The notes under the pieces: generated by a model
Told to the model about the DNA's origin: nothing
What the model saw: only the letters and a program-made list of their open reading frames with translations
Databases searched by the model: none
Origin: an uncultured Acidimicrobiales bacterium
Lineage (GTDB): Bacteria > Actinomycetota > Acidimicrobiia > Acidimicrobiales > Ilumatobacteraceae
Reading direction: 5' to 3'
Assembly (NCBI GenBank): GCA_963803355.1
Contig: CAWDLV010000002.1
Span: 146,829 to 210,828 of the forward strand
DNA length: 64,000 nt
Shown here: one piece after another, positions 1 through 64,000 of the stretch
How the letters are laid out: every line of letters starts with the position of its first letter
Position numbering within the stretch: the first letter of the stretch is position 1
Made by a program: the position numbers and the translations under genes

Positions 1-350
1 ACGATGACGGCGCCGCTGGCCAAGAAGACGATGCTCACCTGCAGCCAGCGGTTGTCACGGATGGCCTCGTTGCGGCTCAACCCGACGACGAAGCCGGCCA
101 CGCAGAGCACCAGCGCCCAGAGCCCGAAGGGGGTGGTCAAGGACAAGTCGTACACGAAGCCGATCACGAAGCCGGCCGCGGTCCCCCGTTGAGGCCCGCC
201 GACCAGGCCGGCCACCACGGCGCACAGCACGACGAGGTCAGGGCTGGCCCCGAGAAGGTGGATCTGGGAAACGACGACGGTCTGGACGGTCACCACCACG
301 ACGGCGAGCGCGGGCACGCGGAACCAGGGCGAGTACAACGCCGCGAGCAC
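1..350 (-). CDS. mreD: Rod shape-determining protein MreD. The N-terminal part is in the window; the gene runs off the left edge.
   Basis: A GTG start overlaps the mreC stop. The reverse-strand translation is hydrophobic and multi-TM (VLAALYSPWFRVPALAVVVVTVQ...GFVIGFVYDLSLTTPFGLWALVLCVAGFVVG). It sits immediately downstream of mreB-mreC, the canonical mreBCD order. Confidence 0.55.
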   Translation of the reverse strand, partial: MLAALYSPWFRVPALAVVVVTVQTVVVSQIHLLGASPDLVVLCAVVAGLVGGPQRGTAAGFVIGFVYDLSLTTPFGLWALVLCVAGFVVGLSRNEAIRDNRWLQVSIVFLASGAVI

Positions 351-356
351 GCGGCC

Positions 357-1355
357 TCACTTCCTGGCGTAGGCGGCGTCGCCGTCGTACAGGAGGACCT
401 GCACGATGCTGAGCCGCTGCAGGTCGACCACCGGATCGACCCGCACCAGCAGGTCGAGCGAGCCCGGGCGGCGCTCCACCATGCTCACCCGACCGATCGG
501 GATGCCGCGCGGGAAGAGGCTCTCGGTCACCCCGGCGGTGATCACCCCGTCACCGACGGTGATGCAGGCCTCGGCATCCACCTGCTCGACCTCCAGCGGC
601 TTGCCCCGTCCCCGCCCCCGCACCCGGCCGAGCTCGGTGTCCTGACGCGGCGCCGCGGTGGTCGCCGTGACTGGGGCCGGCACGTTGGTGGGGAGCGTGC
701 CCGGCGCCGCCGCCGGCTTGGCCTGCGCCGAGCCCGTGGGCGTCGTGGTCGTGGTCGTCGTGGTGGTGGTGGTCGTGCTGGCCGCGTTGGCGCACGGCGC
801 GCTGGCGAACCGCACGCCCACCGTCGACTCCGGGTCCGAGAGCAGGCGCACCACCGACTGGCGAGGCGCGACCTGCTCCGTCCGGCCCACGAGCCCGCCT
901 GACGTGATCACCGGCATGCCGACCTTGATGCCCTGACGCGACCCCTGGTTGATGGTCACGGTCTGGTCGAAGTTCGAGGGCGCCCCCGAGACGACCTCGG
1001 CCTTCACCAGCGGGATGCCGGTGAGGGTGGGCAGGTTGAAGTGGGCCTTGAGCTGCTGGTTCTCGTACACAGCCGCTTGCGCCGCGATGGAGGCGCCGTC
1101 CTGTGCTTCCACCTGATCCCGGAGCTCGTCGTTCTCGGTCTTGAGGTGGTCGTAGCTCGTAACGCCCTTCCAGGCGCTGGCCACCGGTCGGGCCGCCAGC
1201 CGGGACACACTGCGCAGGGGCGAGGTAACGGTGATGAAGCCGGTGCGCGCGCCGTCGAGCACACGGTTCCCGCGCTGGTCGAAGGTGAGCAGGACGAGGG
1301 CCGTGATGACGAAGAGCACGAGCAGGCGGCGACGACCGACCGGGACAGTGGCCAC
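357..1355 (-). CDS. mreC: Rod shape-determining protein MreC, with a poly-Thr/Pro linker.
   Basis: The 332-aa ORF has an N-terminal TM segment and a coiled coil (ENDELRDQVEAQ). Its C-terminus is MreC-like (GIPIGRV...VDLQRL). A run of 13 Thr plus a Pro/Ala-rich linker lies mid-protein. It is located between mreB and mreD. Confidence 0.85.
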   Translation of the reverse strand: MATVPVGRRRLLVLFVITALVLLTFDQRGNRVLDGARTGFITVTSPLRSVSRLAARPVASAWKGVTSYDHLKTENDELRDQVEAQDGASIAAQAAVYENQQLKAHFNLPTLTGIPLVKAEVVSGAPSNFDQTVTINQGSRQGIKVGMPVITSGGLVGRTEQVAPRQSVVRLLSDPESTVGVRFASAPCANAASTTTTTTTTTTTTPTGSAQAKPAAAPGTLPTNVPAPVTATTAAPRQDTELGRVRGRGRGKPLEVEQVDAEACITVGDGVITAGVTESLFPRGIPIGRVSMVERRPGSLDLLVRVDPVVDLQRLSIVQVLLYDGDAAYARK

Positions 1356-1377
1356 GGGCGTGGGCGGTGGGCCCCTC

Positions 1378-2409
1378 TCAGGAGTCCTGGCCGCGGAAGA
1401 GGACGCCCCGCAGCGAGTCGAACTCCTCGAGGGCCTGGCCCGAGCCGATCACCACGGACTGCAGCGGGTTCGGCGCGATGTTGATCGGCATGCCGGTCTC
1501 CTGCTCGAGGCGGCGATCGAGACCGGCCAGCAGGGCGCCGCCGCCGGTGATCGTGATGCCCCCCTCCATGATGTCCGCCGCCAGCTCTGGCGGCGTCTTG
1601 TCGAGCGTCGTCTTCACGGCGTCGACGATGGCCGCGACCGGCTCCTCGAGCGCCTCGCGGACCTGCTCGGTGGTGAGCTCGATGGTGTGGGGCAGGCCGG
1701 TGACGAGGTCGCGCCCCCGGACCTCGGCCGTGAGCTCTTCGGCGAGGGGCCAGGCCGAGCCCATCGCCATCTTGATCTCCTCGGCCGTCTGCTCGCCCAC
1801 CGCGAGCGAGAACTCCTTCTTGATGTAGTTGATGACGGCTTCGTCGAGCTCGTCGCCAGCCACCCGCACCGACTGGCTGGCCACGATCCCGCCCAGGGAG
1901 ATGACGGCCACCTCGGTGGTGCCGCCGCCGATGTCCACCACCATGTTGCCCGTGGGCTCCTGCACCGGTAGGCCGGCGCCGATGGCGGCCGCCATGGGCT
2001 CCTCGATGATGTAGGCCGGCTTGCGGGCGCCGGCGTACTCGGCCGCGTCCTGCACGGCTCGCTGCTCGACGCCGGTGATGCCCGACGGGACGCAGATCAC
2101 CATGCGGGGCTTCACCCACCGGCTGCGGTGGACCTTCTGGATGAAGAAGCGCAGCATCTTCTCGCAGATCTCGAAGTCGGCGATGACGCCGTCCTTCAGT
2201 GGCCGCACGGCCTGGATGTGCCCGGGGGTCCGGCCCATCATCCGCTTGGCCTCGAGCCCGACGGCGACGGGCCGGCCGTCTCGGGCGTTGATCGCCACCA
2301 CCGACGGTTCGTTCAGGACGATGCCGTGCCCGCGCACATAGATCAGCGTGTTGGCAGTTCCGAGGTCGACCGCCATGTCGCGGCCGAGGGCAATGGAGTT
2401 CGACGGCAC
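1378..2409 (-). CDS. mreB: Rod shape-determining actin-like protein MreB.
   Basis: Motifs [30 protein letters not shown] and ITGGGALL are present. The likely start is a GTG at 2409, preceded by GGAAGGGA. The ORF track extends further to 2469. Confidence 0.9.
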
Positions 2410-2505
2410 GGGCGTCCCTTCCGGCAACGGCCGATTGGCCACCCAGGCTACAAGGTGGGCGCCGGCCACTGCCCGCGGGGCGACCGCGGCGGCGCGACCG
2501 GGCGC

Positions 2506-2925
2506 TCAGGACGTGGGCAAGCGGGGGAAGAAGAGCCCGAGCTCCCGGACGGCCGATTCCGGGCCGTCGCTGCCGTGGATCAGGTTCTCGGTGAACTGGA
2601 TGCCGAGATCGCCGCGGATGGTGCCGGGCGCGGCCTGGCGCGGGTTGGTGGCGCCCATCATGTCCCGCACCACCTTCCAGGTGTCCTCCGGGCCCTCGAT
2701 CGCCGCCGTGACGACCGGCCCTCGGGACATGAAGGCCACCAGGTCGGCGTAGAAGGGCTTGCCCTGGTGCTCCTCGTAGTGCCGGCTCAGGATCGCCTGG
2801 TCCAGCGTGCGCAGCTCCAGGGCCGAGATGACGAGGCCCCGCTGCTCGAACCGGCTGAGGATCTGGCCGACGAGACCGCGTTCGACGGCGTCGGGCTTGA
2901 GGATGACGAGGGTGCGGTCAGACAT
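2506..2925 (-). CDS. ndk: Nucleoside diphosphate kinase.
   Basis: The 139-aa protein is MSDRTLVILKPDAVERGLVGQILSRFEQRGL...NLIHGSDGPESA, with the NDK active-site region NxxHGSD. Confidence 0.9.
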   Translation of the reverse strand: MSDRTLVILKPDAVERGLVGQILSRFEQRGLVISALELRTLDQAILSRHYEEHQGKPFYADLVAFMSRGPVVTAAIEGPEDTWKVVRDMMGATNPRQAAPGTIRGDLGIQFTENLIHGSDGPESAVRELGLFFPRLPTS

Positions 2926-3126
2926 GACGGCCGGCCACTGTATAGGTCCCGGCGATGGGGTCGGCGGCCGAGGCCCGCCGGCCCCACGCCGGCCGGGCGA
3001 AACATTCCGGGCACCGAAGCTGAGGGCCGAGGACGCATTCGGTGACCAGAACGACAGCGGCCGGCGAGTCAGTGGGACCTGGGAGTGTGCCCCCCGCAGC
3101 CACGATGAACTCGGCTGCCCAGTTGG

Positions 3127-4428
3127 CTACTGGCCGGGCAGGACGGTCAGCAGGTGAGGCCGAGCGGTGCCGACCAGGTACAGCGAGCCGGTGACCAAGA
3201 TGAGGTCATCCGCGTCCGCCTGGTCGAGCGCAGCGTCGCAGGCGTCGACGACTGAGTCGGTGTACGAGACGTGGTCGCACCCGAGCGCCTTGGCCGCGGC
3301 CGCCGTCTCGGCAGCCGGCACGGCGCGGGGCGAGTCCGGGGCGCAGCAGATCACGACGTCCCACTGGTCGGCCCGCAGTGCCTCGAGCATCGCCCGAGGA
3401 TCACGACCAGAGAGGAATCCGGCGACGAGTATCTTGCGGCCGGCCGGATCGAAGTCCTCGAAGACCACGGACGCGCAGCTGTCCGCACCCGGCGGGTTGT
3501 GGGCGCCGTCGACGATCACGAGCGGCCGGTGGCCGAGCACCTCGAACCGCCCCGGTACCCGCACGTCGGCGAGGGCCTCGTCGACCACGTCCTGGGCCAG
3601 CGGGGTGTCGAAGAAGGCTTCCACCGCCGTGAGCGCGACCGCCGCGTTGTCGCCCTGGTAGCGGCCGTGGAGCGGCAGGTAGAGCTGGTGGTAGATCGAC
3701 GTCGGTGTGCGCAGAGCCAGCGATCGCCCGCCGAGCGCCAGCGTGTTCTCCTCGCACTCGAAGTCGACGTTTCGGGCGTAGATCCGCTCCGCCTCGGTGG
3801 CACGGAAGATGGCCGCCAGCTCGGGGTCGGTCTCACCGAGCACGAGCGTGCTACCGGGCTTGACGATCCCGGCCTTCTCCCTGGCCACGTCGGCCAAGGT
3901 GGGGCCGGCGTACTCGAGGTGGTCGAGGCCGACGTTCGTCACCACCGCCACCTGGCCGTCGACGACGTTCGTGGCGTCCCACCGACCAAGCAGCCCGACC
4001 TCGATGACCATGGCGTCCACCGCGATGTCCGCGAACCAGCGGAAGACGGCCGCGGTGCAGATCTCGAAGTAGCTCGGGCTCACGCCGGCCAGGATCTCGA
4101 GGTCGGCGATGGCACCGATCTGATCCGCCAGCTCCTCGTCGCTGATCGGCTCGCCGTTGCGGGACATCCGCTCGTTGACCCGCTCGAGATGGGGGCTGGT
4201 GTAGGTGCCAACGGTGAGGCCCTGGGCCATCAGCAGGCGGGTGATCATCTGGGCCGTGGAGCCCTTGCCGTTGGTGCCGGTGATGTGGATGGCCGGCGCC
4301 GCCCGCTGGGGGTCGCCCATCACCGACATCAACCGCTCGATGCGCTCCGTGGACGGCGAGTTGATGCGGCCCGTGACGTCGTAGTTGGTGTGCTCAGCCA
4401 GGTGGGCGAGCGCGGCGTCATAGTCCAT
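3127..4428 (-). CDS. folC: Bifunctional folylpolyglutamate synthase / dihydrofolate synthase.
   Basis: The 433-aa protein has a Mur-ligase-like P-loop ([10 protein letters not shown]) and FolC-family conservation. It sits upstream of ndk, as in many actinobacteria. Confidence 0.85.
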
Positions 4429-4455
4429 GAGCCCCGTCGGGTTGAGCGCGATGGC

Positions 4456-5742
<1,287 letters not shown>

Positions 5743-5767
5743 GGGCCTCCCTGCCGCCCTCGACCAG

Positions 5768-6400
5768 CTACTTGATGGGACCGGTGCGATCGGCCGCGTT
5801 CCGGGCGGTGATCACTTCGTCGATGATGCCATATTCAACCGCGTCACCCGCCTCAATCACGAAGTCTCGGTCGGTGTCGGTGTGGATGCGGTCCAGGGGC
5901 TGGCCCGTGTGGGTGGCCAGGATCTGCTCCAAGAGGTCTCGCATGCGCATGATCTCCTTCGCCGCCAGCTCGAGGTCCGTGACCTGCGCGTAGCCGACCT
6001 GGCCATACGGCTGGTGGAGGAGCACGCGGGCGTGGGGCAGGGCCAACCGCTTGCCTTTGGTGCCGGCGGCCAGCAGCACCGCCGCGGCCGAGGCCGCCTG
6101 GCCGTAGCAGATCGTGGCGACATCGTTGCGGATGAACTGCATCGTGTCGTAGATGGCGAACAGCGCGGTGAGGTCGCCACCGGGACTGTTGATGTAGATG
6201 TTGATGTCCTTGTCCGGGTTCTCGGACTCGAGGTGCAGCATCTGGGCGCACACCAGGTTGGCGACGAACTCGTCGATGGCGGTACCGAGGAAGATGATGT
6301 TGTCCTTCAGCAGCCGCGAGTAGAGGTCGTAGGACTTCTCACCGAGATTCGTCTTCTCGATGACGTTCGGGACGTAGTAGTTGCTGGCGCGGGAGATCAC
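5768..6400 (-). CDS. clpP: ATP-dependent Clp protease proteolytic subunit ClpP (single copy).
   Basis: The 210-aa protein has the ClpP Ser/His catalytic context (INSPGG...[11 protein letters not shown]...LLHQP). It overlaps the tig stop by 4 nt. The order is tig-clpP-clpX. Confidence 0.95.
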
Positions 6401-7878
6401 CTGGCCTCCTCGGCGGGGTTCTCGTGGGGGGTGGCGGGCGCATGGCCCTCGTGAGCGTGGCCTTCGTGATCATGGCCCTCGTGATCGTGATCGTGGTCGT
6501 GGTCCTCGTGATCGTGATCGTGGCCCTCGTGATCGTGGCCCTCGTCATCGTGGTCGTGGTCGTGGTCCGACGGCAGCAGCACGTCGCGGTCGATGGGGTT
6601 GCCGTCCTCGTCGACGATCTCGACGTTGTGCAGCAGCCACTCGAGGGCCTTGGACTTGCGAATCTCGGCCCGCAGGCCGGACACGGCGTCATTGCGCTCG
6701 TAAGCCCGGCGGACCTGCTGGGGCTTCTGGTTCACCCGCATGGCGATCCGCTGGTACTCGACCTCCAGATCGTCGTCGGTGACCTCCAGGCCCTCGGAGT
6801 CGGCCACCGACCGCAAGGCGAGGTCCACCTTCACGGCCTGGCTGGCGCCGGCCCTCAAGCCCTCGGTGAGGGTGGCCGCATCCTGGCCGGTCATGGTCAG
6901 GTACTGGTCGATAGACATGCCCTGGGCCTGGAGGCCATTGACCATGTTCTCGACTCGGCTCCGCAGCTCGTCGTTCACCAGGGCCTCGGGCGGGTCTTCC
7001 TCGACCAGTCCGGCGAGGGCGGACCCGGCCCGCTCCAGCAGGAGCTGGCGGGCGTTGTTCAGCTTCACCGCTTCCATGCGCTCGTGGAGCTGGGCTCGCC
7101 AGGACTCGATCGTGTCGTGCTCGCCCTGGTTGTCGGCGACCCACTCGTCGGTGAGCTCGGCGGGCTCGAGCTCCTGCACCTTCTTGACCGCGACGGTGAA
7201 GTCGGCGGGTTCTTCGGTGCCACTCGGCGTGGCCGTGAACGTGACGGTGTCACCGTTCATGGCGCCCTGGAGCTGGTCGTCGAAGTGCTCCGCCACCCAG
7301 CCCCGGCCGAGCTCGTAGCTCCAGTCCTCGGTGTTGAGCCCCGGGACCGGATCGCCGTCGCGCTCGGCGTCGATGTCGAGCGTGAGGAAGTCGCCGTTCA
7401 AGGCCGGGCGGTCGAGGTCGACCAAGGTGCCCTGGCGGCGCAGCTCGGTGCTCACCACCTCATCGATCTCCTCGTCCTTCACCGTGACGGCCGGCAGCTC
7501 GACTCGCAGCCCGCCGTAGCCCGCCACCAAGACCTGGGGCCGCACCTCGACGGTGGCGTCGAAGGCGATCGGGCCGTCCTCGCTCGCCGGCGGTGATGTC
7601 GACCTCGGGCGGGGCGATGATGTCGACATCGTGGACCTTGACCGCGTCGGCCAGGTAGCGGGGGATGGCGTCCTGCAGCGCCTGCTGGCGGGCCGGGCCA
7701 GGCCGATGCGCGCCTCGAGCACTCGGCGAGGGGCCTTGCCCGGGCGGAAGCCGGGGAGCCGGACCTCGCGGGCGATCTTCTTGAACGCGTCGTCGATGTC
7801 CCTGTCGAACTCGGCCTCGTCGACCTCGACGGACAGCTTCACCTTGTTCCCCTCGAGGGACTCGACCGTGCTCTTCAC
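6397..7878 (-). CDS. tig: Trigger factor with an unusual His/Asp-rich C-terminal tail. As sequenced it is interrupted by two compensating frameshifts.
   Basis: The N-terminus is [59 protein letters not shown], from a GTG at 7878. The TF segment [37 protein letters not shown] is found in a different frame (ORF 7460..8179) between about 7585 and 7690. The C-terminus is ...[82 protein letters not shown]. Confidence 0.8.
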
Positions 7879-7968
7879 AGGGCGGCGAGTGTACCGGTGG
7901 CGGGCCTGGAACCCCGCAGGGATGGGCCCGGGTCGGCGGTGAGACGGCTGGTGCACCAAGATGGGGCC

Positions 7969-8238
7969 ATGACGACCTGGAAGCCGCACAGCCTGGCCCG
8001 GCCCCACCAGGACCAGCTCGACCTGCGGTCGGGCGACCGGGTGCAGGCCAAGGTCGAGCTGCCGGGGGTCCCCGAAGGGCACGCCGGGCAAGGTGATCCT
8101 GGCCAACGGCTTCAACTGGATGCGCTACCGGGTCCGGTTCACGAACGGCGCCGAGCTGGCCGACCTCGACGAGCGCCACCTGACGCCCACCGGTCGAGCG
8201 GCGCGGCGGCTGGCGAAGCGGGCAGCCAAGCGGGCCTG
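7969..8238 (+). CDS. Small hypothetical protein of about 89 aa. An apparent 1-nt indel sits in a G5 run near 8070.
   Basis: The start is ATG MTTWKPHSLARPHQDQLDLRSGDRVQAKVELPG... After a +1 shift the sequence continues protein-like (TPGKVILANGFNWMRYRVRFTNGAELADLDERHLTPTGRAARRLAKRAAKRA*). Without the shift the downstream frame is Arg/Pro/Gly junk. Confidence 0.3.
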
Positions 8239-8256
8239 AGGCGCGAGACTGCCGTC

Positions 8257-8949
8257 ATGGCCGACGCTCCGCCCGGCAACCCGGCGCTGATCGGCGTGAC
8301 CGTGCGTCCCAACGGTCCGTACCTGGTCAGCGGCGACCTGTCCCTCGTCCGCAAGCGGGACGTGCAGTCCGAGCACGGCGAGCCGCTCACGTGGGAGTCG
8401 CTCGAACACCTCGACCCGTCGACCCCGTTGTACGCGCTGTGTCGCTGTGGCCAGTCGTCGAACAAGCCCTTCTGTGACGGCACGCACGCTCGGGTCGGCT
8501 TCGACGGGACGGAGAGCGCGACGAGCACCTACGACGAGCGCAGCCGGACCTTGGGCGGCACCCGCATCGTCGTGCGCGACGACCGGTCGATCTGCGCCCA
8601 CGCCGGCTTCTGCGGCAACCGGGTCACCAACGTCTGGAAGATGGTCCACGGCACAGAGGACTCGATCGTGCGAGGCCAGCTCATGGCTATGGTCGAGCGC
8701 TGCCCGTCCGGCGCCCTCTCCTACCGCCTCAAGGACCAAGACCACGATCTGGAGCCTGACCTCCCGGCCGAGGTGGCGCTGATCGCCGACGGCCCGATCT
8801 GGCTGACCGGCGGCGTGCCGGTGACCACCTCAGATGGCCAGACGCTCGAGACCCGCAACCGGGTCACGCTCTGCCGGTGCGGCGGCTCGAAGAACAAGCC
8901 GCTCTGTGACGGGACCCACAAGGCGATCGGCTTCACCGACCGGCCCTGA
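8257..8949 (+). CDS. Two-domain CDGSH iron-sulfur domain protein.
   Basis: Two CDGSH-type motifs are present: CRCGQSSNKPFCDGTH and CRCGGSKNKPLCDGTH. A Cys/His-rich segment (ICAHAGFCGNRV) lies between them. The ATG start is MADAPPGNPALIGVTVRPNGPYLVSGD. Confidence 0.7.
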   Translation: MADAPPGNPALIGVTVRPNGPYLVSGDLSLVRKRDVQSEHGEPLTWESLEHLDPSTPLYALCRCGQSSNKPFCDGTHARVGFDGTESATSTYDERSRTLGGTRIVVRDDRSICAHAGFCGNRVTNVWKMVHGTEDSIVRGQLMAMVERCPSGALSYRLKDQDHDLEPDLPAEVALIADGPIWLTGGVPVTTSDGQTLETRNRVTLCRCGGSKNKPLCDGTHKAIGFTDRP

Positions 8950-8971
8950 CCGGTCCGCGCGCCCGGCCGAT

Positions 8972-9025
8972 CCGTTCTGTTCCGCGAATTCGAACGCCCG
9001 CCGTCAGATCTGCGGAACGGAACGG
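8972..9025. repeat. 54-bp palindromic hairpin element, copy 1. A 14-bp inverted repeat (CCGTTCTGTTCCGC / GCGGAAC(g)GAACGG) flanks a 26-nt loop.
   Basis: Read directly from the sequence. A second copy with identical architecture lies at 33697..33750. Both copies are followed by G-rich tandem tracts. Confidence 0.5.
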
Positions 9026-9105
9026 GAGAGGGCGGGTGGCCCGGGCGGGTGGCATGGCGGCTGGCCCGGGCGGCGGGCACGGCGGGTGGCTCGGGGCGGG
9101 GGGCT
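9026..9105. repeat. G-rich direct-repeat tract following hairpin copy 1: (GGCGGGTGGC)x3 and GGCCCGGGCGG x2, ending GGGGCGGGGGGC.
   Basis: Direct repeats are visible in the sequence. The parallel tract after copy 2 (33757..33830) ends in the similar motif GGCGGGGGGGCATGGAAC. Confidence 0.4.
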
Positions 9106-9155
9106 TGGACCCGTCGCCCGGCCGGGCTCGGCGTCGCTCTGGAAGAATCGACCCG

Positions 9156-11793
9156 ATGCCACAGATCGTCGACGTCGTCCCCCACACCCACTGGGACCGC
9201 GAGTGGTACCTGCCGTTCCAGCGCTTCCGGCTGAAGCTGGTGGCCACGCTCGACGACCTCCTGTCCGACCTCGAGGCCAATCCGGACTTCACCCACTTCC
9301 TGCTCGACGGGCAGCTGGCGGCCGTCGACGACTACCTCGAGATCCGCCCCGACCGCGAGGACCTGGTGGTGCGTCTCAACCGTGAGGGCCGAGTTGCCAT
9401 GGGCCCTTGGTACACCCTCCCCGACGAGTTCCTCGTGTCGGGCGAGACGCTCGTGCGCAACCTGCAGATGGGGATGGACCGGGCGGACGAGCTCGGCGGC
9501 GCGATGACGGTCGGCTACCTGCCCGACATGTTCGGCCACATCGCGCAGATGCCACAGCTGCTGGCCCAGTTCGGCTTCGAGCACGCAGTCGTGTGGCGTG
9601 GCGTGCCGCCGGCCGTCACTCGCACCGGCTTCTGGTGGGAAGCCCCCGACGGCACCCGCGTCCGGGCCGAATACCTCCCTACCGGCTACGGCGTCGGTTC
9701 GAGGATGCCCGATGACGCGCTGGCCTTCCTCGAGCGGGTGTCGGGCTGGATCGAGGCCTACCGCGGCTTCGTCGGCCACGACCCGGTGCTCTGGATGAAC
9801 GGCAGCGACCACCTGCCCCACCAGGCCTTCGTGCCTCAGATCGTCGCCGATGCCACCAAGCTCTCCGAAGGCGAGCTCGAGCTGCGCATCACGTCGCTGG
9901 CGGAGCACCTGCGCCATGCCCCGACCGATGGGCTGGCCGTCTGGCGCGGCGAGCTCCGCAGCAGTGCTCGAACGAACCTCCTCTTCGGCGTGGGCTCCAA
10001 CCGGGTCGACGTGCGCCAGGCGGTGGCCCGCGCCGAGCGGGTGCTCGAGCAGGTGGCCGAGCCCCTGTGGGCCGCGTTCGTGCCGGCCTCGCTGTGGCCG
10101 GAGCGACTGCTCCAGCTGGCCTGGCGCCAGGTGGTGCTCAATGCCGCCCACGACTCCGTGTGCGCGTGCTCGCACGATGAGGTGGTCGCCGCCGTCGTCA
10201 ACCGTTACGCCGAGGCCCGCCAGATCGGCGACGGTCTGGCAGAGCAGGGCACACACCTCATCGGTGCCGCCCTCGCCGGCCGAGACCCGGTGGCGGTGAA
10301 CACGCTCGCCCGCCGACGGGGCGGCTTGGTCGAGCTCACGCGGCTCGGCGACGAACCGCTCCCCCACGAGCAGCTCCTCCATGCCACGGCCGCGCACCGG
10401 GTGCTGCACGAGCTGCGGGCCGCAGACGCGCCGATCCGACTCGAGGCCGAGCTCGACGTGCGGCCCGACGTCCACGGCGTGGGGTTCAGCGACCGCCTCG
10501 ACGGCCGACTCGATGTCCACCTCATCGTCGACCGCACCAAGGGCGGGCGGTTCCCGGCCCAGGCGAGCGTCCGGCGCCTGGCCGAGCTGGCGGCCGCCGA
10601 TCCCGACCGTCTGGTCGTCCTGAGCCTGGCCGACCGAGCCCGGCGACGGGTGCTCGTCCACGTGGCCGACGTGCCGGGGCTGGGCTGGGCGTCGGTGGCG
10701 CCGAGCGCGGCGCCGCCGGTCGTGGCCGATGGCGTCCGGATGAGCAACGGGTTGCTGACGGTGGAGGTAGACCCGGCTGGAGGGACCTTCGCCCTCGACG
10801 GTCACAGTGGGCTCGGTCGCCTCGTCGACGACGGAGACGCCGGCGACACGTACAGCTACAACCCACCCGAGCCGCGACGTCGTCGTGGAAGGCCCCGAGC
10901 AGCTCGACGTGACGGTGACCGAGTCGGGGCCGTCGCGGGCGCAGATCACGATCGACGCCACCTACCGGTGGCCGCGGCGGGTCGACGACCGCACCGGTAC
11001 CCGCGTCGGCGAAGAGATCGTTCCGATATCAACGACGTTGGAGCTTCGGGCCGGCGAACGCTTCGTGCGGGTCACCACCTCGCTGGACAACCGTTGCGAG
11101 GACCACCGCCTTCGGGCCTGGTTCCCGCTTCCGCAACGGGCGCGCGGCTCACGGGCCGAGAGCGCGTTCACGGTGGTGTGTCGCGGGTTGACGGCCGACA
11201 GCGGTCCGACCGAGGTCGGGCTGCCGACGTTCCCGTCCCGCCGCTTCGTCCAGGCGGGCGGCCTCACGGTGGCCCACGAGGGGCTGCTGGAGTACGAGCT
11301 GGTGGACGTCGATCGGGCCGGCACCGCCGGCGCGCTGGCGCTCACCTTGCTGCGGGCGTCGCGCTACCTCTCGCGTGGTCCGATGAGCTTGCGCCCCCTG
11401 CCAGCCGGTCCGGTCATCGAGCTGGCCGGGTCGCAGGTGCCGGGCCGCCACACGCTGCGCTGCGCCGTCGCCCTCGGCGACGTCGACCCCTACGCCTTGG
11501 TCGAGGATGCCTTCGTGGAGCTGCGGGTGGCCCAGGGCGCCGGTCTCGGCCAGCATCCCGACCGCTACCAGGCCCTCGACGTGTCAGGGCTGCCGGTGTC
11601 GAGCGTGCGCCGGCGCGCCGGGCGGCTCGAGGTGCGAGCCTTCAACCCGAAGCCCTACCCCGGCACGCTGCGCATCGCTGGCCGGCGCGGGCACGTGGTC
11701 GACCTCCGAGGCAACAAGGTCGAGCCCTTCGACGGCGGGCTCACGGTCCGGGCCTACGGCATCGTCACCGTGGCGCTCGACGAACCGGGCTGA
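9156..11793 (+). CDS. GH38 alpha-mannosidase (mannosylglycerate hydrolase-like). There is one apparent frameshift near 10870.
   Basis: The N-terminus is MPQIVDVVPHTHWDREWYLPFQ (the GH38 HxHWDREW motif). The large ORF continues to DTYSYNPPEP, then shifts into ORF 10807..11793 (DVVVEGPEQLDVTVTESGP...). The total is about 880 aa. The RBS is GGAAGAA, 9 nt upstream of the ATG. Confidence 0.8.
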
Positions 11794-12976
11794 GCAGCGC
11801 CTCGCCGCGCCGGCCCGCCCCCGACCAGGATGGGTCCAGGCCCGAGCAGGTGAGCGGGCGATCGACGTCGGCCTCCCACAACAGCGCCGGCCGCTCCGCA
11901 TGCCAGCGCAGCGCCACGCCGACGCGACCGTGGGCGGTCGGGAGGCCGTAGCCCTCGGCCTCCTGCCCCAGCCATTGCTCCGGGAAGGGCGCCGGGAAGA
12001 GGTCGACCGCGTCGCGGCCGTCGATGGTGACTCGCCGCGCCGCCCACGCCAGGCCGAGCACGCCGTCGGGCGGGGCGACGGCGGTCGCCTCGACGGGCGG
12101 GAGCCGCCGCCGAGCGGCTCGCAGGTCCCACGCGGCACGGCGCTCCCCGGCGCCGTCGAAGACCTCCTCGGCTGCTGCCAGCCCGGCATCCGCCGTCCAG
12201 GGGAGGGCGGCGTCGGTGCGGTGTCGCCGTGCCAGCTGCTCCGCGGCCTGGGCGACCTCGGGCAGGAGTCGCTCCGGCGTCACGCCGAGCCGGGCCAGCT
12301 CGGCCACACCGACCAGGAAGGCCGAGGCGTCGAGGTCGGCGTCGCCATGGCCGCAGAGGAGCAGCTCGGCCCGCAAGGCGACGAACACCACCTCCGGGTC
12401 AGTGGCCGGGAGGACCAACCGCACGGCGTGGCTCGTCTGGACGGCCCAGCCGCGGGCCACCTCGTCCGCCGACGGGAGGCCGGCCGGCAACGTTCCCGCG
12501 CCCCGCCCGTCGTGGGAGAGCGCCAGCCGGACCGTGGCCCGATGAGCCACCGGCAGGCTGATGGCGCAAGCCGGGACCTCGACACCCTTGATCGGCACCG
12601 TGGCGGGCGGCCGCGCCGTCAGCACGTCGCGCCGGCTGACAACGACCGCGAAGGGCGACGGCGAGCAGTTCTCGATCTCGACGACGGTGAGGCCACCGTC
12701 GTGGCCGACGGCGTAGATGCGCTGCACGGCGTCACCCCCCGGCACCCGCACCGCGGTCTCGAGCACCGGCGCACCGCCGATGCGTCGCTGCCGGCAGGTG
12801 GGCTCCACGGACGGCGAGTGCCAGCGGTCGTCGGCCGCCACCCACCAGTCGAGAGTGGGCGAGCCGTCGGCGGGGACGAGCGCGCCCCACGGCGTGACCC
12901 GGCCCCGCCAGGTACCGCCGACGACCCCCACCGAGACACCCGCCGTCGCCGCGGGCGCGGCGGACGGCGTCGTCAC
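11765..12976 (-). CDS. Conserved hypothetical protein of about 403 aa.
   Basis: The GTG start at 12976 overlaps the gpsA stop. The protein-like composition continues to a stop at 11765, and the 3' end overlaps the GH38 3' end by about 28 nt (convergent). The 990-aa track ORF is a read-through into gpsA antisense. Confidence 0.45.
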   Translation of the reverse strand: MTTPSAAPAATAGVSVGVVGGTWRGRVTPWGALVPADGSPTLDWWVAADDRWHSPSVEPTCRQRRIGGAPVLETAVRVPGGDAVQRIYAVGHDGGLTVVEIENCSPSPFAVVVSRRDVLTARPPATVPIKGVEVPACAISLPVAHRATVRLALSHDGRGAGTLPAGLPSADEVARGWAVQTSHAVRLVLPATDPEVVFVALRAELLLCGHGDADLDASAFLVGVAELARLGVTPERLLPEVAQAAEQLARRHRTDAALPWTADAGLAAAEEVFDGAGERRAAWDLRAARRRLPPVEATAVAPPDGVLGLAWAARRVTIDGRDAVDLFPAPFPEQWLGQEAEGYGLPTAHGRVGVALRWHAERPALLWEADVDRPLTCSGLDPSWSGAGRRGEALLSPVRRAPR

Positions 12977-13980
12977 GGCTGCAGGCCGGCCAGCTCGGGC
13001 TTGGCGTCGCGCTGCATGAGGGCCATGAGGGCGTCGGCCGCGGTGCGGCCGTGGTGACACACCTCCACCACCTGCTCGGTGATCGGCATGTCGACGTCGT
13101 GGGTCTGAGCGAGGTCGAGCACCGCCCGACAGCTCTTGACCCCCTCGGCCACCATGTTCATCTCGGCCAGGATCTCCTCGATCGGACGCCCGAGCGCCAG
13201 CTCGTGGCCGACGGTGTTGTTGCGGCTCTGTCGCGACGAGCAGGTCGCGATCAGATCGCCCATGCCGGCCAGGCCGGCAAAGGTCAGCGACAGGCCGCCG
13301 AGCGCCACGCCGAGGCGGGTCATCTCGGCCAGACCGCGGGTGATGAGCGTGGCCCGGGTGTTGTCGCCGAAGCCCATGCCCTCGCACATCCCGGAGGCAA
13401 TGGCGATCACGTTCTTCACCACCCCGGCCACCTCGCAGCCGACCAGATCCGGGTTGGTGTAGACCCGCAGCCGCATGGTGGCGAAGATGCGTTGGAGCTC
13501 GCCGCCGATGATGTCGTCGTCGATGGCCACCACGCTCGCGGCGGGCTGACCGGCCAGCACCTCCTTGGCGAGGTTCGGCCCGGTCAGCACGGCCACCGGG
13601 TGCCCAGGCAGCACGTCGTTGACCACCTCGCTCATGCGCTTCAGGGTGCCGAGCTCGAGCCCCTTGGCCAAGCTGACCACGGGCACCCATGGGCGGACGT
13701 ACGGCGCGGCCTCGTCCAGGACCGACCGGAAGCCGTGTGACGGCGTAGCCATCACCACGACATCGGCCGAGCCGACGGCCGCGCCGAGGTCGTCGGTGGC
13801 CTGCAGCTGCGCGGGCAGGGTGAACGTCGGCAGGTAGTCGACGTTCACGTGGCCGTGGTTGATCTGGTCCGCCAGCTCCGGACGCCGGGCCCACAGGGTG
13901 GTCGGCGTGTTCTGCGCGGCCAGCGCGGCAACAGTGGTCCCCCACGAGCCGGCCCCGATGACGGCGACGCGGATCGGCAC
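12973..13980 (-). CDS. gpsA: NAD(P)H-dependent glycerol-3-phosphate dehydrogenase.
   Basis: MPIRVAVIGAGSWGTTVAALAA is a Rossmann fold. GpsA family conservation runs throughout the 335 aa. Confidence 0.9.
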   Translation of the reverse strand: MPIRVAVIGAGSWGTTVAALAAQNTPTTLWARRPELADQINHGHVNVDYLPTFTLPAQLQATDDLGAAVGSADVVVMATPSHGFRSVLDEAAPYVRPWVPVVSLAKGLELGTLKRMSEVVNDVLPGHPVAVLTGPNLAKEVLAGQPAASVVAIDDDIIGGELQRIFATMRLRVYTNPDLVGCEVAGVVKNVIAIASGMCEGMGFGDNTRATLITRGLAEMTRLGVALGGLSLTFAGLAGMGDLIATCSSRQSRNNTVGHELALGRPIEEILAEMNMVAEGVKSCRAVLDLAQTHDVDMPITEQVVEVCHHGRTAADALMALMQRDAKPELAGLQP

Positions 13981-14087
13981 CGGCGCAGCCTACGCGCCGG
14001 ACTCGACCGCCGACCGGGCCTGGGCGCCCGTGATCAGCCGCGGCCGGGCCGGAGCCGGGCGAGGGCCCGGCCGTAGACTCCCCGCGG

Positions 14088-14689
14088 TGCGCGCCGCCCT
14101 TCTCGTGCCGGTGAAGGGCTTCGGCGCCGCGAAGCGCCGCCTCGGCGGCGTGCTCACGGACGAAGGCCGCGCCGACCTCGCACGACGCATGGCCGAGCGG
14201 GTGGTGGCGGCCGCTGGCCGCCTGCCGGTCCACATCGTCTGCGACGACGACGCGGTCGCGGTGTGGGCCGAGAGCGTCGGCGCCCAGGTGCTGTGGCGTC
14301 CGGGGCACGGCCTGAACGGCGCCGTCGCCGATGGAGTCGCCTCCCTCGCCAAGCTCGGCTTCACCGACGTGGCGGTGGCGCACGCCGACCTCCCGCTCGC
14401 CGTCGCCCTCGAACGCGCCATCCTCCCCGGCCTCATCACGCTCGTCCCGGACCGCCACGACGTCGGCACGAACGTCATCGCGCTCCCGGCTGCGCTTCCC
14501 TTCCGCTTCGGCTACGGCGCCGCCTCGTTCCGGCGTCATCTCGCGGAAGCCCGGCGCCACGGCCTCGGCGTGCGGGTCTGGCGGGAGCCGGCCCTCGGGC
14601 TCGACGTCGATCTGCCGGAGGATCTCGCCGCGGAGCCGGTGAAGGAGGTGCTCGCGTGGCCAGCAACGACCCCGGTCAGCCCGGCCTGA
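14088..14689 (+). CDS. cofC: 2-phospho-L-lactate (phosphoenolpyruvate) guanylyltransferase CofC/FbiD, an F420 biosynthesis enzyme.
   Basis: The GTG start gives VRAALLVPVKGFGAAKRRL... A CofC-like GTNxIALP motif is present. It is divergent from gpsA, exactly as Rv2982c/Rv2983 (gpsA/fbiD) are in mycobacteria. Confidence 0.7.
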
Positions 14690-15420
14690 CCGGCGGTGGC
14701 ATCGCTTCTGTCGACCTGCCCACGCCCGAGCGAGCACTGGCGGTCGGTGCTCATCCCGACGACGTGGAGTTCGGCTGCGGTGGCACCCTCGCCAAGTGGG
14801 CGGCTGATGGTTGCGTTGTTCACCATCTGGTCTGCACCGACGGTTCCAAGGGCACGTGGGATCCGAAGGCCGACACCGCGGCGCTGGTGGTCGCCCGGCA
14901 GGCCGAGCAGCGCGCCGCCGCTCATGCGCTCGGCGCCACCGGCGAGGTGGTGTTCCTCGGTTGGCCCGACGGCGAGCTGGCGAGCGGCCTGCGCCAGCGC
15001 TGGGAGGTGGCCTACTGGATCCGCAAGCTGCGGCCGGACGTCGTGCTGGGTCACGATCCGTGGAAGCGCTACCGGCTCCACCCCGACCACCGCCACGCCG
15101 GCTTCCTCGTGTGCGACGGGGTGGTGGCTGCTCGCGACCCGCACTTCTTCCCCGAACAGGAGCTCCCCCACCACCGGCCGTCCTGTCTGCTGCTGTGGGA
15201 GGCGGACGAGCCCGATCATGCCGAGGATGTGAGTGCGATGGTCGACGTGAAGCTGGACGCGTTGGAGGCCCACCGCAGCCAGTTCGAGTCCACCATGCGG
15301 GCGCTCGACGAGGACCAGCTGACCGCCTTCCGGGAGCGCATCCGCAAGCGGCTGGCCGAGAACGGCGCCCGGGCCGGGCTGTCCGGAGCCGAGCTCTTCA
15401 AGCGCATCGCTGACCTCTGA
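14656..15420 (+). CDS. PIG-L (LmbE-like) family deacetylase, MshB/Mca-like.
   Basis: The [17 protein letters not shown] motif is present. A strong RBS (AAGGAGG) sits 7 nt before the GTG at 14656. The gene overlaps the cofC 3' end by 34 nt. Confidence 0.7.
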
Positions 15421-15493
15421 GCCGGTTCCTCCCGCCCCGCTCCGGACGTCGGTGCCCACGGCGTCCGCAGGCGTGCCGTTGCTGACGTCCGCG

Positions 15494-16276
15494 TCAGGCG
15501 GGCCGGCGGGCAGGCCGCCCCGGGCCGGGCGGGCCGGCGAAGGTCTGGGCGAGGCCGAGCCACTCGCGAGCCGCGAACCCCTCCGCCACCAGCGCGGTGT
15601 CGTCGGGGTGGCGTCGCTGGGTCACCACCAGGCAGAAGTCGAGCGCCGGTCCGGTGACCCTGCTCGCCGATCCGGCGTCGCCCGCGGTCCACGGCTCGCC
15701 GGACGGGAGCGACAGCCCGACGTACACGGGCTCGGTCGGCGGCTCGAGGCCGCGATTCGCGTAGGCGAAGTCGCGCGTCTGCACGCCGAGGTGGGCGACA
15801 TGGCGGAGCCGGTCAGTGGCCTGGTGTTCGACACCCAGAGCGTCCGCCACATCCTGCCCGTGAGCCCACGTCTCCATCAGCCGCGCCGTCGCGAAGGAGC
15901 GAGCGCTCATCGGCGGTCCGTACCAGGGGAGCCGGGTCCTCGGCTCCAGGGAGTGCAACACGGCGAGGAGCTCGGCCCGGCTGTCCCGCCACCACGACAA
16001 GAGCGCCGCCGGCACCAGCGCCCGGCCGGGTTCCACCGACAGGTCCCTCTGGTCGGAGGCGGCGCGCAGCAACTCGGCGACGCTGGAGGTGAACGCTTCA
16101 GCATCGGTGGCCGCCAGCACGGCAGCCCGGTCGTAGAAGCCGAGGTGGCTGATCTGGTCGCGAACCAGCCAGCCGGCCGCGGGTGTCTCCAGGTTCCAGG
16201 CTTCGGGAGGGAGCCCGTCCACCAGCTCGTCGAGGGCATCGTGCTCAGCGGCGAGGTCGGCGCAGATCTGCTCCAT
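15494..16276 (-). CDS. Mycothiol-dependent maleylpyruvate isomerase-like (DinB_2/MDMPI N-terminal domain family) protein.
   Basis: The ATG start at 16276 gives [19 protein letters not shown]...[11 protein letters not shown] second paralog lies at 62552..63358. Confidence 0.65.
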
Positions 16277-16432
16277 ATCGACATCGTCGCAGGTCGGGCC
16301 GCCCCGGCTGCGGTCTCGCGACCGAGGTTGGCAATCCGGCACCGATCGGCCGCGCAAGCAGGGAGCCTCGAGGCTCCCCGCTGGCGTCATCCCTCTACGT
16401 CGAGCGTCGGCGACGACTCCCTCGAGCGGCTG

Positions 16433-17040
16433 TCAGGCTGTCTTCTTGGCCGGCGCCTTCTTGGCGGCGGCCTTCTTGGCCGGCGCCCTCTTCGCTGTGG
16501 CCTTCTTCGCCGGCGCCTTCTTGGCTGCGGCCTTCTTGGCCGGCGCCTTCTTCGCCGCCGCCCTCTTCGCCGGCGCCTTCTTGGCCGTCGACTTGCGGGC
16601 CGGAGCCTTCCTCGCCGCCGCCCTCTTCGCCGGCGCCTTCTTGGCCGTCGACTTGCGGGCGGTCGTCTTCTTGGCGGTCGTCTTCCTGGCCGCCGTCTTC
16701 TTGGCCGGAGCCTTCTTCGCTGTGGGCACTGTGTCCTCCGTCAGGGTTGGGGTATCAGCTTCTCGTCGGGTTCAGCTCGGCCTTGAGCACCGAGCTCGCA
16801 CTGAACTTCATCGCCGTCGATTCGGGGACCGCGACGGGTTGCGCCCGTCTGGGGGTTGCGACCGGTTCGGGCGGCTCGGGTAGTGGTGCTGAAGGAACCG
16901 AAGCCGGGCCACGAGACCTTCTCGCCGCTCTTCGCCGACGACACGACGATGTCGAAGAACGCGTCAACGGTCCGCTCCGCGTCTTGCTTCGTCGTGCCGG
17001 CCTTGTTCGCGATTGCCTCGATCAACTCGGCCTTGGTCAT
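16433..17040 (-). CDS. hupB: Histone-like DNA-binding protein HU (HupB/Hlp type) with a Lys/Ala-rich PAKKA-repeat C-terminal tail. It is interrupted by two apparent indels.
   Basis: The N-terminus is [33 protein letters not shown]...[21 protein letters not shown]. The C-terminal part of the HU fold ([23 protein letters not shown]) is in a second frame. The tail ([15 protein letters not shown]...[10 protein letters not shown]) is in a third frame. The RBS is GGAGGT. Confidence 0.8.
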
Positions 17041-17079
17041 GTTGGACGTCTACCTCCTGGATGCAGGGATGAAACTCAA

Positions 17080-17150
17080 GGGCATATGCGACAACGCGCG
17101 CGGCCACAAAGCAAGCATCCTGATAGTTGCATTTGCAATCATGGTTCTTG
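17080..17150. promoter_or_regulatory. AT-rich divergent promoter region between hupB (-) and the DUF429 gene (+), containing the palindrome TTGCAnTGCAA.
   Basis: There is a local GC drop (catcctgatagttgcatttgcaatcatggttcttgacg) and TTGCAT/TTGACG -35-like hexamers. It sits between two divergent starts. Confidence 0.3.
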
Positions 17151-17176
17151 ACGACGATCCGCGACCCCTCGCGTGG

Positions 17177-17882
17177 ATGATCCGTTCCGTGTCGAGAGCC
17201 CAACGTGGACACCGAGGAGCCACCTCCGGAACCATCGTCGGCATCGACGGCTGCCGCTCGGGCTGGGTCGTGGCCGGCGCGGAAGACGTGTTCGTGGTCG
17301 AGCGGCTGGACGTGATCGTTGCTGATGCAACTAGTCACCCTTGTCGGGGTTGACATGCCGATCGGACTACCGGAGTCGTGGGGTCGCCCGGCGGACGACG
17401 CCGCCCGCCGATTCCTCGGCCGGCGCGCCTCGACGGTGTTCCCGACTCCGCCCCGATCGCTGCTGGAGGCCACGACTTACGACCAAGCCAACGCGCTGTC
17501 CCGGCGGGAGCTCGGTCGGGGTCTGTCGCGCCAGACGTTCAACCTGTTCCCGAAGATCCGCGAGGTCGACGCGCTCATGGGCCCTGAGCACCGGTCGAAC
17601 GGCTGGTCGAGATCCACCCGGAGTGCGCCTTCGCGGTCATGGCCGGGCAAGCCCCTGCCGCCGAAGCGGACGGCCGACGGGGCGCCGGCTCCGGTGCGAG
17701 CTGCTCGCGGCTCCGGTACGGCGGAGTCGTCCATCACCGACCACTGCGGCGCTCAGCTGGACGACGTGCTCGACGCCTACGCCGTGCTCTGGTCGGCCGA
17801 GCGCTTCGCTCGCGGCGAGCACGTGTCCACGGGCCGGTGGAGCTCGACCGGCTCGGGCTTGCCCATGCGGATCGTCACGTGA
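17177..17882 (+). CDS. DUF429 (predicted RNase H-like) domain protein, frameshifted as sequenced.
   Basis: The motif IVGIDGCRSGWVVAG is present. It continues in another frame (VGVDMPIGLPESWGRP...FNLFPKIREVDALMGPEHR) and a third (GKPLPPKRTADG...DAYAVLWSAERFARGEHV). Confidence 0.6.
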
Positions 17883-18292
17883 GGGCGGCCCGGATGCGCG
17901 CCGCGTACGTCTGCCATCTCAGCCGCGCTCTCGTAGCGGACCCGGGGCCAGAAGAAGCCGCGCAGCCCGTCCTTGCGCCGGCGGGGGACGACGTGGACGT
18001 GAAGGTGGGGCACGCTCTGGCTGACGACGTTGTTCATGGCGACGAAGGACCCGTCGGCCTCCATGCCCGGCTTGCACCGCGACTGCGACCCGCTGCACCC
18101 GCTCGAAGAAGGGGCCGACGGCGGCCACCGGAAGATCGGCCAGCGTCTCGACGTGCCGTCGGGCACGACCAGCACGTGGCCCTTGAACACCGGGCCGGTG
18201 GTCGAGGAAGGCGCCACGGCCGCGTCGTCGGAAGCACCATCTGCCGCGGTCGCTGCCGCCGCCAGCACCTCGCAGAACACGCACGACGCCAT
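17875..18292 (-). CDS. HIT family hydrolase, frameshifted as sequenced.
   Basis: The N-terminus is MASCVFCEVLA...GHVLVVP. A second frame carries RHVETLADLPVAAVGPFFERVQRVAVAV. The histidine triad region is NNVVSQSVPHLHVHVVPRR. The tail is convergent and overlapping with the DUF429 gene. Confidence 0.7.
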
Positions 18293-18310
18293 CGGCGCAG
18301 TATCCCGCCG

Positions 18311-19760
18311 ATGAACGCCCTGCGTACGACCCGCCGACCATCCACCATCGTCACCACAGGCACACGGCTAGGACAGCGGCCGTCGCCATCGAACCGGCCC
18401 ACCCTGGAGCGTGATGCCCCGAAGACCTACGTGCTGGACACCTCGGTCCTCCTGTCCGATCCGAGGTCCTTCACCCGTTTCGAGGAGCACGAGGTGGTGG
18501 TGCCGCTCGTGGTGCTCACCGAGCTGGAGGCCAAGCGCAACCATCCCGAGCTGGGTTGGGCGGCCCGGCAGGCGCTGCGGGCGCTCGAGGACCTCCGGAC
18601 CGAGCACGGCACGCTCGTGCGGCCGCTCCCGGTCAACGACGCCGGCGGCACGCTGCGGGTCGAGATCAACCACCAGGAGCTGGCCGGCCTGCCGGCGGCG
18701 CTGCGCGCGAGGCCAACGACCACCGCATCCTCGCCGTCGCCCGCAACCTGGCCAACGAGGGCGCCGACGTCGCCATCGTCACCAAGGACCTGCCGCTGCG
18801 GCTCAAGGCGAGCATCGTCGGCCTGGCCGCCGACGAGTACCGCAACGAGCTGGTGGCCGACACCAGCTGGACCGGGCTTCGTCGAGCTCGACGTCGAGAC
18901 CGCGCTCATCGACGAGCTGTTCGAGCGACCGCGTCGTCGACCTCGCGGACGGCTCGCGACCTGCCCTGCCACACCGGCCTCGCGCTCCACGCCGGCTCGC
19001 AGTCGGCGCTCGGCGCGGGTCCGCGCCGACAAGCGGGTGCACCTCGTGCGGACCGACGCCGCGGTCTTCGACGTCCGCGGCCGATCGGCCGAGCAGCGCG
19101 TCGCCATCGACCTCCTGACCGACCCCGAGATCGGCATCGTCAGCCTCGGCGGCAACGCCGGCACCGGCAAGAGCGTGCTCGCGCTGGCGGCCGGGCTGGA
19201 GGCGGTGCTCGAGGCCCGCACGCACAAGCGGGTCGTGGTGTTCCGGCCGCTGTACTCGGTCGGCGGCCAGGAGCTCGGCTTCCTGCCCGGGCAGCGAGGC
19301 CGAGAAGATGGGGCCCGTGGGCGGCCGCCGTCATCGACGCCCTCGAGTCGGTGATGAGTCCGAGGTGATCGACGAGGTGATCGGCGCGGGACCTGCTCGA
19401 GGTGCTGCCGCTCACCCACATCCGGGGCCGCAGCCTCACGGACAGCTTCGTCGATCATCGACGAGGCCCAGAACCTCGAGCGCAGCGTGCTCCTCACCGC
19501 GCTCAGCCGCCTCGGCCGGGGCAGCCGGGTCGTGCTCACCCACGACGTGGCCCAGCGCGACAACCTTCGCGTCGGCCGCCACGACGGCGTGGTCTCGGTG
19601 ATCGAGGCGCTCAAGGGCCATCCGCTGTTCGCCCACATCACCCTGACCCGGTCCGAGCGCTCCGCCGATCGCCGCCCTCGTGACCGACCTGCTCGACGGC
19701 CCCCGGCCGAGCGTCCCGAGCCGGGACCGGTCGGTCTCGGCTGCCCCTGGTTAGTCGCGA
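18311..19760 (+). CDS. phoH2: PhoH2 (N-terminal PIN domain + PhoH ATPase), with multiple frameshifts as sequenced.
   Basis: The PIN part is [36 protein letters not shown]. The PhoH Walker A is [25 protein letters not shown]. Later motifs are [11 protein letters not shown] and [22 protein letters not shown]...[16 protein letters not shown]. The pieces are spread over at least 5 frames. Confidence 0.75.
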
Positions 19761-19800
19761 TTTAGTAGTAAAGACGGTTGAGCGACCGGTCGGATGGTGC
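19751..19800. promoter_or_regulatory. AT-rich patch upstream of the whiB-like gene; a candidate promoter.
   Basis: The sequence ttagtcgcgatttagtagtaaagacggttgagcgaccggtcggatggtgcctctacagt contains TTGAGC and TACAGT-like hexamers. It has conspicuously low GC in a 70%+ GC context. Confidence 0.3.
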
Positions 19801-19892
19801 CTCTACAGTCGGGCCAGAGCGGCGAGAGCCACCCCCTCCCGGTTCCCGCCGCTCCTTGGCTCAACGTCCCGCGCAACCCCCCGGAGGCATCG

Positions 19893-20216
19893 ATGGGCTC
19901 CATCGAGGCGTACCAGACTCCGCTGCAACGACGGACCGGTCCGCAAGCCGGGAGCCGTGGATGGACCGTGGCGTATGTGGCGGGCCAGACCCAGCTGTTC
20001 TTCCCACCCCGAGCGGAGCGGCCCCAGGCCCGGGTGCGGCGCGAGGCCCAGGCCCGGCTGCTGTGCCGGCGCTGCCCGGTCGAGGACGAATGCCGGGGCT
20101 TCGCCCGCACGAACCGCGAGTACGGGCTCTGGGGCGGCGAGTCGGAGGAGGAGCGCCACCTGGCCGGGTTCACGGTCGCCGCGCCGATCGGGGTGCGGGC
20201 CCGGGCCACGGCCTGA
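19893..20216 (+). CDS. WhiB-family (Wbl) transcription factor-like protein.
   Basis: It has LFFP followed by AQARLLCRRCPVEDECRGFARTNREYGLWGGESEEER, the C-terminal three Cys of the Wbl motif. The position of the first Cys reads AYVAG (Tyr), which may be a substitution or an error. Confidence 0.6.
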   Translation: MGSIEAYQTPLQRRTGPQAGSRGWTVAYVAGQTQLFFPPRAERPQARVRREAQARLLCRRCPVEDECRGFARTNREYGLWGGESEEERHLAGFTVAAPIGVRARATA

Positions 20217-20284
20217 CACTGAGCCTCCGGCGGCGAGCGCGGTCCGTGCACTTCGTAGCACCCCCCGCGTAGGGTCGAGCCGTG

Positions 20285-21006
20285 ATGACCGGACAGCGGC
20301 TACCGCCCGCGGGTGGGCGGCGCTGGAACGCCCGCTCGCTGCCAGTCCGGCGGCTGCCAGTCCCTCGGCTGCCAGTCCGGCACCCTGGCCCACCCTCGCC
20401 GGCTCGCTGGCCGAGGCTCGGTTCGCGGTGATCGACGTGGAGACGAGCGGGCTTCGCCCGGCCGCCACCGCCTGCTGCAGGTCGGGGTGGTGCGGGTGCT
20501 CGGCGACGGCACCGTGATCGACCGGTGGGATACGCTTGCTGCGGGCGCCCTGGCGGCCCCTCGGCGGCCGGCGACATCCACGGGCTCTCCCGGCGGACGC
20601 TGCGGGGCGCGCCCCGCCTGCGCCGGTCGCCGGCCAGCTGGCCGCGGCGCTCGACGGCTCGATCGTCTGCGCCCACAACGCCGAGCTTCGACTGGCTGTT
20701 CGTGTCCCGCGCGCTCCGAGCGGGCCGGCTATCCGCCGCCGGACGTCGCTGCGCCTGTGCACCCTGCGGCTGTCCCGCTCGCTCGACCCGGAGCGGCAGC
20801 GGTCGCACCGCCTCGGCCGACGTCTGCCTGCGCTACAGCGTCCCCCTCATCCGGGCCCACGACGCCGCGGCCGACGCCGCCGCCACCGCGGCCTGCTCCC
20901 GCTCCTCCTCGCCGAGGCCGGCATCACCGACCGTGGCAGGCTCGCGCCGTACCTCGCCGGCACCACGACGGCCTGGCCGGCGCCCATCGCGCCGGCGACG
21001 CCCTGA
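20285..21006 (+). CDS. DnaQ-like 3'-5' exonuclease (DEDDh) domain protein, with multiple frameshifts as sequenced.
   Basis: Exo I is FAVIDVETSGLRP. The remaining motifs are in other frames: LLQVGVVRVLGDGTVIDRWDTL, LDGSIVCAHNAEFDWLFV, and Exo III DVCLRYSVPLIRAHDAAADAAATAA. The N-terminus carries an (AASP)x3 repeat from a 15-bp tandem repeat at 20334..20378. Confidence 0.55.
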
Positions 21007-21016
21007 TTCCCTCCGC

Positions 21017-21975
21017 TCAGCGGTAGCGGGCCAGCACCCGGGCCGCCGCCTCGGCGCCGACGTCGCGCAGCTCCGGCGGGTCGAGCACCTCCGCCTCGGT
21101 CCCAGGCGCAGCAGCAGGCGCTCCAGCCAGCGGCGTGGACAGCACGGGCAGCTCGAGCCACCAGGTCGTCGCCCGTCGGGCGTCGTGCTCGATGACCGGG
21201 TAGCGCTCGGTGATCCACGCCGCCGTCCGGGGGTGATCCGGAGCCGGGCGACCGCGGCGTCGGCGAACTGCGGCCAGCCAGTCCGGCGGCCTCGCTGGCC
21301 GGCGGACGGCCGGTCGTGACCGGCTCGCCCGTCTCCCGCAGCGCCTCGATGCGGTCGACGCGGAACCAGCGCTCCTCGCCCGCGCGTGTGGTCGACCGCC
21401 TGGAGGTACCAGTGGCCGCGGTCGCCGACCACGGCCAGGGGGTCGATCACCCGCTCGGTCCGCTCGCCCCGGTTGGCCACGAAGTACGTCACCGCCAGCC
21501 GGCTGCTCCCCGTCGACCGCCTCGCGGGCCGCGTCGAGGAACGGCACGGCGGCGACGTCGATCCGCAGCACGGGCGGCACCGCCGAGGCCCGCGCGCGAC
21601 CTTGTCGAGGGCGCGGGCCAGCGGCCCGGTCGGGCTCGGCGCCGGGCAGCTGCGAGCGCGGCCCGCCCGGCGGCCACGAGCGAGAAGGCCTCCCGCGCCG
21701 TCATGCCGCAGCGGGCGGGTGAAGAGGCGGGGCACGCCGGCGTAGATCACGTCGTCGTCGACGAACAGGTCGATCATCTCGTCGACGTACGGCGGGAGGC
21801 CACACAGCGCGGCGAGCTCGACGTCGTGGATCAGCTGCTCCCGGCTGACCCCGAAGCGGGCGGCGGCCTCGTGCGACCGGCACCTGCCCTCGCTCCATCA
21901 GCCACGGCAGCAGGATCAGCAGGCGGCGGAGCCGGGTCGCCGGCGGGCTCCGGGCCGCGGCGGCGCGGCCGGGCT
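21017..21975 (-). CDS. pafC: PafC-like WYL-domain transcriptional regulator, frameshifted as sequenced. The start coordinate is approximate.
   Basis: The HTH region is RLRRLLILLPWLMERGQVPV...MIDLFVDDDVIYAGVPRLFTRPLR. The WYL domain is VTYFVANRGERTERVIDPLAVVGDRGHWYLQAVDHTRG. The C-terminus (ELRDVGAEAAARVLARYR*) ends at 21017. Confidence 0.6.
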
Positions 21976-22957
21976 CACGGTGGGCCTCCGGCCGCCGCGC
22001 CGGCGGCCAGCTCCTCCAGCCAGCGCGACCATCTCGGCGCGGAGGTCCTCGGGCTCGAGGATCTCGGCGTCGTCGACCAGGCCCATCACCCACGACCGCA
22101 GCGCCCAGCGGTTGGCGTAGGGGACGGTGACGACGAGGTCCCCGCCCGGCCGGCGCTCCACGACCGCCGCCTCGCCCAGCTCCCGCACCACGGTCGGGCG
22201 CCTGCGCGGCGCTGATCCACACCCGCGCCGACACGACCTCGCCCTCGCCGACCATCTTGGCGTCGGCCGGGAAGGTGTCGGCCGGGTCGAAGCCGGCTGG
22301 GATCTCGAAGCGCGCCGCCCGGGCCGGGGACGACCGGCGCCCTCGATCCGGTCGACGCGGTAGGTCCGCACCTCGCTCGCGTCGTGGTCGAGGCCCATGA
22401 CGTACCAGAAGCCCGAGCGGGCCAGCAGGCCGTACGGGTCGAGGCGGCGGGGCCGGCCGCGGTAGCCGAAGGCGACCGTCGCCCGCTCGCTGTTGGCGGC
22501 GAACAGCTGGGGCAGGTCGGGCGAGGAGGCAGAGCGCGGCCACGACCGTCGGCGCGGCTCGCCCGCCGGCCGCCTGCGCACGTCGACCTCGCCGGCGGCC
22601 CGATCTTCAGCAGCGCATCCCCGCCCCAGTCCTCGCCCAGGTGGACGGTGGCCACGGCCAGCTGCAGGGCCCGCGTCTCGTCGTCGGTCAGGCCCAGGTC
22701 GGGCAGGGCGTAGCGGGACCGGTCGATCCAGTAGCCGGTGGCCCCGGCGCTGGTCGCCGCTCAGCACGGTCTGCTCCAGCGGCACGCCCTCGTCGCGGAG
22801 CTGCCGCTTGTCCCGCTCGAACGCGGTGCGCCGGGCCGGGTCGCGCGCCGGGTACTGGCCCCGCAGCTCGTGGGTGATCTCCTCGAGCGTCAGCGGGCGT
22901 GCGGGTCTCCAGCAGGAGCGCCACCAGGTTGGTGAGCCGCTCCAGCGGATCGGTCAT
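21976..22957 (-). CDS. pafB: PafB-like WYL-domain transcriptional regulator, frameshifted as sequenced. The boundary with pafC is approximate.
   Basis: The N-terminus is [22 protein letters not shown] second frame continues as [14 protein letters not shown]...GVPLEQTV. The WYL domain is TVAFGYRGRPRRLDPYGLLARSGFWYVMGLDHDASEVRTYRVDRI. The C-terminal part is LVVTVPYANRWALRSWVMGLVDDAEILEPEDLRAEMV. Confidence 0.6.
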
Positions 22958-23373
22958 GGACCGGGCGGGGACGGCGCAGCGCCGAGTGGTCGATCGCGTC
23001 GCGGACGACCTGCACGACGTCGTCCGCCGTGGCCCCGGGCGTGAGGACCGCCGGCGACGCCCTCGGCTCGGTCAGCCGCGGCACGTCCGGCTCGGGGATG
23101 ATCCCGCCCACGATCACCGGGATGTCGGCGCCCCGCTCCCGCACCTTCTCGCACGACCTTCGGGCGCCAGGGTCATGTGGGCGCCCGACAGCATCGAGAG
23201 GCCGATGGCGTCGACGTCCTCGTCGACCGCGGCGGCAGCCACCGTCTCGGGCGTCTGGAACAGCCCGGTGTAGATGACCTCGAACCCGGCGTCGCGCAAC
23301 ATGCGGGCGACGACCTTCACCCCGCGGTCGTGCCCGTCGAGGCCGACCTTCGCCACCAGCACCCGGTCAGCCA
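22890..23373 (-). CDS. Methylmalonyl-CoA mutase-type cobalamin (B12)-binding domain protein.
   Basis: [66 protein letters not shown] is the DxHxxG B12-binding motif. The continuation is [22 protein letters not shown]...[20 protein letters not shown]. There is one apparent indel. The 3' end is uncertain and may overlap the pafB start. Confidence 0.7.
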
Positions 23374-24250
23374 TCGGCTCAGCTTCCCGTAGTCGTAGAA
23401 GCCGCGGCCGGCCTTGCGGCCGAGGAGCCCGGCCTCGACCATCCGCGACAGGAGCGGCGGTGAGCGCGTAGAGCGGCTCCTTGAACTCCGTGTAGAGGCT
23501 CTCGGCCACCGCCATCGTCGTGTCGAGCCCGATGAGGTCGGCCAGGCGCAGCGGGCCCATCGGGTGGTTGCAGCCCTCGACCATGCCGGTGTCGATGTCC
23601 TCCGCGCTGGCGAAGCCCGACTCCAGCATGCGGATGGCCGAGAGGAGGTAGGGGATCAGCAGCGCGTTGACGATGAAGCCGGCCCGGTCCTGCGAGCGGA
23701 TCGACCCGCTTGTGCAGGACGTCGGTGGCGAAGGCCGACGCCCGCTCGGTCGTGACGCGGCGAGGTGAGCAGCGAGGTCACCACCTCGACCAGGCGCAGC
23801 ACGGGGACCGGGTTGAAGAAGTGGATGCCGATGACCTGCTCCGGCCGGCTGGTGGCCATGCCGAGCTTCATGATCGGGATCGAGGACGTGTTGGAGGCGA
23901 GGATCGCGTCGTCGGCCTCGACCACCTTGTCGAGCGCGGCGAACACCTCGGTCTTCAGCTGCTCGTCCTCCATCACGGCCTCGACGACCAGCTCCCGCTC
24001 GGCCAGGTCGGCGAGGTCCGTGGTCCAGCGGATCCGGGCCAGGGCGCCGGTCGCGCTCCTCCTCGGACATCTTCCCCGATCGGACGCCCCGGTCGAGGCT
24101 CGTCGTGACCCGGCGCTGACCGGCCTCGACGGCGCCGGCATCGACCTCGCGGACCATCACGTCGAGCCCGGCCCGGGCGCAGACCTCGGCGATGCCCGAG
24201 CCCATCAGGCCGCAGCCCACCACGCCGACCCGCTCGATCGTGTCGCTCAC
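23314..24250 (-). CDS. hbd: 3-hydroxybutyryl-CoA / 3-hydroxyacyl-CoA dehydrogenase, frameshifted as sequenced.
   Basis: The GTG start gives [31 protein letters not shown] (NAD-binding). A second frame carries [33 protein letters not shown]...[11 protein letters not shown]. The C-terminus is [57 protein letters not shown]...[13 protein letters not shown]. Confidence 0.75.
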
Positions 24251-24424
24251 TCGTGCACCGTCCAGTCCTGAGAGCCCGTGCGGCCTGGCACCGACTCCGT
24301 GTCGCGGGGACGCTAGCGCCGCCGCTGGCGGCGACCCGAGCCGCCCCGGCGCGGGCGCAACCCGAACGGCAGGATCATGAAGCGCGAGCTCAAGGACGAG
24401 CTCCTCGCCTGACGAGCCATGAGA

Positions 24425-24455
24425 GGGTCGGGCCACGCGAGCCGTGGCCCGACCC
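24425..24455. terminator. Strong GC hairpin, 13-bp perfect stem (GGGTCGGGCCACG-cgagc-CGTGGCCCGACCC), just downstream of the LIV solute-binding protein gene.
   Basis: The perfect inverted repeat lies 19 nt past the stop of the minus-strand gene. There is no T-tract, as is usual for actinobacteria. Confidence 0.55.
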
Positions 24456-24473
24456 TGCCCTGGCGGGTGCTCA

Positions 24474-25859
24474 GTCGGTGAAGGTGAACGTCTTGGCCGC
24501 GTCGGACTCGTAGTTCTTCACCAACGGCTTCAGACCGCCGTCGGTGTTGACAGTGGCCGGATCCATGGCGAAGACCGTGTTGGCGCGTGGTGCCTGCCGG
24601 ACGCCCGGATCACCGATCTTCTCGCTCGCGCCCAAGCCTTCGAAGTCGAGCTGGCCGAGGTCGTTGACGGCCTTGATGATGCCGTCGTGCGACAGGTCGC
24701 CGTTCTTCACCGCCTGCTCGAGCACCTGGGCAAAGGCCCACGCCTCGAGATAGCCGAACGCGAAGTAGATGTCGGGCTTCTGGCCGGCGTCGATCTTCGA
24801 GCTCTTGATGTCGTCGAGCATCTTCACCATGCCGGGGACTGACGTATCGCCCCAGAGCGGCCCCTCGCTCATCAACCAGTAGTGGGCCTTCATGTACGGG
24901 GCGAGCGGGGTGGCGAGGAACAGTGACACGAACGTCGGCGACTGGGCGATCCACTGCGGGTTGAACTGGGCCTGGGCGGCGCGACCGAGGATGCCGGCTG
25001 TCTCCGTCGGCAGGGACGTGAGCCACACCATGTCGCACTTGCCGTTCTTGAAGGCGTTGATCTGGGCCGTGAAGTCCTGGTCGCCCGGCTTGTGGGTCTG
25101 CTTGACCGCGATCTTCACCCCGAGCTGCTGGGCCGCGTACTCGAGTCCTTGCTCGCCGGCCTGGCCGTAGGCCGTGTCGTACACCATCGAGCAGACGACC
25201 TTGTCCTTGCCGTTCTTCTCGACCCAGTAGGAGAGGCCGTTGGCGGCCTGGATCTGGTAGGGCGCGAGGATGGGAAGAAGGTACTTCTCCTTCTGCCAGA
25301 TGCTATCGAGGGTGGCCGGCCCCACCAGGAGGTGGTCCTCGTTCAGGCTCTGCAGCAGGGCCTGGACCATGGGCGTGCCGATCACCTGCACGTAGCCGGC
25401 CACCTTGTCCTTGGTGGCGCCATACTGCTTGACCGTCTCGGCCACGTCGTACTTGGTGTCGCCCTCGACGAGCTGCACCTTGTACTTGCCGCCGACGCCG
25501 CCCTTGGCGTTCAGGGCCTCGAAGAAGACCCGGTTGCCGTTGGCGATGGGGATGCCGATCGGCGCTGCAACCGGGCCGCTCAGCGCCGTCAGCAAGCCAA
25601 GCTTGATGGTGGTCCCGTCGAAGCCGGGGACCGGGGTCGGCGCGGCGCCGCCGCCGCCAGCGGTGGTGCCCGGCGCGGCCGTGGTGGCGCCGCCGGCGGT
25701 GGTGCCCGGCGCGGCCGTGGTGCCGGCCGCGGCGGTGGTGCCCGGCGCGGCTGCGGCTGTGGTGCCCGAGGACGAGCCGCCGCTGCTCCCGCAGCCTGCC
25801 GCGACGAGGGCCAGGGCGAGGCCGATGCCGGCCACGTTCAATGCTCGTGTAGATCGCAT
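24474..25859 (-). CDS. Branched-chain amino acid (LivK/PBP1 type I) ABC transporter substrate-binding lipoprotein.
   Basis: The ATG start gives [28 protein letters not shown], a lipobox signal, followed by a Thr/Ala/Gly linker. LivK-family periplasmic binding domain conservation is present. It is the last gene of the livFG-...-livHM operon. Confidence 0.85.
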
Positions 25860-25938
25860 GCCAGTGATTCCCCCTTGGGGTTCGGTGGATGGTGCTTGGT
25901 TGTTGTGGGGTCGTGCGGGCATCGCCAGGTGATGCCGG

Positions 25939-27030
25939 TCAGTAGGAGAAGGGCCAGGACAGGAAGTACAGCTTGATCCGGCGCCACAGCGCCGCCAGCC
26001 CGTAGGGCTCGATGATCAGGAAGAGCACGATCAGGCAGCCGAACAGGATGTTGTTGAAGGCGCCGACCGTGAAGAGCTTGTCGTCGCCGAGGAAGGGCAG
26101 GTGGGTACCGAAGCGACGAGTGAGCTCGGGGACGAACCCGACGAAGAGGGCGCCGATGATCGAGCCGTAGATGGTGCCGAGGCCGCCGATGATGATGGCG
26201 GCGACGAACTGGATCGAGAGCAGAAGGCCCTGTGGCCCCGTGACCTGCTCGGGCGTGATCGACCGCAGCACGACGCCGAAGTACAGCGCCCCGGCCATCG
26301 CCGCGAACGCGCTCGACACTGCAAACGCACCGACCTTGTAACGGAGCAGGCTCACGCCGATGGCCTCGGCGGCCACGTCGCGGTCGCGCACGGCCTGCAT
26401 GGCCCGGCCAGGACGGCCGCGGACCAGGTTCTTGGCCAGCAGCGCCACCACCACGACCACGAGCCAGATCAACACGTACACGCCCTGATCCCTCGCCGGG
26501 AGGCCGATGCCGCCGAGGTGGGCGAAGTTGATGGGGCCGATGGTGAGCGGAGGGTTGGGCTGTTCACCTAGCCCGCCGCCCGTGAACCAGGTCCACCGGT
26601 TCCAGAGGTAGTCGCTCACATAGAGCAGACCGATGGTGACGATGGCGAGGTAGCTCCCGCGCAGGCGCAGGGCGAAGGGACCGATGGCGGCCCCCACGAG
26701 GGCGCCGATCACCGCCACCAGCAGCAGCCAGCCGATCACGCCGACGGCAGCGTCCTTGCCGATGTGGCCGACGGTGTAGCCGCCGATGGCGAGAAAGAAG
26801 GCGTGGCCGAGCGAGACCTGCCCGGTGTAGCCAGTGAGGAGGTTGAGCGAGATCGACCCGATGGCGAAGCAGCCGGCGATGGAGAGCGTCTGCAACCAGT
26901 CGCTCCCCAGCCAGTAAGGAAGCAGGGCGGCGAACACGATCAGGACGACCACGGCCAACCGCATGCTCCGGCTCCGGAAGATCGTCAGGTCTTGGCCGTA
27001 GGAGGTGTGAACCGAGCGCGCCCTGGACAT
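25939..27030 (-). CDS. livM: Branched-chain amino acid ABC transporter permease LivM.
   Basis: The ATG start gives MSRARSVHTSYGQDLTIFRSRSMRLAVVVLIV. It is polytopic. The start is fused to the livH stop. Confidence 0.85.
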   Translation of the reverse strand: MSRARSVHTSYGQDLTIFRSRSMRLAVVVLIVFAALLPYWLGSDWLQTLSIAGCFAIGSISLNLLTGYTGQVSLGHAFFLAIGGYTVGHIGKDAAVGVIGWLLLVAVIGALVGAAIGPFALRLRGSYLAIVTIGLLYVSDYLWNRWTWFTGGGLGEQPNPPLTIGPINFAHLGGIGLPARDQGVYVLIWLVVVVVALLAKNLVRGRPGRAMQAVRDRDVAAEAIGVSLLRYKVGAFAVSSAFAAMAGALYFGVVLRSITPEQVTGPQGLLLSIQFVAAIIIGGLGTIYGSIIGALFVGFVPELTRRFGTHLPFLGDDKLFTVGAFNNILFGCLIVLFLIIEPYGLAALWRRIKLYFLSWPFSY

Positions 27031-27926
27031 CAGACCCGTCTGACCTCCTTCGTGCCGAACAGGCCGTAAGGCCGAACGAGGAGCACGACGATGAGGACGA
27101 GGTAGGGCACCACCTTGTCGAAGCCGTCCCCGAGCCACGACATGTACTGCGGCACGTAGGCCGCGGCCAGGTTCTGGAGGATGCCGACGATGAGGCCGCC
27201 GGCGACCGCGCCGCCGGGCGAGTCCAGCCCGCCGAGGATGATGGCGGGGAAGACGGCGATGGCCACGAACTGCACCGTCGGCGTGATCTGCGTGGAACCC
27301 GTGGTGAAGCAGATCCCGGCCAGGGCGGCGCAGGCGCCCGAGATGCCCCACGCCGCCACGTACACCTTGTTGGGGCTGATGCCCTGAGCCATGGCGGCCT
27401 CGTGGTCGTTGGCGGTCGCCCGCATGGCAGTGCCGAAGCGCGAGTAGCGGAAGAACGCGAAGAACCCGGCCAGCGCGATGGCGGCCAGGATCAAGCGCCA
27501 GATGTAGGCCCAGGAGATGATGGCGCCGAAGAAGGTGACGGTGGTCAGGCCCCACGGGTCGTTCATGCTCAGCGCGTCGCCTCCCCAAACCGCGTTGATG
27601 CCCTCCTGGATGATGAAGAGCAGGCCGATGGTGACCATGATCTGGGCGAACACCGGCTGGCCGACGAGGAATCGGATGGCCACCTGCTCGAGGATCACGC
27701 CGAACAGCGCCCCCGCCACGGTGGCCACCACCATGGAGAGGTACCACGACAAGCCCCAGGTGTTGTGGGCGTTGTAGGCCATGTAGGCGCCGAACAGCAG
27801 CATGCCGCCTTCGGCGAAGTTGAGGACTTCGGTGGCCTTGAAGATGATGACGTAGCCCAGCCCGAGCAAGGCGTAGGCGGCGCCGACGCACGCCCCGTTG
27901 ATCACCGCTTCGAGGAACTGGCTCAC
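27030..27926 (-). CDS. livH: Branched-chain amino acid ABC transporter permease LivH.
   Basis: The 298-aa protein begins MSQFLEAVINGACVGAAYALLGLGYVIIFKAT, the canonical LivH N-terminus. Confidence 0.9.
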   Translation of the reverse strand: MSQFLEAVINGACVGAAYALLGLGYVIIFKATEVLNFAEGGMLLFGAYMAYNAHNTWGLSWYLSMVVATVAGALFGVILEQVAIRFLVGQPVFAQIMVTIGLLFIIQEGINAVWGGDALSMNDPWGLTTVTFFGAIISWAYIWRLILAAIALAGFFAFFRYSRFGTAMRATANDHEAAMAQGISPNKVYVAAWGISGACAALAGICFTTGSTQITPTVQFVAIAVFPAIILGGLDSPGGAVAGGLIVGILQNLAAAYVPQYMSWLGDGFDKVVPYLVLIVVLLVRPYGLFGTKEVRRV

Positions 27927-29419
27927 GGGCCGGTCTCCTCGAGGTACGGGACCTCGTCCAGCTCGGACGGCCCCGATGGCAGTCCGGTCGGTCGGTCGGA
28001 TCCGGCGACGGTGAGGTGGCCGTCGGCGTCGATCGAGGCGGCGCGCCCCGTGCTCACCCAGCCGTCGGGCCCCGGTGGGCCGGCCACGGCGTGAGCGACG
28101 TAGCCGGCGAAGGTGGCTGGCCCCCGGGTGTGGAGCAAGCCCTCGGCGTCGATCGTCACCTCCATGCCTGGTACCAACCGCCCGTTGGTCCCGCCACCAC
28201 CCGAGGTGCCGTCGCCGGCGGCGACGAAGCCTCCGCTTTCCAGATGGCTGAACGTGCGAGCCACCCCGACTCCGAGGCTGGAGAAGAAGTCCAGCGTGCC
28301 GTCGCTCGGTGGCGTGCTGTCGGCCAGACCCAACCGCAGCCGGCTGAGGCCGAGCTTCGCTCGCAGCGAACGGTCATCGAGGACCCATCGGGCGCGAGCG
28401 GCCACTGCGCCACCCGTCTCCTGGGTGCCCGATCGACGGGCCCACTGGTAGGCGCGCCGCTTGATGCGGGAGGCGTCGTTCATGCGCCGCTCGACCTCGG
28501 CCCGCACGACCTCCCACACTCCCATCTCCGCCAAGAAGAGCGTCGGCTGCACGAGCCGCAGGTCCGCCCCGAGCGAAGCCGTGCCCACGCCGTAGCTGAC
28601 CACCGCCCGAGCGAGCGCCGGCGCCACGGTGCTGGCGACGCGCCCCGTGAGGTCGGCCAGCGGGAGGTGAGCCACCAGCTCGTCGTCGGCGGTGAGGGCG
28701 AGCGCCTGGGCCAGCGAGGCACCGCCGGCGAGCAGGCTGGCGTGCGAGAACAGCACCCCTCGCGGGGCCGGCGAGCTTTGCGAGCCCGGCGGACCGCCGC
28801 CAGGGCCGGGGAAGACGACGACCGCCGGGTCGCCCGGTCCGATGCTGGCGGCGGCGTGCTCGAGGCTCGCAATCGCGTCGTTGGCGTCGGTGGGCGAGGA
28901 GGCACCGACGAGCCCCGACCAGGAGGCCACGTGGGCGCCCGTGAGCTCGAGGCCCTGCTCGTCGATGACGACGGCGCGGTCGAGCGTCGGGCACGTCGCC
29001 CGCGCCGCCGCGGCCCGATCCAGCTCGGCACCGTCCTCGACGACGACGGCACGGCAGCCGGCGAGGGCGAGGACCGAGGCGACGTGGACATCCGGCCACC
29101 GGGGATCGATGCCGACGCTCACGGCCCCGAGGCTCTGCACCGCCACATCGGCCACGAACCACTCCGGCCGGTTCGAGGCGACGAGTGCGACACGGTCACC
29201 CGCGCTCACCCCGAGACGGCTCAGCCCGGCCGCCATCTGCCCTGCCGCGGCCGCCACCTCGCTCCAGGTGTGCTCGCGCCAGCGGCCGAGCTCGTAGCGG
29301 CGCATGGCCACCGAGCCTCCATGGGAGCGGGCATTGGCGGCGATGAGCCCGACCACGGTGGGGGCGGCCGGGGTGACGGACAAGGCCGGTCCGGTCACGC
29401 GGGGCGCGGCGGCGGGCAT
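27923..29419 (-). CDS. AMP-dependent synthetase/ligase (acyl-CoA synthetase) embedded in the LIV-type transporter operon.
   Basis: The intact 498-aa ORF has AMP-binding family features (acyl-adenylate-forming fold; GDRVALVASNRPEWFVADVAVQSLGAVSV). There are 4-nt overlaps with livG upstream and livH downstream. Confidence 0.7.
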   Translation of the reverse strand: MPAAAPRVTGPALSVTPAAPTVVGLIAANARSHGGSVAMRRYELGRWREHTWSEVAAAAGQMAAGLSRLGVSAGDRVALVASNRPEWFVADVAVQSLGAVSVGIDPRWPDVHVASVLALAGCRAVVVEDGAELDRAAAARATCPTLDRAVVIDEQGLELTGAHVASWSGLVGASSPTDANDAIASLEHAAASIGPGDPAVVVFPGPGGGPPGSQSSPAPRGVLFSHASLLAGGASLAQALALTADDELVAHLPLADLTGRVASTVAPALARAVVSYGVGTASLGADLRLVQPTLFLAEMGVWEVVRAEVERRMNDASRIKRRAYQWARRSGTQETGGAVAARARWVLDDRSLRAKLGLSRLRLGLADSTPPSDGTLDFFSSLGVGVARTFSHLESGGFVAAGDGTSGGGGTNGRLVPGMEVTIDAEGLLHTRGPATFAGYVAHAVAGPPGPDGWVSTGRAASIDADGHLTVAGSDRPTGLPSGPSELDEVPYLEETGP

Positions 29420-29420
29420 C

Positions 29421-30203
29421 TCAGGACGCCCGGCCGAGATAGGCGTCGATCACGGCCTGGTTGTCGCCGACCTCTTCAGGGGTGCCGGTGGCGATCGGCA
29501 AGCCGAAATCGAGGGCCAGCACGCGATCGGCCAGATCCATGACCAGGTGCATGTCGTGCTCGACCAGGATCATGGCCAGACCTAGACGGCGCTGGGCCTG
29601 GAGGATGTACCCCGCCATGGCCTCCGTCTCGGCCGCGTTCATCCCCGCCACCGGCTCGTCGAGCAGGAGCAGCTCCGGCTCCATGGCCAGCGCCCGCCCG
29701 AGCTCGATGCGCTTCTGGACCCCGTACGGGAGCAGGCCGACCGGCCGGTTGCGGTAGCCCTCCAGCTCGAGCAGCTCGATCACCTGCTCCACCACCCGGC
29801 GGTTGGCGATCTCGTCGCCGCGGGCCCGACCCACCCACGCCATCGAGCTGAGGAACCCGGCCTTCATGCGATGGTGCCGGCCGAGCATGAGGTTCTCGAC
29901 GATGTCGAGGGTGGTGAAGAGGCCGAGGTTCTGGAACGTGCGCCCGACGCCCATGCCGGCGATGGTCGAGGGGCGCTTGCCGAGCACGCTGCGGCCATCG
30001 AGGCGGATGTCGCCGGTCTGGGGCCGGTAGACGCCGTTGATGCAGTTGAAGATCGAGCTCTTGCCGGCGCCGTTGGGCCCGATGATGGCGAACAGCTCGC
30101 CCCGGCCGACCTCGAAGGTCACATCGGTCAGCACTGTGAGACCGCCGAAGCGGAGTGACACGCCCGCGACCTCGAGGACGGCCGCCGGGGGCGAGCTCAC
30201 CAC
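29421..30203 (-). CDS. livG: ABC transporter ATP-binding protein LivG.
   Basis: Walker A is GPNGAGKSS. The signature is LPYGVQKRIELGRAL. Walker B is LLLDEP. It is LivG-type. Confidence 0.9.
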   Translation of the reverse strand: MVSSPPAAVLEVAGVSLRFGGLTVLTDVTFEVGRGELFAIIGPNGAGKSSIFNCINGVYRPQTGDIRLDGRSVLGKRPSTIAGMGVGRTFQNLGLFTTLDIVENLMLGRHHRMKAGFLSSMAWVGRARGDEIANRRVVEQVIELLELEGYRNRPVGLLPYGVQKRIELGRALAMEPELLLLDEPVAGMNAAETEAMAGYILQAQRRLGLAMILVEHDMHLVMDLADRVLALDFGLPIATGTPEEVGDNQAVIDAYLGRAS

Positions 30204-31030
30204 GCGACCACCTTGCGATTGGACTTCATCGTCCTGAACGAGCGACGCCCGGCCTCGCCTACCCCGAGGTAGAACTCCCGGATGTCGTCGTCGGCGAGCA
30301 GCTCCGGCGCCGGGGCGGACCGCACCATCCGCCCGGTCTCCATGACGTAGCCATAGTTGGCGATGGAGAGCGCCATCATCGCGTTCTGCTCGACCAGGAG
30401 GACGCTCGTGCCGGCGGCGTTGATGTTGGTGAGGATCCTTGCGATCTGCTCCACGATCATCGGCGCCAACCCGAGCGAGGGCTCGTCGAGCACGAGGAGC
30501 CGGGGCGACGCCATCAGGGCGCGGCCGATGGCCAGCATCTGCTGCTCACCGCCGGACAGGTAGCCCGCCGTCTGCCGACGACGCTCGGCCAGCTGCGGGA
30601 ACAGCTCCATCACCCGGTCGTAGCTCTTCGCGATCTCGGTCCGGTCCTTGCGGGTGATCGCGCCCATCTTCAGGTTCTCGTCGACTGTCAGCACGCTGAA
30701 GATCCGTCGCCCTTCCATGACCTGGGCGATGCCGGCGACCACCACCGAAGCGGCGGGCCGGCCGGAGATCTGGTGCCCGTCAAAGGTGACCGTGCCCCTC
30801 GTGAGCTTCCCGCGATGGGCCCCGAGCAGGCCGGTGATGCCCCGCAGCAGCGTGGTCTTGCCCGCCCCGTTGGCACCGAGGAGGGTGACGACTTGGCCCT
30901 CCTGGACCTCGAGGTTCACCCCCCGCAGGACCAGGCTGACATCGTTGTAGACGACCTCGACGTCGCGGACCTGCAGCAGCGCCGCGTGCTCGCGACGCTC
31001 CGATCGAACGCGGTCGGTGGCAACGCTCAA
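30197..31030 (-). CDS. livF: ABC transporter ATP-binding protein LivF.
   Basis: Walker A is GANGAGKTT. The signature is LSGGEQQMLAIGRAL. Walker B is LVLDEP. Confidence 0.9.
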   Translation of the reverse strand: MSVATDRVRSERREHAALLQVRDVEVVYNDVSLVLRGVNLEVQEGQVVTLLGANGAGKTTLLRGITGLLGAHRGKLTRGTVTFDGHQISGRPAASVVVAGIAQVMEGRRIFSVLTVDENLKMGAITRKDRTEIAKSYDRVMELFPQLAERRRQTAGYLSGGEQQMLAIGRALMASPRLLVLDEPSLGLAPMIVEQIARILTNINAAGTSVLLVEQNAMMALSIANYGYVMETGRMVRSAPAPELLADDDIREFYLGVGEAGRRSFRTMKSNRKVVAW

Positions 31031-31216
31031 GCCCCGCCGCCCGCCTGGCGGACCGGTGAAGCGTCGAGTAGGCGCATGTGCTGGCAGTCCCCCTTGTTGC
31101 GGTCTTCGGTTCGGCTACGGCCCCCCCGCAGCGCCTGGCGGCCACGTTAGCCGTCGCGAGCGACAGGCGTTCCCGCGCCACCAGCCGCAGCCGCGGACGT
31201 CCCCCGACGTCGACGA

Positions 31217-32768
31217 TCAGGCTTCGGTGGCCTCAGCCGTGCGCTCTGGCGCGGGCAGGCCCGCGTCGCGCTTGCCTCCGTCGTCGCCGCTGCCACCGTT
31301 GGTCGCGGCGCCATTGGTCGACGGGCCCTCGTTCGAGCCGAGACCGCCGTGGAGCACGCCTCGCGCCATCTTCAGCCCGGTGATGCCCTGCGACAGGGCC
31401 TGCGCGAGCACCTCCGAGAGGCCCTGGGCCCCGTTCAGCACGATCAGCTGGTCGACGGAGCCGAAGGGCTTGGCCGCGGCCTCGACGATCGCCGGCCATT
31501 GCTGCGCCAGCTGCTGGCCGATGACCGCGTCCTGGTTCTCGGCCGAGCGCGATGGCGCGGGCCTTGATGGCATCGGCCTCCGCCAGCCCCTTGGCCTTCA
31601 CGGCTTGGCCCTCGGCCATGCCCTTCGCCTCGGTGGCGTCGGCCTCGGCCTGCCCGATGTTGCGGGTGGCCTCGGCCTGGGCCGACGCCTCCAACCGGAC
31701 GTGCTCGGCCTCGGCCGAAGCGGCCAGGCGCACCTGATCGGCCTGGGCTTGGGCCGCCAGCTTCACCCGGGCCGCCTGCGCTGCGGCATCGAGCTCGGTC
31801 TCCTGCTTCTTGGCCTCGGCACCGGCGATGCGGGCATCGCGCTGCGCCTTGGCCAAGGTGACCTGCTCGTAGGCCTTGGCGTCGGCTGGCTTGCGTACGG
31901 TGGCCTGCAGCCGAGCCTCCTCGCGGTGTCCTTCGAGCTCGGCCACCTTGGTCTCCTCGACCACCACCTGCTGGCGGGCCTGGGCCTCCGAGAGCGGGCC
32001 GGCCTGGCTCTGGTCGGCCACCGCGCGGTCGATCTCGGCCTGGTAGCCGGCCTGCTTGACCTGGCTCTGGCGGCGGGCCTCGGCCTTCAGCGCCTCGGCG
32101 TCCTGCTCCTTCTGCGTCGCCTCCTGATCGGCACCGGCCTGCGCGATTCGAGCCTCGCGCTGCACGGCGGCGGCATGGGGCCGGGCCAGGTTGGCGATGT
32201 AGCCGGATGGATCGTCGATCTCCTGGATCTGGAGGGAGTCGACGATGAGGCCGAGCTTCTCCATCTCCACGCCCGACGAGGCCCGGGTGAGCTGGGTGAG
32301 CTTCTCCCGATCGCGGATCATCTCCTCCACCGTCATGTTGCCGACGATGGCGCGGAGGTGGCCGGCGAAGACGTTGTGGACCCGGTAGTCCATCTGCTCC
32401 TGCTGGTCGAGGAAGCGGCGGGCGGCGTTGGCGATCGAGGCGTAGTCGTCGCCAACCTTGTAGATGACCACGCCCTTAAGGCCGAGGGGGATGCCCTGGT
32501 GGGTGACGCAGTCGATGGCCAGCTCAGCCTGGCGCAGGTCGAGCGACAGGCGACGGACGACCTGCACACCGGGAACGACGAGCGTGCCCTTCCCGGTGAT
32601 GATCTTGAAGCCGAGGGTCTGCTCGACGCCTTCGGGGGCGGAGTGGCGCCAACCCGAGATGACGAGGGCCTCGTTGGGTTCGGCGACGCGCCACATCGCC
32701 TTGAAGATGATGATCACGGCGACCACGGCGACGGCCGCGATGATGAGGACGGTTAAGGCTCCGCTCAT
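31217..32768 (-). CDS. Flotillin-like SPFH/band-7 family protein. There is one apparent frameshift near 31560.
   Basis: The N-terminal TM is MSGALTVLIIAAVAVVAVIIIFKAMWRV. The SPFH domain is followed by a long Ala/Glu/Gln-rich coiled coil. The C-terminus continues in ORF 31217..31573 (ENQDAVIGQQLAQQWPAIVEAAAKPFGSVDQLIVLNGAQG). Confidence 0.8.
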
Positions 32769-32775
32769 GACTTCC

Positions 32776-33042
32776 TCACATGGGGGTGACGACGACCGTG
32801 CGCGGCGGGTGGTACTCCACGACGACCACCCTGGTTCCCGGCTTGATGGTCTCGTCGACCTCGACGGCGTAGGCGATGAACGCCTCGGTGCCTCCGCGGA
32901 CGGGGACCATCACCTCCCCGAGACGACCAGGCTCGATCGTGCCGGTGACCCGGCCGATCTTCCCGTTCATCGTGTGGTCCGTCAACGTGACGATCCTCTT
33001 CTCAGGGCTCAGCCACAGGCCGAACCGAGGGCAGTCTGCCAC
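32776..33042 (-). CDS. NfeD-like OB-fold domain protein (short NfeD homolog), partner of the flotillin.
   Basis: The 88-aa protein from a GTG start is IGRVTGTIEPGRLGEVMVPVRGGTEAFIAYAVEVDETIKPGTRVVVVE. It lies immediately upstream of the flotillin gene in the same orientation. The RBS is GGAGGTGGGA. Confidence 0.55.
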   Translation of the reverse strand: MADCPRFGLWLSPEKRIVTLTDHTMNGKIGRVTGTIEPGRLGEVMVPVRGGTEAFIAYAVEVDETIKPGTRVVVVEYHPPRTVVVTPM

Positions 33043-33093
33043 CGGCCGCCCGGCTTCCCACCTCCGTCGCCGCGTCGTCGCGGGTCACGCCGA

Positions 33094-33537
33094 TCAACGA
33101 CCCTGGGTGATGTAGTCGTACAGAGCCCGGTTCTCGCTCTCCAGCTGGCCCAAGCGGTACTTCACGACGTCGCCGATGGAGACGATCCCGGTCATGGTCC
33201 CCTCGTCGTCCACCACGGGCAGATGACGGATGCGTCGATCGGTCATCAGCCACATGAGCTTCTCGATCGTGTCCTTGCCGCTACACGTGGTGACCTCGCT
33301 GGTCATCACGTCGGAGACGGCGAGGTCCAGCACCGCCCCGGCCTCCTCCGCCAACCGGCGCACGACGTCGCGCTCGGACATGATGCCGTCGATCGACCGC
33401 CCGTCGGTGGACACGACCAGCGCCCCCACGCCGTGGTCGCGCAGCGCGGCGACGGCGGCGCCGACAGAGGCGTCGGGAGTGATGGTGGCCACCTCCTTGC
33501 CCTTGCCGGCCAGGATGCTTTCCACGTACATGACCAC
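33094..33537 (-). CDS. CBS domain pair protein.
   Basis: The 147-aa protein has two CBS motifs (ITPDASVGAAVAALRDHGVGALVV; IRHLPVVDDEGTMTGIVSIGDVVK). Confidence 0.8.
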   Translation of the reverse strand: MVMYVESILAGKGKEVATITPDASVGAAVAALRDHGVGALVVSTDGRSIDGIMSERDVVRRLAEEAGAVLDLAVSDVMTSEVTTCSGKDTIEKLMWLMTDRRIRHLPVVDDEGTMTGIVSIGDVVKYRLGQLESENRALYDYITQGR

Positions 33538-33696
33538 CTCCTTGCTCGGGTCTTCCTGCTCAGGTGCCCAGGCCCAGGCTAGTTCCCGCTCGGAAGGGCG
33601 CTCCGTTGCGGGTCGGCCTCACCGCCGGTCGGCCACACCGCCCCCGGCAGGCAGGTCTCACCGGCGCTCGGTGGGTCTCACCGCCGCGCCGCCAAT

Positions 33697-33750
33697 CCGT
33701 TCTGTTCCGCAGATCTGACCCTGGGCGATCGCCGGCGCGGAACAGAACGG
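33697..33750. repeat. 54-bp palindromic hairpin element, copy 2 (CCGTTCTGTTCCGC-26 nt-GCGGAACAGAACGG, perfect 14-bp inverted repeat).
   Basis: It has the same 14-bp arms and the same 54-bp length as copy 1 at 8972..9025. Its 26-nt loop begins AGATCTGAC, which is the reverse complement of the 3' end of the copy-1 loop (GTCAGATCT). Confidence 0.5.
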
Positions 33751-33756
33751 GGAGGG

Positions 33757-33830
33757 TCCGGGCGCGACGGGCGCGACGGGCGCGACGGACGCGACGGGCG
33801 CGACGGGCGCGGTGGGCGCGACTGGCGGGG
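33757..33830. repeat. Tandem 9-mer repeat (GGGCGCGAC x about 7, with variants) following hairpin copy 2, ending GGCGGGGGGGC.
   Basis: It reads gggcgcgacgggcgcgacgggcgcgacggacgcgacgggcgcgacgggcgcggtgggcgcgactggcggggggg. It lies upstream of the rarD start. Confidence 0.5.
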
Positions 33831-33883
33831 GGGCATGGAACTGGCTTCGCCCGCAGCCACGACGGCCCGTAGCGTCAGGCGTC

Positions 33884-34795
33884 GTGGACGAGCGACGGGC
33901 GGGTGTGGCACTCGGCCTCGGCGCCTACGTGCTCTGGGGCTTCCTCACCGTCTACTGGAAGCAGCTCGAGGGGCTGAACCCGTTCGAGCTGATCGGGGCG
34001 CGGATCGTCAGCTCGTTCGTGCTGTTGGCCGTCGTCCTCGGCATCACCCACCGCTGGCGGGGGGTCGTCGCGATTCGAGCCGACCGTGCGCTCCTCGCCC
34101 GGGTCGCCCTCGCGGCCGTTCTCCTCACGGCGAACTGGACGACGTACGTGTGGGCCGTCGTGCACGACAACGTCATGGAGACGGCCCTCGGTTACTTCAT
34201 CGCCCCCCTCGGCACCGTCCTGATCGGAGTCTTCGTGCTGGGCGAACGGCTCCGGCCGGCCCAGCGCCTCGCCCTCGGGCTGGCCGCCCTCGCCGTCGTC
34301 GAGCTCACCGTCGCCTACGGCCACGTGCCCGTGCTCGCCCTGATCATCGCCGTCTCGTGGTCGCTCTACGGCCTCCTGAAGCGCCAGGTCCCGCTTCAAC
34401 CGTTGGAGAGCTTGGCCGGCGAGACGGCCGTGCTGCTGTTACCGGCCGTGCTGGTGGTGGTCATCCCGATCGCTGCCGGCGGGGGCGTTACCCAGGAGGC
34501 GTCCGGGTTCCAGCTCGGTCTTCTGGTCCTGTCCGGGCTGGCCACCACCATTCCGCTCCTCATGTTCGCGTGGGCGGCGAAGCGGGTCCCGTTCACGACG
34601 CTCGGGCCGATGCAATACGCCGTCCCGACCATCAACTTCGCGCTCGGCACCTTCGTGTACCACGAGGACCTCGACGGAGCGCGGTTGCTCGGCTTCGCTC
34701 TGGTGTGGATCGCGCTCGCCATCTTCACTGCCGACGGTCTGCGGGCCTCCCGCCGGGTCACGCCGCCGATGGAGGTCGCTACCGTCGTGCCGTGA
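33884..34795 (+). CDS. rarD: EamA/RarD family transporter.
   Basis: The GTG start gives VDERRAGVALGLGAYVLWGFLTVYWKQL, a RarD-type N-terminus. There are 10 TM helices and two EamA repeats. Confidence 0.75.
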   Translation: MDERRAGVALGLGAYVLWGFLTVYWKQLEGLNPFELIGARIVSSFVLLAVVLGITHRWRGVVAIRADRALLARVALAAVLLTANWTTYVWAVVHDNVMETALGYFIAPLGTVLIGVFVLGERLRPAQRLALGLAALAVVELTVAYGHVPVLALIIAVSWSLYGLLKRQVPLQPLESLAGETAVLLLPAVLVVVIPIAAGGGVTQEASGFQLGLLVLSGLATTIPLLMFAWAAKRVPFTTLGPMQYAVPTINFALGTFVYHEDLDGARLLGFALVWIALAIFTADGLRASRRVTPPMEVATVVP

Positions 34796-35328
34796 GGCGG
34801 ATCTCTTGGGCAGGGTTGGTGCTGGCGACGGCGGCGGTCGCACCGTCGTGCTCGGCCAGCGCCGCGAGCTACCAGGATGCGGCGCTGAAGGTGATCACCG
34901 ACACACTCCAGAGTCGGGTCGGCTTGGGCCCGCTCGATCCGACGTGCGAGAAGCCGGCGTCCAACCGCGTCGACACGACCTTCGAGTGCGATGCCCTGAC
35001 GTCCGCCGGCGAGCGGGTGCGGTTCCAGGCCACGATCAAGTCCGGCCGAAAGGTCACGGTCAACACGGCCAACGTGCTCCTGCCCGCGAACCTCGACAAG
35101 GTGGAGGCTGAAGCGGCCGACATCCTGACCAAGCGGGTGGGCGTGACCCTGCCGGCGTCGGACATCGACTGCGGCACCAAGGCACGGGTGATCGAGTCGA
35201 GGCAGCCGTTCATCTGCACCCTCACCGACCCGACCACCGGCGCCCTCTTCGACACTCAGATCACGCTCGACGACATCGACAACCCGAAGGAGCTCCTGGT
35301 CCAGGTGGCCACCACCCCCCGTTCGTAG
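34792..35328 (+). CDS. DUF4333-like secreted (lipo)protein.
   Basis: The GTG start overlaps the rarD stop (GTGA). The signal sequence is VRRISWAGLVLATAAVAPSCSA. The mature part has paired Cys (DPTCEKPA...FECDALT...IDCGTKA...FICTLTD), typical of small actinobacterial DUF4333 proteins. Confidence 0.5.
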   Translation: MRRISWAGLVLATAAVAPSCSASAASYQDAALKVITDTLQSRVGLGPLDPTCEKPASNRVDTTFECDALTSAGERVRFQATIKSGRKVTVNTANVLLPANLDKVEAEAADILTKRVGVTLPASDIDCGTKARVIESRQPFICTLTDPTTGALFDTQITLDDIDNPKELLVQVATTPRS

Positions 35329-35335
35329 CGGCCGG

Positions 35336-35355
35336 CGCCTCCTCCGTCGGAGGCG
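35336..35355. terminator. Short GC hairpin (CGCCTCC-tccgtc-GGAGGCG) between the convergent DUF4333 and GH13 genes.
   Basis: The 7-bp stem is read from the sequence. It lies 8 nt after the DUF4333 stop. Confidence 0.3.
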
Positions 35356-35356
35356 G

Positions 35357-36942
35357 TCAGCGCCGGCTCAGCACCACGCCTTCCCACGGCGCCAAGCCGA
35401 GCGCGGGACCGGCCACCGCTTCGCCGGCGGCGCGGTGGGTGCCGATCAGCACGTCGCCGGGCGCGATGTCGACCGCGGCTTCTGCGCTCGACAGGTTGAG
35501 GGCCACGAGCGTGCCCTCGCCCCGGCGGAAGAGCCATGCGCCATCGGGCGCGTCGAGGGCCGTAGTACGCACCATGCTGCAGGTCGTGGCGTTCCTTGCG
35601 CAGCGCGAGCAGGCGGCGGCACAGCACAGCGTGGACGTCCGGGTCGTCGCGCTGGTCGGCCACGTTGGCGAGCGTCGGCGTCGCCGAAGGGGAGCCACGG
35701 CACGACGCCGGCGCGCGGTGAAGCCCAGCCCCGGATCGCCCTTCCACGGCATCGGCGTGCGCGGCGATGTCGCGCCCCGGATCGGACGGCCAGTAGCGGA
35801 GCCCGACCGGATCGCTGCAGCTGGCAGCGGGTCAGCGGCGTGTCAGCCATGCCGATCTCGTCGCCGTAGTAGAGGACGGGCGTGCCCCGCAGGGTGAGCA
35901 GGAGCACGAGCGCCGAGGCGGATCGCTGGTCGTCGTTCTGCGCCCACCGGGTCGGGAAGCGGCTGTGGTCGTGGTTGGACGCGGTCCAGACCGGCCAGGC
36001 GCCCTCGGGCAGGCCTCCCTCGATGTCGTCGACGAGGCCGCGCAGCACCTCGGCATGGAACGGGCGCCTTGAAGAACGGGAAGTTGAAGGCCAGGCTGCA
36101 GCTCGTCGCCCTCGCCGTAGAAGCGGGCCAGGCGGTGCACGCCCGACAGGTAGGTCTCGCCGAGCAGCAGCCGGGGCGGGTCGTACTCTCGGCGATGCGG
36201 CGCCAGTGCCGCAGCACGTCGTGCAGCTCGGGCCGGTCGGCGTCGAAGCGCTCGAGCTGGTGTCGATCCACGCAGTCGCCCGGCGGGTTGTCGCGCAGCT
36301 CCTTGTCCTTCACGATAATGTGGCGACGTCGATGCGGAAGCCGGCGACGCCACGGTCGAACCAGAAGCGCAGGATCCGGTCGAACTCGCTCGACCACCCC
36401 TTGGTTCCACCAGTTGAGGTCCGGCTGCTCGGGGACGAAGTGGTGCAGGTACCACTGGCCGGTCGTCGTCGTCGAACGTCCACGCCGGTCCACCGAAGGC
36501 GCTCTGCCAGTTGTTCGGGGGGCGCCGCGTCGGGCCGCCCGGGCGGGATCGCCGTCGGCCCACACGTACCAGTCGCGGTGAGCTGCAGTCCCGGGACGAG
36601 CGGGAATCGACGAACCACGGGTGCTGGTCGCGAGGTGTGGTTCGGGACGATGTCGAGCACGATGCGGATGCCCCGCGCCGGCCGGCTTCGGCGACCAGCT
36701 CGTCGAGGTCGGCCAAGCGTGCCGAGCGACGGGTCCACGTCGCAGTAGTCGGCGACGTCGTAGCCCCAGTCGGCGTTCGGTGAGACGGTGATCGGGTTCA
36801 GCCAGATGGCGTCGACGCCCAGCCAGGCCAGGTGATCGAGGTGGCGGGTGATGCCCTGCAGGTCGCCGACCCCGTCACCGTTCGCGTCGGCGAACGAGCG
36901 CGGGTAGAGCTGGTAGATCACACCGTCGAGCCACCAGTCCAT
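35357..36942 (-). CDS. GH13 alpha-glucosidase / oligo-1,6-glucosidase family protein, heavily frameshifted as sequenced.
   Basis: The N-terminus is MDWWLDGVIYQLYPRSFADANGDGVGDLQGITRHLDHLAWLGVDAIWLNPI. The motifs VLDIVPNHTS, GFRIDVA, QHPWF, YLHHFVPEQPDLNW and NHDHSRFPTRW...VLYYGDEIGM are scattered over at least 5 frames. The C-terminus (LVALNLSSAEAAVD...) ends at 35357. Confidence 0.75.
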
Positions 36943-36986
36943 CGCCGCGCACCGTAGACCCCGCCCGTGGCCGGGCCGGCGCCGGC

Positions 36987-37265
36987 TCAGGTCCCGAGTG
37001 AGAACATCGCCTCGAGGTCGTGACGGCTGTAGGCGCGGAACGCCGAGCAGGGTGTTGGTGTCGACGATGCCGCCCGAGCGCGCTCATGCGCTTGGTCACC
37101 ACCTCGGCCAGGTCGTCGAGGTCGCGCACCCGGATCACGGCCACGATGTCCACCGCCCCAGCCACTGAGTAGACCTCGTAGACCCCCTCGACCTCGGCCA
37201 GCTCCTGAGCCAGATCGGCGATGCGCGACTGCTCGGCGTTGATCAGCACGAAGGCCGTGATCATG
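36987..37265 (-). CDS. Lrp/AsnC-family ligand-binding (RAM) domain small protein. There is one apparent indel.
   Basis: MITAFVLINAEQSRIADLAQELAEVEGVYEVYSVAGAVDIVAVIRVRDLDDLAEVVTKRMSA continues after a shift as ...AFRAYSRHDLEAMFSLGT*. Confidence 0.55.
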   Translation of the reverse strand, partial: HDHGLRADQRRAVAHRRSGSGAGRGRGGLRGLLSGWGGGHRGRDPGARPRRPGRGGDQAHERARAASSTPTPCSAFRAYSRHDLEAMFSLGT

Positions 37266-37340
37266 GGCGGAGCGTCAGGCGCGACGGCCCGAGGAGCCGG
37301 CCGATCCGGTGCGAGGGTCCGCCGGTAGCATGCTGGAATC

Positions 37341-38060
37341 GTGAAGGCTGACCTCGACTCCGCAGCAGGCGCCGCCGACGCCGCCGGCGAGCCGATCGAC
37401 GCCGGCGACGACGCCGTCCCGGCCACGGAGGTCTGGTGGCACAGCCGTGGAAGCTCCTCGTGCTCGGCGCCGCGCTGGTGCTCTTCCTCGGCGTGGCCGC
37501 CGGCTACGCCTTCTTCGGCGGCGGCCGGCGACCACCAAGATGAACGCGGTCGACGTCGGGTTCCTGCAGGACATGCACACCCATCACGACCAGGCCGTCA
37601 CGATGTCGTTCACTACCTGGACAAGCCGGCCGCCGACCAGGACGCCGATCCTGCGCTCGATCGCGAAGACGATCATCGACGAGCAGCAGTTCCAGAACGG
37701 CTACATGGTCGGGCTGCTGCTCGAGATGGGCCAGTCAGCCGGCCAACGAGACCGGCCAGGTGATGGCGTGGATGAACGAGCCGCTGCCCGCTCGACCGCA
37801 TGTCCGGCATGGCCACCGCAGGGCGCAGCTCGACCAGCTGCAGGCCGCCTCCGGGCCGGCCGCCGACCGGCTCTTCGTCGAGCTGATGATCGCCCACCAC
37901 CAGGGCGGCATCCACATGGCCGAGTACGCGGCGCAGCACGCCGGCCGGGCCGACGTCCGGGCTTCGCCGCCGGCATGGTGACCGCGGCAGCGAGGCGACA
38001 TCGTCGAGCTGCAACGACGCCCTGGCCCGCTCCAAGGCCTGAGCGGCCGGACCGCCGGCT
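37341..38060 (+). CDS. DUF305 family protein with an N-terminal TM anchor, frameshifted as sequenced. The boundaries are approximate.
   Basis: The TM segment WKLLVLGAALVLFLGVAAGYAFFGGG is followed by MNAVDVGFLQDMHTHHDQAVTMS. The later motif FVELMIAHHQGGIHMAEYAAQHA is in another frame. The DUF305 HH motifs are duplicated. Confidence 0.55.
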
Positions 38061-38089
38061 GCGCGGCCACGCCGCGGGCCGCCGGGTGA

Positions 38090-39542
38090 TCGGGTGCACC
38101 GACGGATCGTCGCTGCGGTGGGCGCCACCCCTAGTCGTGGCCATCGTGCGCCGCCGGCGTCGCCGTCGTCCCCCTGCTCTGCACGCTCATCGTGGCGGCG
38201 AGCTGCTCGTCGCCCGGCCCCGACGTGCAGATGGGACCAGCGGTGCTCGAGCGGACCAAGGGGCGCTGACGGACACGCCGAGCATCCACGTCGCCGCCGG
38301 CGACCGCACCACGCAGCCTACGACGCCTTCGTGGCCCGGGTCGTCGACGACATCCAGTCGTTCTGGGAGACCGCTACCCGACCATCGCGGCAGGCAGGCC
38401 TACACGGACTTCGGTGGGCGGCTGTGGCCGGTCGGGCCGCCGGCCCAGGACGTGCCCGGCTGTGGTGAGCGCCAGACACCGACTACCGGGAGGTCCGGAA
38501 CAACGCCTTCTACTGCCCGGACGGCGACTTCATCGCCTTCGACGACACCCCGCTCTTCCCGCACCTCGAACCGCGCTTCGGCCAGTTCACCTTCGCCATC
38601 GTGCTGGCCCACGAGTGGGGCCACGCGATCCAGCATCGGCGGGACTATCAGCTTCGGGCGTGCTGACCGAACTCCAGGCGGACTGCTTCAGCCGGGGCCT
38701 GGTTGGGTCATGTCCAGGCGGCGGCGCCGCCGGGCTGGCACTCAGCGACATCGACCTGCGCCGGGCCATCACCGGCATCCTCGAGTTCCGCGACGACCCG
38801 GGGACCACCGCCGCAGGAGCAAGGCGCCCACGGGAGCGCCTTCGATCGGCTCGGCAGCTTCCAGGACGGGCTGCGACGATGGCGTCGCGGAGTGCGACGC
38901 GTACGCCGCAGGACCGCCCGGTGGTGCTGGAGCTGCCGTTCGACGACGGGAGCGACAGCCAGGCTGGCGGCGACCTCAGCCTCGACCGCCTGGTGGTCAC
39001 GCGTTTCCACCGACCTCGACCGCTTCTGGGAGCCGAGTGCGACGGCAGTCCGGCCGCGCTCCCCGATCTCACCCCGACTCACGAGGCGTACGTCGAAGGG
39101 CGGCCCATATCCGACCTGCAGCGGGTCTCACGGCCGCCGACTTCAAGGCCGGCGTGGTCTACTGCCCGAACCCCGAGTTCGTCGCCTACGAGAGAGGGCG
39201 GCGAGAACGCCCAGCCTCCACGACACCATCGGCGACTTCTCGGTCGGCGTGCTGTTCGCCGACCGATGGGCCGAGGCCCTGCAGCACCACTCCGGGGTGC
39301 GCGACGACGGTGAGCAGGCCGAGCTCCAGCGTGACTGCCTCACCGGCGCCTGGGTGGCCGACCTCGTGCCGCGCCGGACCGGGAGCCAGGCCTTCGTGAT
39401 CTCCCCCGGTGACCTCGACGAGGCCGTGCAGCACGTACCTCACTCTCACCCAGCGGCAGCGACTCGGCCGAAGCCGGCGCTGGCCCGCATCGGGTCGTTC
39501 CGCGGCGGGTTGTTCTCGGGGGTCGAGAGCTGCGGGCTCTGA
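38090..39542 (+). CDS. Tandem YpfJ-like neutral zinc metallopeptidase domains: an active HEXXH copy plus a degenerate second copy. They are either one fused gene or two adjacent paralogs. Heavily frameshifted as sequenced; boundaries approximate.
   Basis: Copy 1 has FYCPDGDFIAFDDTPLFPHLEPRFGQFTFAIVLAHEWGHAIQHRR...LTELQADCFSRGLVG...AHGSAFDRLGSFQDGL. Copy 2 has VYCPNPEFVAYER...VGVLFADRWAEALQHHSG...ELQRDCLTGAWVADL...ARIGSFRGGLFSGVESCGL*. The N-terminus is a lipoprotein-like signal (LVVAIV...LIVAASCSSPG). Confidence 0.55.
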
Positions 39543-39616
39543 CCGGCTGCTGACGGCCGGCCTGACCCGGCTGACCGGCCTGGACCGCTCCGGCTGCCGG
39601 TGCGAATACCCTCGCC

Positions 39617-41259
39617 GTGCATGCCGTGACGCCCGTCGACACCCTGGCCGCCATCGACGTCGGCACGAACAGCATCCACCTCGCCGTAGCCCGAGTGACC
39701 GGGCAGGACCGCTTCGAGGTCATCGCCAGCGAGAAGGAGATGGTTCGCCTGGGCTCGGGGAGCGGCGACATGAAGCGCCTCCTCCCCGACGCCATGGAGC
39801 GGGGGGTGGAGACGCTGCGCCGCATGCGGCAGATCGCCGAGGTCTCCGGGGCGTCCGTTCGAGCGGTGGCCACGAGCGCGGTGCGCGAAGCCGAGAACCA
39901 CGACGAGTTCGTGGCTCTCGCCCGCGAGCGGGCGGGCGTCGACGTGGAGGTGATCTCGGGAGTCGAGGAAGCCCGTCTCATCCACCTCGGCGTCCTGCAG
40001 GCGGTGCCGGTGTTCGACCACCGGCTGCTGCGTGTGCGACATCGGCGGCGGCTCGACCGAGCTGCTCGTCGGCGAGCGGGGCGGACCGCTCGGCGTCGCG
40101 GAGCTTCAAGATCGGCGCCGTCCGGCTCACCAACCGCTTCTTCCCCGGCGAGCACCTCCACCCGAGCGCGGTGTCGTCGTGCCGGGCCTTCATCCGCTCG
40201 ACGCTGTCGGCCTTACAGCCGTGAGGTCGCAGCCTGGGCTTCGAGGTGGCGATCGGCTCGTCCGGCACGATCGAGGCCGTGGCCGCCATGGCCCAAGCCA
40301 CGACCGGTGCCGAGCCGCCGCGGACGTTCAATCGGTACCGCCTGACCTCCGCCGACATCCGGTCGGTGGCGAAGGCGCTCGTGGCCGCCCAAAGCGGTCA
40401 AGCAGCGCGGCCGGCTGCCCGGCCTCGACGCCGGCCCGCGCCGACATCATGCTGGCCGGCGCGCTGATCCTCGAGGGCGTGATCGACACCTTCGGCGTCG
40501 ACGAGCTCGAGGTATCGGACTACGCGCTGCGGGAGGGCGTCCTGCTCGACACCATCCAGCGCAGCCATGGCGGCTCCCTCCACCACCTGCGGGACGTCTC
40601 CCGGCGCAGCGTCCTCCATCTCGCCGAGCTGTGCGACGAGGAGCCGGAGCACTCGGCCCACGTCGCCCGGCTGGCCCTGCAGCTGTTCGACGGCCTGGTC
40701 GCGCCGCCTGCGCCCCAGACCCTGGCCGGGCTCGGCGAGCCGGCGCGCGAGTACCTGGAGGCCGGCGCGCTGCTGGCCAACGTGGGCCTGTTCGTCTCCC
40801 ACAGCAAGCACCACCTGCACTCGTACTACGTGATCCGCAACAGCGAGGTGCTCACCGGGTTCACGGACGATGAGATCGAGATCATCGCCCTGCTCGCCCG
40901 CTATCACCGCAAGAGCAGCACCGAAGGCCCGGCACCCGGAGTTCGCCCGCCTCTCGCCGAGCGACCAGCACCTGGTACACGCGCTCGCCGGCATCCTGCG
41001 CGTCGCCATCGGGCTCGACCGGAGCCATGCCCGGAAGGTCCAGGAGGTACACGTCACCCGCAGCAAGGGGCGGGTGGTCCTGGAGATCGTTCCTGCTGCC
41101 GGAGCGGACGTGGACCTCGAGTGCTACTCGGCGGACCAGCGCAAGGACCTGTTGGTCGAGGTGCTGGGCTGTCCCGTCGAGGTGGAGGTGGCCCCGGCGG
41201 GGGCGGCGGTAGGCGTGGCGGCCACCCTCGGTGGTCATTCCGGCCTCGACGGGCCGTAG
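39617..41259 (+). CDS. ppx: Ppx/GppA family exopolyphosphatase / guanosine pentaphosphate phosphohydrolase with an HD domain, frameshifted as sequenced.
   Basis: The N-terminus is MHAVTPVDTLAAIDVGTNSIHLAVARVTGQDRFEVIASEKEMVRLGSG. The middle is CDIGGGSTELLVGE. The C-terminal HD region is HSAHVARLALQLFDGL...HSKHHLHSYYVIRNSEVLTGFTDDEIEIIALLARYHRKS...LVHALAGILRVAIGLDRSH. Confidence 0.75.
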
Positions 41260-41308
41260 CATCGAGGCAGCTCGGGACCGCGGGCGGACCGGTCAGAGAG
41301 GGGTCAGG

Positions 41309-42583
41309 GTGCACGATCCACGCAGCGCCGGCGGGGGTCGCGCCGCGCTCATCGGTATCACCTTCGCCGGGCTCGCTGGCCTGGCGTCGTGCGGGAGCAT
41401 GGGAGCAAGCGTGGCCTCGCCGTCCGTCCTGTCCCCGGGGTCGACCCCTACGACCTCCGCCGCGGCGTCCTCCGCTACCGCGGCGCCGCTGAGCGCCTTC
41501 ACCGGGGATCCGTTCTTCGACCCGGGCGATGCCGCGCCCGGCGCGCCTGGGGCCATCGTGCGCTCGCGCACGGTCACCACCAAGCTCGCGAACGCCCAGG
41601 TCTGGGAGGTCCTCTACTGGTCCCGCACGCCGGACGATCAGCCGGTGGCCGTGTCGGCCACCGTGGTCGCCCCTGCCGGACCGGGGTCCTCCCCGCGGCC
41701 GATCCTGGCCTACGCCCACCCGACGACCGGCCTGGGCGACCAGTGCGCGCCTTCGGCCGGGATAGTCGCCGGCACCGGTGTCGAGCTCGTCCTCTTCCCG
41801 ACCGTCCTCCGGCAGGGCTGGACCGTGGTCGAGACGGACTACCAGGGCCTCGGCACCCCCGGCGACCACCCCTACCTGATCGGCCAGTCCGAAGGCCGCA
41901 ACGTGCTCGACAGCATCCGAGCGGCCGAGGCGCTACCCGGGACGGGCTCCACCCCACAGTCGAAGGTGGTCGTGTGGGGCCACTCCCAAGGGGGCGGCGC
42001 CTCGGCCTTCACGGCCGACCTCCGCCCGAGCTACGCCCCCGACGTCGACCTGGTTGGCGCCATCGCCGGCGCGCCGGCCGACCTCGATCCGCGCCTGATC
42101 GGCACCATGAACCCCGCGTACGACGGGTTCGCCGCCATGGCCCTTGTCGGCCTGCGCGCCGGCTACCCCGACCTCGGCCTGGACCAGGCGCTCACGCCGG
42201 CCGGCCGGGCCGGGCTGCAGCGGGTGAGCAGCTTGTGCACCTCGGCCGCCTTGGCCGCGCTCACCGGCGCGGCCCCATCGAGCCTCGTCGATGCGAAGGC
42301 GCTGGCCGCGCCGGCTTGGCAGGCGGCGCTGCAAGCCAACCAGGCCGGCAACCTGGCGACCGACGTGCCCATCTTCATCTACCACGGCGGCGCCGACGAT
42401 CTGGTCCCTCCGGCGTCGAGCGCCGCCCTCCTCGCCCGGTACTGCGCCCACGGCGTCGTCGCGTCCCGAAAGGTGTACCCAGGCGAGACCCACGTCACGG
42501 TGGTCGCCGCCGCCCTGCGCGACATCGTCGCCTACGCCAAGGCCCGCCTGGCCGGCGCACCAGCGCCGAACAATTGCCACTGA
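41309..42583 (+). CDS. Secreted lipase (LIP / secretory lipase family, alpha/beta hydrolase) lipoprotein.
   Basis: The GTG start and lipobox are VHDPRSAGGGRAALIGITFAGLAGLASCGS. The nucleophile motif is VVVWGHSQGGGA. The ORF is intact. The RBS is GAGAGGGG. Confidence 0.7.
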   Translation: MHDPRSAGGGRAALIGITFAGLAGLASCGSMGASVASPSVLSPGSTPTTSAAASSATAAPLSAFTGDPFFDPGDAAPGAPGAIVRSRTVTTKLANAQVWEVLYWSRTPDDQPVAVSATVVAPAGPGSSPRPILAYAHPTTGLGDQCAPSAGIVAGTGVELVLFPTVLRQGWTVVETDYQGLGTPGDHPYLIGQSEGRNVLDSIRAAEALPGTGSTPQSKVVVWGHSQGGGASAFTADLRPSYAPDVDLVGAIAGAPADLDPRLIGTMNPAYDGFAAMALVGLRAGYPDLGLDQALTPAGRAGLQRVSSLCTSAALAALTGAAPSSLVDAKALAAPAWQAALQANQAGNLATDVPIFIYHGGADDLVPPASSAALLARYCAHGVVASRKVYPGETHVTVVAAALRDIVAYAKARLAGAPAPNNCH

Positions 42584-42601
42584 GCGGGCCGAGGCCACGG
42601 C

Positions 42602-43721
42602 TCAGGCCGTCGTGGTGGTGGAGGTGGTGCCACCCTCACCGGCGGCCGGGGCCTTCGTGGTGGGTGAGGCTGCGGTCGTCGTCGACGGCGGCGGCGTGCT
42701 CGGGGGTTGGGGCTTCGTGCTCGGCGGGGACGGCTTCGACGTCGTCGGCGTCGTGGTTGTCGTCGTCGTGCTCGAGGTCGTCGTGGTGAAGCTCGGGTCC
42801 GGCGTGTTGAACGGCGGCGGCTGCTTGCCGTACGCCTCGGGCTCCTTCACGCCGTCGAACACGAAGATCTGGTCGCCGTACTTCACCAGGCTCGGGAAGT
42901 AGTTGCCGATGAAAAAGAGGCACCCGTACGCAGCCGTGCGAGGCCGGGTAGCTGGGGACGTTGCCGGCGCCATGCACGGCCAGCCCGTAGTTGAAGTACA
43001 CGGGGTTCCACATCCGGCCGAGCTCGCTCTCCCACCAGCCCGCCTTGCGCCGGTAGAAGTAGTAGGCGCCGCCCGGCGTCTTGGAGATCCCGCAGACCCC
43101 CTTCTCGGTCTCGGTGCCGTCGTCGTTGTCGACCTTCACGACCTCGCACCAATGCTCGTCGCTGCCGGTCGAGATGTGGGAGATGAGGATCGGCTTGTTG
43201 TCGCGGAAGACGATCAGCACCTGCTGCGGCAGGTAGACCTCCACGTGCGTCTTGCTGGCGTTCGGGCGCCGGGGCTTGACCCCGAGCGGCTGCTCCATCC
43301 GCTCCCACATCACCGGAGTGACGTGGCCGGTGACCTGGTCCCGGGGCGTGCCCATGATCAGCTTCTCGAACGCCCACACGGCCTGGATGGTGGACTGCCC
43401 GTACACCCCGTCGACGCCACCGGGATCGAAGCCGAGGTCGTAGAGGCGCTGTTGGACCATGCGCACGTCGTCGCCTGTGATGCCCCGCGCCAGCTCCCGG
43501 GTGAGGGGGGTGCGAGGCACGGTGGTGGCGGCCGTGGTGGCGGTGGTCTGGGCCGGGGGGCCTGCGGTGTCGGTGATGCCGACCGAACCATCGGCGCCGG
43601 CGACCACGGGATCGCCGCTCGTGCCCCGCGCCAGAGCACTCCATCCGGCGACGCCGACAAAGGCGACGACGGCGGCCATAGCGGGGGCCCATCTGCGGAT
43701 CGTCGTGGCTTCTACGGGCAC
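42602..43721 (-). CDS. L,D-transpeptidase (YkuD) with a peptidoglycan-binding domain and a Thr/Pro/Ser-rich C-terminal tail. There is one apparent frameshift near 42950.
   Basis: The PG_binding_1 domain is GDDVRMVQQRLYDLGFDPGGVDGVYGQSTIQAVWAFEK. The catalytic motif is SHGCVRVP. The tail (TTTTSSTTTTTTTPTTSKPSPPSTKPQPPSTPPPSTTTAASPTTKAP) is in a second frame. Confidence 0.75.
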
Positions 43722-43809
43722 TCGGCTCTCCCGTTCGCGGGGGTCGGGTCACCGGGACCCTGAAGCCTACCAACGGCTCTCCGGCCCCAGCCGGGCGGCG
43801 GCCCGCTCT

Positions 43810-44575
43810 TCATCCCGGCGACGGCGGTGCTCCGGTTCGAAGGGCAGGGGTGATGGCCCGCAGCTCGCCGCGCAGGGACCACATCTCCTGGAGGATCTTC
43901 ACGATGACCCCCGGTGAGCTCAAGGTCGAGAGGCCCCGGGTGCGAGGGAAGTAGTCCACGCCGAACTGCACGATCACGAAGCCCAGCTTCTGAGCTCGCA
44001 CGATCAGCTCGGCGTCGATGAACGACCCCTCGCTCTTCAGCCTGACCTGGTCGAGCACCTCCCGGCGACAGAGCTTGAAGGCGAAGTTGATGTCCCTCAT
44101 GCGGACGCCGAAGAGGGCGCGAACGAGCCAGGTTGTAGAGGGTGGAGTACACGCTGCGGACGTAGCCCTCGCCGGTTCGATCCAGCCGGTAGGCGCTCAC
44201 CAGGTCCGCCTCGTAGTGGCGCATGACCCGGCACGCCTTCACCAGCTCGTCCATGTCGAAGGGCAGGTCGGCATCGGTGTAGAGGACGAGATCCCCGGTG
44301 GCGGTAGCGAAGCCGGTCTTGATCGATCCTCCGAGCTTGCGGTTCTTCGGGTGGTGGACCACGACGACGTGCGGATCGGCGGCCGCGGCCTCGTCGGCCA
44401 GCCGTCCGGTGCCGTCGGTCGATGCATCATCAACGATGATGAGCTCGTAGTCGCCGATCTCGTGCCCGTCGAGCAAGGCGACGCAGGCCTCCGTGGCCGC
44501 CGCCAAGGCCCGTTGGAGGTAGGGCTCCTCGTTCCACATGGGGAAGAAGACCGAGAGCTTCTTGAAGGCCGGCAC
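43810..44575 (-). CDS. GT2 family glycosyltransferase (dolichyl/polyprenyl-phosphate mannosyltransferase-like), with one apparent frameshift.
   Basis: The N-terminus is LSVFFPMWNEEPYL...YELIIVDDASTDGT...LVLYTDADLPFDMDEL (the DxD and GT-A fold). The C-terminal part (GVRMRDINFAFKLCRREVLDQV...) is in ORF 43810..44100. Confidence 0.7.
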
Positions 44576-44602
44576 GGGCCCGACGGTAGCGGCGCCGCCT
44601 GG

Positions 44603-45200
44603 TCAGAGGGCCCGCGGCGCGTCCCCGCCACGAAGCTGGCGAGGGGACCCGGCGCGCCGGTCGAACACGAAGAGGTTGTTCAGCCCGGCCTGGAACCGCC
44701 GCCGGACGACGAGGTCGAAGCCGGCGCCGACGACGAGCGGCTCGACCTCGCCGGGCGCGAAGCCGTGGTGGGCGTCGGCGTCCATGCCGTCGAGCAGCTT
44801 GAGCCGGATCATCACCTCGAGCAGGCGGTCCACCAGCGGCGAGGGCACGGTGAGCACCCACCGGCCGCCCGGCCGCAGCAGGCGGGAGGCGGCCTCGGCG
44901 GCCGCCTGCTGCTCGTCGGTGGAGAGGTGCTCCAGGACCGCGAGCATGGTGATGACGTCGAACGACCCCGGTTCCTCGGGCGCGTCGGCAGGAAAGGTGC
45001 CCGGCTCCAGCCGGTAGCGCTCGCCCGTGTGCGGGCCTTCGAGCGCGGGATCGAGCCCAACGCCCTGGCCGAGCGCGGGACCGAGACGCCGGAAGAGTGC
45101 GCCGTCGTCGCAGCCGACATCGAGCACCCGGGCGCCAGACGGGATGACCCGGATCGCCTGGCCGATGCGCCGGTCCCGGATGAGGCGGTCCAGCCGCCTC
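44603..45200 (-). CDS. Class I SAM-dependent methyltransferase.
   Basis: The GTG start is immediately after the upstream GT2 stop. Motif I is VLDVGCDDG. It continues FDVITMLAVLEHL...LLRPGGRWVLTVP. Confidence 0.6.
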
Positions 45201-46398
45201 ACGCCGCGCCCTTGCGCGCCGCCCGGCCGCGATCGGCGGCCGCGGCTGTCACCGAGGTCGATCGGGCCGAGGGCAGGGCGAGGATGCTGAGCAGGAGGCT
45301 GGACAGCGCGGTCTGCAGACCGAGCACGAGGACGGTGACCGACGGCAGGATGCGCCGCATCGAACGGGTGGGATCGAGCGGCTTGAAGTCCCATCCGGCC
45401 GCCGCGGCCGCCAGACCGACCACGCCGGCCACGACGGCAACCGTGGCCACCAGGAGACCGACCTCGAGCGGGAACCAGTGGCGGAAGCGGTCGATGCGGA
45501 CGTCCTTGGGCAGCAGACCCTCACGGCTGGCGAACGCCTTCGACAGCACCGCGAACCACACCGACTGGTAGCCGATCAGCACCAGCCCGCAGCACACCGC
45601 CAGCGTGCCGATGCTCAACGTCGCCCTTCCGACGGTGACGTCGGTGACGGTCAGGCTCACGCCGGCCACCAGCCCGACGACGAAGAGGGCGAGGCCGGGG
45701 TAGAAGAAGAGCCATCGGGGGCTGTACAGGAGCAGGAAGCGGAGATGGCGCCAGCCATCCCGCCACGGCTTCAAGTGGGGTGGACGGGAGCGTCCGTCCT
45801 TGGCCAGATGCGTCGGCACCTCCGTCACCCGCAGGTCACCGAGCGTGGCCTTCACCACCATCTCGCTGGCGAACTCCATCCCGGGCGACTGCAGGTCGAG
45901 GTCGAGGATCGCCGCCCGCCTGAAGCCCCGCAAACCACAGTGGAAGTCGTGGATGCGGGAGTGGAACAGGAGCCGGCCGAGGAACGACAGCGCCGGATTG
46001 CCGAGGTAGCGGTGCAGGGGCGGCATGGCGCCATCGTCGATGCCGCCGGCGAAGCGGTCGCCCATGACCAGGTCCACCCCGGCCCGAAGCTGCTCCAAGA
46101 ATGGGTCGAGGGCGGTGAAGTCGTAGCTGTCGTCGGCGTCGCCGATGATCACGTAGGTGCCGCGAGCGGCGTGGATGCCTCCGAGGAGCGCGGCGCCGTA
46201 GCCGGGTTCCGGAACGTCGATCACAACCACGCCGAGCCGGCGGGCGAGCTCGCCGGAGCCGTCGGTCGAGCCGTTGTCCACCACGATGATCTCGCCCGTG
46301 ATCGAGTGCTCGTCGAGGTAGCGGCGAGCCTTGGCCACGCACGCCTCGAGCGTCTCCCGCTCGTTGCGGCACGGCATGACGATCGAAAGCTCCACTGA
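45199..46398 (-). CDS. GT2 family glycosyltransferase with a C-terminal multi-TM domain (polyprenyl-phosphate sugar synthase / GtrB-like).
   Basis: The N-terminus is VSVELSIVMPCRNERETL...EIIVVDNGSTDGS...VIIGDADDSYDF. The C-terminus is hydrophobic (LLLYSPRWLFFYPGLALFVVGLVAGV...), with 4 or more TM segments. Confidence 0.75.
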   Translation of the reverse strand, partial: SVELSIVMPCRNERETLEACVAKARRYLDEHSITGEIIVVDNGSTDGSGELARRLGVVVIDVPEPGYGAALLGGIHAARGTYVIIGDADDSYDFTALDPFLEQLRAGVDLVMGDRFAGGIDDGAMPPLHRYLGNPALSFLGRLLFHSRIHDFHCGLRGFRRAAILDLDLQSPGMEFASEMVVKATLGDLRVTEVPTHLAKDGRSRPPHLKPWRDGWRHLRFLLLYSPRWLFFYPGLALFVVGLVAGVSLTVTDVTVGRATLSIGTLAVCCGLVLIGYQSVWFAVLSKAFASREGLLPKDVRIDRFRHWFPLEVGLLVATVAVVAGVVGLAAAAAGWDFKPLDPTRSMRRILPSVTVLVLGLQTALSSLLLSILALPSARSTSVTAAAADRGRAARKGAA

Positions 46399-46500
46399 CA
46401 CCCAGCCCTCGGCTCTCCCCTGCCGGCGGCGCGGCGAACCATCGCAACGGAGCCGCCCGGGGTCAACCGTAGTGCTCGACCTCCGCCAGACGGGACCAGC

Positions 46501-46670
46501 GAATCTCCGGCGGATCTCCGGCGGATCCCCGGCGAATCGCCACCATGAATCTTCGGCGAATCGCCGCCACCCCTCGTCGGCGAAGTCGGGACGGCGAACC
46601 CTCAGCAAATCGCCGCCACCCCTGGTCGGCGAAGTCGGCGCGGCGAACCCTCGGCAGATCGCCGGCGGGC
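46501..46670. repeat. Complex tandem-repeat region. It has three 11-bp units (G/A)ATC(T/C)CCGGCG, then about 2.3 copies of a 49-bp unit (AATCGCCGCCACCCCTCGTCGGCGAAGTCGGGACGGCGAACCCTCAGCA).
   Basis: The direct repeats are read from the sequence: units at 46559..46607 and 46608..46656, with partial units on each side. The region lies upstream of the GT2-MTase-GT2 operon start. Confidence 0.6.
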
Positions 46671-46705
46671 CGAGCCCGCCTTCAGCCGCTCGGGCCGGCC
46701 GCGAC

Positions 46706-46885
46706 TACGCCGCGCCGGCGCGGGCCAGCGACTCCAGCCTCGCGATCTCCGCCACCAGTCGCTCGGCCTCCGCCGCGTTCGCCCTCGACGCGGCCACCAG
46801 CTGGCGGGCCTGCTCCCGCAGCAGCTCGAGCCGGCCGTCCAGCGAGAATCGCCGGCTCCACCCTCGGTCAGGATCCTTCGCCATG
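46706..46885 (-). CDS. Small hypothetical coiled-coil protein of about 59 aa.
   Basis: An excellent RBS (GGAGAAGGAGGG) sits immediately before ATG MAKDPDRGWSRRFSLDGRLELLREQARQLVAASRANAAEAERLVAEIARLESLARAGAA*. It falls just below the ORF-track length cutoff. Confidence 0.3.
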
Positions 46886-46982
46886 GTGCCCTCCTTCTCC
46901 GGCCTCGCGGATCGTCCAGCACGACCCGCGCCTGAGGATTGCGAGACGGCGGCCAGTGGCGACCTCGGCCTAACGTGGCGGC

Positions 46983-47582
46983 GTGCCTGGCACCCTCTAC
47001 ATCACCGGCGACGAGACCACAGACCAGTTGCTCAACACGGACGGGTTCGCCCTCCTCCTCGGCATGCTCCTCGATCAGCAGGTGCCGATGGAGTGGGCGT
47101 TCACGGGTCCGGCCACGTTGAAGGAGCGCCTCGGTCACTTGGACCCCAGCCGCATCGCGGCCATGGACCCCGAGGAGCTGGTGGCTGTGTTCTGCGCCAG
47201 GCCGGCGCTACACCGCTTCCCCGCGGCCATGGCCCGGCGGGCCCACGAGCTGGCCACCGTGATCACTGAGCAGTACGGCGGCAACGCGGACCAGCTCTGG
47301 ACGACTGCCGGCACCGGAGCCGAGCTGTCCAGGCGGTTGCGGGCGCTCCCGGGCTACGGCGAGGAGAAGTCCAAGATCTTCGTCGCCCTCCTCGCCAAGC
47401 GCCAGGGGGTGCGACCGGCGGGTTGGGAAGCCGCCGCCGGCGCTTTCGCCGACCCCGTCCCGCGCTCAGTGGCCGACATCGACTCAGCCGAGACCCTGGT
47501 CAAGGTACGCGAGTGGAAGCAAGCGCAGAAGGCGGCCAAGAAGGACAAGCAGGACCGCCCCCTCAAGCCCACGAAGAGCTGA
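46983..47582 (+). CDS. HhH-GPD-type base-excision DNA repair family protein (small endonuclease III-like).
   Basis: The intact 199-aa ORF is GTLYITGDETTDQLLNTDGFALLLGMLLDQQVPMEWAFTGPATLKERLGH...LPGYGEEKSKIFVALL, with a Lys-rich tail. Confidence 0.55.
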   Translation: MPGTLYITGDETTDQLLNTDGFALLLGMLLDQQVPMEWAFTGPATLKERLGHLDPSRIAAMDPEELVAVFCARPALHRFPAAMARRAHELATVITEQYGGNADQLWTTAGTGAELSRRLRALPGYGEEKSKIFVALLAKRQGVRPAGWEAAAGAFADPVPRSVADIDSAETLVKVREWKQAQKAAKKDKQDRPLKPTKS

Positions 47583-47620
47583 CGCCCGCCCACCCGGTTC
47601 CCGCACGCCTATTTCGTTCT

Positions 47621-47659
47621 GGTCACCGAATCTGCGCCAGAGGCGCCAGATCGGTGACC
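47621..47659. terminator. Long imperfect hairpin (GGTCACCGAATCTGCGCC-aga-GGCGCCAGATCGGTGACC) downstream of the HhH-GPD gene.
   Basis: About 17 paired bases with single-nt bulges. It lies 39 nt after the stop codon. Confidence 0.45.
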
Positions 47660-47685
47660 CGAAGCCGCTGACCCGGCCGGTAAAG

Positions 47686-48651
47686 GTGGCTCCGTCGCGG
47701 CGCGACGTCGTCGTACCCCGTTCCGATCGGCCTCGGCCCGGGCACACGCTCCTGCGGTGTGACTCCGAACGACACCTGCTCGAGCTCGCGTCGCGACAGC
47801 TCGGCTGCGCCACCGACCGTCAGGCGCTCAGCGCCGGAATGACCATGGCGCAGATCCGTCAACAGCTCGATCGGCGCCGGTTCGAGCGCCTCGGGGTCCG
47901 GGCCCTCCGCGTCGCCGGTTCGCCGGCGACCTGGGAGCAGCGGCTGATGGCCGGCCTCCTCGATCTCGGACCTCAAGCCGTCGTCTCCCACCGGGCCGCC
48001 GCCGCCCTGCTCGGCCTCGACGGCTTCGAGCCGGGACCGGTCGAGTTCACGGTGCCCCGCTCGGAGCGCCACCGAGTTCGCGGCTGGACCGTGCACAGCA
48101 CGCGTCGGCTCGACCGGATCGATCGCCTCGAAGTGGGTCTCCTGGCCTGCACGACGGCCTCGCGGACCATCGTCGATCTGTCGGCGTCGGTCCGCGCCGA
48201 CCAGCTGGCGCTCGCCATCGACAGCGCAGTGCGGGAGGGGCTCACCTCACCGGCGTTCCTCGGGCGGCGGCTGGTCAGCCTGCGAGGGCGAGGCCGCCAG
48301 GGCGTTCGACTCCTGCAAGCGGTGCTGGAAGACGCCGGCGGTCATACCCCCCTTGAGCGGGCATTCCTGCGGCTGGTCAAAGCCGGCGGCCTCCCGAGGC
48401 CGACCTGTCAACAGATCTTCCGACGGGATGGCAAGACGATCGCGCGGGTGGACTTCTCCTTCGAACCGCGTCCTCTGGTCGTCGAGGTATCCGGCCGGAG
48501 GGGGCACAGCACGGATGTGGAGCGGGCTCGGGACGCCCACCGTCGCAACGAGCTGCAATCCCTCGGCTTCGTCGTCCTCGAATTCACCCGCGCCGACGTG
48601 TTCGAGCGGCCGGCCTACGTCCTCCAGATGCTCCGCCGCCACCTCCCCTAA
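47686..48651 (+). CDS. DUF559 endonuclease-domain protein with an AbiEi-like N-terminal domain.
   Basis: The N-terminus (HLLELASRQLGCATDRQALSAGMTMAQIRQQLDRRRFERLGVRALRV) is followed by the C-terminal DUF559 region (GKTIARVDFSFEPRPLVVEVSGRRGHSTDVERARDAHRRNELQSLGFVVLEFTRADV). Confidence 0.6.
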   Translation: MAPSRRDVVVPRSDRPRPGHTLLRCDSERHLLELASRQLGCATDRQALSAGMTMAQIRQQLDRRRFERLGVRALRVAGSPATWEQRLMAGLLDLGPQAVVSHRAAAALLGLDGFEPGPVEFTVPRSERHRVRGWTVHSTRRLDRIDRLEVGLLACTTASRTIVDLSASVRADQLALAIDSAVREGLTSPAFLGRRLVSLRGRGRQGVRLLQAVLEDAGGHTPLERAFLRLVKAGGLPRPTCQQIFRRDGKTIARVDFSFEPRPLVVEVSGRRGHSTDVERARDAHRRNELQSLGFVVLEFTRADVFERPAYVLQMLRRHLP

Positions 48652-48720
48652 GCGTTCCGGTCACCCTTTCCGCGCCCCCGGCTCATGTTCGGTGCCCAGA
48701 ACGGGAGGGCAGGCCGGGAG

Positions 48721-48850
48721 GCGGGGCCCGGCGCCGGCGCGATGGGCCGGGAGGCGGGGCCCGGCGCCGGCGCGATGGGCCGGGAGGCAGGGCCCGGCGC
48801 CGGCGCGATGGGCCGGGAGGCGGGGCCCGGCGCCGGCGATGGGCCGGTGG
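48721..48850. repeat. VNTR-like 33-bp tandem repeat (GGCCGGGAGGCGGGGCCCGGCGCCGGCGCGATG), 3 full copies plus a fourth truncated 31-bp copy.
   Basis: Copies are at 48721-48753, 48754-48786, 48787-48819 (one G>A variant) and 48820-48850 (2-nt deletion). The repeat is intergenic, between the convergent DUF559 and rnhA genes. Confidence 0.75.
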
Positions 48851-48863
48851 GGCGGCCGGACCG

Positions 48864-49424
48864 TCAGATCACGGCCGCTTCGCTGGCGGCGGCGACCGCG
48901 AGGCCGTCGACCAGGTCGTTCATGGGATCGCCGCTGTGCCCCTTGACCCAGCCGAACGACACATCGTCGCGGACGCCCACGAGCTCGATCAGCGGCTCCC
49001 AGAGGTCGCGGTTGGCGATCGGCTGGCGCCTCGCGTTCACCCAGCCCCGACGCAGCCAGCCCTCCCACCAGCGGTCGCGGAAGCAGTTGACGACGTAGGT
49101 CGAGTCCGACATCACCACCAGCGGACCGGTCAGCGCTCGTACGGCCTCGAGGGCGGCCCTGATCTCCATGCGCTGGTTCGTGGTGCGCCGCTCGCCGCCG
49201 CTCGCCGACGGCACGCCCGCCGGCGCCACCGCCCATGCCCATCCGCCCGGGCCCGGGTTCCCCGAGCAGGCCCCGTCCGTGTACACCACGACCGGCGCCG
49301 AGCCCGCCGGCGCCGAGCCCGCCGGCCCATGAGCCGCGGGCGCAGCGGGCCGAGGCACAGCGGGCCGAGGCACACTGGGCACGGCGGGCGTAGCGCGCCT
49401 GGGAGCAGCGGGCACGTCGGACAT
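48864..49424 (-). CDS. rnhA: Ribonuclease HI with a Pro/Ala-rich N-terminal extension.
   Basis: The motif is VVVYTDGACSGNPGPGGWAWAV...RTTNQRMEI...SDSTYVVN...WVKGHSGDPMNDLVDGLA (the RNase H DEDD motif). The N-terminus is PAVPSVPRPAVPRPAAPAAHGPAGSAPAGSAP. Confidence 0.85.
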   Translation of the reverse strand: MSDVPAAPRRATPAVPSVPRPAVPRPAAPAAHGPAGSAPAGSAPVVVYTDGACSGNPGPGGWAWAVAPAGVPSASGGERRTTNQRMEIRAALEAVRALTGPLVVMSDSTYVVNCFRDRWWEGWLRRGWVNARRQPIANRDLWEPLIELVGVRDDVSFGWVKGHSGDPMNDLVDGLAVAAASEAAVI

Positions 49425-49555
49425 CCGGGCATCCTGGCACCTGGCGTGAGTCGACGGCGATGGGGCCGGGTGGATGGCGGGCCCACCTGCCGGTCCTCGC
49501 GCTGAGGCCCGCGTGCCCCGCCTAGCGCGTTGGTCTGAGCCGATCCGGTGCGAGA

Positions 49556-52285
49556 ATGGGCCGCATGATCTTCGACGGGTTCGTGCACCAGCTCCCCGAC
49601 ATCGATCCCGAAGAGACCCAGGAGTGGTTGGACTCGCTCGACGCCGTCGTCGACCGCCACGGCAAGACCCGCGCCCGCTACCTGCTCTCGTCCCTCCTCG
49701 ACCGCGCCCGCGAGCTCCAGGTCAGCTTCCCGGCCACGGTGTCCACGCCGTACATCAACTCCATCCCGCCCGAGGAGGAGCCGTGGTTCCCGGGCGACGA
49801 GTACGTCGAGCGCCGCATCCGGGCCTTCATCCGCTGGAACGCCGCAGTGATGGTGATCAGGGCCAACAAGCAGGCCGAGGGGATCGGCGGCCACCTGTCG
49901 ACGTTCGCCAGCTCGGCCAGCCTCTACGAGGTCGGCTTCAACCACTTCTTCCGGGGCAAGGACGACGGACAGCCCGGCGACCACATCTACTTCCAGGGTC
50001 ACGCCACGCCGGGCATCTACGCCCGGGCCTTCCTCGAGGGTCGACTGACCGAGGACGACCTGGACCACTTCCGCCGGGAGATCGGCCGCACCGGACTCAG
50101 CTCGTACCCCCACCCGAGGCTGATGCCGGAGTTCTGGGAGTACCCGACGGTCTCGATGGGCCTCGGCCCGATCACCGCCATCTACCAGGCCCGCTTCAAC
50201 CGCTACCTCCACAACCGCCGCCTCGACGACACGTCAGCGGCTCGCGGGTCTGGTGCTTCCTCGGCGACGGCGAGTGCGACGAGCCCGAGACCCTCGGTGC
50301 GCTGTCAGCTGGCGTCACCGCGAGAAGCTCGACAACCTCGTCTTCGTCGTCAACTGCAACCTCCAGCGCCTCGACGGCCCGGTCCGCGGCAACGGCAAGA
50401 TCATCCAGGAGCTCGAGGCGTCGTTCCGGGGCGCGGGCTGGAACGTCATCAAGGTCGATCTGGGGCTCCAAGTGGGACGAGCTGCTGGCCAAGGACAAGG
50501 ACGGCGTGCTCCTCAACAAGATGAACACCACCGTCGACGGCGAGTTCCAGCGCTACACGGTGGAGTCCGGGCGCCTACATCCGCGAGCACTTCTTCGGGC
50601 CGGACCCCCGCCTGCGCAAGCTGGTGGAGCACCTGTCCGACGACGAGCTGCGCTGGCTGCCCCGCGGCGGCCACGACTACCGAAAGCTCTACGCGGCCTA
50701 CAAGTCGGCCACGGACAACCTGGGCAGCGGCGCGCCGACCGCCATCCTGTGCAAGACGATCAAGGGCTGGACGCTCGGTCCGGAGATCGAGGGCCGCAAC
50801 GCCACCCACCAGATCAAGAAGATGAGCGGGCCGCAGCTCCGGGTGCTGCGGGACCGGCTCTACCTGCAGGAGGAGATCCCCGACGACGTCGCTCGACGGC
50901 GACGATGCCGCCGTACTACCGGCCGCCCGAGGACTCGGTGGAGTACCAGTACATGGTGGAGCGGCGCAGGGCGCTCGCCGGCTCGCTCCCCCGCCGCGCG
51001 CTGCGCACCCGGCGGCCGCTCACCCTGCCCGCCGACACGGCGTTCAAGGAGGTGCAGGCCGGCTCGGGCGGCCAGTCGGTGTCGACCACGATGGCCTTCA
51101 CCCGCCTGGTGCGGAACCTGGCCCGCGACCACGGCGTTCGGCGCAGCGGGTCGTGCCGATCATCCCGGACGAGGCCCGCACGTTCGGCATGGACGCGCTG
51201 TTCCGGGAGATCAAGATCTACGCCGCCGCAGGGCCAGAAGTACGAGCCCGGTCGACGCCGACCTGCTCCTCTCCTACACCGAGTCCGCCGACGGCCAGAT
51301 CCTCGAGGAGGGCATCACCGAGGCCGGCGCCATGTCCAGCTTCATCGCCGCCGCGCACCAGCTACGCCACCCGGGGCGTGCCCATGGTGCCCTTCTACAT
51401 CTTCTACTCGATGTTCGGCTTCCAGCGGGTGGGCGACCTCATCTGGCAGGCCGCCGACATGCCGGGCCCGAGGCTTCCTGCTCGGCGCCACCGCCGGGCG
51501 CACCACGCTCCTCGGCGAGGGCCTGCAGCACCAGGACGGCCACAGCCTGGTCCTGGCCTCGACCGTGCCGCCGTGCCAGGCCTACGACCCGGCCTTCGCC
51601 TACGAGATGGCCACGATCGTCCGCCACGGCATCCAGCGCATGTACGGGCCCAACCCGGACGACGTCTTCTACTACCTGACGCTCTACAACGAGAACTACC
51701 CCATGCCGGCCATGGCCGAGCGGCGTGGAGCAGGGCATCGTCGACGGCCTCTACCGGTGGGCCGAGGCGCCGGACGGGCCGTCGAAGCACGCCACCCTGC
51801 TGTTCTCCGGCGTCGGCCCAGGGCGCGGCCCGGCAAGGCGGCCGAGGAGCTGGCCGAGCACTACGACGTCGGCGTCGAGCTGTGGTCGGCCACCAGCTAC
51901 AAGGCGCTGCGGGACGAGGCGCTGGCCACCGAGCGCATGGAACCGCCTCCACCCCGGGCAGGAGCAGCGGGTCCCGCTCGTGCGCCGGCTGCTCGGCGAG
52001 GCGCCGGGCCCGATCGTCGCCGTCACCGACTTCATGAAGATCGTGCCCGAGCAGGTGGCCCGCTTCCTGCCCGACCGCCTGTTCATCCCGCTCGGCACCG
52101 ACGGCATGGGCCGCTCGGACACCCGCGAGGCGCTGCGCCGCTTCTTCGAGGTCGACGCCGGCCACGTCGTCGTGGCCGTGCTCGCCGGCCTGGCCGAGCA
52201 GGGCGAGGTCAAGGCCGAGGTCGTCGCGGAGGCCATCGCCCGCTACGACATCGACCCCGACGCGGTGAACCCGGCCGCACCCTGA
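49556..52285 (+). CDS. aceE: Pyruvate dehydrogenase E1 component (homodimeric AceE type), with many frameshifts as sequenced.
   Basis: The N-terminus is [58 protein letters not shown]. Downstream segments lie in several frames: [92 protein letters not shown], and the C-terminus [13 protein letters not shown]...[21 protein letters not shown]. Confidence 0.8.
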
Positions 52286-52347
52286 GCCGGCGCACCCGCG
52301 CGGACTGCGGCCGGCCGCCACGGCGTCGGCGCGCGACCTCCCCGCAC

Positions 52348-52367
52348 GGCCACCGAGGCCGGTGGCC
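52348..52367. terminator. GC hairpin GGCCACCG-aggc-CGGTGGCC downstream of aceE.
   Basis: The 8-bp perfect stem lies about 60 nt after the aceE stop and upstream of gmd. Confidence 0.4.
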
Positions 52368-52392
52368 CGGGGCGACCCTGTGCCACGGGTAG

Positions 52393-53426
<1,034 letters not shown>

Positions 53427-53520
53427 AGCGCACCACCCGGCGGCGCGAACGTGGGCCGGGAGAGGGGCCGCGCTCCCGTGCGGGCGCGGAGGTCACCGGT
53501 ATGCTCGTCCGCCGATCGCC

Positions 53521-54870
53521 ATGACCGGATCTGCGCCCATGTCCTCGCCCATCGACGTCGACGCCACCGTGATCTCGCCCGACGAGCTCGTGATGCGCGT
53601 GCAGTCGCTCCTGGCGTCGACGGACCGGGCTGGTGCGCCAGCAGTGACGAACGTGTCGCGGACGCTCGTGCACGCGCGAGGCACTCCGGTCGACTCCGCC
53701 CGCCAGCGCGCTCATGCGCTGCACCAGCGGTACAACCTGCTGCACACCCCTGAGATCACCGCCGGCGATGGGCCTCGAGGTCAAGCCACCCGCTTCACCA
53801 AGCGCGCCGTTCGCAAGCTGACCGGTTGGTACGTCGAGCCGCGCTGGACGGTCCAGACCGACTTCGATGCCGCGACGGCGTGGGCGGCGACCGACGTCGT
53901 CCTCGCGCTGGAGCAGCTGGAGGCCGAGGTCCACCGGCTCACCCAGTCCGTGACGGACGTGGCGACCTCAGTGACGGACGTGGCGAGCGAGCAAGCGCGG
54001 ATCCGAGTGGAGGTCAAGGGCGTCGCCGAAGCCGTCCACGAGCGCCATGATGGCGAGCTGGGGAGCCTCCGCTACGACGTCGCCGACCTCAATGCCGCCA
54101 TCGGCACCGTCGCCGCCCGGCTCGAGACGGTGCGTCGCCAGCTCACAGCCGCCGGCGCGTTCGAGGGCACGCAGCCGCCACCGATGCCCGAGGCCTACAG
54201 GGTGCCAAGCGTGGACTACTCCCGCTTCGAGGACCAGTTCCGGGGTTCGTCGGCCGAGCTCGCCGAGAACGCAGCGCGCCGTACCTCCCGATCTTCGGGG
54301 ATCCCGCCGAGCGCCCGCGCATCGCCGACCTCGGTTGCGGGAGGGGCGAGATGCTCAAGCTGCTCGAGGCAGAAGGCTTCGAGCCGGTCGGCGTCGAGAC
54401 GGACTCGGACATGCTGGAGCTTTGCCGGAGCCAAGACCTCAACGTGGTCGAGGCGGATGCGACGCTGTGGTTGCAGTCCCTCGAGCCGGACACGCTCGAC
54501 GGCATCTTCTGCGCCCAGGTGATCGAGCACCTCCCGGTCAGCTCGCTGCTCAGCCTCGTCGCGGCCGCACGCCGCGTGCTGAAGCGCGGTGCGCCGATGG
54601 TGCTCGAGACGATCGACCCCCGTTCGGCCTTCGCGCTCGGAAACTGGTTCTACGCCGACCTCTCTCACGTCCGACCGGTGTACCCGCCGACGCTCGCCTT
54701 CTTGTGCGAGAGCAACGGCTTCTCGGAAGTCGAGATCCTCCCCCGAAGCCCGCACCCCGCGCTGCAGCTCCTCGACGGACTGCCCGACGACCCCACCGGA
54801 CACGCCGATCAAGCCGCTGCTGGAGACCGTGTTCGGCTACCAGGACTACGCGGTCGTCGCTCGAAAGTGA
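53521..54870 (+). CDS. N-terminal coiled-coil / C-terminal class I SAM-methyltransferase protein; a candidate glycan chain-terminating methyltransferase. Two apparent indels.
   Basis: The N-terminal half is heptad/coiled-coil-like (ALEQLEAEVHRLTQSVTDVATSVTDVASEQARIRVEVKGV...LNAAIGTVAARLETVRRQL). The C-terminal methyltransferase is IADLGCGRGEMLKLLEAEGFEPVGVETD...DGIFCAQVIEHLP...RGAPMVLET. It ends ...FGYQDYAVVARK*, overlapping the next start (GTGA). Confidence 0.6.
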
Positions 54871-57050
54871 CCGAACGCCCGAGCGCTGTACACCAGTTCC
54901 ACGCCGGGACCGCTGAGGGTGACGCTGTCACCCAGCAGATGCTGAGCATCCGGAGGCGACTGCGGGGGCTCGGCTACCGGTCCGACGTGTACGCGCTGCA
55001 CATCCCGCCGGCGCTCTCCGACCAGATCCGACATCTGTCGACCTATCAGGGCTCGCCGAACCAGGTGCTGCTCCTCTACCACTCGATCGGCAACGAGGCC
55101 CTCGAGCAGCTGCGCCGGCTTCCGGATCGGAAGATCCTCAGCTACCAGAACATCACGCCCGAGGAGTACTTCGCCAGCGAGCACGTGCGGCGCGCCGTCC
55201 GCCTCGGGCGAGCGCAGCTCAAGGAGCTGCCGTCCATCGGTCGACGCCGCCATCGCCAACTCGAACTACTCCCGGCGAGAGCTCCTGGCCGCCGGCTTCG
55301 AGCGGGCCGAAGTGTTGCCGGTCCAGACCCAGTTCGGCCGGTACGCGTCGGGAAGGGGCAAACGAGCTCGGAACCGTGATTGGCTGACGGTCGGACGGCT
55401 GGTCGGCAACAAGTGCCATCACGACATCATCGCCGCCTTCGGCGTGTACGCGAACGCCTTCGACAACCGGGCTCACCTTCACCTGGTCGGCGACCCATCG
55501 GATCGGGCCTACGTACTCGAGCTGCGCGAGCTTGCGGCCCAGATGGACGTGGCCGACCGGGTCGTGCTCTGGGGCAAGATCCCCGAAGGCGACCTGATCG
55601 AGCGCTACTCGACCGCGGGCCTCTACCTCTCGCTGAGCGAGCACGAGGGATTCGGGGTACCGCTCCTCGAGGCCATGGCGGCCGGGCTTCCCGTCATCGC
55701 CTATGGCGCCGCTGCGGTCCCAGAGACACTCGGCGGGGCGGGGGTGGAGCTGCACACCAAGGAGCCGTCGTTCGTCGCCGGCCTGGCGCACACCATCCTC
55801 GGCGACGAGGCACTCGTGCAGAGGATCCTCGACCGGCAGGACGCGCGGCTGGCGCAGCTGGCCGCCTTCGACGTCGACGCCACGCTGACTCGCTCGATCC
55901 AGCGTGCGTGCGGAACCAAGCAACCAACTCGCGTCCAGGTCCAGGGACCGTTCGAGACGACGTACAGCCTGGCCGTGCTCAACCGCAACCTCGCGCTCGC
56001 CCTCGACGACCTCGACGACATCGAGGTCTCGTTGTACGCCACGGAAGGACCCGGCGACTACACGCCGGACCCTGCGGATCTCCAGCGCCATCCGGTCGCG
56101 GCCCGCCTGCACGCGAGCGCCAGGACGACGCCCTACCCCGACGTGACGATTCGCCAGCTCCACCCGCCCCGCCTCGCCGACGCACCCGGCGGCATCCGCT
56201 GCCTCTACTTCGGCTGGGAGGAGTCAGGGCTGCCCGCGGAGTACGTCGAGTCGTTCAACGAGCACCTGGACGGCATCGGCGTGATGTCGACCTACGTCGC
56301 CGAGCTCCTGCGCTCGGCCGGCGTGACAGTGCCTATCAGCGTGACGGGCGTCGGCGTCGAGCCACCGGTCCCCGACGGGCCGCTGCCCCGCCAGGCGAAG
56401 GACCGCAAGGGCTTCGTGTTCCTGCACGTCAGCTCGGCCTTCCCGAGGAAGGGCATCGATCTGCTGCTCGCAGGCCTACTTCGACACCTTCACCGCCAAC
56501 GACGACGTGACCTTGCTGCTCAAGACCTTCCCGAACCCGCACAACGAGGTGGCGGCGCAGCTGGCCGAGGCTCGCCGGCAGCACCCGAACCCCGGGCATG
56601 TCATCTGGATCGACGAAGACCTCCCGAGGGAGGCCATCGACAGCCTCTACGGCATCGCCGACTGCTACGTCCATCCGGCCCGCGGTGAGGGCTTCGGCCT
56701 GCCGGTCGCCGAAGCGATGCTGGCCAGCCTGCCCGTGATCACCGTGGCTCACTCGGGACTGAGGGAGTTCTGCGCCGACGAGACGGCACTGATCGTTCGC
56801 CATCGGATCGAGCCGGCGAGTACCCATCTCACCACACCCGGCTCGACGTGGGCGGAGCCCGACGTCGAGCACCTCGCCGAGCACCTCCGCGCCGTGTACG
56901 ACTGCCCGGACGCTCCGGACATCAGAGCCCGCACCGCGGCTGCGAAAGCCGCCATCGAAGACCGGTTCTCGTGGGACGCGGTCGGCCGTCCGATGGCGCA
57001 GCTTCATCGACGAGCTCCGGGCGCGCAGCGCGGACCACGTCGGTGTCGAT
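54868..57050 (+). CDS. Multidomain GT4 glycosyltransferase with two tandem GT4 modules (WbdA-like polymerizing glycosyl/mannosyltransferase). Frameshifted as sequenced; the 3' boundary is uncertain.
   Basis: Module 1 is VTERPSAVHQFHAGTAEGDAVTQQML...LSEHEGFGVPLLEAMAAGLPVIAYGAAAVPETL. Module 2 is RVQVQGPFETTYSLAVLNRNLALAL...HPARGEGFGLPVAEAMLASLPVITVAHSGLREF. The GTG start overlaps the methyltransferase stop. Confidence 0.6.
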
Positions 57051-58166
57051 GGTGTCCCCATGGAACTCGCGCTGCGGCATCGCCGAGTACACCGCTACAG
57101 CTGGTGGACGCCTTCGGCCACCGCGCCGAGGTCGACGCTCCTGGCGGATCGGGACGTGCAGGTCATCGATCTGGAGGCTGAGCTGCGCATCGCCCGGGTG
57201 TGGAAGGACCGCTGGCACCCGGACCTCGGGCCCCTCACCGCTGCTCTCCTCGCCTCTCCTTCAGAGCTGGTCCACCTCCAGTTCAACTTCGGGTTCTTCG
57301 AGCTGGGCGCGCTCGCGGGCCTCATCGAGGCGGTGCTCCCGCGGAAGCCGATCGTGATCACCTTCCATGCGACGGGAGACGTCCGCATCGACGACGAGAC
57401 CGTCAGCCTGCGGGACATCGTGGCCACACTGGCCGAAGGTCGATCTGCTCATCGCCCACCAGGAGGCGGACGTCGAGCGGCTGCGTTCGTCCGGCTTCAC
57501 CGAGAACGTGCGGTTGATCCCACAGGGCGCTCCGGGACCGCCGCCCGTGTCCCGAGAGGAGGCTCGCAAGGGCCTCGCGCTCGACCACCGCCCCACCGTC
57601 GCCACCTTCGGCTTCCTTCTGCCCCACAAGGGCACGCTGGAGCTGATCGAGGCCATCGACCTCTTGCGGTGGGACCAGCCGGACATCCTGTTGCTGGCGC
57701 CGTGCGCCACCCACCCGGACGCGAGCAGCGCGGCCTACCGCGAGCGCTGCGAGCGGCTGATCCGCGAACGGGGACTCGACGGGAACGTGGTCTTGGTCAG
57801 CGACTTCCTCGCCGATGACGCCGTCCGAACGCTGCTCGCGGCGGCCGACGTCATTGCGCTGCCCTACGCGGAGACACCTGAGTCCTCGAGTGCGGCCATG
57901 CGATTCGTCCTGGGGATCGGCGCGCCGGTCATCGCGACGAGCATCCGGATCTTCGACGACGTCAGCGAGGTGGTGCTGCGTACGCGGACGAACGCGCCCG
58001 AGGACCTGGCCCGGGCCATCCGAGAGGTCATCGGCTCCCCGGCGCTGGCCGCCGATCTGGCCGCCAAGGCAAGTGCCCTCGCCCTGGAGCTCGGTTGGCC
58101 CACGGTTGCCCGCTCCCACCTCGACGCCTATCGGTCGATTCTCGAACGGCGGCGGCGGCGCCGGGT
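57048..58166 (+). CDS. Third GT4 glycosyltransferase module. It is either a separate gene starting MVSPWNSRCGIAEYT, or the C-terminal module of a single 3-module polymerase.
   Basis: The N-terminus is MVSPWNSRCGIAEYTA...LVDAFGHRAEV. It continues FGFLLPHKGTLELIEAIDLL...ALPYAETPESSSAAMRFVLGIGAPVIAT (GT-B C-terminal fold). There are at least 2 frameshifts. Confidence 0.5.
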
Positions 58167-58182
58167 AGGAGCCCCCGCGTGC

Positions 58183-59467
58183 CTACGGGATGGACTTGGC
58201 CTCGATGGGCATCCAGACCAGGCCCGACGTGCGGTCGGGGCTGAGGATCTCGAACCACGTCCGCTGCTCGCTCCAGTCGTAGACGACCGTCTCGTCGTGG
58301 CTGTGGATGCCGATCGTGATCGGGAAGGTGCCATCGAGCAGAGGCACGGCGGCGACCTCGAAGATCACCTCCCCTGCGCCTGACATGGCCTTCACCGGCG
58401 TGCCAAGGATGTCCGTGTTCGTGCCAAAGATCGGCCGTCCGGTCGCGTGGTCGAAGATGCCGAGCCCGACGACGACGTCCTCGATCCGCTCCTTGGCCTC
58501 GTAGCCGATCCGGATCGTCAGCGGCTCGCCCGGCAGTAGGTAGCGCCGAACGTCGCGATGGGCGTGCTCCACCTCGATGTGGGTGATCCGCACCCGCAGG
58601 TTGCGCTTCGCCTCCTGCGCCGCACCGTGCGCGTGGGCCGAGGTCGGCTCGGCGACACCGTCCAGCACCGTGTGCGCCGCAAGCGTGGGCGTCGGATTCA
58701 CGTCCGCCTCGGCGTGTGCCCGGCGATCGAGCTCGTCTTCGAGCATGTGCTCCCGGAAGATGCGGATGGCGACTGCGGGCTCGTCGAATGCCGCCAGGTG
58801 ACCGTGATCGATGACCGCCACCTGATCGCAGATCTGGCGGAGCTGGTCAGCCGCGTGCGAGACCACGATGATCGTCCGGCCCTCGTCGCTGGAACCGCCG
58901 CACCCGTTCGAGACATTTGCGTTGGAAGTTCTCGTCGCCGACCGCCAGCACCTCGTCGACCAGCAGGATGTCCGGCTCCACGTTCACGGCTACGGAGAAC
59001 CCGAGGCGGACGAACATCCCGGACGAGTAGTGCTTGACCTGCTGGTCGATGAACTGCTCGAGCTCCGCGAACTCGACGATGTCATCGAAGCGGCGCTGGA
59101 GCTCGCGCTTGGACATCCCGAGGATGGCGCCGTTCATGAAGATGTTCTCTCGCCCCGTGAGCTCCGGATGCATCCCGGCGCCCAGCTCGAGCAGCGAGGC
59201 GATGCGACCTTGCACCCGGACCGTGCCCAGGGTCGGCTTCAGGATGCCGCCGATGAGCTTGAGGAGCGTGGACTTGCCGGAGCCGTTGTGGCCCATGAGG
59301 CCGAGGGTCGACCCTTGGTCGACCGCAATGGAGATGTCGCGGAGCGCCCAAAACTCCTCGGGGCGCGATCGGTCCCGATGCACGAAGCGCTCCTTGAGCG
59401 AGGTCCCGTGGTTGACGAGCTGGAAGCGCTTCGACACTCCGTCGACTTCGACGACCCGCGCGCCCAC
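58183..59467 (-). CDS. wzt: Wzt-type ABC transporter ATP-binding protein with a C-terminal glycan (O-antigen terminus)-binding domain. One apparent frameshift near 58860.
   Basis: The NBD has Walker A ([11 protein letters not shown]), the signature ([13 protein letters not shown]) and Walker B ([12 protein letters not shown]). The C-terminal about 150-aa beta-rich Wzt_C-like domain is [58 protein letters not shown]...[24 protein letters not shown]. Confidence 0.8.
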
Positions 59468-59468
59468 G

Positions 59469-60406
59469 TCAGATCACCTCGGCGAAATTCCCCTCGAGCC
59501 GGTCGAAGGTGCGCACGGCGAGGAACAGCAGCACTACTGAGGCGATCCCCACGATCGCGAGGTTGCGGGAGTACCAGAGGGCGCTGGCGTCGGGCAGCAG
59601 CACCGTCGTCCCGTCGGACGCATAGGTGCGGTTGTAGATGGCCCGTTGGAAGGCCAGCGTCACCGATGTGACCGGGTTCAGGAGCACGACCCAGGTGAGG
59701 TGGCGGCTGGAGAGCTTCGAGCTGAACAACCCCCACTGGTAGACGATCGGGGTGAGCCAGAACCAGGCCAGCAGCAGCACCTCGATCAGGTGCTTCATGT
59801 CCCGCGCGATACACGTTCACCGCGGACAGCAGGACCCCCGAGCGCGGCGCCGAACAGCAGGATCACGACGAGGGCGGGGAGGACGAGCCAGACATAGCCC
59901 GGGTCAACACCCCAACGCACGATGACCATGACGACGACGAGGACGAGGAACTGGAGCGCGAAGTGGACGAGCGCGGCCCCCTCGCTGGCCAGCGGCAGGA
60001 CCTCCCGCGGGAAGAAGACCTTCTTCACCAGCGAGCCACCTTCCGCGATCGACGACGTGCCCGCGATCAGCGTGGTGGAGAACAGGTTCCAGACGAGGAG
60101 CCCTGACAACAGGAAGATCGGGAAGGCGGAGATGCCCGACGCCAGAAGGATGTCGAACACGACGTAGTACACCGCCAAGTAGAGCAACGGGTTCAACAGC
60201 GACCAGGCGAAGCCGAGCGCCGAGTTCTTGTACTTGACCTTGAGCTCCTTGCGCACGAGCGAAGCCAGCAGCTCGTGGTAGCGGACCACGTCGCTCGTGT
60301 GCTGACGGACCGTCCGGCGTGGCGCGACCGTCAGCAACGACGGCTGGCTCGACGGCGGGGCGGCGAGAGGGTCTGCGGGGCGCAGGGCGCTCGGCTCAGT
60401 GCTCAT
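59469..60406 (-). CDS. wzm: Wzm-type ABC-2 polysaccharide export permease, with one apparent frameshift near 59800.
   Basis: It begins [41 protein letters not shown], the ABC-2/Wzm signature. Six TM segments are spread across two frames (ORFs 59795..60406 and 59469..59798). It sits immediately upstream of wzt. Confidence 0.75.
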
Positions 60407-60467
60407 GGGCGTCGCGCCAGGCTACCGCTGCCCTCCCTCTCGACCGGGGCGGCCGTACCGCGGCGGG

Positions 60468-61232
60468 TCAGGTCCTCGGAACCGCGGTGTGCTGGCGGTC
60501 GAGCCAGCCGAGAAGGATGGCGATGGCCCGGGGGTCGTGACGGAGGCGATGGCCGGCACCCTGAAGGATCCGCAGCTCAGCGTGGCCGTGGGCCTCGGCG
60601 AACTCGCGGGCGTCGCTGACCGGCACGTACGGATCGTCCTCACCGTGCAGCACCAGCAGCGGCCGGGGGGCGAGGCGGCGGGCGGCGTCGAGGGGCCGGA
60701 AGCGCCGGAACTCCCGTACCCATGACTCGAAGGAGGCGGGGAAGGCCGGATGGCGGACGGCGCCGATCTCGCGGGCGTGCTCCAGGAAGCGCCGGGGTTG
60801 AGCCGCCCAGTCATCGAAGTCGGGGCGGGCGCCGAGCATGGCCACGCCACTGACCCGGGCGTCGTCCGCCGCCACGCAGACCGCGATCGAGCCACCGGTG
60901 TTGGTGCCGACCAGGCAGACGTCCTCCACCCCGACCCGGGCCTCGAGGTGGTCGATGGCGGCCCGGAGATCGTCCACCCAACCCTGGAGCGAGAAGTCCC
61001 CCGCCGACTGCCCGCAACCACGGAACGTGAAGGTCATCGCCACGCAGCCGAGCTCGTTGGCGATGCGGTCCATGAGCTCGGGGAAGGTGCCGGCGGACTG
61101 GCGGGCATCGAGCGGTCCGACCGGAAATCCATGGCACATCACGACGCCGGGGAGCCCGGCGGTCGGGCGCCCGGCCGGGTAGGACATATGGCAAGCAAGC
61201 GTCAGCCCTCCCGACGTGAACGTCCCGTTCAC
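60468..61232 (-). CDS. Alpha/beta hydrolase (dienelactone hydrolase / peptidase S9-like).
   Basis: The intact 254-aa ORF has the nucleophile elbow CLVGTNTGGSIA, followed by LVLHGEDDPYVPVSDAREFAEAHGHAELRILQGAGHRL. Confidence 0.7.
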   Translation of the reverse strand: MNGTFTSGGLTLACHMSYPAGRPTAGLPGVVMCHGFPVGPLDARQSAGTFPELMDRIANELGCVAMTFTFRGCGQSAGDFSLQGWVDDLRAAIDHLEARVGVEDVCLVGTNTGGSIAVCVAADDARVSGVAMLGARPDFDDWAAQPRRFLEHAREIGAVRHPAFPASFESWVREFRRFRPLDAARRLAPRPLLVLHGEDDPYVPVSDAREFAEAHGHAELRILQGAGHRLRHDPRAIAILLGWLDRQHTAVPRT

Positions 61233-61256
61233 CGCCGCGCGCTCACCCGGACGTGG

Positions 61257-61493
61257 TCATCGGGATGGTCGCACCCTGGCCCGCCGGCCGGCTCGGGCCA
61301 GCCGGTAGCCCCGGTTGCGGGCTTCCGGCAGCGTGTCGGGACCGAAGCAGATGAAGGTCTCAGCCTGGACCAGGTCGTCGATGACGGCCGCGTCGTCCCA
61401 GGTGTCGAGGTCGTAGACGAGCTGGTTGCGCTTGTCGCCGAGGTAGCGAGTGTGCTCGAACCGGGTCGGTCGCTCCACGGAGCGGACGTTAGT
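61257..61493 (-). CDS. Small hypothetical protein of about 78 aa.
   Basis: GTG start. The sequence is VERPTRFEHTRYLGDKRNQLVYDLDTWDDAAVIDDLVQAETFICFGPDTLPEARNRGYRLARAG...* The composition is protein-like, but there is no strong RBS. Confidence 0.3.
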   Translation of the reverse strand, partial: TNVRSVERPTRFEHTRYLGDKRNQLVYDLDTWDDAAVIDDLVQAETFICFGPDTLPEARNRGYRLARAGRRARVRPSR

Positions 61494-61583
61494 TCTCGTG
61501 GCCCCTCGTCCCGCAGGTGCAGGTGAGCCGGGCGCCGGCCACCCGCACTTGCGAACTCGCTCCCCGAGGGGCAGCATGCCGTG

Positions 61584-61970
61584 ATGCCGCGGTTGCCCCT
61601 CTTCGCCTCGCTGGCCGTCGCGGTAGCGGCCGGCCTGGCCCTGGTGTCGTGTGCGCCGCCCAAAGGAGCTGACGGGCTCGCAGCCGTCATCGTCAAGCAG
61701 CCGGTGGCCTTCACGAAGGTCGCCAGTCCACTGCACGTGACCGGCACCGCGGATGTGTTCGAGGCCACGTTCCGCCTGCAAGTGGTCGATGCTGTCGGGC
61801 ACGTGCTCGTCGACCGCCAGGTGATGGCCACCTGCGGTATCGGGCTGTCGCGGTACCTTCGACACCACGCTCACGTTCACCGCATCCGGGCGGATCAAGC
61901 TGATCGCCTACGAGCTTTCGTCCAAGGACGGTTCGCGCATCGAGTTGGCCTCGTTGCCGCTCACCACCTG
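61584..61970 (+). CDS. Gmad2 immunoglobulin-like domain lipoprotein, paralog 1.
   Basis: The lipobox is MPRLPLFASLAVAVAAGLALVSCAPP. The domain is VASPLHVTGTADVFEATFRLQVVDAVGHVLVDRQVMATCG. After an apparent shift it ends IKLIAYELSSKDGSRIELASLPLTT*. Confidence 0.55.
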
Positions 61971-62048
61971 ACCGCCCGAGGGCGTGCCGACGGCGCGATT
62001 CGTCGGGGTGACTTGTACCAACAGCGGGCGAGACGGAGGATGACGAAC

Positions 62049-62480
62049 ATGCGACGGATCCCTGCTCTGCTGACCCTCTCGTTGGCCGCCGTGACGGGGT
62101 TTGCCCTCGTCGCCTGCGTCCCGCCACCGCAGCCGAAGGCGGTCGAGATCACGGCGCCGAAGGCCATGGCCTTCGTGACCAGCCCACTCCGAGTGACCGG
62201 CACCGCCGATGTCTTCGAAGGACGGTTCCAGCTCCAGCTGCTCGACGCCACCAACCAAGTCCTGGTGGAGCGCGCGGTCCAGGCGTCCTGCGGCACCGGC
62301 TGCCGCGGTCACTTCGACGTTTCGCTGACGTTTGCGCGCCACGCCGGGCACGACGCTGCACCTGCACGCCTTCCGGGCGTCCCCGAAGGACGGGCACCTG
62401 GTCAACTTGGCCGTGGTGTACGTGCGGATCCCTGCGCCGCCCACCACCACGACCTCGACCACCACCACGACCACGTGCGC
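62049..62480 (+). CDS. Gmad2 immunoglobulin-like domain lipoprotein, paralog 2, with a Thr-rich C-terminus. The 3' end is uncertain because of a frameshift.
   Basis: The lipobox is MRRIPALLTLSLAAVTGFALVACVPP. The domain is VTSPLRVTGTADVFEGRFQLQLLDATNQVLVERAVQASCGTGCRGHFDVSLTFA. It continues in another frame (TTLHLHAFRASPKDGHLVNLAVVYVRIPAPPTTTTSTTTTTT). The RBS is GGAGGA. Confidence 0.5.
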
Positions 62481-62551
62481 CCTGACCGCCCCGAGCGAGC
62501 CAGCCGCTACCCTCCGTCGCGCCACGCAACCGAGGCGAGAGGGACGCAGCC

Positions 62552-63358
62552 ATGGACGCCGCTCGGACGACGGACCTGCTCGAGGAGACCTGGCGGGCGA
62601 CGATCGCCCTCGGCCACGACCTCACCGCCGACGAGTGGGAGCTGCCCACCGACTGCCCGGGCTGGACCGTGAAGGACCACGTCTCCCACCTCATCGGCAC
62701 CGAGCGGATGCTGCAGGAGCTGCCGCCGGCCGACGCCGATCCGGGACCCCGGACCTACGTGAAGAACGCGATCGGCGAGCTCAACGAGCGCGAGGTGGAG
62801 TCCCGACGAGGGCGCAGCGGTACCGAGGTGCTGGCCGAGCTGGAGGAGCTGGTGGCCCTGCGCCTCGCCACCCTGCGGGGCGCCGATGCCGCCTACTTCA
62901 CGCAGGAGCGGATGACGCCGACCGGCCCCGGCACCATGCTCGACTTCCTGGGGATCCGCATCCTCGACTGCTTCGTCCACGAGCAGGACATCCGGCGGGC
63001 CGTCGGGCGGCCCGGCCACCTGGGTGGCGGTCCGGCCGAGCACACCATCGACCGCCTGATCCGCACCCTTCCCATCGTCGTCGGCAAGCGGGCCGCAGCG
63101 CCCGAGGGCTCGATGAGCATCATCACCATCGACGGGCCGGTCGAGCGAACCATCCCGGTCGCGGTCGAAGGAGGCCGAGCCAAGGTGGTCGAGGATGTCG
63201 AGCACGATCCGCTCGTCACCGTCGCCATGGACACCGAGACGTTCCTCGTGCTGGCCGTGGGCCGACAGGACGCCCAGGCCCGAGCCGACCGGATCACCAT
63301 CACCGGGGACGAGGCGCTGGGGCGGGCCATCGCCGCCAACCTGAACATGATGATCTGA
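62552..63358 (+). CDS. Mycothiol-dependent maleylpyruvate isomerase-like (DinB_2/MDMPI) family protein, paralog 2.
   Basis: The intact 268-aa ORF is MDAARTTDLLEETWRATIALGHDLTADEWELPTDCPGWTVKDHVSHLIGTE. It is the same family as 15494..16276. Confidence 0.7.
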   Translation: MDAARTTDLLEETWRATIALGHDLTADEWELPTDCPGWTVKDHVSHLIGTERMLQELPPADADPGPRTYVKNAIGELNEREVESRRGRSGTEVLAELEELVALRLATLRGADAAYFTQERMTPTGPGTMLDFLGIRILDCFVHEQDIRRAVGRPGHLGGGPAEHTIDRLIRTLPIVVGKRAAAPEGSMSIITIDGPVERTIPVAVEGGRAKVVEDVEHDPLVTVAMDTETFLVLAVGRQDAQARADRITITGDEALGRAIAANLNMMI

Positions 63359-63408
63359 GCGAGACGGACTGCGGGCGCGCAGCTTGGGGTTGCGGACAGC
63401 TCGTCGGC

Positions 63409-63867
63409 TCAGATCGACGCCTCGCCCGGCTCGGCCACCGGTCCCACCGCGCCGATCGCCTCGAAGTAGGCGAGGTGGGCGTCCACCACATGGGCGACGT
63501 CCTCGTCGGTCACGTCGATGTCCAGCCGCTCGGCTTGGCCGATGAGGTATCCCACGGCGTCGGTCTCATCGATCACGACCGGATCGACGATCTCCTGCAC
63601 TTGGTCGACGGCGACCGGGGGCTGGAGACCCTGGGCCCGGAGCTGGGCCATGTGGGCCCGCAGGAGGGCCCGCACGTCATCGTGGGTGAGCCGAGCCTGG
63701 GCCGCCCCGGGCAGGTGGTCGGCGACGTAGTCGACCGCCTCGTCCAGCACGTAGACGCTGCGCGGCGCCACCGAGTCCAGCCGGCGGGCTTCACGGCCGA
63801 TGGCGACGGCAGCGATGACGAAGACCGCGAGCACGGCGAAGGCCAGGATGAGGATGACGGCGACCAC
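63409..63867 (-). CDS. Membrane-anchored hypothetical protein.
   Basis: The N-terminal TM is MVAVILILAFAVLAVFVIAAVAIG. The remainder is an acidic soluble domain. The ORF is intact. Confidence 0.45.
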   Translation of the reverse strand: MVAVILILAFAVLAVFVIAAVAIGREARRLDSVAPRSVYVLDEAVDYVADHLPGAAQARLTHDDVRALLRAHMAQLRAQGLQPPVAVDQVQEIVDPVVIDETDAVGYLIGQAERLDIDVTDEDVAHVVDAHLAYFEAIGAVGPVAEPGEASI

Positions 63868-63913
63868 GAGCCGTGAGGGTAGCGATCAGGGTCCGCCCGT
63901 ATGCTCGCCGGCC

Positions 63914-64000
63914 ATGAGCACACTCGTCACCGGCGGAGCCGGCTACATCGGATCCCACACCGCCCGCCTGCTCCGGAATCTCGGCCGCGAGGTCGTGGTG
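63914..64000 (+). CDS. galE: UDP-glucose 4-epimerase / NAD-dependent epimerase, 5' fragment; it runs off the right edge of the window.
   Basis: MSTLVTGGAGYIGSHTARLLRNLGREVVV is the classic GalE Rossmann N-terminus (TGGAGYIGSH). Confidence 0.6.
   Translation, partial: MSTLVTGGAGYIGSHTARLLRNLGREVVV

Follow-up and report, generated by a model that had tools for sequence, protein, structure and literature searches.

The tail of SlyD binds up to 7 Ni(II), as well as Zn, and is thought to store metal; the His tail of UreE (HGHHHAHHDHHAHSH) adds Ni capacity but is dispensable for delivery (PMC7055735). For mycobacterial GroEL1 a His-rich C-terminus has been linked to copper homeostasis (bioRxiv 10.1101/766162). 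Low-complexity regions rich in His, Asp and Glu mark Co- and Ni-binding proteins, and in CobW-annotated proteins they are about 36 residues long (53% H, 23% D, 9% E; PMC6821194).

Here we explore a C-terminal tail rich in His and Asp on the trigger factor encoded in the window, that is the whole stretch of 64,000 nucleotides that was analysed. Trigger factor is the first chaperone met by every nascent bacterial protein and is among the most abundant cytosolic proteins; we know of no metal function for it. A search of the literature that can be read without subscription found no description of a His-rich trigger factor tail. The problem in metal homeostasis on which such a tail would bear is how metal is buffered and allocated to newly made proteins. 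The reading that we favour, and hold to be fairly probable, is that of a SlyD-like tail with multiple sites for Zn, Ni or Co, by which an abundant chaperone would buffer metal, where metal binding is deduced from composition.

The trigger factor and the reading frame of its tail

Membership of the tig product in the Tig family was established by a score of 268.6 bits against the NCBIfam equivalog TIGR00115 (cutoff 180.2), and Pfam identified both Trigger_N (2.2e-20) and Trigger_C (2.4e-30). The ribosome-binding motif GFRPGKAP is found at residues 43-50. The AlphaFold2 model, with pLDDT above 90 at about residues 121-430, matched 2vrh and 1w26 with E-values of 1e-19 to 1e-18, and the Foldseek list, which includes 3gty_X, spans 1e-19 to 1e-17; hence the Trigger_C 'arms' domain and the overall trigger factor fold are both present (Pfam, Foldseek). 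Pfam FKBP_C gave no match on the window protein at E<=0.001; PF00254 was found on some trigger factor homologues. The middle domain is modelled as beta-rich and FKBP-like, with pLDDT above 90, and matches the PPIase domain of E. coli trigger factor (1l1p, TMt 0.57) as well as FKBP domains. A central FKBP-like PPIase domain, with putative catalytic activity, is present as judged by the modelled fold. The features of the locus are listed in the table.

Table. Features of the tig-clpP-clpX locus, in window coordinates.
Feature	Coordinates	Strand	Basis and remarks
tig CDS	6397..7878	minus	493 aa + TGA, GTG start at 7878; ORF, Pfam, TIGR00115, AlphaFold2 model
Canonical trigger factor region, residues 12-416	6631..7845	minus	TIGR00115 profile positions 2-410 of 410
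Out-of-frame stretch in tig N-domain, residues ~61-99	7582..7700	minus	DNA alignment with L017 and L018; protein alignment
Conserved post-profile segment, residues 417-437, last ordered piece ahead of tail	6568..6630	minus	Homologue alignments, pLDDT
His/Asp/Glu-rich tail core, residues 438-479	6442..6567	minus	17 H, 13 D, 6 E, 5 G, 1 A; translation
63-bp unit, copy 1	6505..6567	minus	Tandem Repeats Finder, codon comparison
63-bp unit, copy 2	6442..6504	minus	Compared with copy 1: 3 synonymous, 5 non-synonymous codon differences
Distal tail, residues 480-493	6400..6441	minus	Last five codons (AEEAR) also hold the putative clpP ribosome-binding site
GAGGAGG, Shine-Dalgarno-like, in tig codons Glu-Glu-Ala, 4 nt ahead of clpP GTG	6405..6411	minus	Sequence
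GTGA overlap	6397..6400	minus	clpP GTG start 6400-6398, tig TGA stop 6399-6397
clpP, 210 aa	5768..6400	minus	Pfam CLP_protease 4e-75; NCBIfam ClpP subfamily models above cutoff
clpX, 428 aa	4456..5742	minus	Pfam zf-C4_ClpX + AAA_2

Past the canonical fold the tig frame runs on into a tail of 56 residues (438-493), followed by the stop. An earlier note on this DNA had read an in-frame His/Asp/Glu tail beyond the fold, and the translated core is identical to the sequence quoted there; trigger factor is really extended at its C-terminus. Since the core spans 6567 to 6442, the tail begins 7 nt upstream of the end coordinate, 6560, given in that note. Beyond the end of the TIGR00115 profile at residue 416 there are 77 residues, 56 of which constitute the His/Asp-rich tail with its predicted disorder. 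The core, 42 aa long, consists of 40% H, 31% D and 14% E. The complete tail has 18 His against 4 in the 437-aa body, a count with a chance of P ~3e-23 at the His rate of the body and ~3e-17 at 2% His. Block means of pLDDT are 92-94 at residues 411-430, 79 at residues 431-440 and 50 or less beyond; from residue 441 on pLDDT is ~35-50, with block means of 46-50 in the core and 35-40 at residues 471-493. The model thus predicts that the tail is intrinsically disordered.

When the window was scanned for His-rich tracts, the tig tail was the sole clear one in a recognised coding frame. The His-rich signal at 745-834 is out of frame within the MreC gene, and the poly-Thr linker of that gene, which is in coding frame, reads HD-rich when out of frame. 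Other His-rich signals of the window have the appearance of high-GC sequence read out of frame.

Indels are present in the window, and together with the Thr-rich +1 frame of the tail DNA they might suggest a sequencing or assembly artefact: an indel could have led to read-through, or a poly-Thr linker could have been misread as His/Asp. In the N-domain of tig a compensating -1/+1 pair, in which one nucleotide is missing between 7700 and 7699 and a single C is inserted at 7582, bounds a stretch in which the homologue sequence for residues ~61-99 was recovered in the shifted frame, and around which, at residues 59-102, pLDDT is below 50. If these indels are sequence errors, the N-domain is intact. 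Further indels are found in the GH38 gene near 10862-10867 and in a small ORF upstream of tig near 8066-8091. None falls within the tail, the N-domain pair being about 1 kb upstream of it. The earlier note had considered a stop or frameshift ahead of the repeat; instead, the frame is unbroken from the well-conserved C-domain, which lies just upstream, to a terminal AEEAR and stop shared with homologue P0001, and EEAR, EEAK or EEAQ ends are common to the closest homologues, P0001-P0004. In addition, the third frame has stops, and His and Asp are read at this place in nearly all independent homologues (see below). We find an artefact scarcely credible: the homologue tails rule out read-through or frameshift despite the indels elsewhere, and a misread poly-Thr linker is ruled out because the His/Asp frame is fixed both by the homologues and by the conserved domain next to the tail.

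Spread, grammar and DNA of the tail

Homologous tails were scored as His-rich when at least 5 His followed the VEIVD motif. The 120 close homologues (55-73% identity) were drawn from independent JGI, ENA, NCBI and Logan assemblies and belong to Acidimicrobiales/Ilumatobacteraceae metagenome genomes, the named relatives being metagenome genomes of Ilumatobacteraceae, Ilumatobacter, Acidimicrobiaceae and Actinomycetes. The earlier note had proposed to compare the trigger factor C-termini of relatives, in case close ones lacked the extension; 118 of the 120 carry a His-rich tail. These tails have a median of 12.5 His in 51 aa, vary in length from 27 to 101 aa and are composed of 27.6% D and 25.3% H, where the bodies have 0.9% His. 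Two close relatives have nearly no His in the tail (P0080 with 1 and P0093 with 4).

Over a wider range of identity, His-rich tails were present in 122/127 trigger factors at >=55%, 4/10 at 45-55%, 7/40 at 35-45% and 3/54 at <35%. The tail can therefore be called unusual, as it was in the earlier note, for trigger factors at large, but within its own clade it is the rule. The remaining trigger factors have mostly D/E-rich tails, without His, and this applies to most of those at 30-47% identity. The acidic tail is likely the ancestral state of the His-rich tail: the acidic tail that most actinobacterial trigger factors have would have become an alternating His-Asp tract of the (H-X)n type in Acidimicrobiales/Ilumatobacteraceae. 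Outside this lineage, C-termini rich in His and Asp were found on three proteobacterial trigger factors, from a Burkholderiales genome (L008), a Parvibaculum (L012) and a Pseudomonadota genome (L014). These cases indicate repeated origin, and the proteobacterial and Acidimicrobiia tails probably arose independently. A search with only the tail in a 5.8-billion-protein database yielded 1425 word-sharing candidates, none at E<=0.001; a tail-only search of PDB sequences gave no match at E<=10.

The clade tails obey a grammar. His is found at i+2 from His 969 times where 604 are expected, whereas adjacent His-His occurs 69 times where 626 are expected; Asp follows His directly 938 times, and there is no Cys among 6161 tail residues. 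A sequence in which His strictly alternates with Asp or Glu, and which has no Cys, would also suit a titratable polyampholyte. Clustered His beside Asp titrates near cytosolic pH, and on acidification the tail might go from strongly negative to nearly neutral and alter dimerisation, ribosome docking or client binding. In the model, and by comparison with trigger factor structures, it hangs off the C-terminal 'arm' domain, where the client cradle is formed. Since the characterised bacterial His-rich tails cited for comparison all bind metal, we regard such a pH or charge switch as quite improbable.

The earlier note described the tail as built from a 15-bp tandem repeat. Tandem Repeats Finder did detect a periodicity of 15 bp, though a weak one (7.2 copies, 73% matches, 17% indels, score 105), but no clean array of that period, the dominant feature being a duplicated unit of 63 bp or 21 aa (1.9 copies, 91% matches, score 205). 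Copies match one another imperfectly and mix synonymous codons (CAC/CAT, GAC/GAT), with GAT accounting for 7/13 Asp codons in the tail vs 4/38 in the body. The His-Asp tract lengthens and shortens by tandem duplication, and the 63-bp duplication in this genome is recent.

A rival explanation is based on charge or neutrality: acidic disorder suffices, be it for solubility or for repelling rRNA or clients, and slippage of GAC/CAC in this high-GC lineage amplified His-Asp without any specific role for metal. ACC/CAC/GAC-type DNA, which gives poly-Thr in another frame, arises easily in this genome, as the out-of-frame reading of the MreC linker DNA indicates. The duplication in this genome, the wide range of lengths among sequences that cannot be aligned and the near loss of His in two relatives are all consistent with it. 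Because length and sequence vary so widely and a few relatives are nearly His-free, any function of the tail must tolerate large change or loss; and because distant trigger factors have purely acidic tails, negative charge or disorder could be the essential property, rather than His. Against it, His enrichment is kept in 122 of 127 proteins of a clade whose members are down to 55% identical, and His tails recur in unrelated proteobacterial trigger factors. Moreover, the HxH grammar and the avoidance of His-His are kept although the DNA repeats are imperfect and the codons mixed, and His, which is expensive to make, is normally scarce in proteins, as it is in the trigger factor bodies. We consider a tail of charge alone unlikely, albeit deserving of attention; were it correct, the finding would shrink to a compositional curiosity.

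Junction with clpP and candidate functions of the tail

The tail ends, as the earlier note had stated, just ahead of the overlapping clpP start, and the TGA of tig forms part of the GTGA overlap. The GAGGAGG motif presumably serves clpP as ribosome-binding site, as its sequence and position suggest, and translation of clpP is probably coupled to that of tig. The AEEAR end would be constrained apart from the rest of the tail, its codons encoding the putative ribosome-binding site and its stop overlapping the clpP start. The order tig-clpP-clpX, present in the window and in related loci, is the conserved trigger factor neighbourhood. Window ClpP and ClpX are 95% and 98% identical to the L017 proteins. 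The tig/clpP overlap is likewise 4 nt in the closest loci (L017, L018), and the junction sequence shows an ATGA overlap in L004-L006. In L001-L003 about 17-45 nt separate the tig stop from the start of the ClpP match, and in L008, L014 and L012 the gap between tig and clpP is roughly 85 nt to 2.4 kb; HD tails are kept in all of these.

An overlap that the closest relatives have kept, with GAGGAGG placed inside the last tig codons, would allow the tail to act as a translational sensor: the ~18 His and 13 Asp codons would make the coupled translation of clpP-clpX depend on charged tRNA-His or tRNA-Asp, or on ribosome speed. The persistence of HD tails where tig and clpP lie apart, the apparent selection on protein grammar (HxH, no His-His) and the mixed synonymous codon use all argue against it, and we judge it very improbable.

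Returning to metal, the tail probably binds metal ions, as its composition suggests. Some 17 imidazoles among carboxylates, without Cys, would hold several divalent transition-metal ions per chain, Zn2+ being the first candidate, then Ni2+, Co2+ and Cu2+, with binding that would be reversible and of moderate affinity. By analogy with SlyD, UreE and GroEL1, binding, buffering and delivery at the ribosome exit may be envisaged. Given the abundance of trigger factor and its place at the ribosomal exit, where it docks, its tail would be a high-capacity metal buffer or reservoir; a secondary option is that it would pass metal to nascent chains or to metalloenzymes at the exit site. Slippage of GACCAC-type units can by itself yield H-D alternation, which is a counterpoint to the metal reading.

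Of the genes closest to tig (clpP, clpX, one for a CDGSH iron-sulfur protein and one of glycoside hydrolase family 38, GH38), none stood out as serving metal homeostasis. The window was also scanned, allowing up to 3 mismatches, with TGAAAATGATTTTCA, which we take to be the actinobacterial Zur box and which may not fit Acidimicrobiia; there was no match upstream of tig. As the sole match in the window is weak and distant (at 32702), zinc regulation of tig is unsupported.

If metal-binding, the ~17 conserved His would add many exchangeable metal sites to the cell, an argument of scale drawn from the abundance of E. coli trigger factor and cellular Zn quotas. A trigger factor naturally fused to a His tail across a whole clade, together with the probable re-inventions in Proteobacteria, would offer a genetic handle on co-translational metal buffering or delivery. 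On the practical side, Ni-NTA would retain these trigger factors, which would then turn up as contaminants when His-tagged proteins are purified from such hosts, and the His/Asp tail is a lineage marker for Ilumatobacteraceae-like Acidimicrobiia.

A bolder version has trigger factor act as a ribosome-tethered metallochaperone. Docked at the exit tunnel, it would keep Zn2+, or Co2+/Ni2+/Fe2+, locally at hand for the co-translational loading of emerging metalloproteins, or of the exit-site metalloenzymes peptide deformylase and methionine aminopeptidase; its origin would have been multiple, with cases in Acidimicrobiia and in some Proteobacteria. We deem this speculative and improbable. It would be the bacterial counterpart of a model, itself untested, of competition for METAP1 between ZNG1 and NAC, which is ribosome-associated (Chem Rev 2024, PMC11672702).

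Comparison with known systems

With canonical trigger factor (E. coli Tig; PDB 1W26, 2VRH) the window protein shares the three-part architecture, the fold and the tig-clpP-clpX context, but it differs in the 77 residues past the profile end and in a stop that overlaps the clpP start. The tail itself may be compared with the acidic tails of other Actinomycetota trigger factors, which occupy the same position, are of similar length, are likewise predicted to be unstructured and share its strongly negative charge. These have few or no His, whereas the clade of the window protein swaps roughly every second acidic residue for His.

Mycobacterial GroEL1 is a parallel in that it too is a general actinobacterial chaperone whose usual low-complexity C-terminal tail has been replaced by a His-rich one. 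It belongs to another chaperone family, though, and its tail is shorter and specific to one paralogue, while here a single housekeeping tig beside clpP is concerned. The His/Asp/Glu stretches of COG0523/CobW GTPases match the 42-aa tail core in composition and length class, and the 17 H, 13 D and 6 E of the core place it, by composition, in the low-complexity class of PMC6821194, whose carriers have a known metal-related function, such as is not known for trigger factor. The COG0523/CobW and UreE carriers are dedicated metallochaperones, whereas this carrier is a general ribosome-bound chaperone, and no sequence similarity to them is detectable; the UreE tail moreover has runs of adjacent His, which the trigger factor tails avoid.

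The resemblance to SlyD, likewise a cytosolic FKBP-fold folding helper with an unstructured, variable and His-rich C-terminal tail, extends to structure, since the modelled FKBP domain can be superposed on that of Thermus thermophilus SlyD (7oxg_B, TMt 0.67, rmsd 2.7 A). Membership in the SlyD family, which is marked by an insert-in-flap (IF) chaperone domain within the FKBP domain and by the lack of the trigger factor N- and C-domains, is ruled out by the Trigger_N + Trigger_C architecture; it is the FKBP core alone that superposes. Trigger factor docks on the ribosome and SlyD does not, and no link to hydrogenase or urease maturation was seen for the window trigger factor. The window protein may work like SlyD while not being one, and its tail is made differently: that of SlyD is rich in His and Cys, whereas those of the trigger factor clade dispense with Cys and alternate strictly between His and Asp.

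The trigger factor gene and its C-terminal tail

The tig ORF encodes a trigger factor, as established by several tests. It matches the Pfam domains Trigger_N (2.2e-20) and Trigger_C (2.4e-30) and scores 268.6 bits against the NCBIfam equivalog TIGR00115 (cutoff 180.2), the whole profile being covered by residues 12-416. An AlphaFold2 model, made with 46 sequences as input, matched the solved trigger factors 2vrh, 1w26 and 3gty with E-values of 1e-19 to 1e-17, and its middle domain matched FKBP domains. The pLDDT is above 90 across approximately residues 121-430 and 79 for residues 431-440; from residue 441 to the end it is 35-50, and secondary structure is absent.

The 56-residue tail contains 18 His, versus four in the 437-residue body that precedes it (chance probability ~1e-17 to 1e-23, according to the background His rate assumed). 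It is predicted to be a disordered (H-X)n polyampholyte that offers N and O ligands only. The tail sequence quoted in the earlier note is identical to our translation, and its coordinates were right except for the tail start, which is 6567 rather than 6560.

Features of the tig region and other genes discussed
Feature	Position	Strand	Remark
tig ORF, 493 residues	GTG 7878 .. TGA 6399-6397	minus	translation
Conserved post-profile segment	residues 417-437	minus	between TIGR00115 end and tail
His/Asp-rich tail core	residues 438-479, window 6567..6442	minus	same frame as C-domain
Distal tail, 14 residues, then stop	after residue 479	minus	sequence
clpP	5768-6400	minus	downstream of tig
clpX	4456-5742	minus	next after clpP
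Small ORF	~7966-8191	plus	between tig and CDGSH gene
CDGSH-type protein gene	8269-8943	plus	upstream of tig
GH38 alpha-mannosidase-like gene	9159-11790	plus	
MreC gene	357-1355	minus	poly-Thr linker at about 745-834

The clpP GTG start and the tig TGA stop share GTGA, and the tail does abut the overlapping clpP start, as had been proposed. GAGGAGG lies within the last tig codons, 4 nt upstream of the clpP GTG. The terminal AEEAR is conserved for a separate reason, because its codons encode this clpP Shine-Dalgarno sequence.

A single clpP lies between tig and clpX, as it does in the two closest related loci, L017 and L018. Many Actinomycetota carry a clpP1-clpP2 pair, and a second clpP may reside elsewhere in the genome. 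The CDGSH gene, whose product has two iron-sulfur motifs of the CDGSH type, CRCGQSSNKPFCDGTH and CRCGGSKNKPLCDGTH, is divergent from tig on the opposite strand, an arrangement kept in L017.

Conservation of the tail and indels around it

The 120 best database homologues, drawn from four independent data sources and 55-73% identical to the window protein, were compared at their C-termini, as the earlier note had proposed for relatives. Where a name is given, the source is a metagenome genome of Acidimicrobiales or Ilumatobacteraceae. In nearly all 120 the reading frame runs on into a tail rich in His and Asp, and at least five His follow the VEIVD motif in 118 of them (median 12.5 His per 51-residue tail). 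Their tails consist of 27.6% Asp and 25.3% His, versus 0.9% His in the bodies. The closest homologue, P0001, ends in ...HETAAEEAR, the window protein in ...HENPAEEAR, and in the closest loci tig and clpP likewise overlap by 4 nt. These in-frame tails, the P0001 C-terminus and the shared overlap rule out a sequence artefact, and the tail described in the earlier note is confirmed as real.

None of the indels found is located in the tail or in the C-domain leading into it. DNA alignment with L017 and L018 showed one nucleotide to be missing between 7700 and 7699 and a C to be inserted at 7582. As a result, 39 codons (residues ~61-99, window 7582-7700, minus strand) of the ribosome-binding N-domain are read in the wrong frame. 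Translated in the shifted frame, this DNA gives precisely the sequence conserved in all homologues there, and a pLDDT below 50 for residues 59-102 coincides with this stretch. The frameshift pair is probably a sequence error, a truly damaged tig being the lesser possibility. The alignment of the GH38 gene with its L018 homologue follows frame 3 as far as 10862 and resumes in frame 1 at 10867, a frameshift due to either an indel error or pseudogenization. The small ORF, whose product is a conserved 94-aa protein of unknown function that is intact in L017, is split over two frames with the change near 8066-8091. Counted together, there are at least four indels in ~3.3 kb; they have the look of errors made in sequencing or assembly, or else of recent decay, and such a number suggests an error-prone assembly.

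Frame problems were also seen in related public genomes. L018 (ENA contig_16316, 8515-13307) has clpX, folC-like and mreC called as truncated or split products and probably also carries indel errors. In L011, a Microthrixaceae genome locus (3001-3456), the tig frame stops after 151 codons with an end that looks out of frame, a probable frameshift in this metagenome genome.

Sequence grammar, repeats and distribution

Grammar was counted in 119 His-rich tails (6161 residues). His at i and i+2 occurs 969 times versus 604 expected from shuffles, and His-His neighbours are strongly avoided (69 versus 626 expected). Asp directly follows His 938 times and Cys is absent. Among pentamers, HDHDH and DHDHD are the most frequent, followed by GHDHE and HEGHD types.

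The 15-bp periodicity described earlier was detected by Tandem Repeats Finder but is weak (73% matches, 17% indels, score 105); a 63-bp unit is stronger (1.9 copies, 91% identity, score 205). It corresponds to two 21-residue copies that differ by three synonymous and five non-synonymous codons, hence the tail here owes part of its length to a tandem duplication of fairly recent date. Both CAC/CAT and GAC/GAT are used, with GAT making up 7/13 Asp codons in the tail versus 4/38 in the remainder of tig; given this mixed codon use, the tail is not a homogeneous DNA microsatellite. Of its other two frames, one is Thr-rich and the other, which contains stops, gives a Pro/Arg peptide. The poly-Thr linker of MreC, TTTTTTTTTTTTP, reads HDHHHHDDHDH out of frame; in this high-GC genome, ACC/CAC/GAC-type DNA yields poly-Thr in one frame and His-Asp repeats in another.

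A wider survey searched 1.84 billion proteins, reduced to a single representative for each 50%-identity cluster, and read the C-termini of the matches, with at least five His defining a His-rich tail. The share of such tails drops with distance from the window protein: 122/127 at 55% identity or more, 4/10 at 45-55%, 7/40 at 35-45% and 3/54 below 35%. Most of the distant trigger factors, which appear to be from other Actinomycetota, keep a long tail rich in Asp, Glu, Ala, Pro and Thr and devoid of His, so the His/Asp tail is best viewed as this clade's own, His-enriched form of a generic acidic disordered tail.

A tail that acts by charge only, or is neutral, without a role for metal, is unlikely, yet this reading keeps real weight, since the tails differ greatly in length and sequence, His is almost lost in a few close relatives (P0080, P0093), distant trigger factors manage without His and slippage can create H-D alternation.

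Trigger factors ending in HD-rich sequence were also picked up by a genome scan in three named members of the Proteobacteria, namely Parvibaculum, a Burkholderiales genome and a Pseudomonadota genome. They are only 23-33% identical to the window protein, and their clpP does not overlap tig but is found about 85 nt to 2.4 kb further downstream. These findings suggest repeated, independent origin and argue for a selected property in the protein. HD tails in loci without the overlap also weaken the idea that the His and Asp codons act as a sensor coupled to clpP translation, an idea that is less well supported and highly improbable. A pH switch, likewise less well supported, is rather improbable.

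Putative metal binding and known chaperone tails

By analogy, it is plausible that the tail binds metal ions. Alternating HxH and carboxylates without thiolates favour borderline or hard divalent ions; our guess is Zn2+ first, then Ni2+, Co2+ and Cu2+. No Zur-like operator was found upstream of tig and no metal-homeostasis gene was noticed among its immediate neighbours. In E. coli, trigger factor equals or exceeds ribosomes in number. Several metal sites on each chain of so abundant a protein would provide a sizeable exchangeable metal pool, and because of such a pool a role as metal buffer or reservoir is the favoured, analogy-based reading. Handing metal on to nascent chains or to metalloenzymes at the exit site is a more interesting but less likely extension; for eukaryotes a review puts forward, as an untested model, that a zinc chaperone competes at the ribosome exit with NAC, the trigger factor analogue (PMC11672702).

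A full-text literature search that covered subscription journals only in part turned up no account of trigger factors with a His-rich tail. Neither trigger factor nor a His-rich chaperone tail is new in itself; their combination, its clade-wide conservation in Acidimicrobiia and its recurrence elsewhere appear undescribed. UreE, mycobacterial GroEL1 and SlyD are the closest precedents in function. The His tail of UreE gives extra Ni capacity and is dispensable for delivery (PMC7055735), and the His-rich C-terminus of mycobacterial GroEL1 is linked to copper homeostasis (bioRxiv 10.1101/766162). The variable, unstructured His-rich tail of the FKBP-type folding helper SlyD binds up to seven Ni(II), in addition to Zn, and is regarded as a nickel store (PMC7055735). 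SlyD and the trigger factor middle domain have the FKBP fold in common, which brings the analogy close in terms of architecture, too.

What the first reader, a model, noticed from the sequence alone, without database searches (positions are those of the whole stretch)
8972..9105. Novel repeated intergenic element: a 54-bp hairpin with perfect 14-bp inverted-repeat arms plus a downstream G-rich tandem tract, present at two loci with the loop in opposite orientation
Copy 1 (8972..9025) and copy 2 (33697..33750) share the arms CCGTTCTGTTCCGC / GCGGAACAGAACGG. Copy 1 has a single mismatch. Both are exactly 54 bp with a 26-nt loop. The copy-2 loop starts AGATCTGAC, the reverse complement of the end of the copy-1 loop (GTCAGATCT). 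The internal segment therefore appears inverted between the two loci while the flanks keep their orientation. Both copies are followed by G-rich direct repeats, (GGCGGGTGGC)n or (GGGCGCGAC)n, ending in GGCGGGGGG(C)(A/T)TGGA, and both sit upstream of plus-strand genes (the GH38 mannosidase and rarD). The element resembles neither a simple intrinsic terminator nor a known IS or MITE with a transposase. Candidates are a regulatory or structural RNA motif, a REP/MITE-like mobile palindrome, a G-quadruplex-forming control region, or a small invertible segment.
Basis: seen in the sequence. Interest (0 to 1): 0.7.

Follow-up and report, generated by a model that had tools for sequence, protein, structure and literature searches.

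The report
Orphan AbiEi-type palindromes with G-rich tails
The two 54-bp "hairpins" are real and belong to a family of about 52-bp DNA palindromes that, in this bacterium and its relatives, sit on both sides of a gene for a DNA-binding protein fused to a nuclease; they are most likely protein-binding sites left or spread as orphan copies, an association I could not find described.

Summary
Both loci carry a 14-N26-14 palindrome with identical arms, a central segment inverted between the copies, and a G-rich tandem tract on the right. Independent assemblies reproduce both loci in the same orientation.

The element is not limited to two copies. The 64-kb window (an Acidimicrobiia-like MAG) holds five palindromes of 52-54 bp that share the outer stem CGTTCYG...CRGAACG. 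Two of them bracket ORF 47686-48651, a full AbiEi-like DNA-binding module fused to a DUF559/Vsr-like nuclease.

In all six loci examined, the homologous gene is bracketed by two such palindromes (window, four homologue loci, and a Lysinibacter locus found through the arm sequence of the finding). Arms match within a locus and differ between loci through compensatory changes.

Experimentally characterised AbiEi operators are 49-59-bp paired inverted repeats, which is the same architecture.

Best reading: copies 1 and 2 are orphan AbiEi-type binding palindromes derived from, or spread by, such a module, in a way that resembles REP/RAYT. The G4-prone tails are a robust, lineage-specific and unexplained companion. 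I found no support for a structured RNA, a terminator or a phase-variable switch.

The parts
8972..9025 (.). W1: orphan 54-bp palindrome (14-N26-14), 23 nt after the stop of the CDGSH gene and upstream of GH38.
   Evidence: Model R2, built without it, scores it 28.9 bits, E~1e-4.
9026..9108 (+). G-rich tandem tail of W1 (GGGAGAGGG followed by 25/12-13-nt units). It holds two canonical G4 motifs, 9024-9049 and 9068-9103.
   Evidence: 61% G, nine G3+ runs in 80 nt.
33697..33750 (.). W2: orphan 54-bp perfect palindrome between the divergent CBS (-) and rarD/EamA (+) genes. Its centre is inverted relative to W1.
   Evidence: R2 scores it 21.7 bits, E~0.005. Present in L023 and absent in L027, L035 and L036.
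33751..33835 (+). G-rich tail of W2: GGGGAGGG followed by 7.7 copies of CGGGCGCGA. G4 motif at 33749-33780. Repeat content differs in L023.
33611..33690 (-). C-rich repeats (GGTCGGCCTCACCGCC-like) left of W2. Read outward on the - strand they are G-rich. Partly deleted in L023.
47614..47665 (.). W4: 52-bp palindrome (TCGTTCTGGTCACCGA...TCGGTGACCCGAAGC), 20 nt upstream of the AbiEi-DUF559 ORF. Putative operator. A short outward G-rich tail with a G4 motif lies at 47585-47602 on the - strand.
   Evidence: Orthologous to the L034 upstream palindrome.
47686..48651 (+). Gene for the AbiEi-like (wHTH plus AbiEi C-terminal domain) / DUF559 Vsr-like nuclease fusion protein.
   Evidence: Pfam DUF559. 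PADLOC AbiEi E=1e-30, residues 27-194. AlphaFold pLDDT 89.7; best structural matches are AbiEi 6Y8Q and the I-Bth0305I nuclease domain 3R3P. Invariant D256, E267, H274, D283.
48652..48704 (.). W3: 53-bp imperfect palindrome that starts directly after the stop codon of the AbiEi-DUF559 gene.
48705..48860 (+). G-rich tail of W3: GAGGG followed by 4.4 copies of a 33-nt unit. G4 motif at 48703-48726. Absent in the syntenic relative L034.
3003..3054 (.). W5: orphan 52-bp palindrome between folC and ndk. Its right arm TCGGTGACCAGAACGA is identical to one arm of W4. It has no G-rich tail.
   Evidence: R2, built without it, scores it 39.2 bits, E~4e-7.

Best explanation
The 54-bp units are double-stranded DNA palindromes of the kind bound by AbiEi-family winged-helix proteins: two inverted half-sites spanning about 50 bp. 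They belong to a family of 51-54-bp palindromes that, in this Acidimicrobiia lineage and in at least one Microbacteriaceae genome, bracket a gene for an AbiEi-like DNA binder fused to a Vsr/DUF559-type nuclease.

Inferred mechanism:
- The protein binds one monomer per arm. The upstream palindrome serves as its autoregulatory operator. The downstream palindrome is a second cognate site.
- The unit palindrome-gene-palindrome behaves as a slowly mobile, mostly vertically inherited module.
- W1 and W2 (and W5) are orphan sites. They arose either by loss of the gene through recombination between the two flanking palindromes, or by copying of a palindrome-plus-tail unit. The relationship resembles REP sequences and their RAYT gene.
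- The inverted centre is what recombination or template switching between two perfect 14-bp inverted arms produces. It need not have any function.
- The G-rich tandem tracts are independent local amplifications at the outer edge of the palindromes in this lineage. Their cause is unknown.

Shown: family membership, bracketing of the gene, compensatory evolution of the arms, the domain architecture of the protein, and the presence/absence polymorphisms. Inferred: protein binding, autoregulation, the origin of the orphans and any nuclease action.
For: 1. There are five family members in the window, at 35-50 bits, with the next hit at 16 bits. Model R2 was built only from the 10 gene-flanking palindromes. 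It still ranks W5, W1 and W2 as the best non-training hits (39.2, 28.9 and 21.7 bits), with background at <=16.5 bits.
2. In 6 of 6 loci the AbiEi-DUF559 gene is bracketed by two 51-54-bp palindromes: window, L034, L035, L036, L037 and L003.
3. L003 was found by scanning 596 Gb for the W1 arm sequence, not for the gene. Its protein aligns collinearly with the family (hhalign E=1.7e-4), and it has G-rich outward tails on both sides.
4. Arms agree within a locus and differ between loci while pairing is kept. 87% of cells are paired, 12 of 16 pairs change on both sides, and the covariation score is 0.41 against 0.167+-0.025 for shuffles and <=0.09 for slid controls.
5. There is no strand bias among the mismatches (8 G.U vs 8 A.C), which points to a DNA-level palindrome.
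6. The protein is AbiEi plus a nuclease.
7. Published AbiEi operators have the same layout: 11-N27-11, equivalent to 23-N3-23 (49 bp), in S. agalactiae (PMC3985639), and 23-N13-23 in M. tuberculosis Rv2827c (PMC7319586). In W1 and W2, the arm plus AGATCTGAC forms a half-site of exactly 23 bp that is 22/23 identical between the copies.
8. W1, W2 and W3 share the right flank GG(G)AG(A)GGG followed by a G-rich array.
9. The module is an indel. It is present between DUF305 and the Zn-peptidase gene in L036 (gap 1147 nt) and absent there in L034 (57 nt) and in the window (52 nt). W2 is likewise absent from relatives, where the CBS-EamA gap is 77-125 nt.
Against: - The inner halves of the W1/W2 arms (TTCCGC) differ from those beside the window's own gene (GTCACCGA), and no cognate gene for W1/W2 lies in the window.
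- The R2 E-value for W2 is only about 0.005-0.02, and the calibration is rough.
- No binding or cleavage data exist.
- Relatives show no orphan copies in about 170 kb, so dispersal is rare or lineage-specific.
- The G-rich tails are absent at L034, L035 and W5 and the model does not explain them.
- The relative orientation of the upstream and downstream palindromes is ambiguous in most loci.
- Copy number in the whole genome could not be measured.
Confidence: 0.55

Rival explanations
1. A REP/MITE-like selfish palindrome moved by some other enzyme encoded elsewhere. Its position next to the AbiEi-DUF559 gene would reflect insertion preference or chance, not recognition by that protein.
For: The copies are dispersed in unrelated intergenic contexts: tandem, divergent and convergent genes. 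W2 and the tail of W3 are insertions relative to relatives. The arrays vary in a VNTR-like way.
Against: Bracketing is seen in 6 of 6 loci, and the arm sequence co-varies per locus. The AbiEi operator precedent has the same geometry. No target-site duplication, transposase or RAYT was seen. Relatives carry no orphan copies.
Confidence: 0.17
2. An RNA-level hairpin: a U-tract-less terminator, a 3'-end stabiliser or an attenuator for the flanking genes.
For: The stems are stable (-32 to -33 kcal/mol, z about -2.9). W1 and W3 lie 0-23 nt after stop codons. The single mismatch in W1 is a G.U pair on the + strand.
Against: There is no T-run and no Rfam match. W2 sits between divergent promoters. 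W4 is upstream of its gene. Wobble pairs show no strand bias. Length is conserved at 51-54 bp while the centre varies, which suits a two-half-site protein target.
Confidence: 0.12
3. A small invertible (phase-variable) segment that flips between the 14-bp inverted arms and controls the neighbouring genes.
For: The centre is inverted between the two loci while the flanks keep their orientation.
Against: Each locus has the same orientation in an independent assembly or strain. No recombinase is annotated in the syntenic relatives. No promoter-like signal lies in the 26-bp centre. The comparison is between paralogous loci, not between alleles.
Confidence: 0.03
4. Chance similarity or an assembly artefact.
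For: None beyond the generally GC-rich, repeat-prone sequence.
Against: statistics; independent assemblies; model scores.
Confidence: 0.01

Closest known systems
AbiEi operators of type IV AbiE toxin-antitoxin systems (S. agalactiae AbiEi; M. tuberculosis Rv2827c)
   Same: Paired inverted repeats span about 49-59 bp (11-N27-11, equivalent to 23-N3-23; and 23-N13-23). They lie just upstream of the gene for an AbiEi-fold protein that binds one monomer per repeat (PMC3985639, PMC7319586). The protein here has the full AbiEi fold.
   Different: There is no AbiEii nucleotidyltransferase toxin; a Vsr/DUF559 nuclease domain is fused instead. A second palindrome lies directly after the stop codon. Orphan copies occur at unrelated loci. 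G-rich tandem tails are present. Binding has not been tested.
REP/REPIN sequences and their RAYT gene
   Same: Short extragenic palindromes are dispersed in the genome. A single, largely vertically inherited gene is flanked by the same palindromes, and the palindrome sequence is specific to its gene (PMC3116915, PMC3337134, PMC5581495).
   Different: The flanked gene encodes an AbiEi/PD-(D/E)xK-type nuclease, not an HUH Y1 transposase. There is no GTAG/CGTC tag. The units are about 52 bp long. Copy number appears low. Mobilisation has not been shown.
I-Bth0305I-type (Vsr-like) homing endonucleases and DUF559 proteins (e.g. NGO0050, PDB 3HRL)
   Same: The C-terminal ~100 residues superpose on the I-Bth0305I catalytic domain (TM 0.76) and on 3HRL. 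Pfam matches DUF559 and MTES_1575.
   Different: The gene is not inside an intron or intein. The DNA-binding module is AbiEi-like. The gene is bracketed by complete palindromes rather than splitting a target site.
Bacterial MITEs (e.g. Correia/NEMIS elements)
   Same: Small size, terminal inverted repeats, intergenic location, and occurrence in either internal orientation.
   Different: No target-site duplication and no parent IS or transposase. The flanks outside the inverted repeats are also conserved. The element co-occurs with a non-transposase gene.

Membership tests
AbiEi-type operator (paired inverted repeats bound by AbiEi/COG5340 proteins) | Two inverted half-sites of up to 23 bp spanning about 49-59 bp | tested here: met
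   W1 and W2 are 14-N26-14 (54 bp), with one 23-bp half-site 22/23 identical between copies. All 15 family members are 51-54 bp.
AbiEi-type operator (paired inverted repeats bound by AbiEi/COG5340 proteins) | Lies in the promoter region of an AbiEi-family gene | tested here: not met
   W1, W2 and W5 are orphans with no AbiEi-like ORF adjacent. The feature is met only for W4 and for the upstream palindromes of L034-L037 and L003.
AbiEi-type operator (paired inverted repeats bound by AbiEi/COG5340 proteins) | Specific binding by the cognate AbiEi protein | not testable with these tools
   Needs EMSA or footprinting. The only indirect support is the per-locus co-variation of the arms.
AbiE type IV toxin-antitoxin system | AbiEi antitoxin paired with an AbiEii (DUF1814) nucleotidyltransferase toxin in an operon | tested here: not met
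   No second gene lies between the palindromes. The protein carries a DUF559 nuclease domain instead.
REP/REPIN-RAYT | The gene flanked by the palindromes encodes an HUH Y1 (RAYT) transposase | tested here: not met
   Pfam, PADLOC and fold search give AbiEi plus DUF559/Vsr-like.
REP/REPIN-RAYT | Many dispersed copies per genome | tested here: inconclusive
   Five copies lie in 64 kb of this genome, but no orphans in about 170 kb of relatives.
MITE | Terminal inverted repeats plus target-site duplication, derived from an IS | tested here: not met
   The flanks are ...GCCRAT | palindrome | GGGRGAGGG..., with no direct duplication. There is no related transposase.
Intrinsic terminator | GC-rich stem with a short loop followed by a T-run | tested here: not met
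   The consensus scan finds none. The loop is 26 nt, the downstream sequence is G-rich, and W2 lies between divergent genes.
Described structured RNA families (Rfam 15) | Match at the gathering score | tested here: not met
   No matches in the whole window.
Site-specific invertible switch | Both orientations at one locus, and a nearby invertase | tested here: not met
   L023 and L024 have the same orientation as the window. No recombinase family is annotated in syntenic L023 or L025. Low-frequency inversion is not excluded.
G-quadruplex-forming sequence | Four or more G3+ runs with loops of 1-7 nt | tested here: met
   Five of the window's eight such motifs lie within 12 nt of W1-W4, always on the outward strand. 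Folding in vitro is not testable here.
Vsr-like/DUF559 PD-(D/E)xK nuclease (for the bracketed gene) | Nuclease fold with conserved acidic and His residues | tested here: met
   Pfam DUF559 at 27.6 bits against a cut-off of 20.6. Foldseek matches 3R3P and 3HRL. D256, E267, H274 and D283 are invariant in 39 homologues. Activity is untested.

The most novel reading that the evidence does not exclude
An undescribed REP/RAYT-like system in Actinomycetota. A vertically inherited AbiEi-DNA-binder/Vsr-nuclease gene would be bracketed by its own ~52-bp cognate palindromes. It would nick or cut at them and thereby seed orphan palindromes and local G-quadruplex-prone tandem amplifications around the genome. 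This would be a nuclease-based, non-HUH counterpart of REPIN dispersal.
Probability: 0.22. Interest if true: 0.8.

Novelty: new variant of a known kind. Interest (0 to 1): 0.6.

Why it matters
AbiEi-DUF559 fusion proteins are common in actinobacterial genomes and metagenomes (639 hits at E<=1e-5). They are annotated only by their domains.

Three results give them a concrete, testable DNA target and suggest a selfish or regulatory life style:
- Each gene is bracketed by its own co-evolving palindromes.
- Those palindromes have the geometry of experimentally defined AbiEi operators.
- Orphan copies exist elsewhere in the genome.

This also explains an otherwise puzzling class of intergenic hairpins in high-GC genomes. 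In addition, it links protein-bound palindromes to hotspots of G-rich tandem-repeat growth: five of the window's eight G4 motifs lie next to palindromes. That link could bear on how VNTR-like arrays arise.

Tried and rejected
- Rfam over the whole window found nothing.
- The sigma-70 and terminator consensus scans found nothing at either locus.
- A scan of genome contigs for the arms gave 18 hits in many phyla, and a scan of metagenome contigs gave 4. Apart from L003, these are (GGAAC)n-type palindromes with no DUF559 or AbiEi neighbours. I treat them as unrelated hairpins. The source genome itself did not appear in either scan.
- The exact-protein look-up of the CBS protein failed. The 415-kb source contig could not be fetched, so genome-wide copy number is unknown.
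- The hairpin downstream of the CDGSH gene in L025 (GGTCGTTCCCGC-N48-...) looked related by eye. Neither model matches it, so I do not count it.
- The shared end motif GGCGGGGGGCWTGGA is no more frequent than chance and is partly ancestral flank.
- I looked for a strand bias in wobble pairs as a sign of RNA function; there is none.
- I tried to orient the upstream and downstream palindromes relative to each other. The result is ambiguous except in L037, where they are direct.
- No relatives of the protein were found in viral contigs or in PLSDB plasmids. There is no PDB match by sequence and no NCBIfam match.
- The literature searches for DUF559, AbiEi and palindromes found no description of this arrangement.

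Full report
**1. The observation**

Both units are present exactly as described.
- W1 (8972-8985 / 9012-9025) has arms CCGTTCTGTTCCGC / GCGGAACGGAACGG, with one T.G mismatch.
- W2 (33697-33710 / 33737-33750) is a perfect palindrome.
- Each has a 26-nt centre.

The arm is far more frequent than chance. It occurs four times at <=1 mismatch. Perfect 14-bp stems occur only twice in 64 kb, and shuffles never exceeded 13 bp.

The centre is inverted between the copies. GTTCCGCAGATCTGAC lies on opposite strands at the two loci, and the units share 45/54 positions inverted against 38/54 direct. The flanks keep their orientation.

The G-rich arrays are real. The downstream genes are a GH38 enzyme and an EamA/RarD transporter.

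Independent assemblies reproduce both loci in the same orientation: L024 for locus 1 and L023 for locus 2. An assembly artefact is therefore excluded.

The common "end motif" is not significant. At locus 2 it is partly ancestral flank.

**2. Source and local history**

Homologues of the neighbouring proteins are annotated as Acidimicrobiales or Ilumatobacteraceae MAG proteins.

In relatives the CBS-rarD spacer is 77-125 nt and lacks the element. In the window it is about 350 nt. W2 and its tails are therefore an insertion or expansion in this lineage. It is shared with L023, which is 92% identical at the DNA level, but the repeat content differs there.

At locus 1, synteny with L025 ends exactly after the CDGSH gene.

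**3. More copies**

I searched for the outer stem CGTTCYG...CRGAACG and for hairpins next to G4 motifs. This revealed three further palindromes of 52-53 bp:
- W3, 48652-48704.
- W4, 47614-47665.
- W5, 3003-3054, between folC and ndk.

A covariance model built from all known members finds exactly these five in the window, at 35-50 bits. The next hit scores 16 bits.

A second model was built only from the ten gene-flanking palindromes, so it excludes W1, W2, W5 and L003. It still ranks W5 (39.2 bits), W1 (28.9 bits, E~1e-4) and W2 (21.7 bits, E~0.005) above all background, which stays at <=16.5 bits.

**4. The associated gene**

W4 and W3 bracket ORF 47686-48651.
- Pfam finds DUF559 at its C-terminus.
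- PADLOC finds AbiEi over residues 27-194 (E=1e-30).
- An AlphaFold model (pLDDT 89.7) matches the two-domain AbiEi antitoxin 6Y8Q over about 200 residues. Its last ~100 residues match the Vsr-like catalytic domain of homing endonuclease I-Bth0305I (3R3P) and the DUF559 protein 3HRL.
- D256, E267, H274 and D283 are invariant in 39 homologues.

**5. The bracketing generalises**

In four homologue loci at 72-51% identity (L034, L035, L036, L037), the gene is again flanked on both sides by a 51-53-bp palindrome.

L003 (Lysinibacter) was retrieved only because it contains the W1-type arm GTTCCGTTCCGC. There, two such palindromes bracket a 360-aa protein with a DUF559 C-terminus. That protein aligns collinearly with the family (hhalign E=1.7e-4), and strongly G-rich tails point outward on both sides.

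The arms are the same within a locus and differ between loci:
- CGTTCTGGTCACCGA
- ...GGTCAGCGA
- CGCTTGTGTCG
- GCGCTCAGGTCACGA
- GTTCCGTTCCGCGG

Pairing is preserved throughout. 87% of cells are paired and 12 of 16 pairs change on both sides. The covariation score is 0.41, against 0.167+-0.025 for shuffles and <=0.09 for slid controls.

G.U and A.C mismatches are equally frequent, at 8 each. The symmetry is therefore maintained at the DNA level, not in an RNA of one strand.

**6. The module as an indel**

- In L036 the module lies between DUF305 and a Zn-peptidase gene, in a gap of 1147 nt. In L034 and in the window those genes are adjacent, with gaps of 57 and 52 nt and no palindrome.
- In L034 and the window the module occupies the same place, between a 197/199-aa ORF and RNase H. 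It is therefore mostly inherited vertically.
- Relatives carry no orphan copies in about 170 kb.

**7. Comparison with what is known**

The S. agalactiae AbiEi operator is 11-N27-11. It extends to 23-N3-23, which spans 49 bp (PMC3985639). Rv2827c binds 23-bp repeats separated by 13 bp (PMC7319586).

The palindromes here are 51-54 bp. In W1 and W2 the arm plus AGATCTGAC makes a conserved half-site of exactly 23 bp. The best-supported reading is therefore that these are AbiEi-type protein-binding palindromes.

The relation between gene-linked and orphan copies resembles RAYT and REP/REPIN (PMC3116915, PMC5581495), but with a different enzyme class.

Full-text searches found no description of this arrangement.

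**8. The inverted centre and the G-rich tails**

Two perfect 14-bp inverted arms allow the centre to flip by recombination or template switching. I found no evidence that this happens as a switch at a single locus.

Five of the window's eight canonical G4 motifs lie within 12 nt of W1-W4, always on the strand read outward from the palindrome.

The array units differ (12-13/25, 9 and 33 nt), and the W3 array is absent in syntenic L034. The arrays are therefore independent local amplifications at the same kind of boundary.

L003 shows the same outward G-richness. L034, L035 and W5 do not. Why this happens remains unexplained.

**9. Verdict**

The RNA-motif, terminator and invertible-switch readings are not supported.

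W1 and W2 are best seen as orphan members of a palindrome family tied to an AbiEi-nuclease gene. Binding, autoregulation, nuclease action and the origin of the orphans are inferred, not shown.

Noticed in passing
window 9140-9158 and 33870-33886; L027, L033: Both downstream genes look leaderless. An extended -10, TGGAAGAAT, ends 7 nt before ATG 9156. TAGCGT ends 8 nt before GTG 33884. The latter (TAGCGT/TAGGGT, then 8 nt, then GTG) is conserved in relatives that lack the element, so it is the native rarD promoter and not part of the repeat.
   Followed up: partly
L029-L033, about 9400-10000 (CBS-EamA spacer of a related species, five samples): This spacer varies strongly between strains, from about 100 to about 450 nt. 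It contains a segment (GAGTCCTGGACCCCGTGTGGGCCGGG) that is present in opposite orientations in different strains, and in some strains a small extra ORF. It appears to be an indel and inversion hotspot unrelated to the palindrome family.
   Followed up: partly
window 47719-47771; L034 about 9880-9935; L035 about 9770-9830: A weaker second inverted pair (CGTTCCG-N39-CCGAACG) and a conserved AGGTGTGAYTCCGAACG lie just downstream of the upstream palindrome, overlapping the start of the AbiEi-DUF559 ORF. This may be a second operator pair, as in Rv2827c.
   Followed up: no
window 47686-48651: The source's gene call (P0241, 268 aa) starts at Met54 of the ORF. However, AbiEi homology and the confident model begin at about residue 21-27, and homologues are 297-320 aa long. 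The annotated start is probably too far downstream.
   Followed up: partly
L001, L004-L022 (hits of the genome and metagenome scans): Palindromes with (GGAAC)n-type arms occur in Acidobacteria, Legionellaceae, Desulfofundulus-like Firmicutes and low-GC metagenome contigs. They are often framed by T-runs and A-runs, and some are clearly related to one another (L011/L015, L016/L018, L007/L012/L022, and two copies 1.6 kb apart in L020). None has a DUF559 neighbour. Their nature is unknown.
   Followed up: partly
window 46499-46664: An intergenic array of GCGAATC(G/T)CCG-like units (periods 11, 24 and 49 nt) with no obvious relation to the palindromes.
   Followed up: no
window 24424-24456: The only other perfect 14-bp hairpin in the window, AGGGTCGGGCCACG-cgagc-CGTGGCCCGACCCT. 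It has a short loop and looks like a terminator. It is the best background hit of the models, at about 16 bits.
   Followed up: no
window 8950-9160 vs L025 5488-5920: Synteny with the 76-82% identical relative L025 ends exactly at the stop of the CDGSH gene. The window continues with W1 and GH38. L025 continues with a different, longer hairpin and a hemerythrin gene.
   Followed up: partly
window loops 8986-9011 and 33711-33736: The centres of W1 and W2 are bounded by 6-bp self-complementary hexamers directly next to the arms: GAATTC...AGATCT in W1 and AGATCT...GCCGGC in W2. W2 also contains GGCGATCGCC. The significance is unknown.
   Followed up: no

Follow-up and report, generated by a model that had tools for sequence, protein, structure and literature searches.

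Clustered single-base insertions break conserved genes in an Acidimicrobiales metagenome-assembled contig and are probably consensus errors

Indels left in the consensus of long-read assemblies fragment genes, and polishing is needed for low-coverage bins (PMC9262707). PacBio CLR reads carry ~8% insertions, 3% deletions and 1.7% substitutions, with ~1% error after consensus correction (PMC7671305), and collapsing divergent haplotypes creates indel errors that are unevenly distributed (PMC8445201). The long-read MAGs of the MFD project were built from Nanopore reads only, using Flye --meta and one round of Medaka (PMC12313526). Here we describe a window (the whole stretch of DNA that was analysed, 64 kb) from an Acidimicrobiales contig in which ~25 otherwise healthy genes are broken, nearly always by single-base insertions, in three stretches. 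The lineage of the organism lies near MAGs of the Ilumatobacteraceae. All relatives that we found are MAGs or metagenome contigs, the closest named one being a Nanopore MFD MAG; the dominance of insertions and their depletion from homopolymers are unlike the usual Nanopore consensus profile of that project.

Distribution of frame breaks across the window

Plain tblastn was inadequate for locating frame breaks because, in DNA of 70% G+C, it continues through wrong frames at 40–50% identity. We substituted a purpose-written frameshift-aware dynamic programming aligner, and called events from a codon-usage Viterbi path together with frameshift-aware protein-to-DNA alignment to intact orthologues of syntenic relatives. 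This yielded ~160 frame-breaking events in the window (Table 1), which were strongly clustered (index of dispersion 6.6, p ~1e-53), as an earlier sequence-only reading of this DNA had proposed. The three broken blocks of that reading stand, with their edges refined to 16.7–24.1, 35.5–40.95 and 50.23–53.35 kb; these contain 0.91 events per 100 nt, while the part of its third block at 53.35–58.1 kb is ~fivefold sparser (0.19 per 100 nt). The remainder of the window holds 0.018 events per 100 nt, and the contrast between the dense blocks and the rest is ~50-fold. Events follow position and not gene, strand or codon structure: genes on the + and - strands are affected alike, and all three codon slots are occupied (18/22/11, p = 0.16).

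Block 1 was delimited by Viterbi frame switches and by alignment to the intact genes of JGI contig Ga0673076_0000215 (locus L005), block 2 by alignment to genes of L087 and L002, and block 3a by a MAFFT DNA alignment to L001 and L002 together with frameshift-aware alignment. As the earlier reading had stated, aceE, phoH2, the HIT gene, hbd, pafB/pafC, gmd, ppx and the GH13 gene are broken, each containing called events, and hupB is spread over three frames. In aceE (pyruvate dehydrogenase E1), we found 16 single insertions, one double insertion and no deletions, all from nt 50235 on; the first 670 nt contain no event, and the dense block thus begins in the middle of the gene. Zone 3b contains a single triple-GT4 gene with insertions near 55240, 56470, 56985, 57027, 57100, 57128 and 57433, located by frameshift-aware alignment to P0375, P0376, P0377 and P0494 and by reading the frame junctions directly. 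The stitched protein (1063 aa) can be aligned over its whole length to proteins of ~1100 aa. Between 53.5 and 60.4 kb, L001 is a poor reference because of frameshifts of its own, as are the stop-to-stop ORFs of L012 and L051, among which shadow ORFs abound.

Outside these stretches, the genes read as clean (mreB/C, ndk, folC, clpXP, gpsA, the LIV operon and rnhA) proved so: mreB/C, ndk, folC and clpX/P each form an unbroken ORF, gpsA and rnhA have no events by frameshift-aware alignment, and the Pfam matches of the LIV operon are full-length. The lipase was also described as clean, which holds apart from one doubtful call at 41344, within its poorly aligned N-terminus. The remaining blocks had been called intact, and they mostly are; the exceptions are sparse single events at 10872 (GH38), 31544 (Band7), 42914 (YkuD) and 44128 (GT2), in a small ORF near 8070, and in Wzt and Wzm, which lie past the range covered by the sequence-only reading. 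Wzt is broken near 58.9 kb, its Pfam half-domains ABC_tran and Wzt_C lying in separate ORFs of different frame; in Wzm, alignment to L012 and L051 ORFs places breaks near 59.81 and 59.84 kb. The tig gene had been listed as split across three to six frames within the broken range, and that did not hold: it lies outside and carries only a compensating pair, visible in the ORF translations and in a Viterbi path of -0, -1, -0. Near 7694 the frame moves by a net -1, through loss of one nucleotide or gain of two, and near 7582 a single inserted nucleotide compensates for it; the ~37 codons in between are out of frame in an ORF that is still open. The Pfam Trigger_N match does not discriminate here, because it spans the out-of-frame segment. 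Scanning the window for Rfam families and tRNAs gave no matches, and a metagenome scan with the LIV-operon ligase as query returned only 29%-identical loci.

Table 1. Blocks, control regions and individual features of the window, with frame-breaking events
Feature	Position	Strand	Events	Content or remark
tig	6397..7830	-	compensating pair	outside the blocks
Dense error block 1	16700..24100	both	~70	hupB, DUF429, HIT, phoH2, whiB, RNase T, pafC, pafB, B12-binding mutase subunit, hbd
phoH2 (PIN-PhoH)	18419..19703	+	11 (9 insertions, 2 deletions)	corrected: 88% identity to intact orthologue
DUF429; RNase T; whiB	block 1		8; 10; 1	
pafC; pafB; B12-binding subunit; HIT	block 1		17; 9; 3; 5	
hbd	block 1		4	corrected: 90% identity
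Clean control	24250..35350		1 (31544)	LIV-type ABC operon with AMP-binding ligase, Band7, CBS, EamA, DUF4333
GH13 alpha-glucosidase	35369..36948	-	17 (14 single insertions, 1 double, 2 deletions)	corrected: 77% identity to orthologue
Dense error block 2	35500..40950		~55 (first 35564, last 40920)	GH13 alpha-glucosidase (-), AsnC-type regulator (-), DUF305 (+), Zn-peptidase (+), ppx (+)
AsnC; DUF305; Zn-peptidase	block 2	-; +; +	2; 11; 18	
ppx	block 2	+	7	corrected: 79% identity
Clean control	41200..50230		isolated (42914, 44128)	lipase, YkuD, GT2, methyltransferase, GT2, HhH, DUF559, rnhA, aceE 5' end
aceE	49565..52282	+	17 (18 extra bases)	
Truncated AceE ORF	49565..50524	+		223 real residues and an out-of-frame tail; exactly P0525
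Dense error block 3a	50230..53350	+		aceE from nt 50235 onward, then gmd
gmd	block 3a	+	4-5 insertions	corrected GMD 87-91% identical
Sparser error zone 3b	53500..58170	+	~9	SAM-methyltransferase and triple-GT4 gene
SAM-methyltransferase	zone 3b	+	shifts near 54270 and 54796	
Triple-GT4 gene	54882-58167	+	~7	single gene, ~1100 aa
Shift-made ORF	55444..56688	+		out-of-frame tail after 56470; product exactly P0383
Wzt and Wzm	58180..60410	-	isolated	

Context of the events and state of the corrected genes

The sequence-only reading had treated the breaks as generic indels with homopolymers as a likely cause. Neither part fits the census. Counted over well-conserved genes, the indels add 102 bases and remove 11 (~9:1), an excess of insertions that the reading missed. 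The inserted base was unambiguous in 98 insertions, and it differs from both of its neighbours in 69 of them (70%); insertion extends a run in the other 29 (30%), against 44–51% expected at random (p = 0.004 and 3e-5). Only three of the 98 lie within runs of four or more; examples of events in runs are a C6 at 36522, a T5 at 42914 and a G4 at 19311. The G5 run near 8070, which had been offered as an example, does adjoin a real shift, but this case is atypical and the shift is not pinnable to the run. Over the 98 events, the composition of the inserted bases tracks the local base composition (33% A+T); a uniform composition, hinted at by the first 18 aceE insertions, was gone in the larger set. 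No common motif was seen at the junctions (≤0.05 bits per flanking position), and tests there for k-mer enrichment, a methylation-type motif and dinucleotide slippage found nothing. We also considered a model in which both alleles of a SNP were kept in tandem, which would have accounted for inserted bases unlike their neighbours. It was rejected because the sequence around the insertions is locally invariant and they are not enriched beside third codon positions, the 1|2 slot being the commonest.

Once the indels are removed, the genes look ordinary. Skipping the 18 extra bases restores all 900 of 900 AceE residues, with 93% identity to P0001 and 90% to P0005, and ~20 further genes are restored over 95–100% of the reference length. 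The dense-block genes, ~4,900 codons after correction, contain no in-frame stop. Corrected identities match the range of untouched neighbours (GpsA 86%, PIG-L 83%, GT2b 84%), and codon bias is intact, the fragments having a GC3 of 0.85–0.95. The divergence of aceE from L001 does not rise in the dense part (6.5%, versus 10.2% in the clean part). Judged from the corrected frames, the underlying genes are apparently intact and under normal purifying selection. These restored full-length proteins of normal identity, free of stops, bear out the earlier view that the breaks are technical and do not reflect pseudogenisation.

The deposited record and a change of closest relative

Four public proteins (P0383, P0525, P0526 and P0527, in NCBI and ENA) are exact products of shift-generated ORFs of the window, on one 415,457-bp contig. 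The sequences of these ORFs result from shifts located from 50235 onward, at 54.3–55.4 kb, at 56470 and at 57.06–57.8 kb, and the errors must therefore reside in the deposited assembly. Along with the MAG or metagenome origin of every relative, this agrees with the metagenome-type source that had been supposed. Damage of a like kind is present elsewhere: the independent sister assembly L001 (ENA ERZ25039464, contig_59696) has seven insertions and one deletion in its own GT4 gene, at sites other than those of the window, and the AceE of other cluster members, on 100–270-kb ENA contigs, is truncated or fused. The window's own shift sites are absent from L001, L002, L005, L051 and L087.

The closest relative changes where the dense block in aceE begins. 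On the clean side of this boundary, the window is about equidistant to L001, L051 and L002; on the dense side, it is the sister of L001. Across it, the distance from the window to L001 falls from 10.2% to 6.5% (p = 0.003), and that between L001 and L051 rises from 9.0% to 12.2%. This coincidence suggests that the consensus may be a mosaic of two populations, and it points to such a mosaic at least as much as to uneven coverage. The switch was seen at one boundary only, and could alternatively be a natural recombination breakpoint.

Origin of the breaks and comparison with known systems

We conclude, with a probability of about 93%, that errors of base calling or of the consensus caused the breaks, in a long-contig Acidimicrobiales MAG that is in the public record. 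Stretches of ~3–7 kb would carry roughly one spurious base per 100 nt, nearly all of them context-free single-base insertions, and neighbouring stretches would be essentially error-free. Such patches would be consensus with poorer support, whether through low local read depth, a stitched-in second population of lower coverage, or failed polishing. The profile, in which insertions far exceed deletions, homopolymers are not preferred and ~1% error remains, appears to resemble PacBio-CLR-type consensus errors more nearly than the homopolymer errors classically seen with Nanopore, 454 or Ion, although the catalogue that holds the closest named relatives is Nanopore-only. That most breaks are classical homopolymer-length errors, as in an unpolished Nanopore, 454 or Ion-type consensus, is very unlikely: the few events in runs, the shift beside the G5 and the Nanopore origin of the nearest named relatives would suit it, but run extension is rarer than at random, and homopolymer collapse chiefly gives deletions, yet insertions lead. 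The context census largely refutes this mechanism.

Could the insertions be real? The shifts are present in the deposited sequence and were not introduced afterwards, and sequence by itself leaves some room for genuine mutation. However, a very recent, patch-confined burst of insertion-biased mutation or pseudogenisation, in a population either living or decaying, would have to produce ~145 frameshifts with no nonsense codon, substitution excess or loss of codon bias, leave about one-third of the 64 kb dead, with aceE, ppx, gmd and phoH2 among the genes lost, and run counter to the known preference for deletions in decaying bacterial genes. It would also have to place a patch edge inside a gene, while a sister assembly shows the same class of error at other sites. 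We regard such a burst as highly improbable, and give equally little credence to a version in which the tracts were real DNA, made for example by error-prone repair synthesis over several kilobases and assembled before other decay set in. Recoding, by programmed +1 frameshifting, translational bypass or RNA-level deletion editing, has in its favour only that nearly all events are +1; with up to 17 sites per gene that share no slippery or stimulatory motif, are missing from all orthologues, fall in random codon phase and form patches across gene and strand boundaries, it is the least credible reading of all. Corruption of the window after deposition, by simulated or accidental noise, with a clean public record, is scarcely more believable. 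Context-free insertions of composition-matched bases do look like simple simulated noise, but the exact public matches of the four shift-dependent ORFs speak against it, and bases identical to a neighbour are inserted less often than simple random insertion predicts.

Under the consensus-error reading there is no biological novelty here; the organism itself carries ordinary, unbroken genes, and the value of the observation is as a quality-control flag. Coordinates, gene calls and inferences of a 'pseudogene' or 'novel ORF' are unreliable at 16.7–24.1, 35.5–41.0 and 50.2–58.2 kb, and findings that fall in those blocks need to be read again in corrected frames. Since wrong frames stay open at 70% G+C (a 972-aa ORF over aceE and a 572-aa tig ORF are examples), the usual ORF-length checks overlook the damage. 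Public databases of proteins already include at least four chimeras generated by the shifts, each representing a singleton cluster, a small-scale pollution. An insertion-dominated, homopolymer-poor signature and a switch of lineage at a block edge are useful for recognising MAG segments that are mosaic or have poor support.

In genuine decay, as in Mycobacterium leprae and obligate symbionts, stops and surplus substitutions accumulate, codon bias is lost, deletions predominate and the lesions are scattered over the whole genome. The window shares with such pseudogenisation the frameshifting of many conserved genes, without any other sign of decay. The likeness to described long-read assembly indels (IDEEL-type tests; PMC9262707; Kastor, PMC12007338) is closer: single-base indels likewise split full-length genes, the effect is tied to local support, and the fragments enter databases as short proteins. 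Described Nanopore consensus errors, however, are concentrated in homopolymers, whereas ~90% of the changes in the window are insertions, depleted from homopolymers. As in haplotype collapse (PMC8445201), the errors are very uneven and block-wise, and one block start coincides with a switch of closest relative; there, frameshifts vanish once the haplotypes are separated, and errors lie beside allelic variants, whereas insertions in the window fall in invariant contexts. Corrected PacBio CLR sequence (PMC7671305) is likewise insertion-led, with few substitutions, roughly uniform and context-independent, and with ~1% residual error, although its raw ratio of insertions to deletions is ~2.5:1 (8% versus 3.2%) compared with 9:1 in the window, and homopolymers are still over-represented in PacBio k-mer analysis (PMC7671305), unlike the depletion seen here.

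Frame breaks and their distribution

The window has a G+C content of ~70%, and its genes form a set typical of actinobacteria (mreC, mreB, ndk, folC, clpX, clpP, tig and onward); its close relatives are all uncultured Acidimicrobiales/Ilumatobacteraceae MAGs or metagenome contigs. At this G+C, a wrong frame can run for hundreds of codons without a stop (e.g., a single-frame 972-aa ORF runs across aceE), and ORF length alone is therefore uninformative about gene intactness. A GC3 frame plot and a codon-usage Viterbi model, which had seven states and was trained on genes that are clearly intact, agreed on frequent same-strand frame switching at ~16.4–24.3, 35.3–41.2, and 49.5–53.4 kb, with long unbroken segments elsewhere. 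Because plain tblastn carries on through wrong frames, it was dropped for the census, and we wrote our own frameshift-aware protein-to-DNA aligner, which was run on all reference genes. References were JGI contig Ga0673076_0000215 (73,445 bp; loci L005, L087, and L002), whose genes are all intact and which is collinear with the window over 9.2–24.2, 31.2–33.3, and 35.4–53.4 kb; L001 (ENA ERZ25039464, contig_59696; aceE DNA 93% identical to the window); and L051 (a 292-kb contig of MFD00962.bin.2.262; AceE protein 89% identical).

Across 19 assessed genes, we counted 112 single and 13 double insertions, 20 1-nt deletions, and 3 2-nt deletions. The 11 dense-block genes whose references share 77% identity or more held 82 single and 10 double insertions, nine 1-nt deletions, and one 2-nt deletion (102 bases inserted, 11 deleted); the deletion calls in these well-conserved genes are real, each leaving exactly one 2-nt codon with both flanks conserved. 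The corrected frames contained no stop codons. Frameshift-aware alignment found no events in GpsA, CofC, PIG-L, DinB, the methyltransferase, GT2b, the HhH protein, DUF559, RNase H, or CBS, and Pfam matches to the LIV-operon proteins are full-length. The clustering into blocks claimed by the sequence-only reading is confirmed, with refined coordinates (index of dispersion of events 6.6, p about 1e-53).

Event densities, events outside the blocks, and other features (window positions unless stated)
Feature	Position	Strand	Observation
Dense blocks	16.7–24.1, 35.5–40.95, 50.23–53.35 kb		145 events in 15,970 nt; 0.91 per 100 nt
Intermediate stretch	53.35–58.1 kb		0.19 events per 100 nt
Remaining window			0.018 events per 100 nt
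tig	near 7694 and 7582		compensating event pair outside blocks
Small ORF	near 8070		single event outside blocks
GH38	10872		single event outside blocks
Band7	31544		single event outside blocks
YkuD	42914		single event outside blocks
GT2	44128		single event outside blocks
Wzt and Wzm	near 58.9 and 59.8 kb		sparse events outside blocks
Truncated AceE ORF	49565–50524		exact public protein P0525
Shift-dependent ORF	54351–55379		exact public protein P0527
Shift-dependent ORF	55444–56688		exact public protein P0383
Shift-dependent ORF	57060–57818		exact public protein P0526
Triple-GT4 gene, corrected	54882–58167	+	~1100 aa, three GT4-type glycosyltransferase modules
Trigger factor tail	6397–6560	-	long, His/Asp/Glu-rich
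LIV-type ABC operon	24250–31100		between hbd and Band7; embedded AMP-binding ligase
Small B12-binding subunit	22983–23374		kept, beside hbd
Large methylmalonyl-CoA-mutase subunit	32997–33080		missing

The AceE text is recognizable but changes plus-strand frame every 60 to 300 nt, all three frames being read. Matches to full-length E1 proteins of ~900 aa cover 100% of the stitched product (best identity 90%), and the frameshift-aware alignment, which had been proposed as a check, restored 900/900 residues (93% identity) once 18 bases were skipped. In a three-way DNA alignment, every one of the 16 aceE gap events was an insertion in the window with clean flanks. Over its whole length, the stitched 54.9–58.1 kb product aligns with triple-GT4 proteins of ~1100 aa, a widespread family (2,542 representatives at E<=1e-30), so this stretch is one gene with ~7 insertions. 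hupB is spread over three minus-strand frames; a plus-strand Viterbi "gene" at 16440–16716 was rejected as the shadow of its Lys/Ala/Pro-rich C-terminal tail. Likewise, the Viterbi call of 20.2–21.4 kb as noncoding was wrong, arising only because RNase T and pafC there are so event-rich (up to 17 events per kb).

Some observations concern gene content. A small conserved-looking ORF (7966–8240, plus strand; DRVQAKVELPGVPEGH / GKVILANGFNWMRYRVRFTNGAELADLDERHL) has tig on one side and the CDGSH iron-sulfur protein gene on the other; its one frame shift adjoins a G5 run. The C-terminal tail of trigger factor is an unusual extension and may bind metal. Where the window has its LIV operon, the syntenic JGI contig has PhoD (L005 15075–16757 and L087 7628–12572 compared); that contig's own LIV operon lies elsewhere and is just 30 to 50% identical, and is therefore a different paralogous operon or island. 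The large mutase subunit missing from the window is 543 aa and sits beside CBS in the relative.

Artefact or biology

For each insertion, we listed all positions whose removal yields an equal best reference match; the base was unambiguous for 98. Sixty-nine of these equal neither neighbor, and 29 (30%) extend a run, lower than expected under random insertion (44% with uniform bases, p = 0.004; 51% composition-matched, p = 3e-5); only three lie within runs of 4 or more. This census refutes homopolymer errors as the cause, which had been proposed together with shift sites in G/C homopolymers. The composition of the inserted bases tracks local composition (33% A+T), we found no flanking motif, enriched junction k-mer, or dinucleotide-slip signature at the insertions, and insertion slots fall in all three codon phases (18/22/11, p = 0.16).

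We conclude that the frame breaks are an artefact, a reading that is strongly supported (probability roughly 0.93), because the events pay no heed to gene boundaries, strand, or codon phase; one block begins 670 nt into aceE. Real gene decay would also produce frameshifts, and bacterial pseudogene evolution has a deletion bias. Decay with ~145 frameshifts would bring that bias along with many substitutions and nonsense codons, all of which are absent, whereas the corrected proteins are as conserved as their untouched neighbors, codon bias is kept in every fragment, and in aceE the dense part diverges less from L001 by substitution (6.5%) than the clean part (10.2%). Artefact rather than pseudogenization, as the sequence-only reading had argued, is the supported account. 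Programmed recoding, which would restore the frames, is excluded because there is no motif, the sites per gene are too many, and they are missing from all orthologues. The frame breaks hold no biological novelty.

Errors in public records

P0383, a public protein found in the GT4 search, is the letter-for-letter product of its window ORF, including an out-of-frame tail made by the shift at 56470. It and the three further exact matches (see table) are all NCBI and ENA entries located on a single 415,457-bp contig, and the errors therefore sit in the deposited assembly and are not later additions. The contig size and MAG-only neighborhood would fit a long-read metagenome assembly. Each of the four proteins represents a singleton cluster in the public protein collection; such shift-made chimeric ORFs are to be regarded as spurious "novel" proteins, and everything within the three blocks calls for reading in corrected frames.

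L001, an independent sister assembly and the closest relative assembly, carries seven single insertions and one deletion in its own triple-GT4 gene (L001 9758–13066), at positions other than those in the window; several of the genes called there are wrong-strand shadow ORFs. AceE homologues P0127, P0128, and P0134, which belong to the AceE cluster of P0001 and lie on ENA contigs of 108–271 kb, are either truncated (316 aa, 653 aa) or fused (1064 aa), a hint that patchy frameshifts of this kind also affect other long-contig assemblies of the lineage. Together, these cases look like a property of the data type and not of one organism.

Lineage switch and technical cause

Over the first 670 nt of aceE, which are clean, the distances from the window to L001, L051, and L002 are about equal (10–13%); from 50.24 kb onward the window is sister to L001 (6.5%; window–L001 change p = 0.003), and the L001–L051 distance rises from 9.0% to 12.2% across the same boundary. 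At the one boundary examined, the dense-block start therefore coincides with a lineage change, at 50235, and this switch of closest relative points either to a mosaic consensus or to a breakpoint of recombination. Stitching or polishing a contig from two related populations would produce such a coincidence if one of them had poor support; natural recombination may also account for the lineage change at this boundary. Collapsed haplotypes give unevenly distributed indel errors (PMC8445201); simple collapse with both alleles in tandem is contradicted here by the aceE alignment and the codon slots.

The closest named relatives are members of the Microflora Danica catalogue, which is Nanopore-only and was assembled using Flye --meta followed by a single Medaka round (PMC12313526). 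Indels in Nanopore consensus sequences fall mostly in homopolymers, and bins of low coverage require polishing (PMC9262707). PacBio CLR has ~8% insertions, 3% deletions, and 1.7% substitutions, with ~1% after consensus correction (PMC7671305). The profile observed here is nearer to PacBio CLR than to Nanopore, even though those relatives come from Nanopore data.
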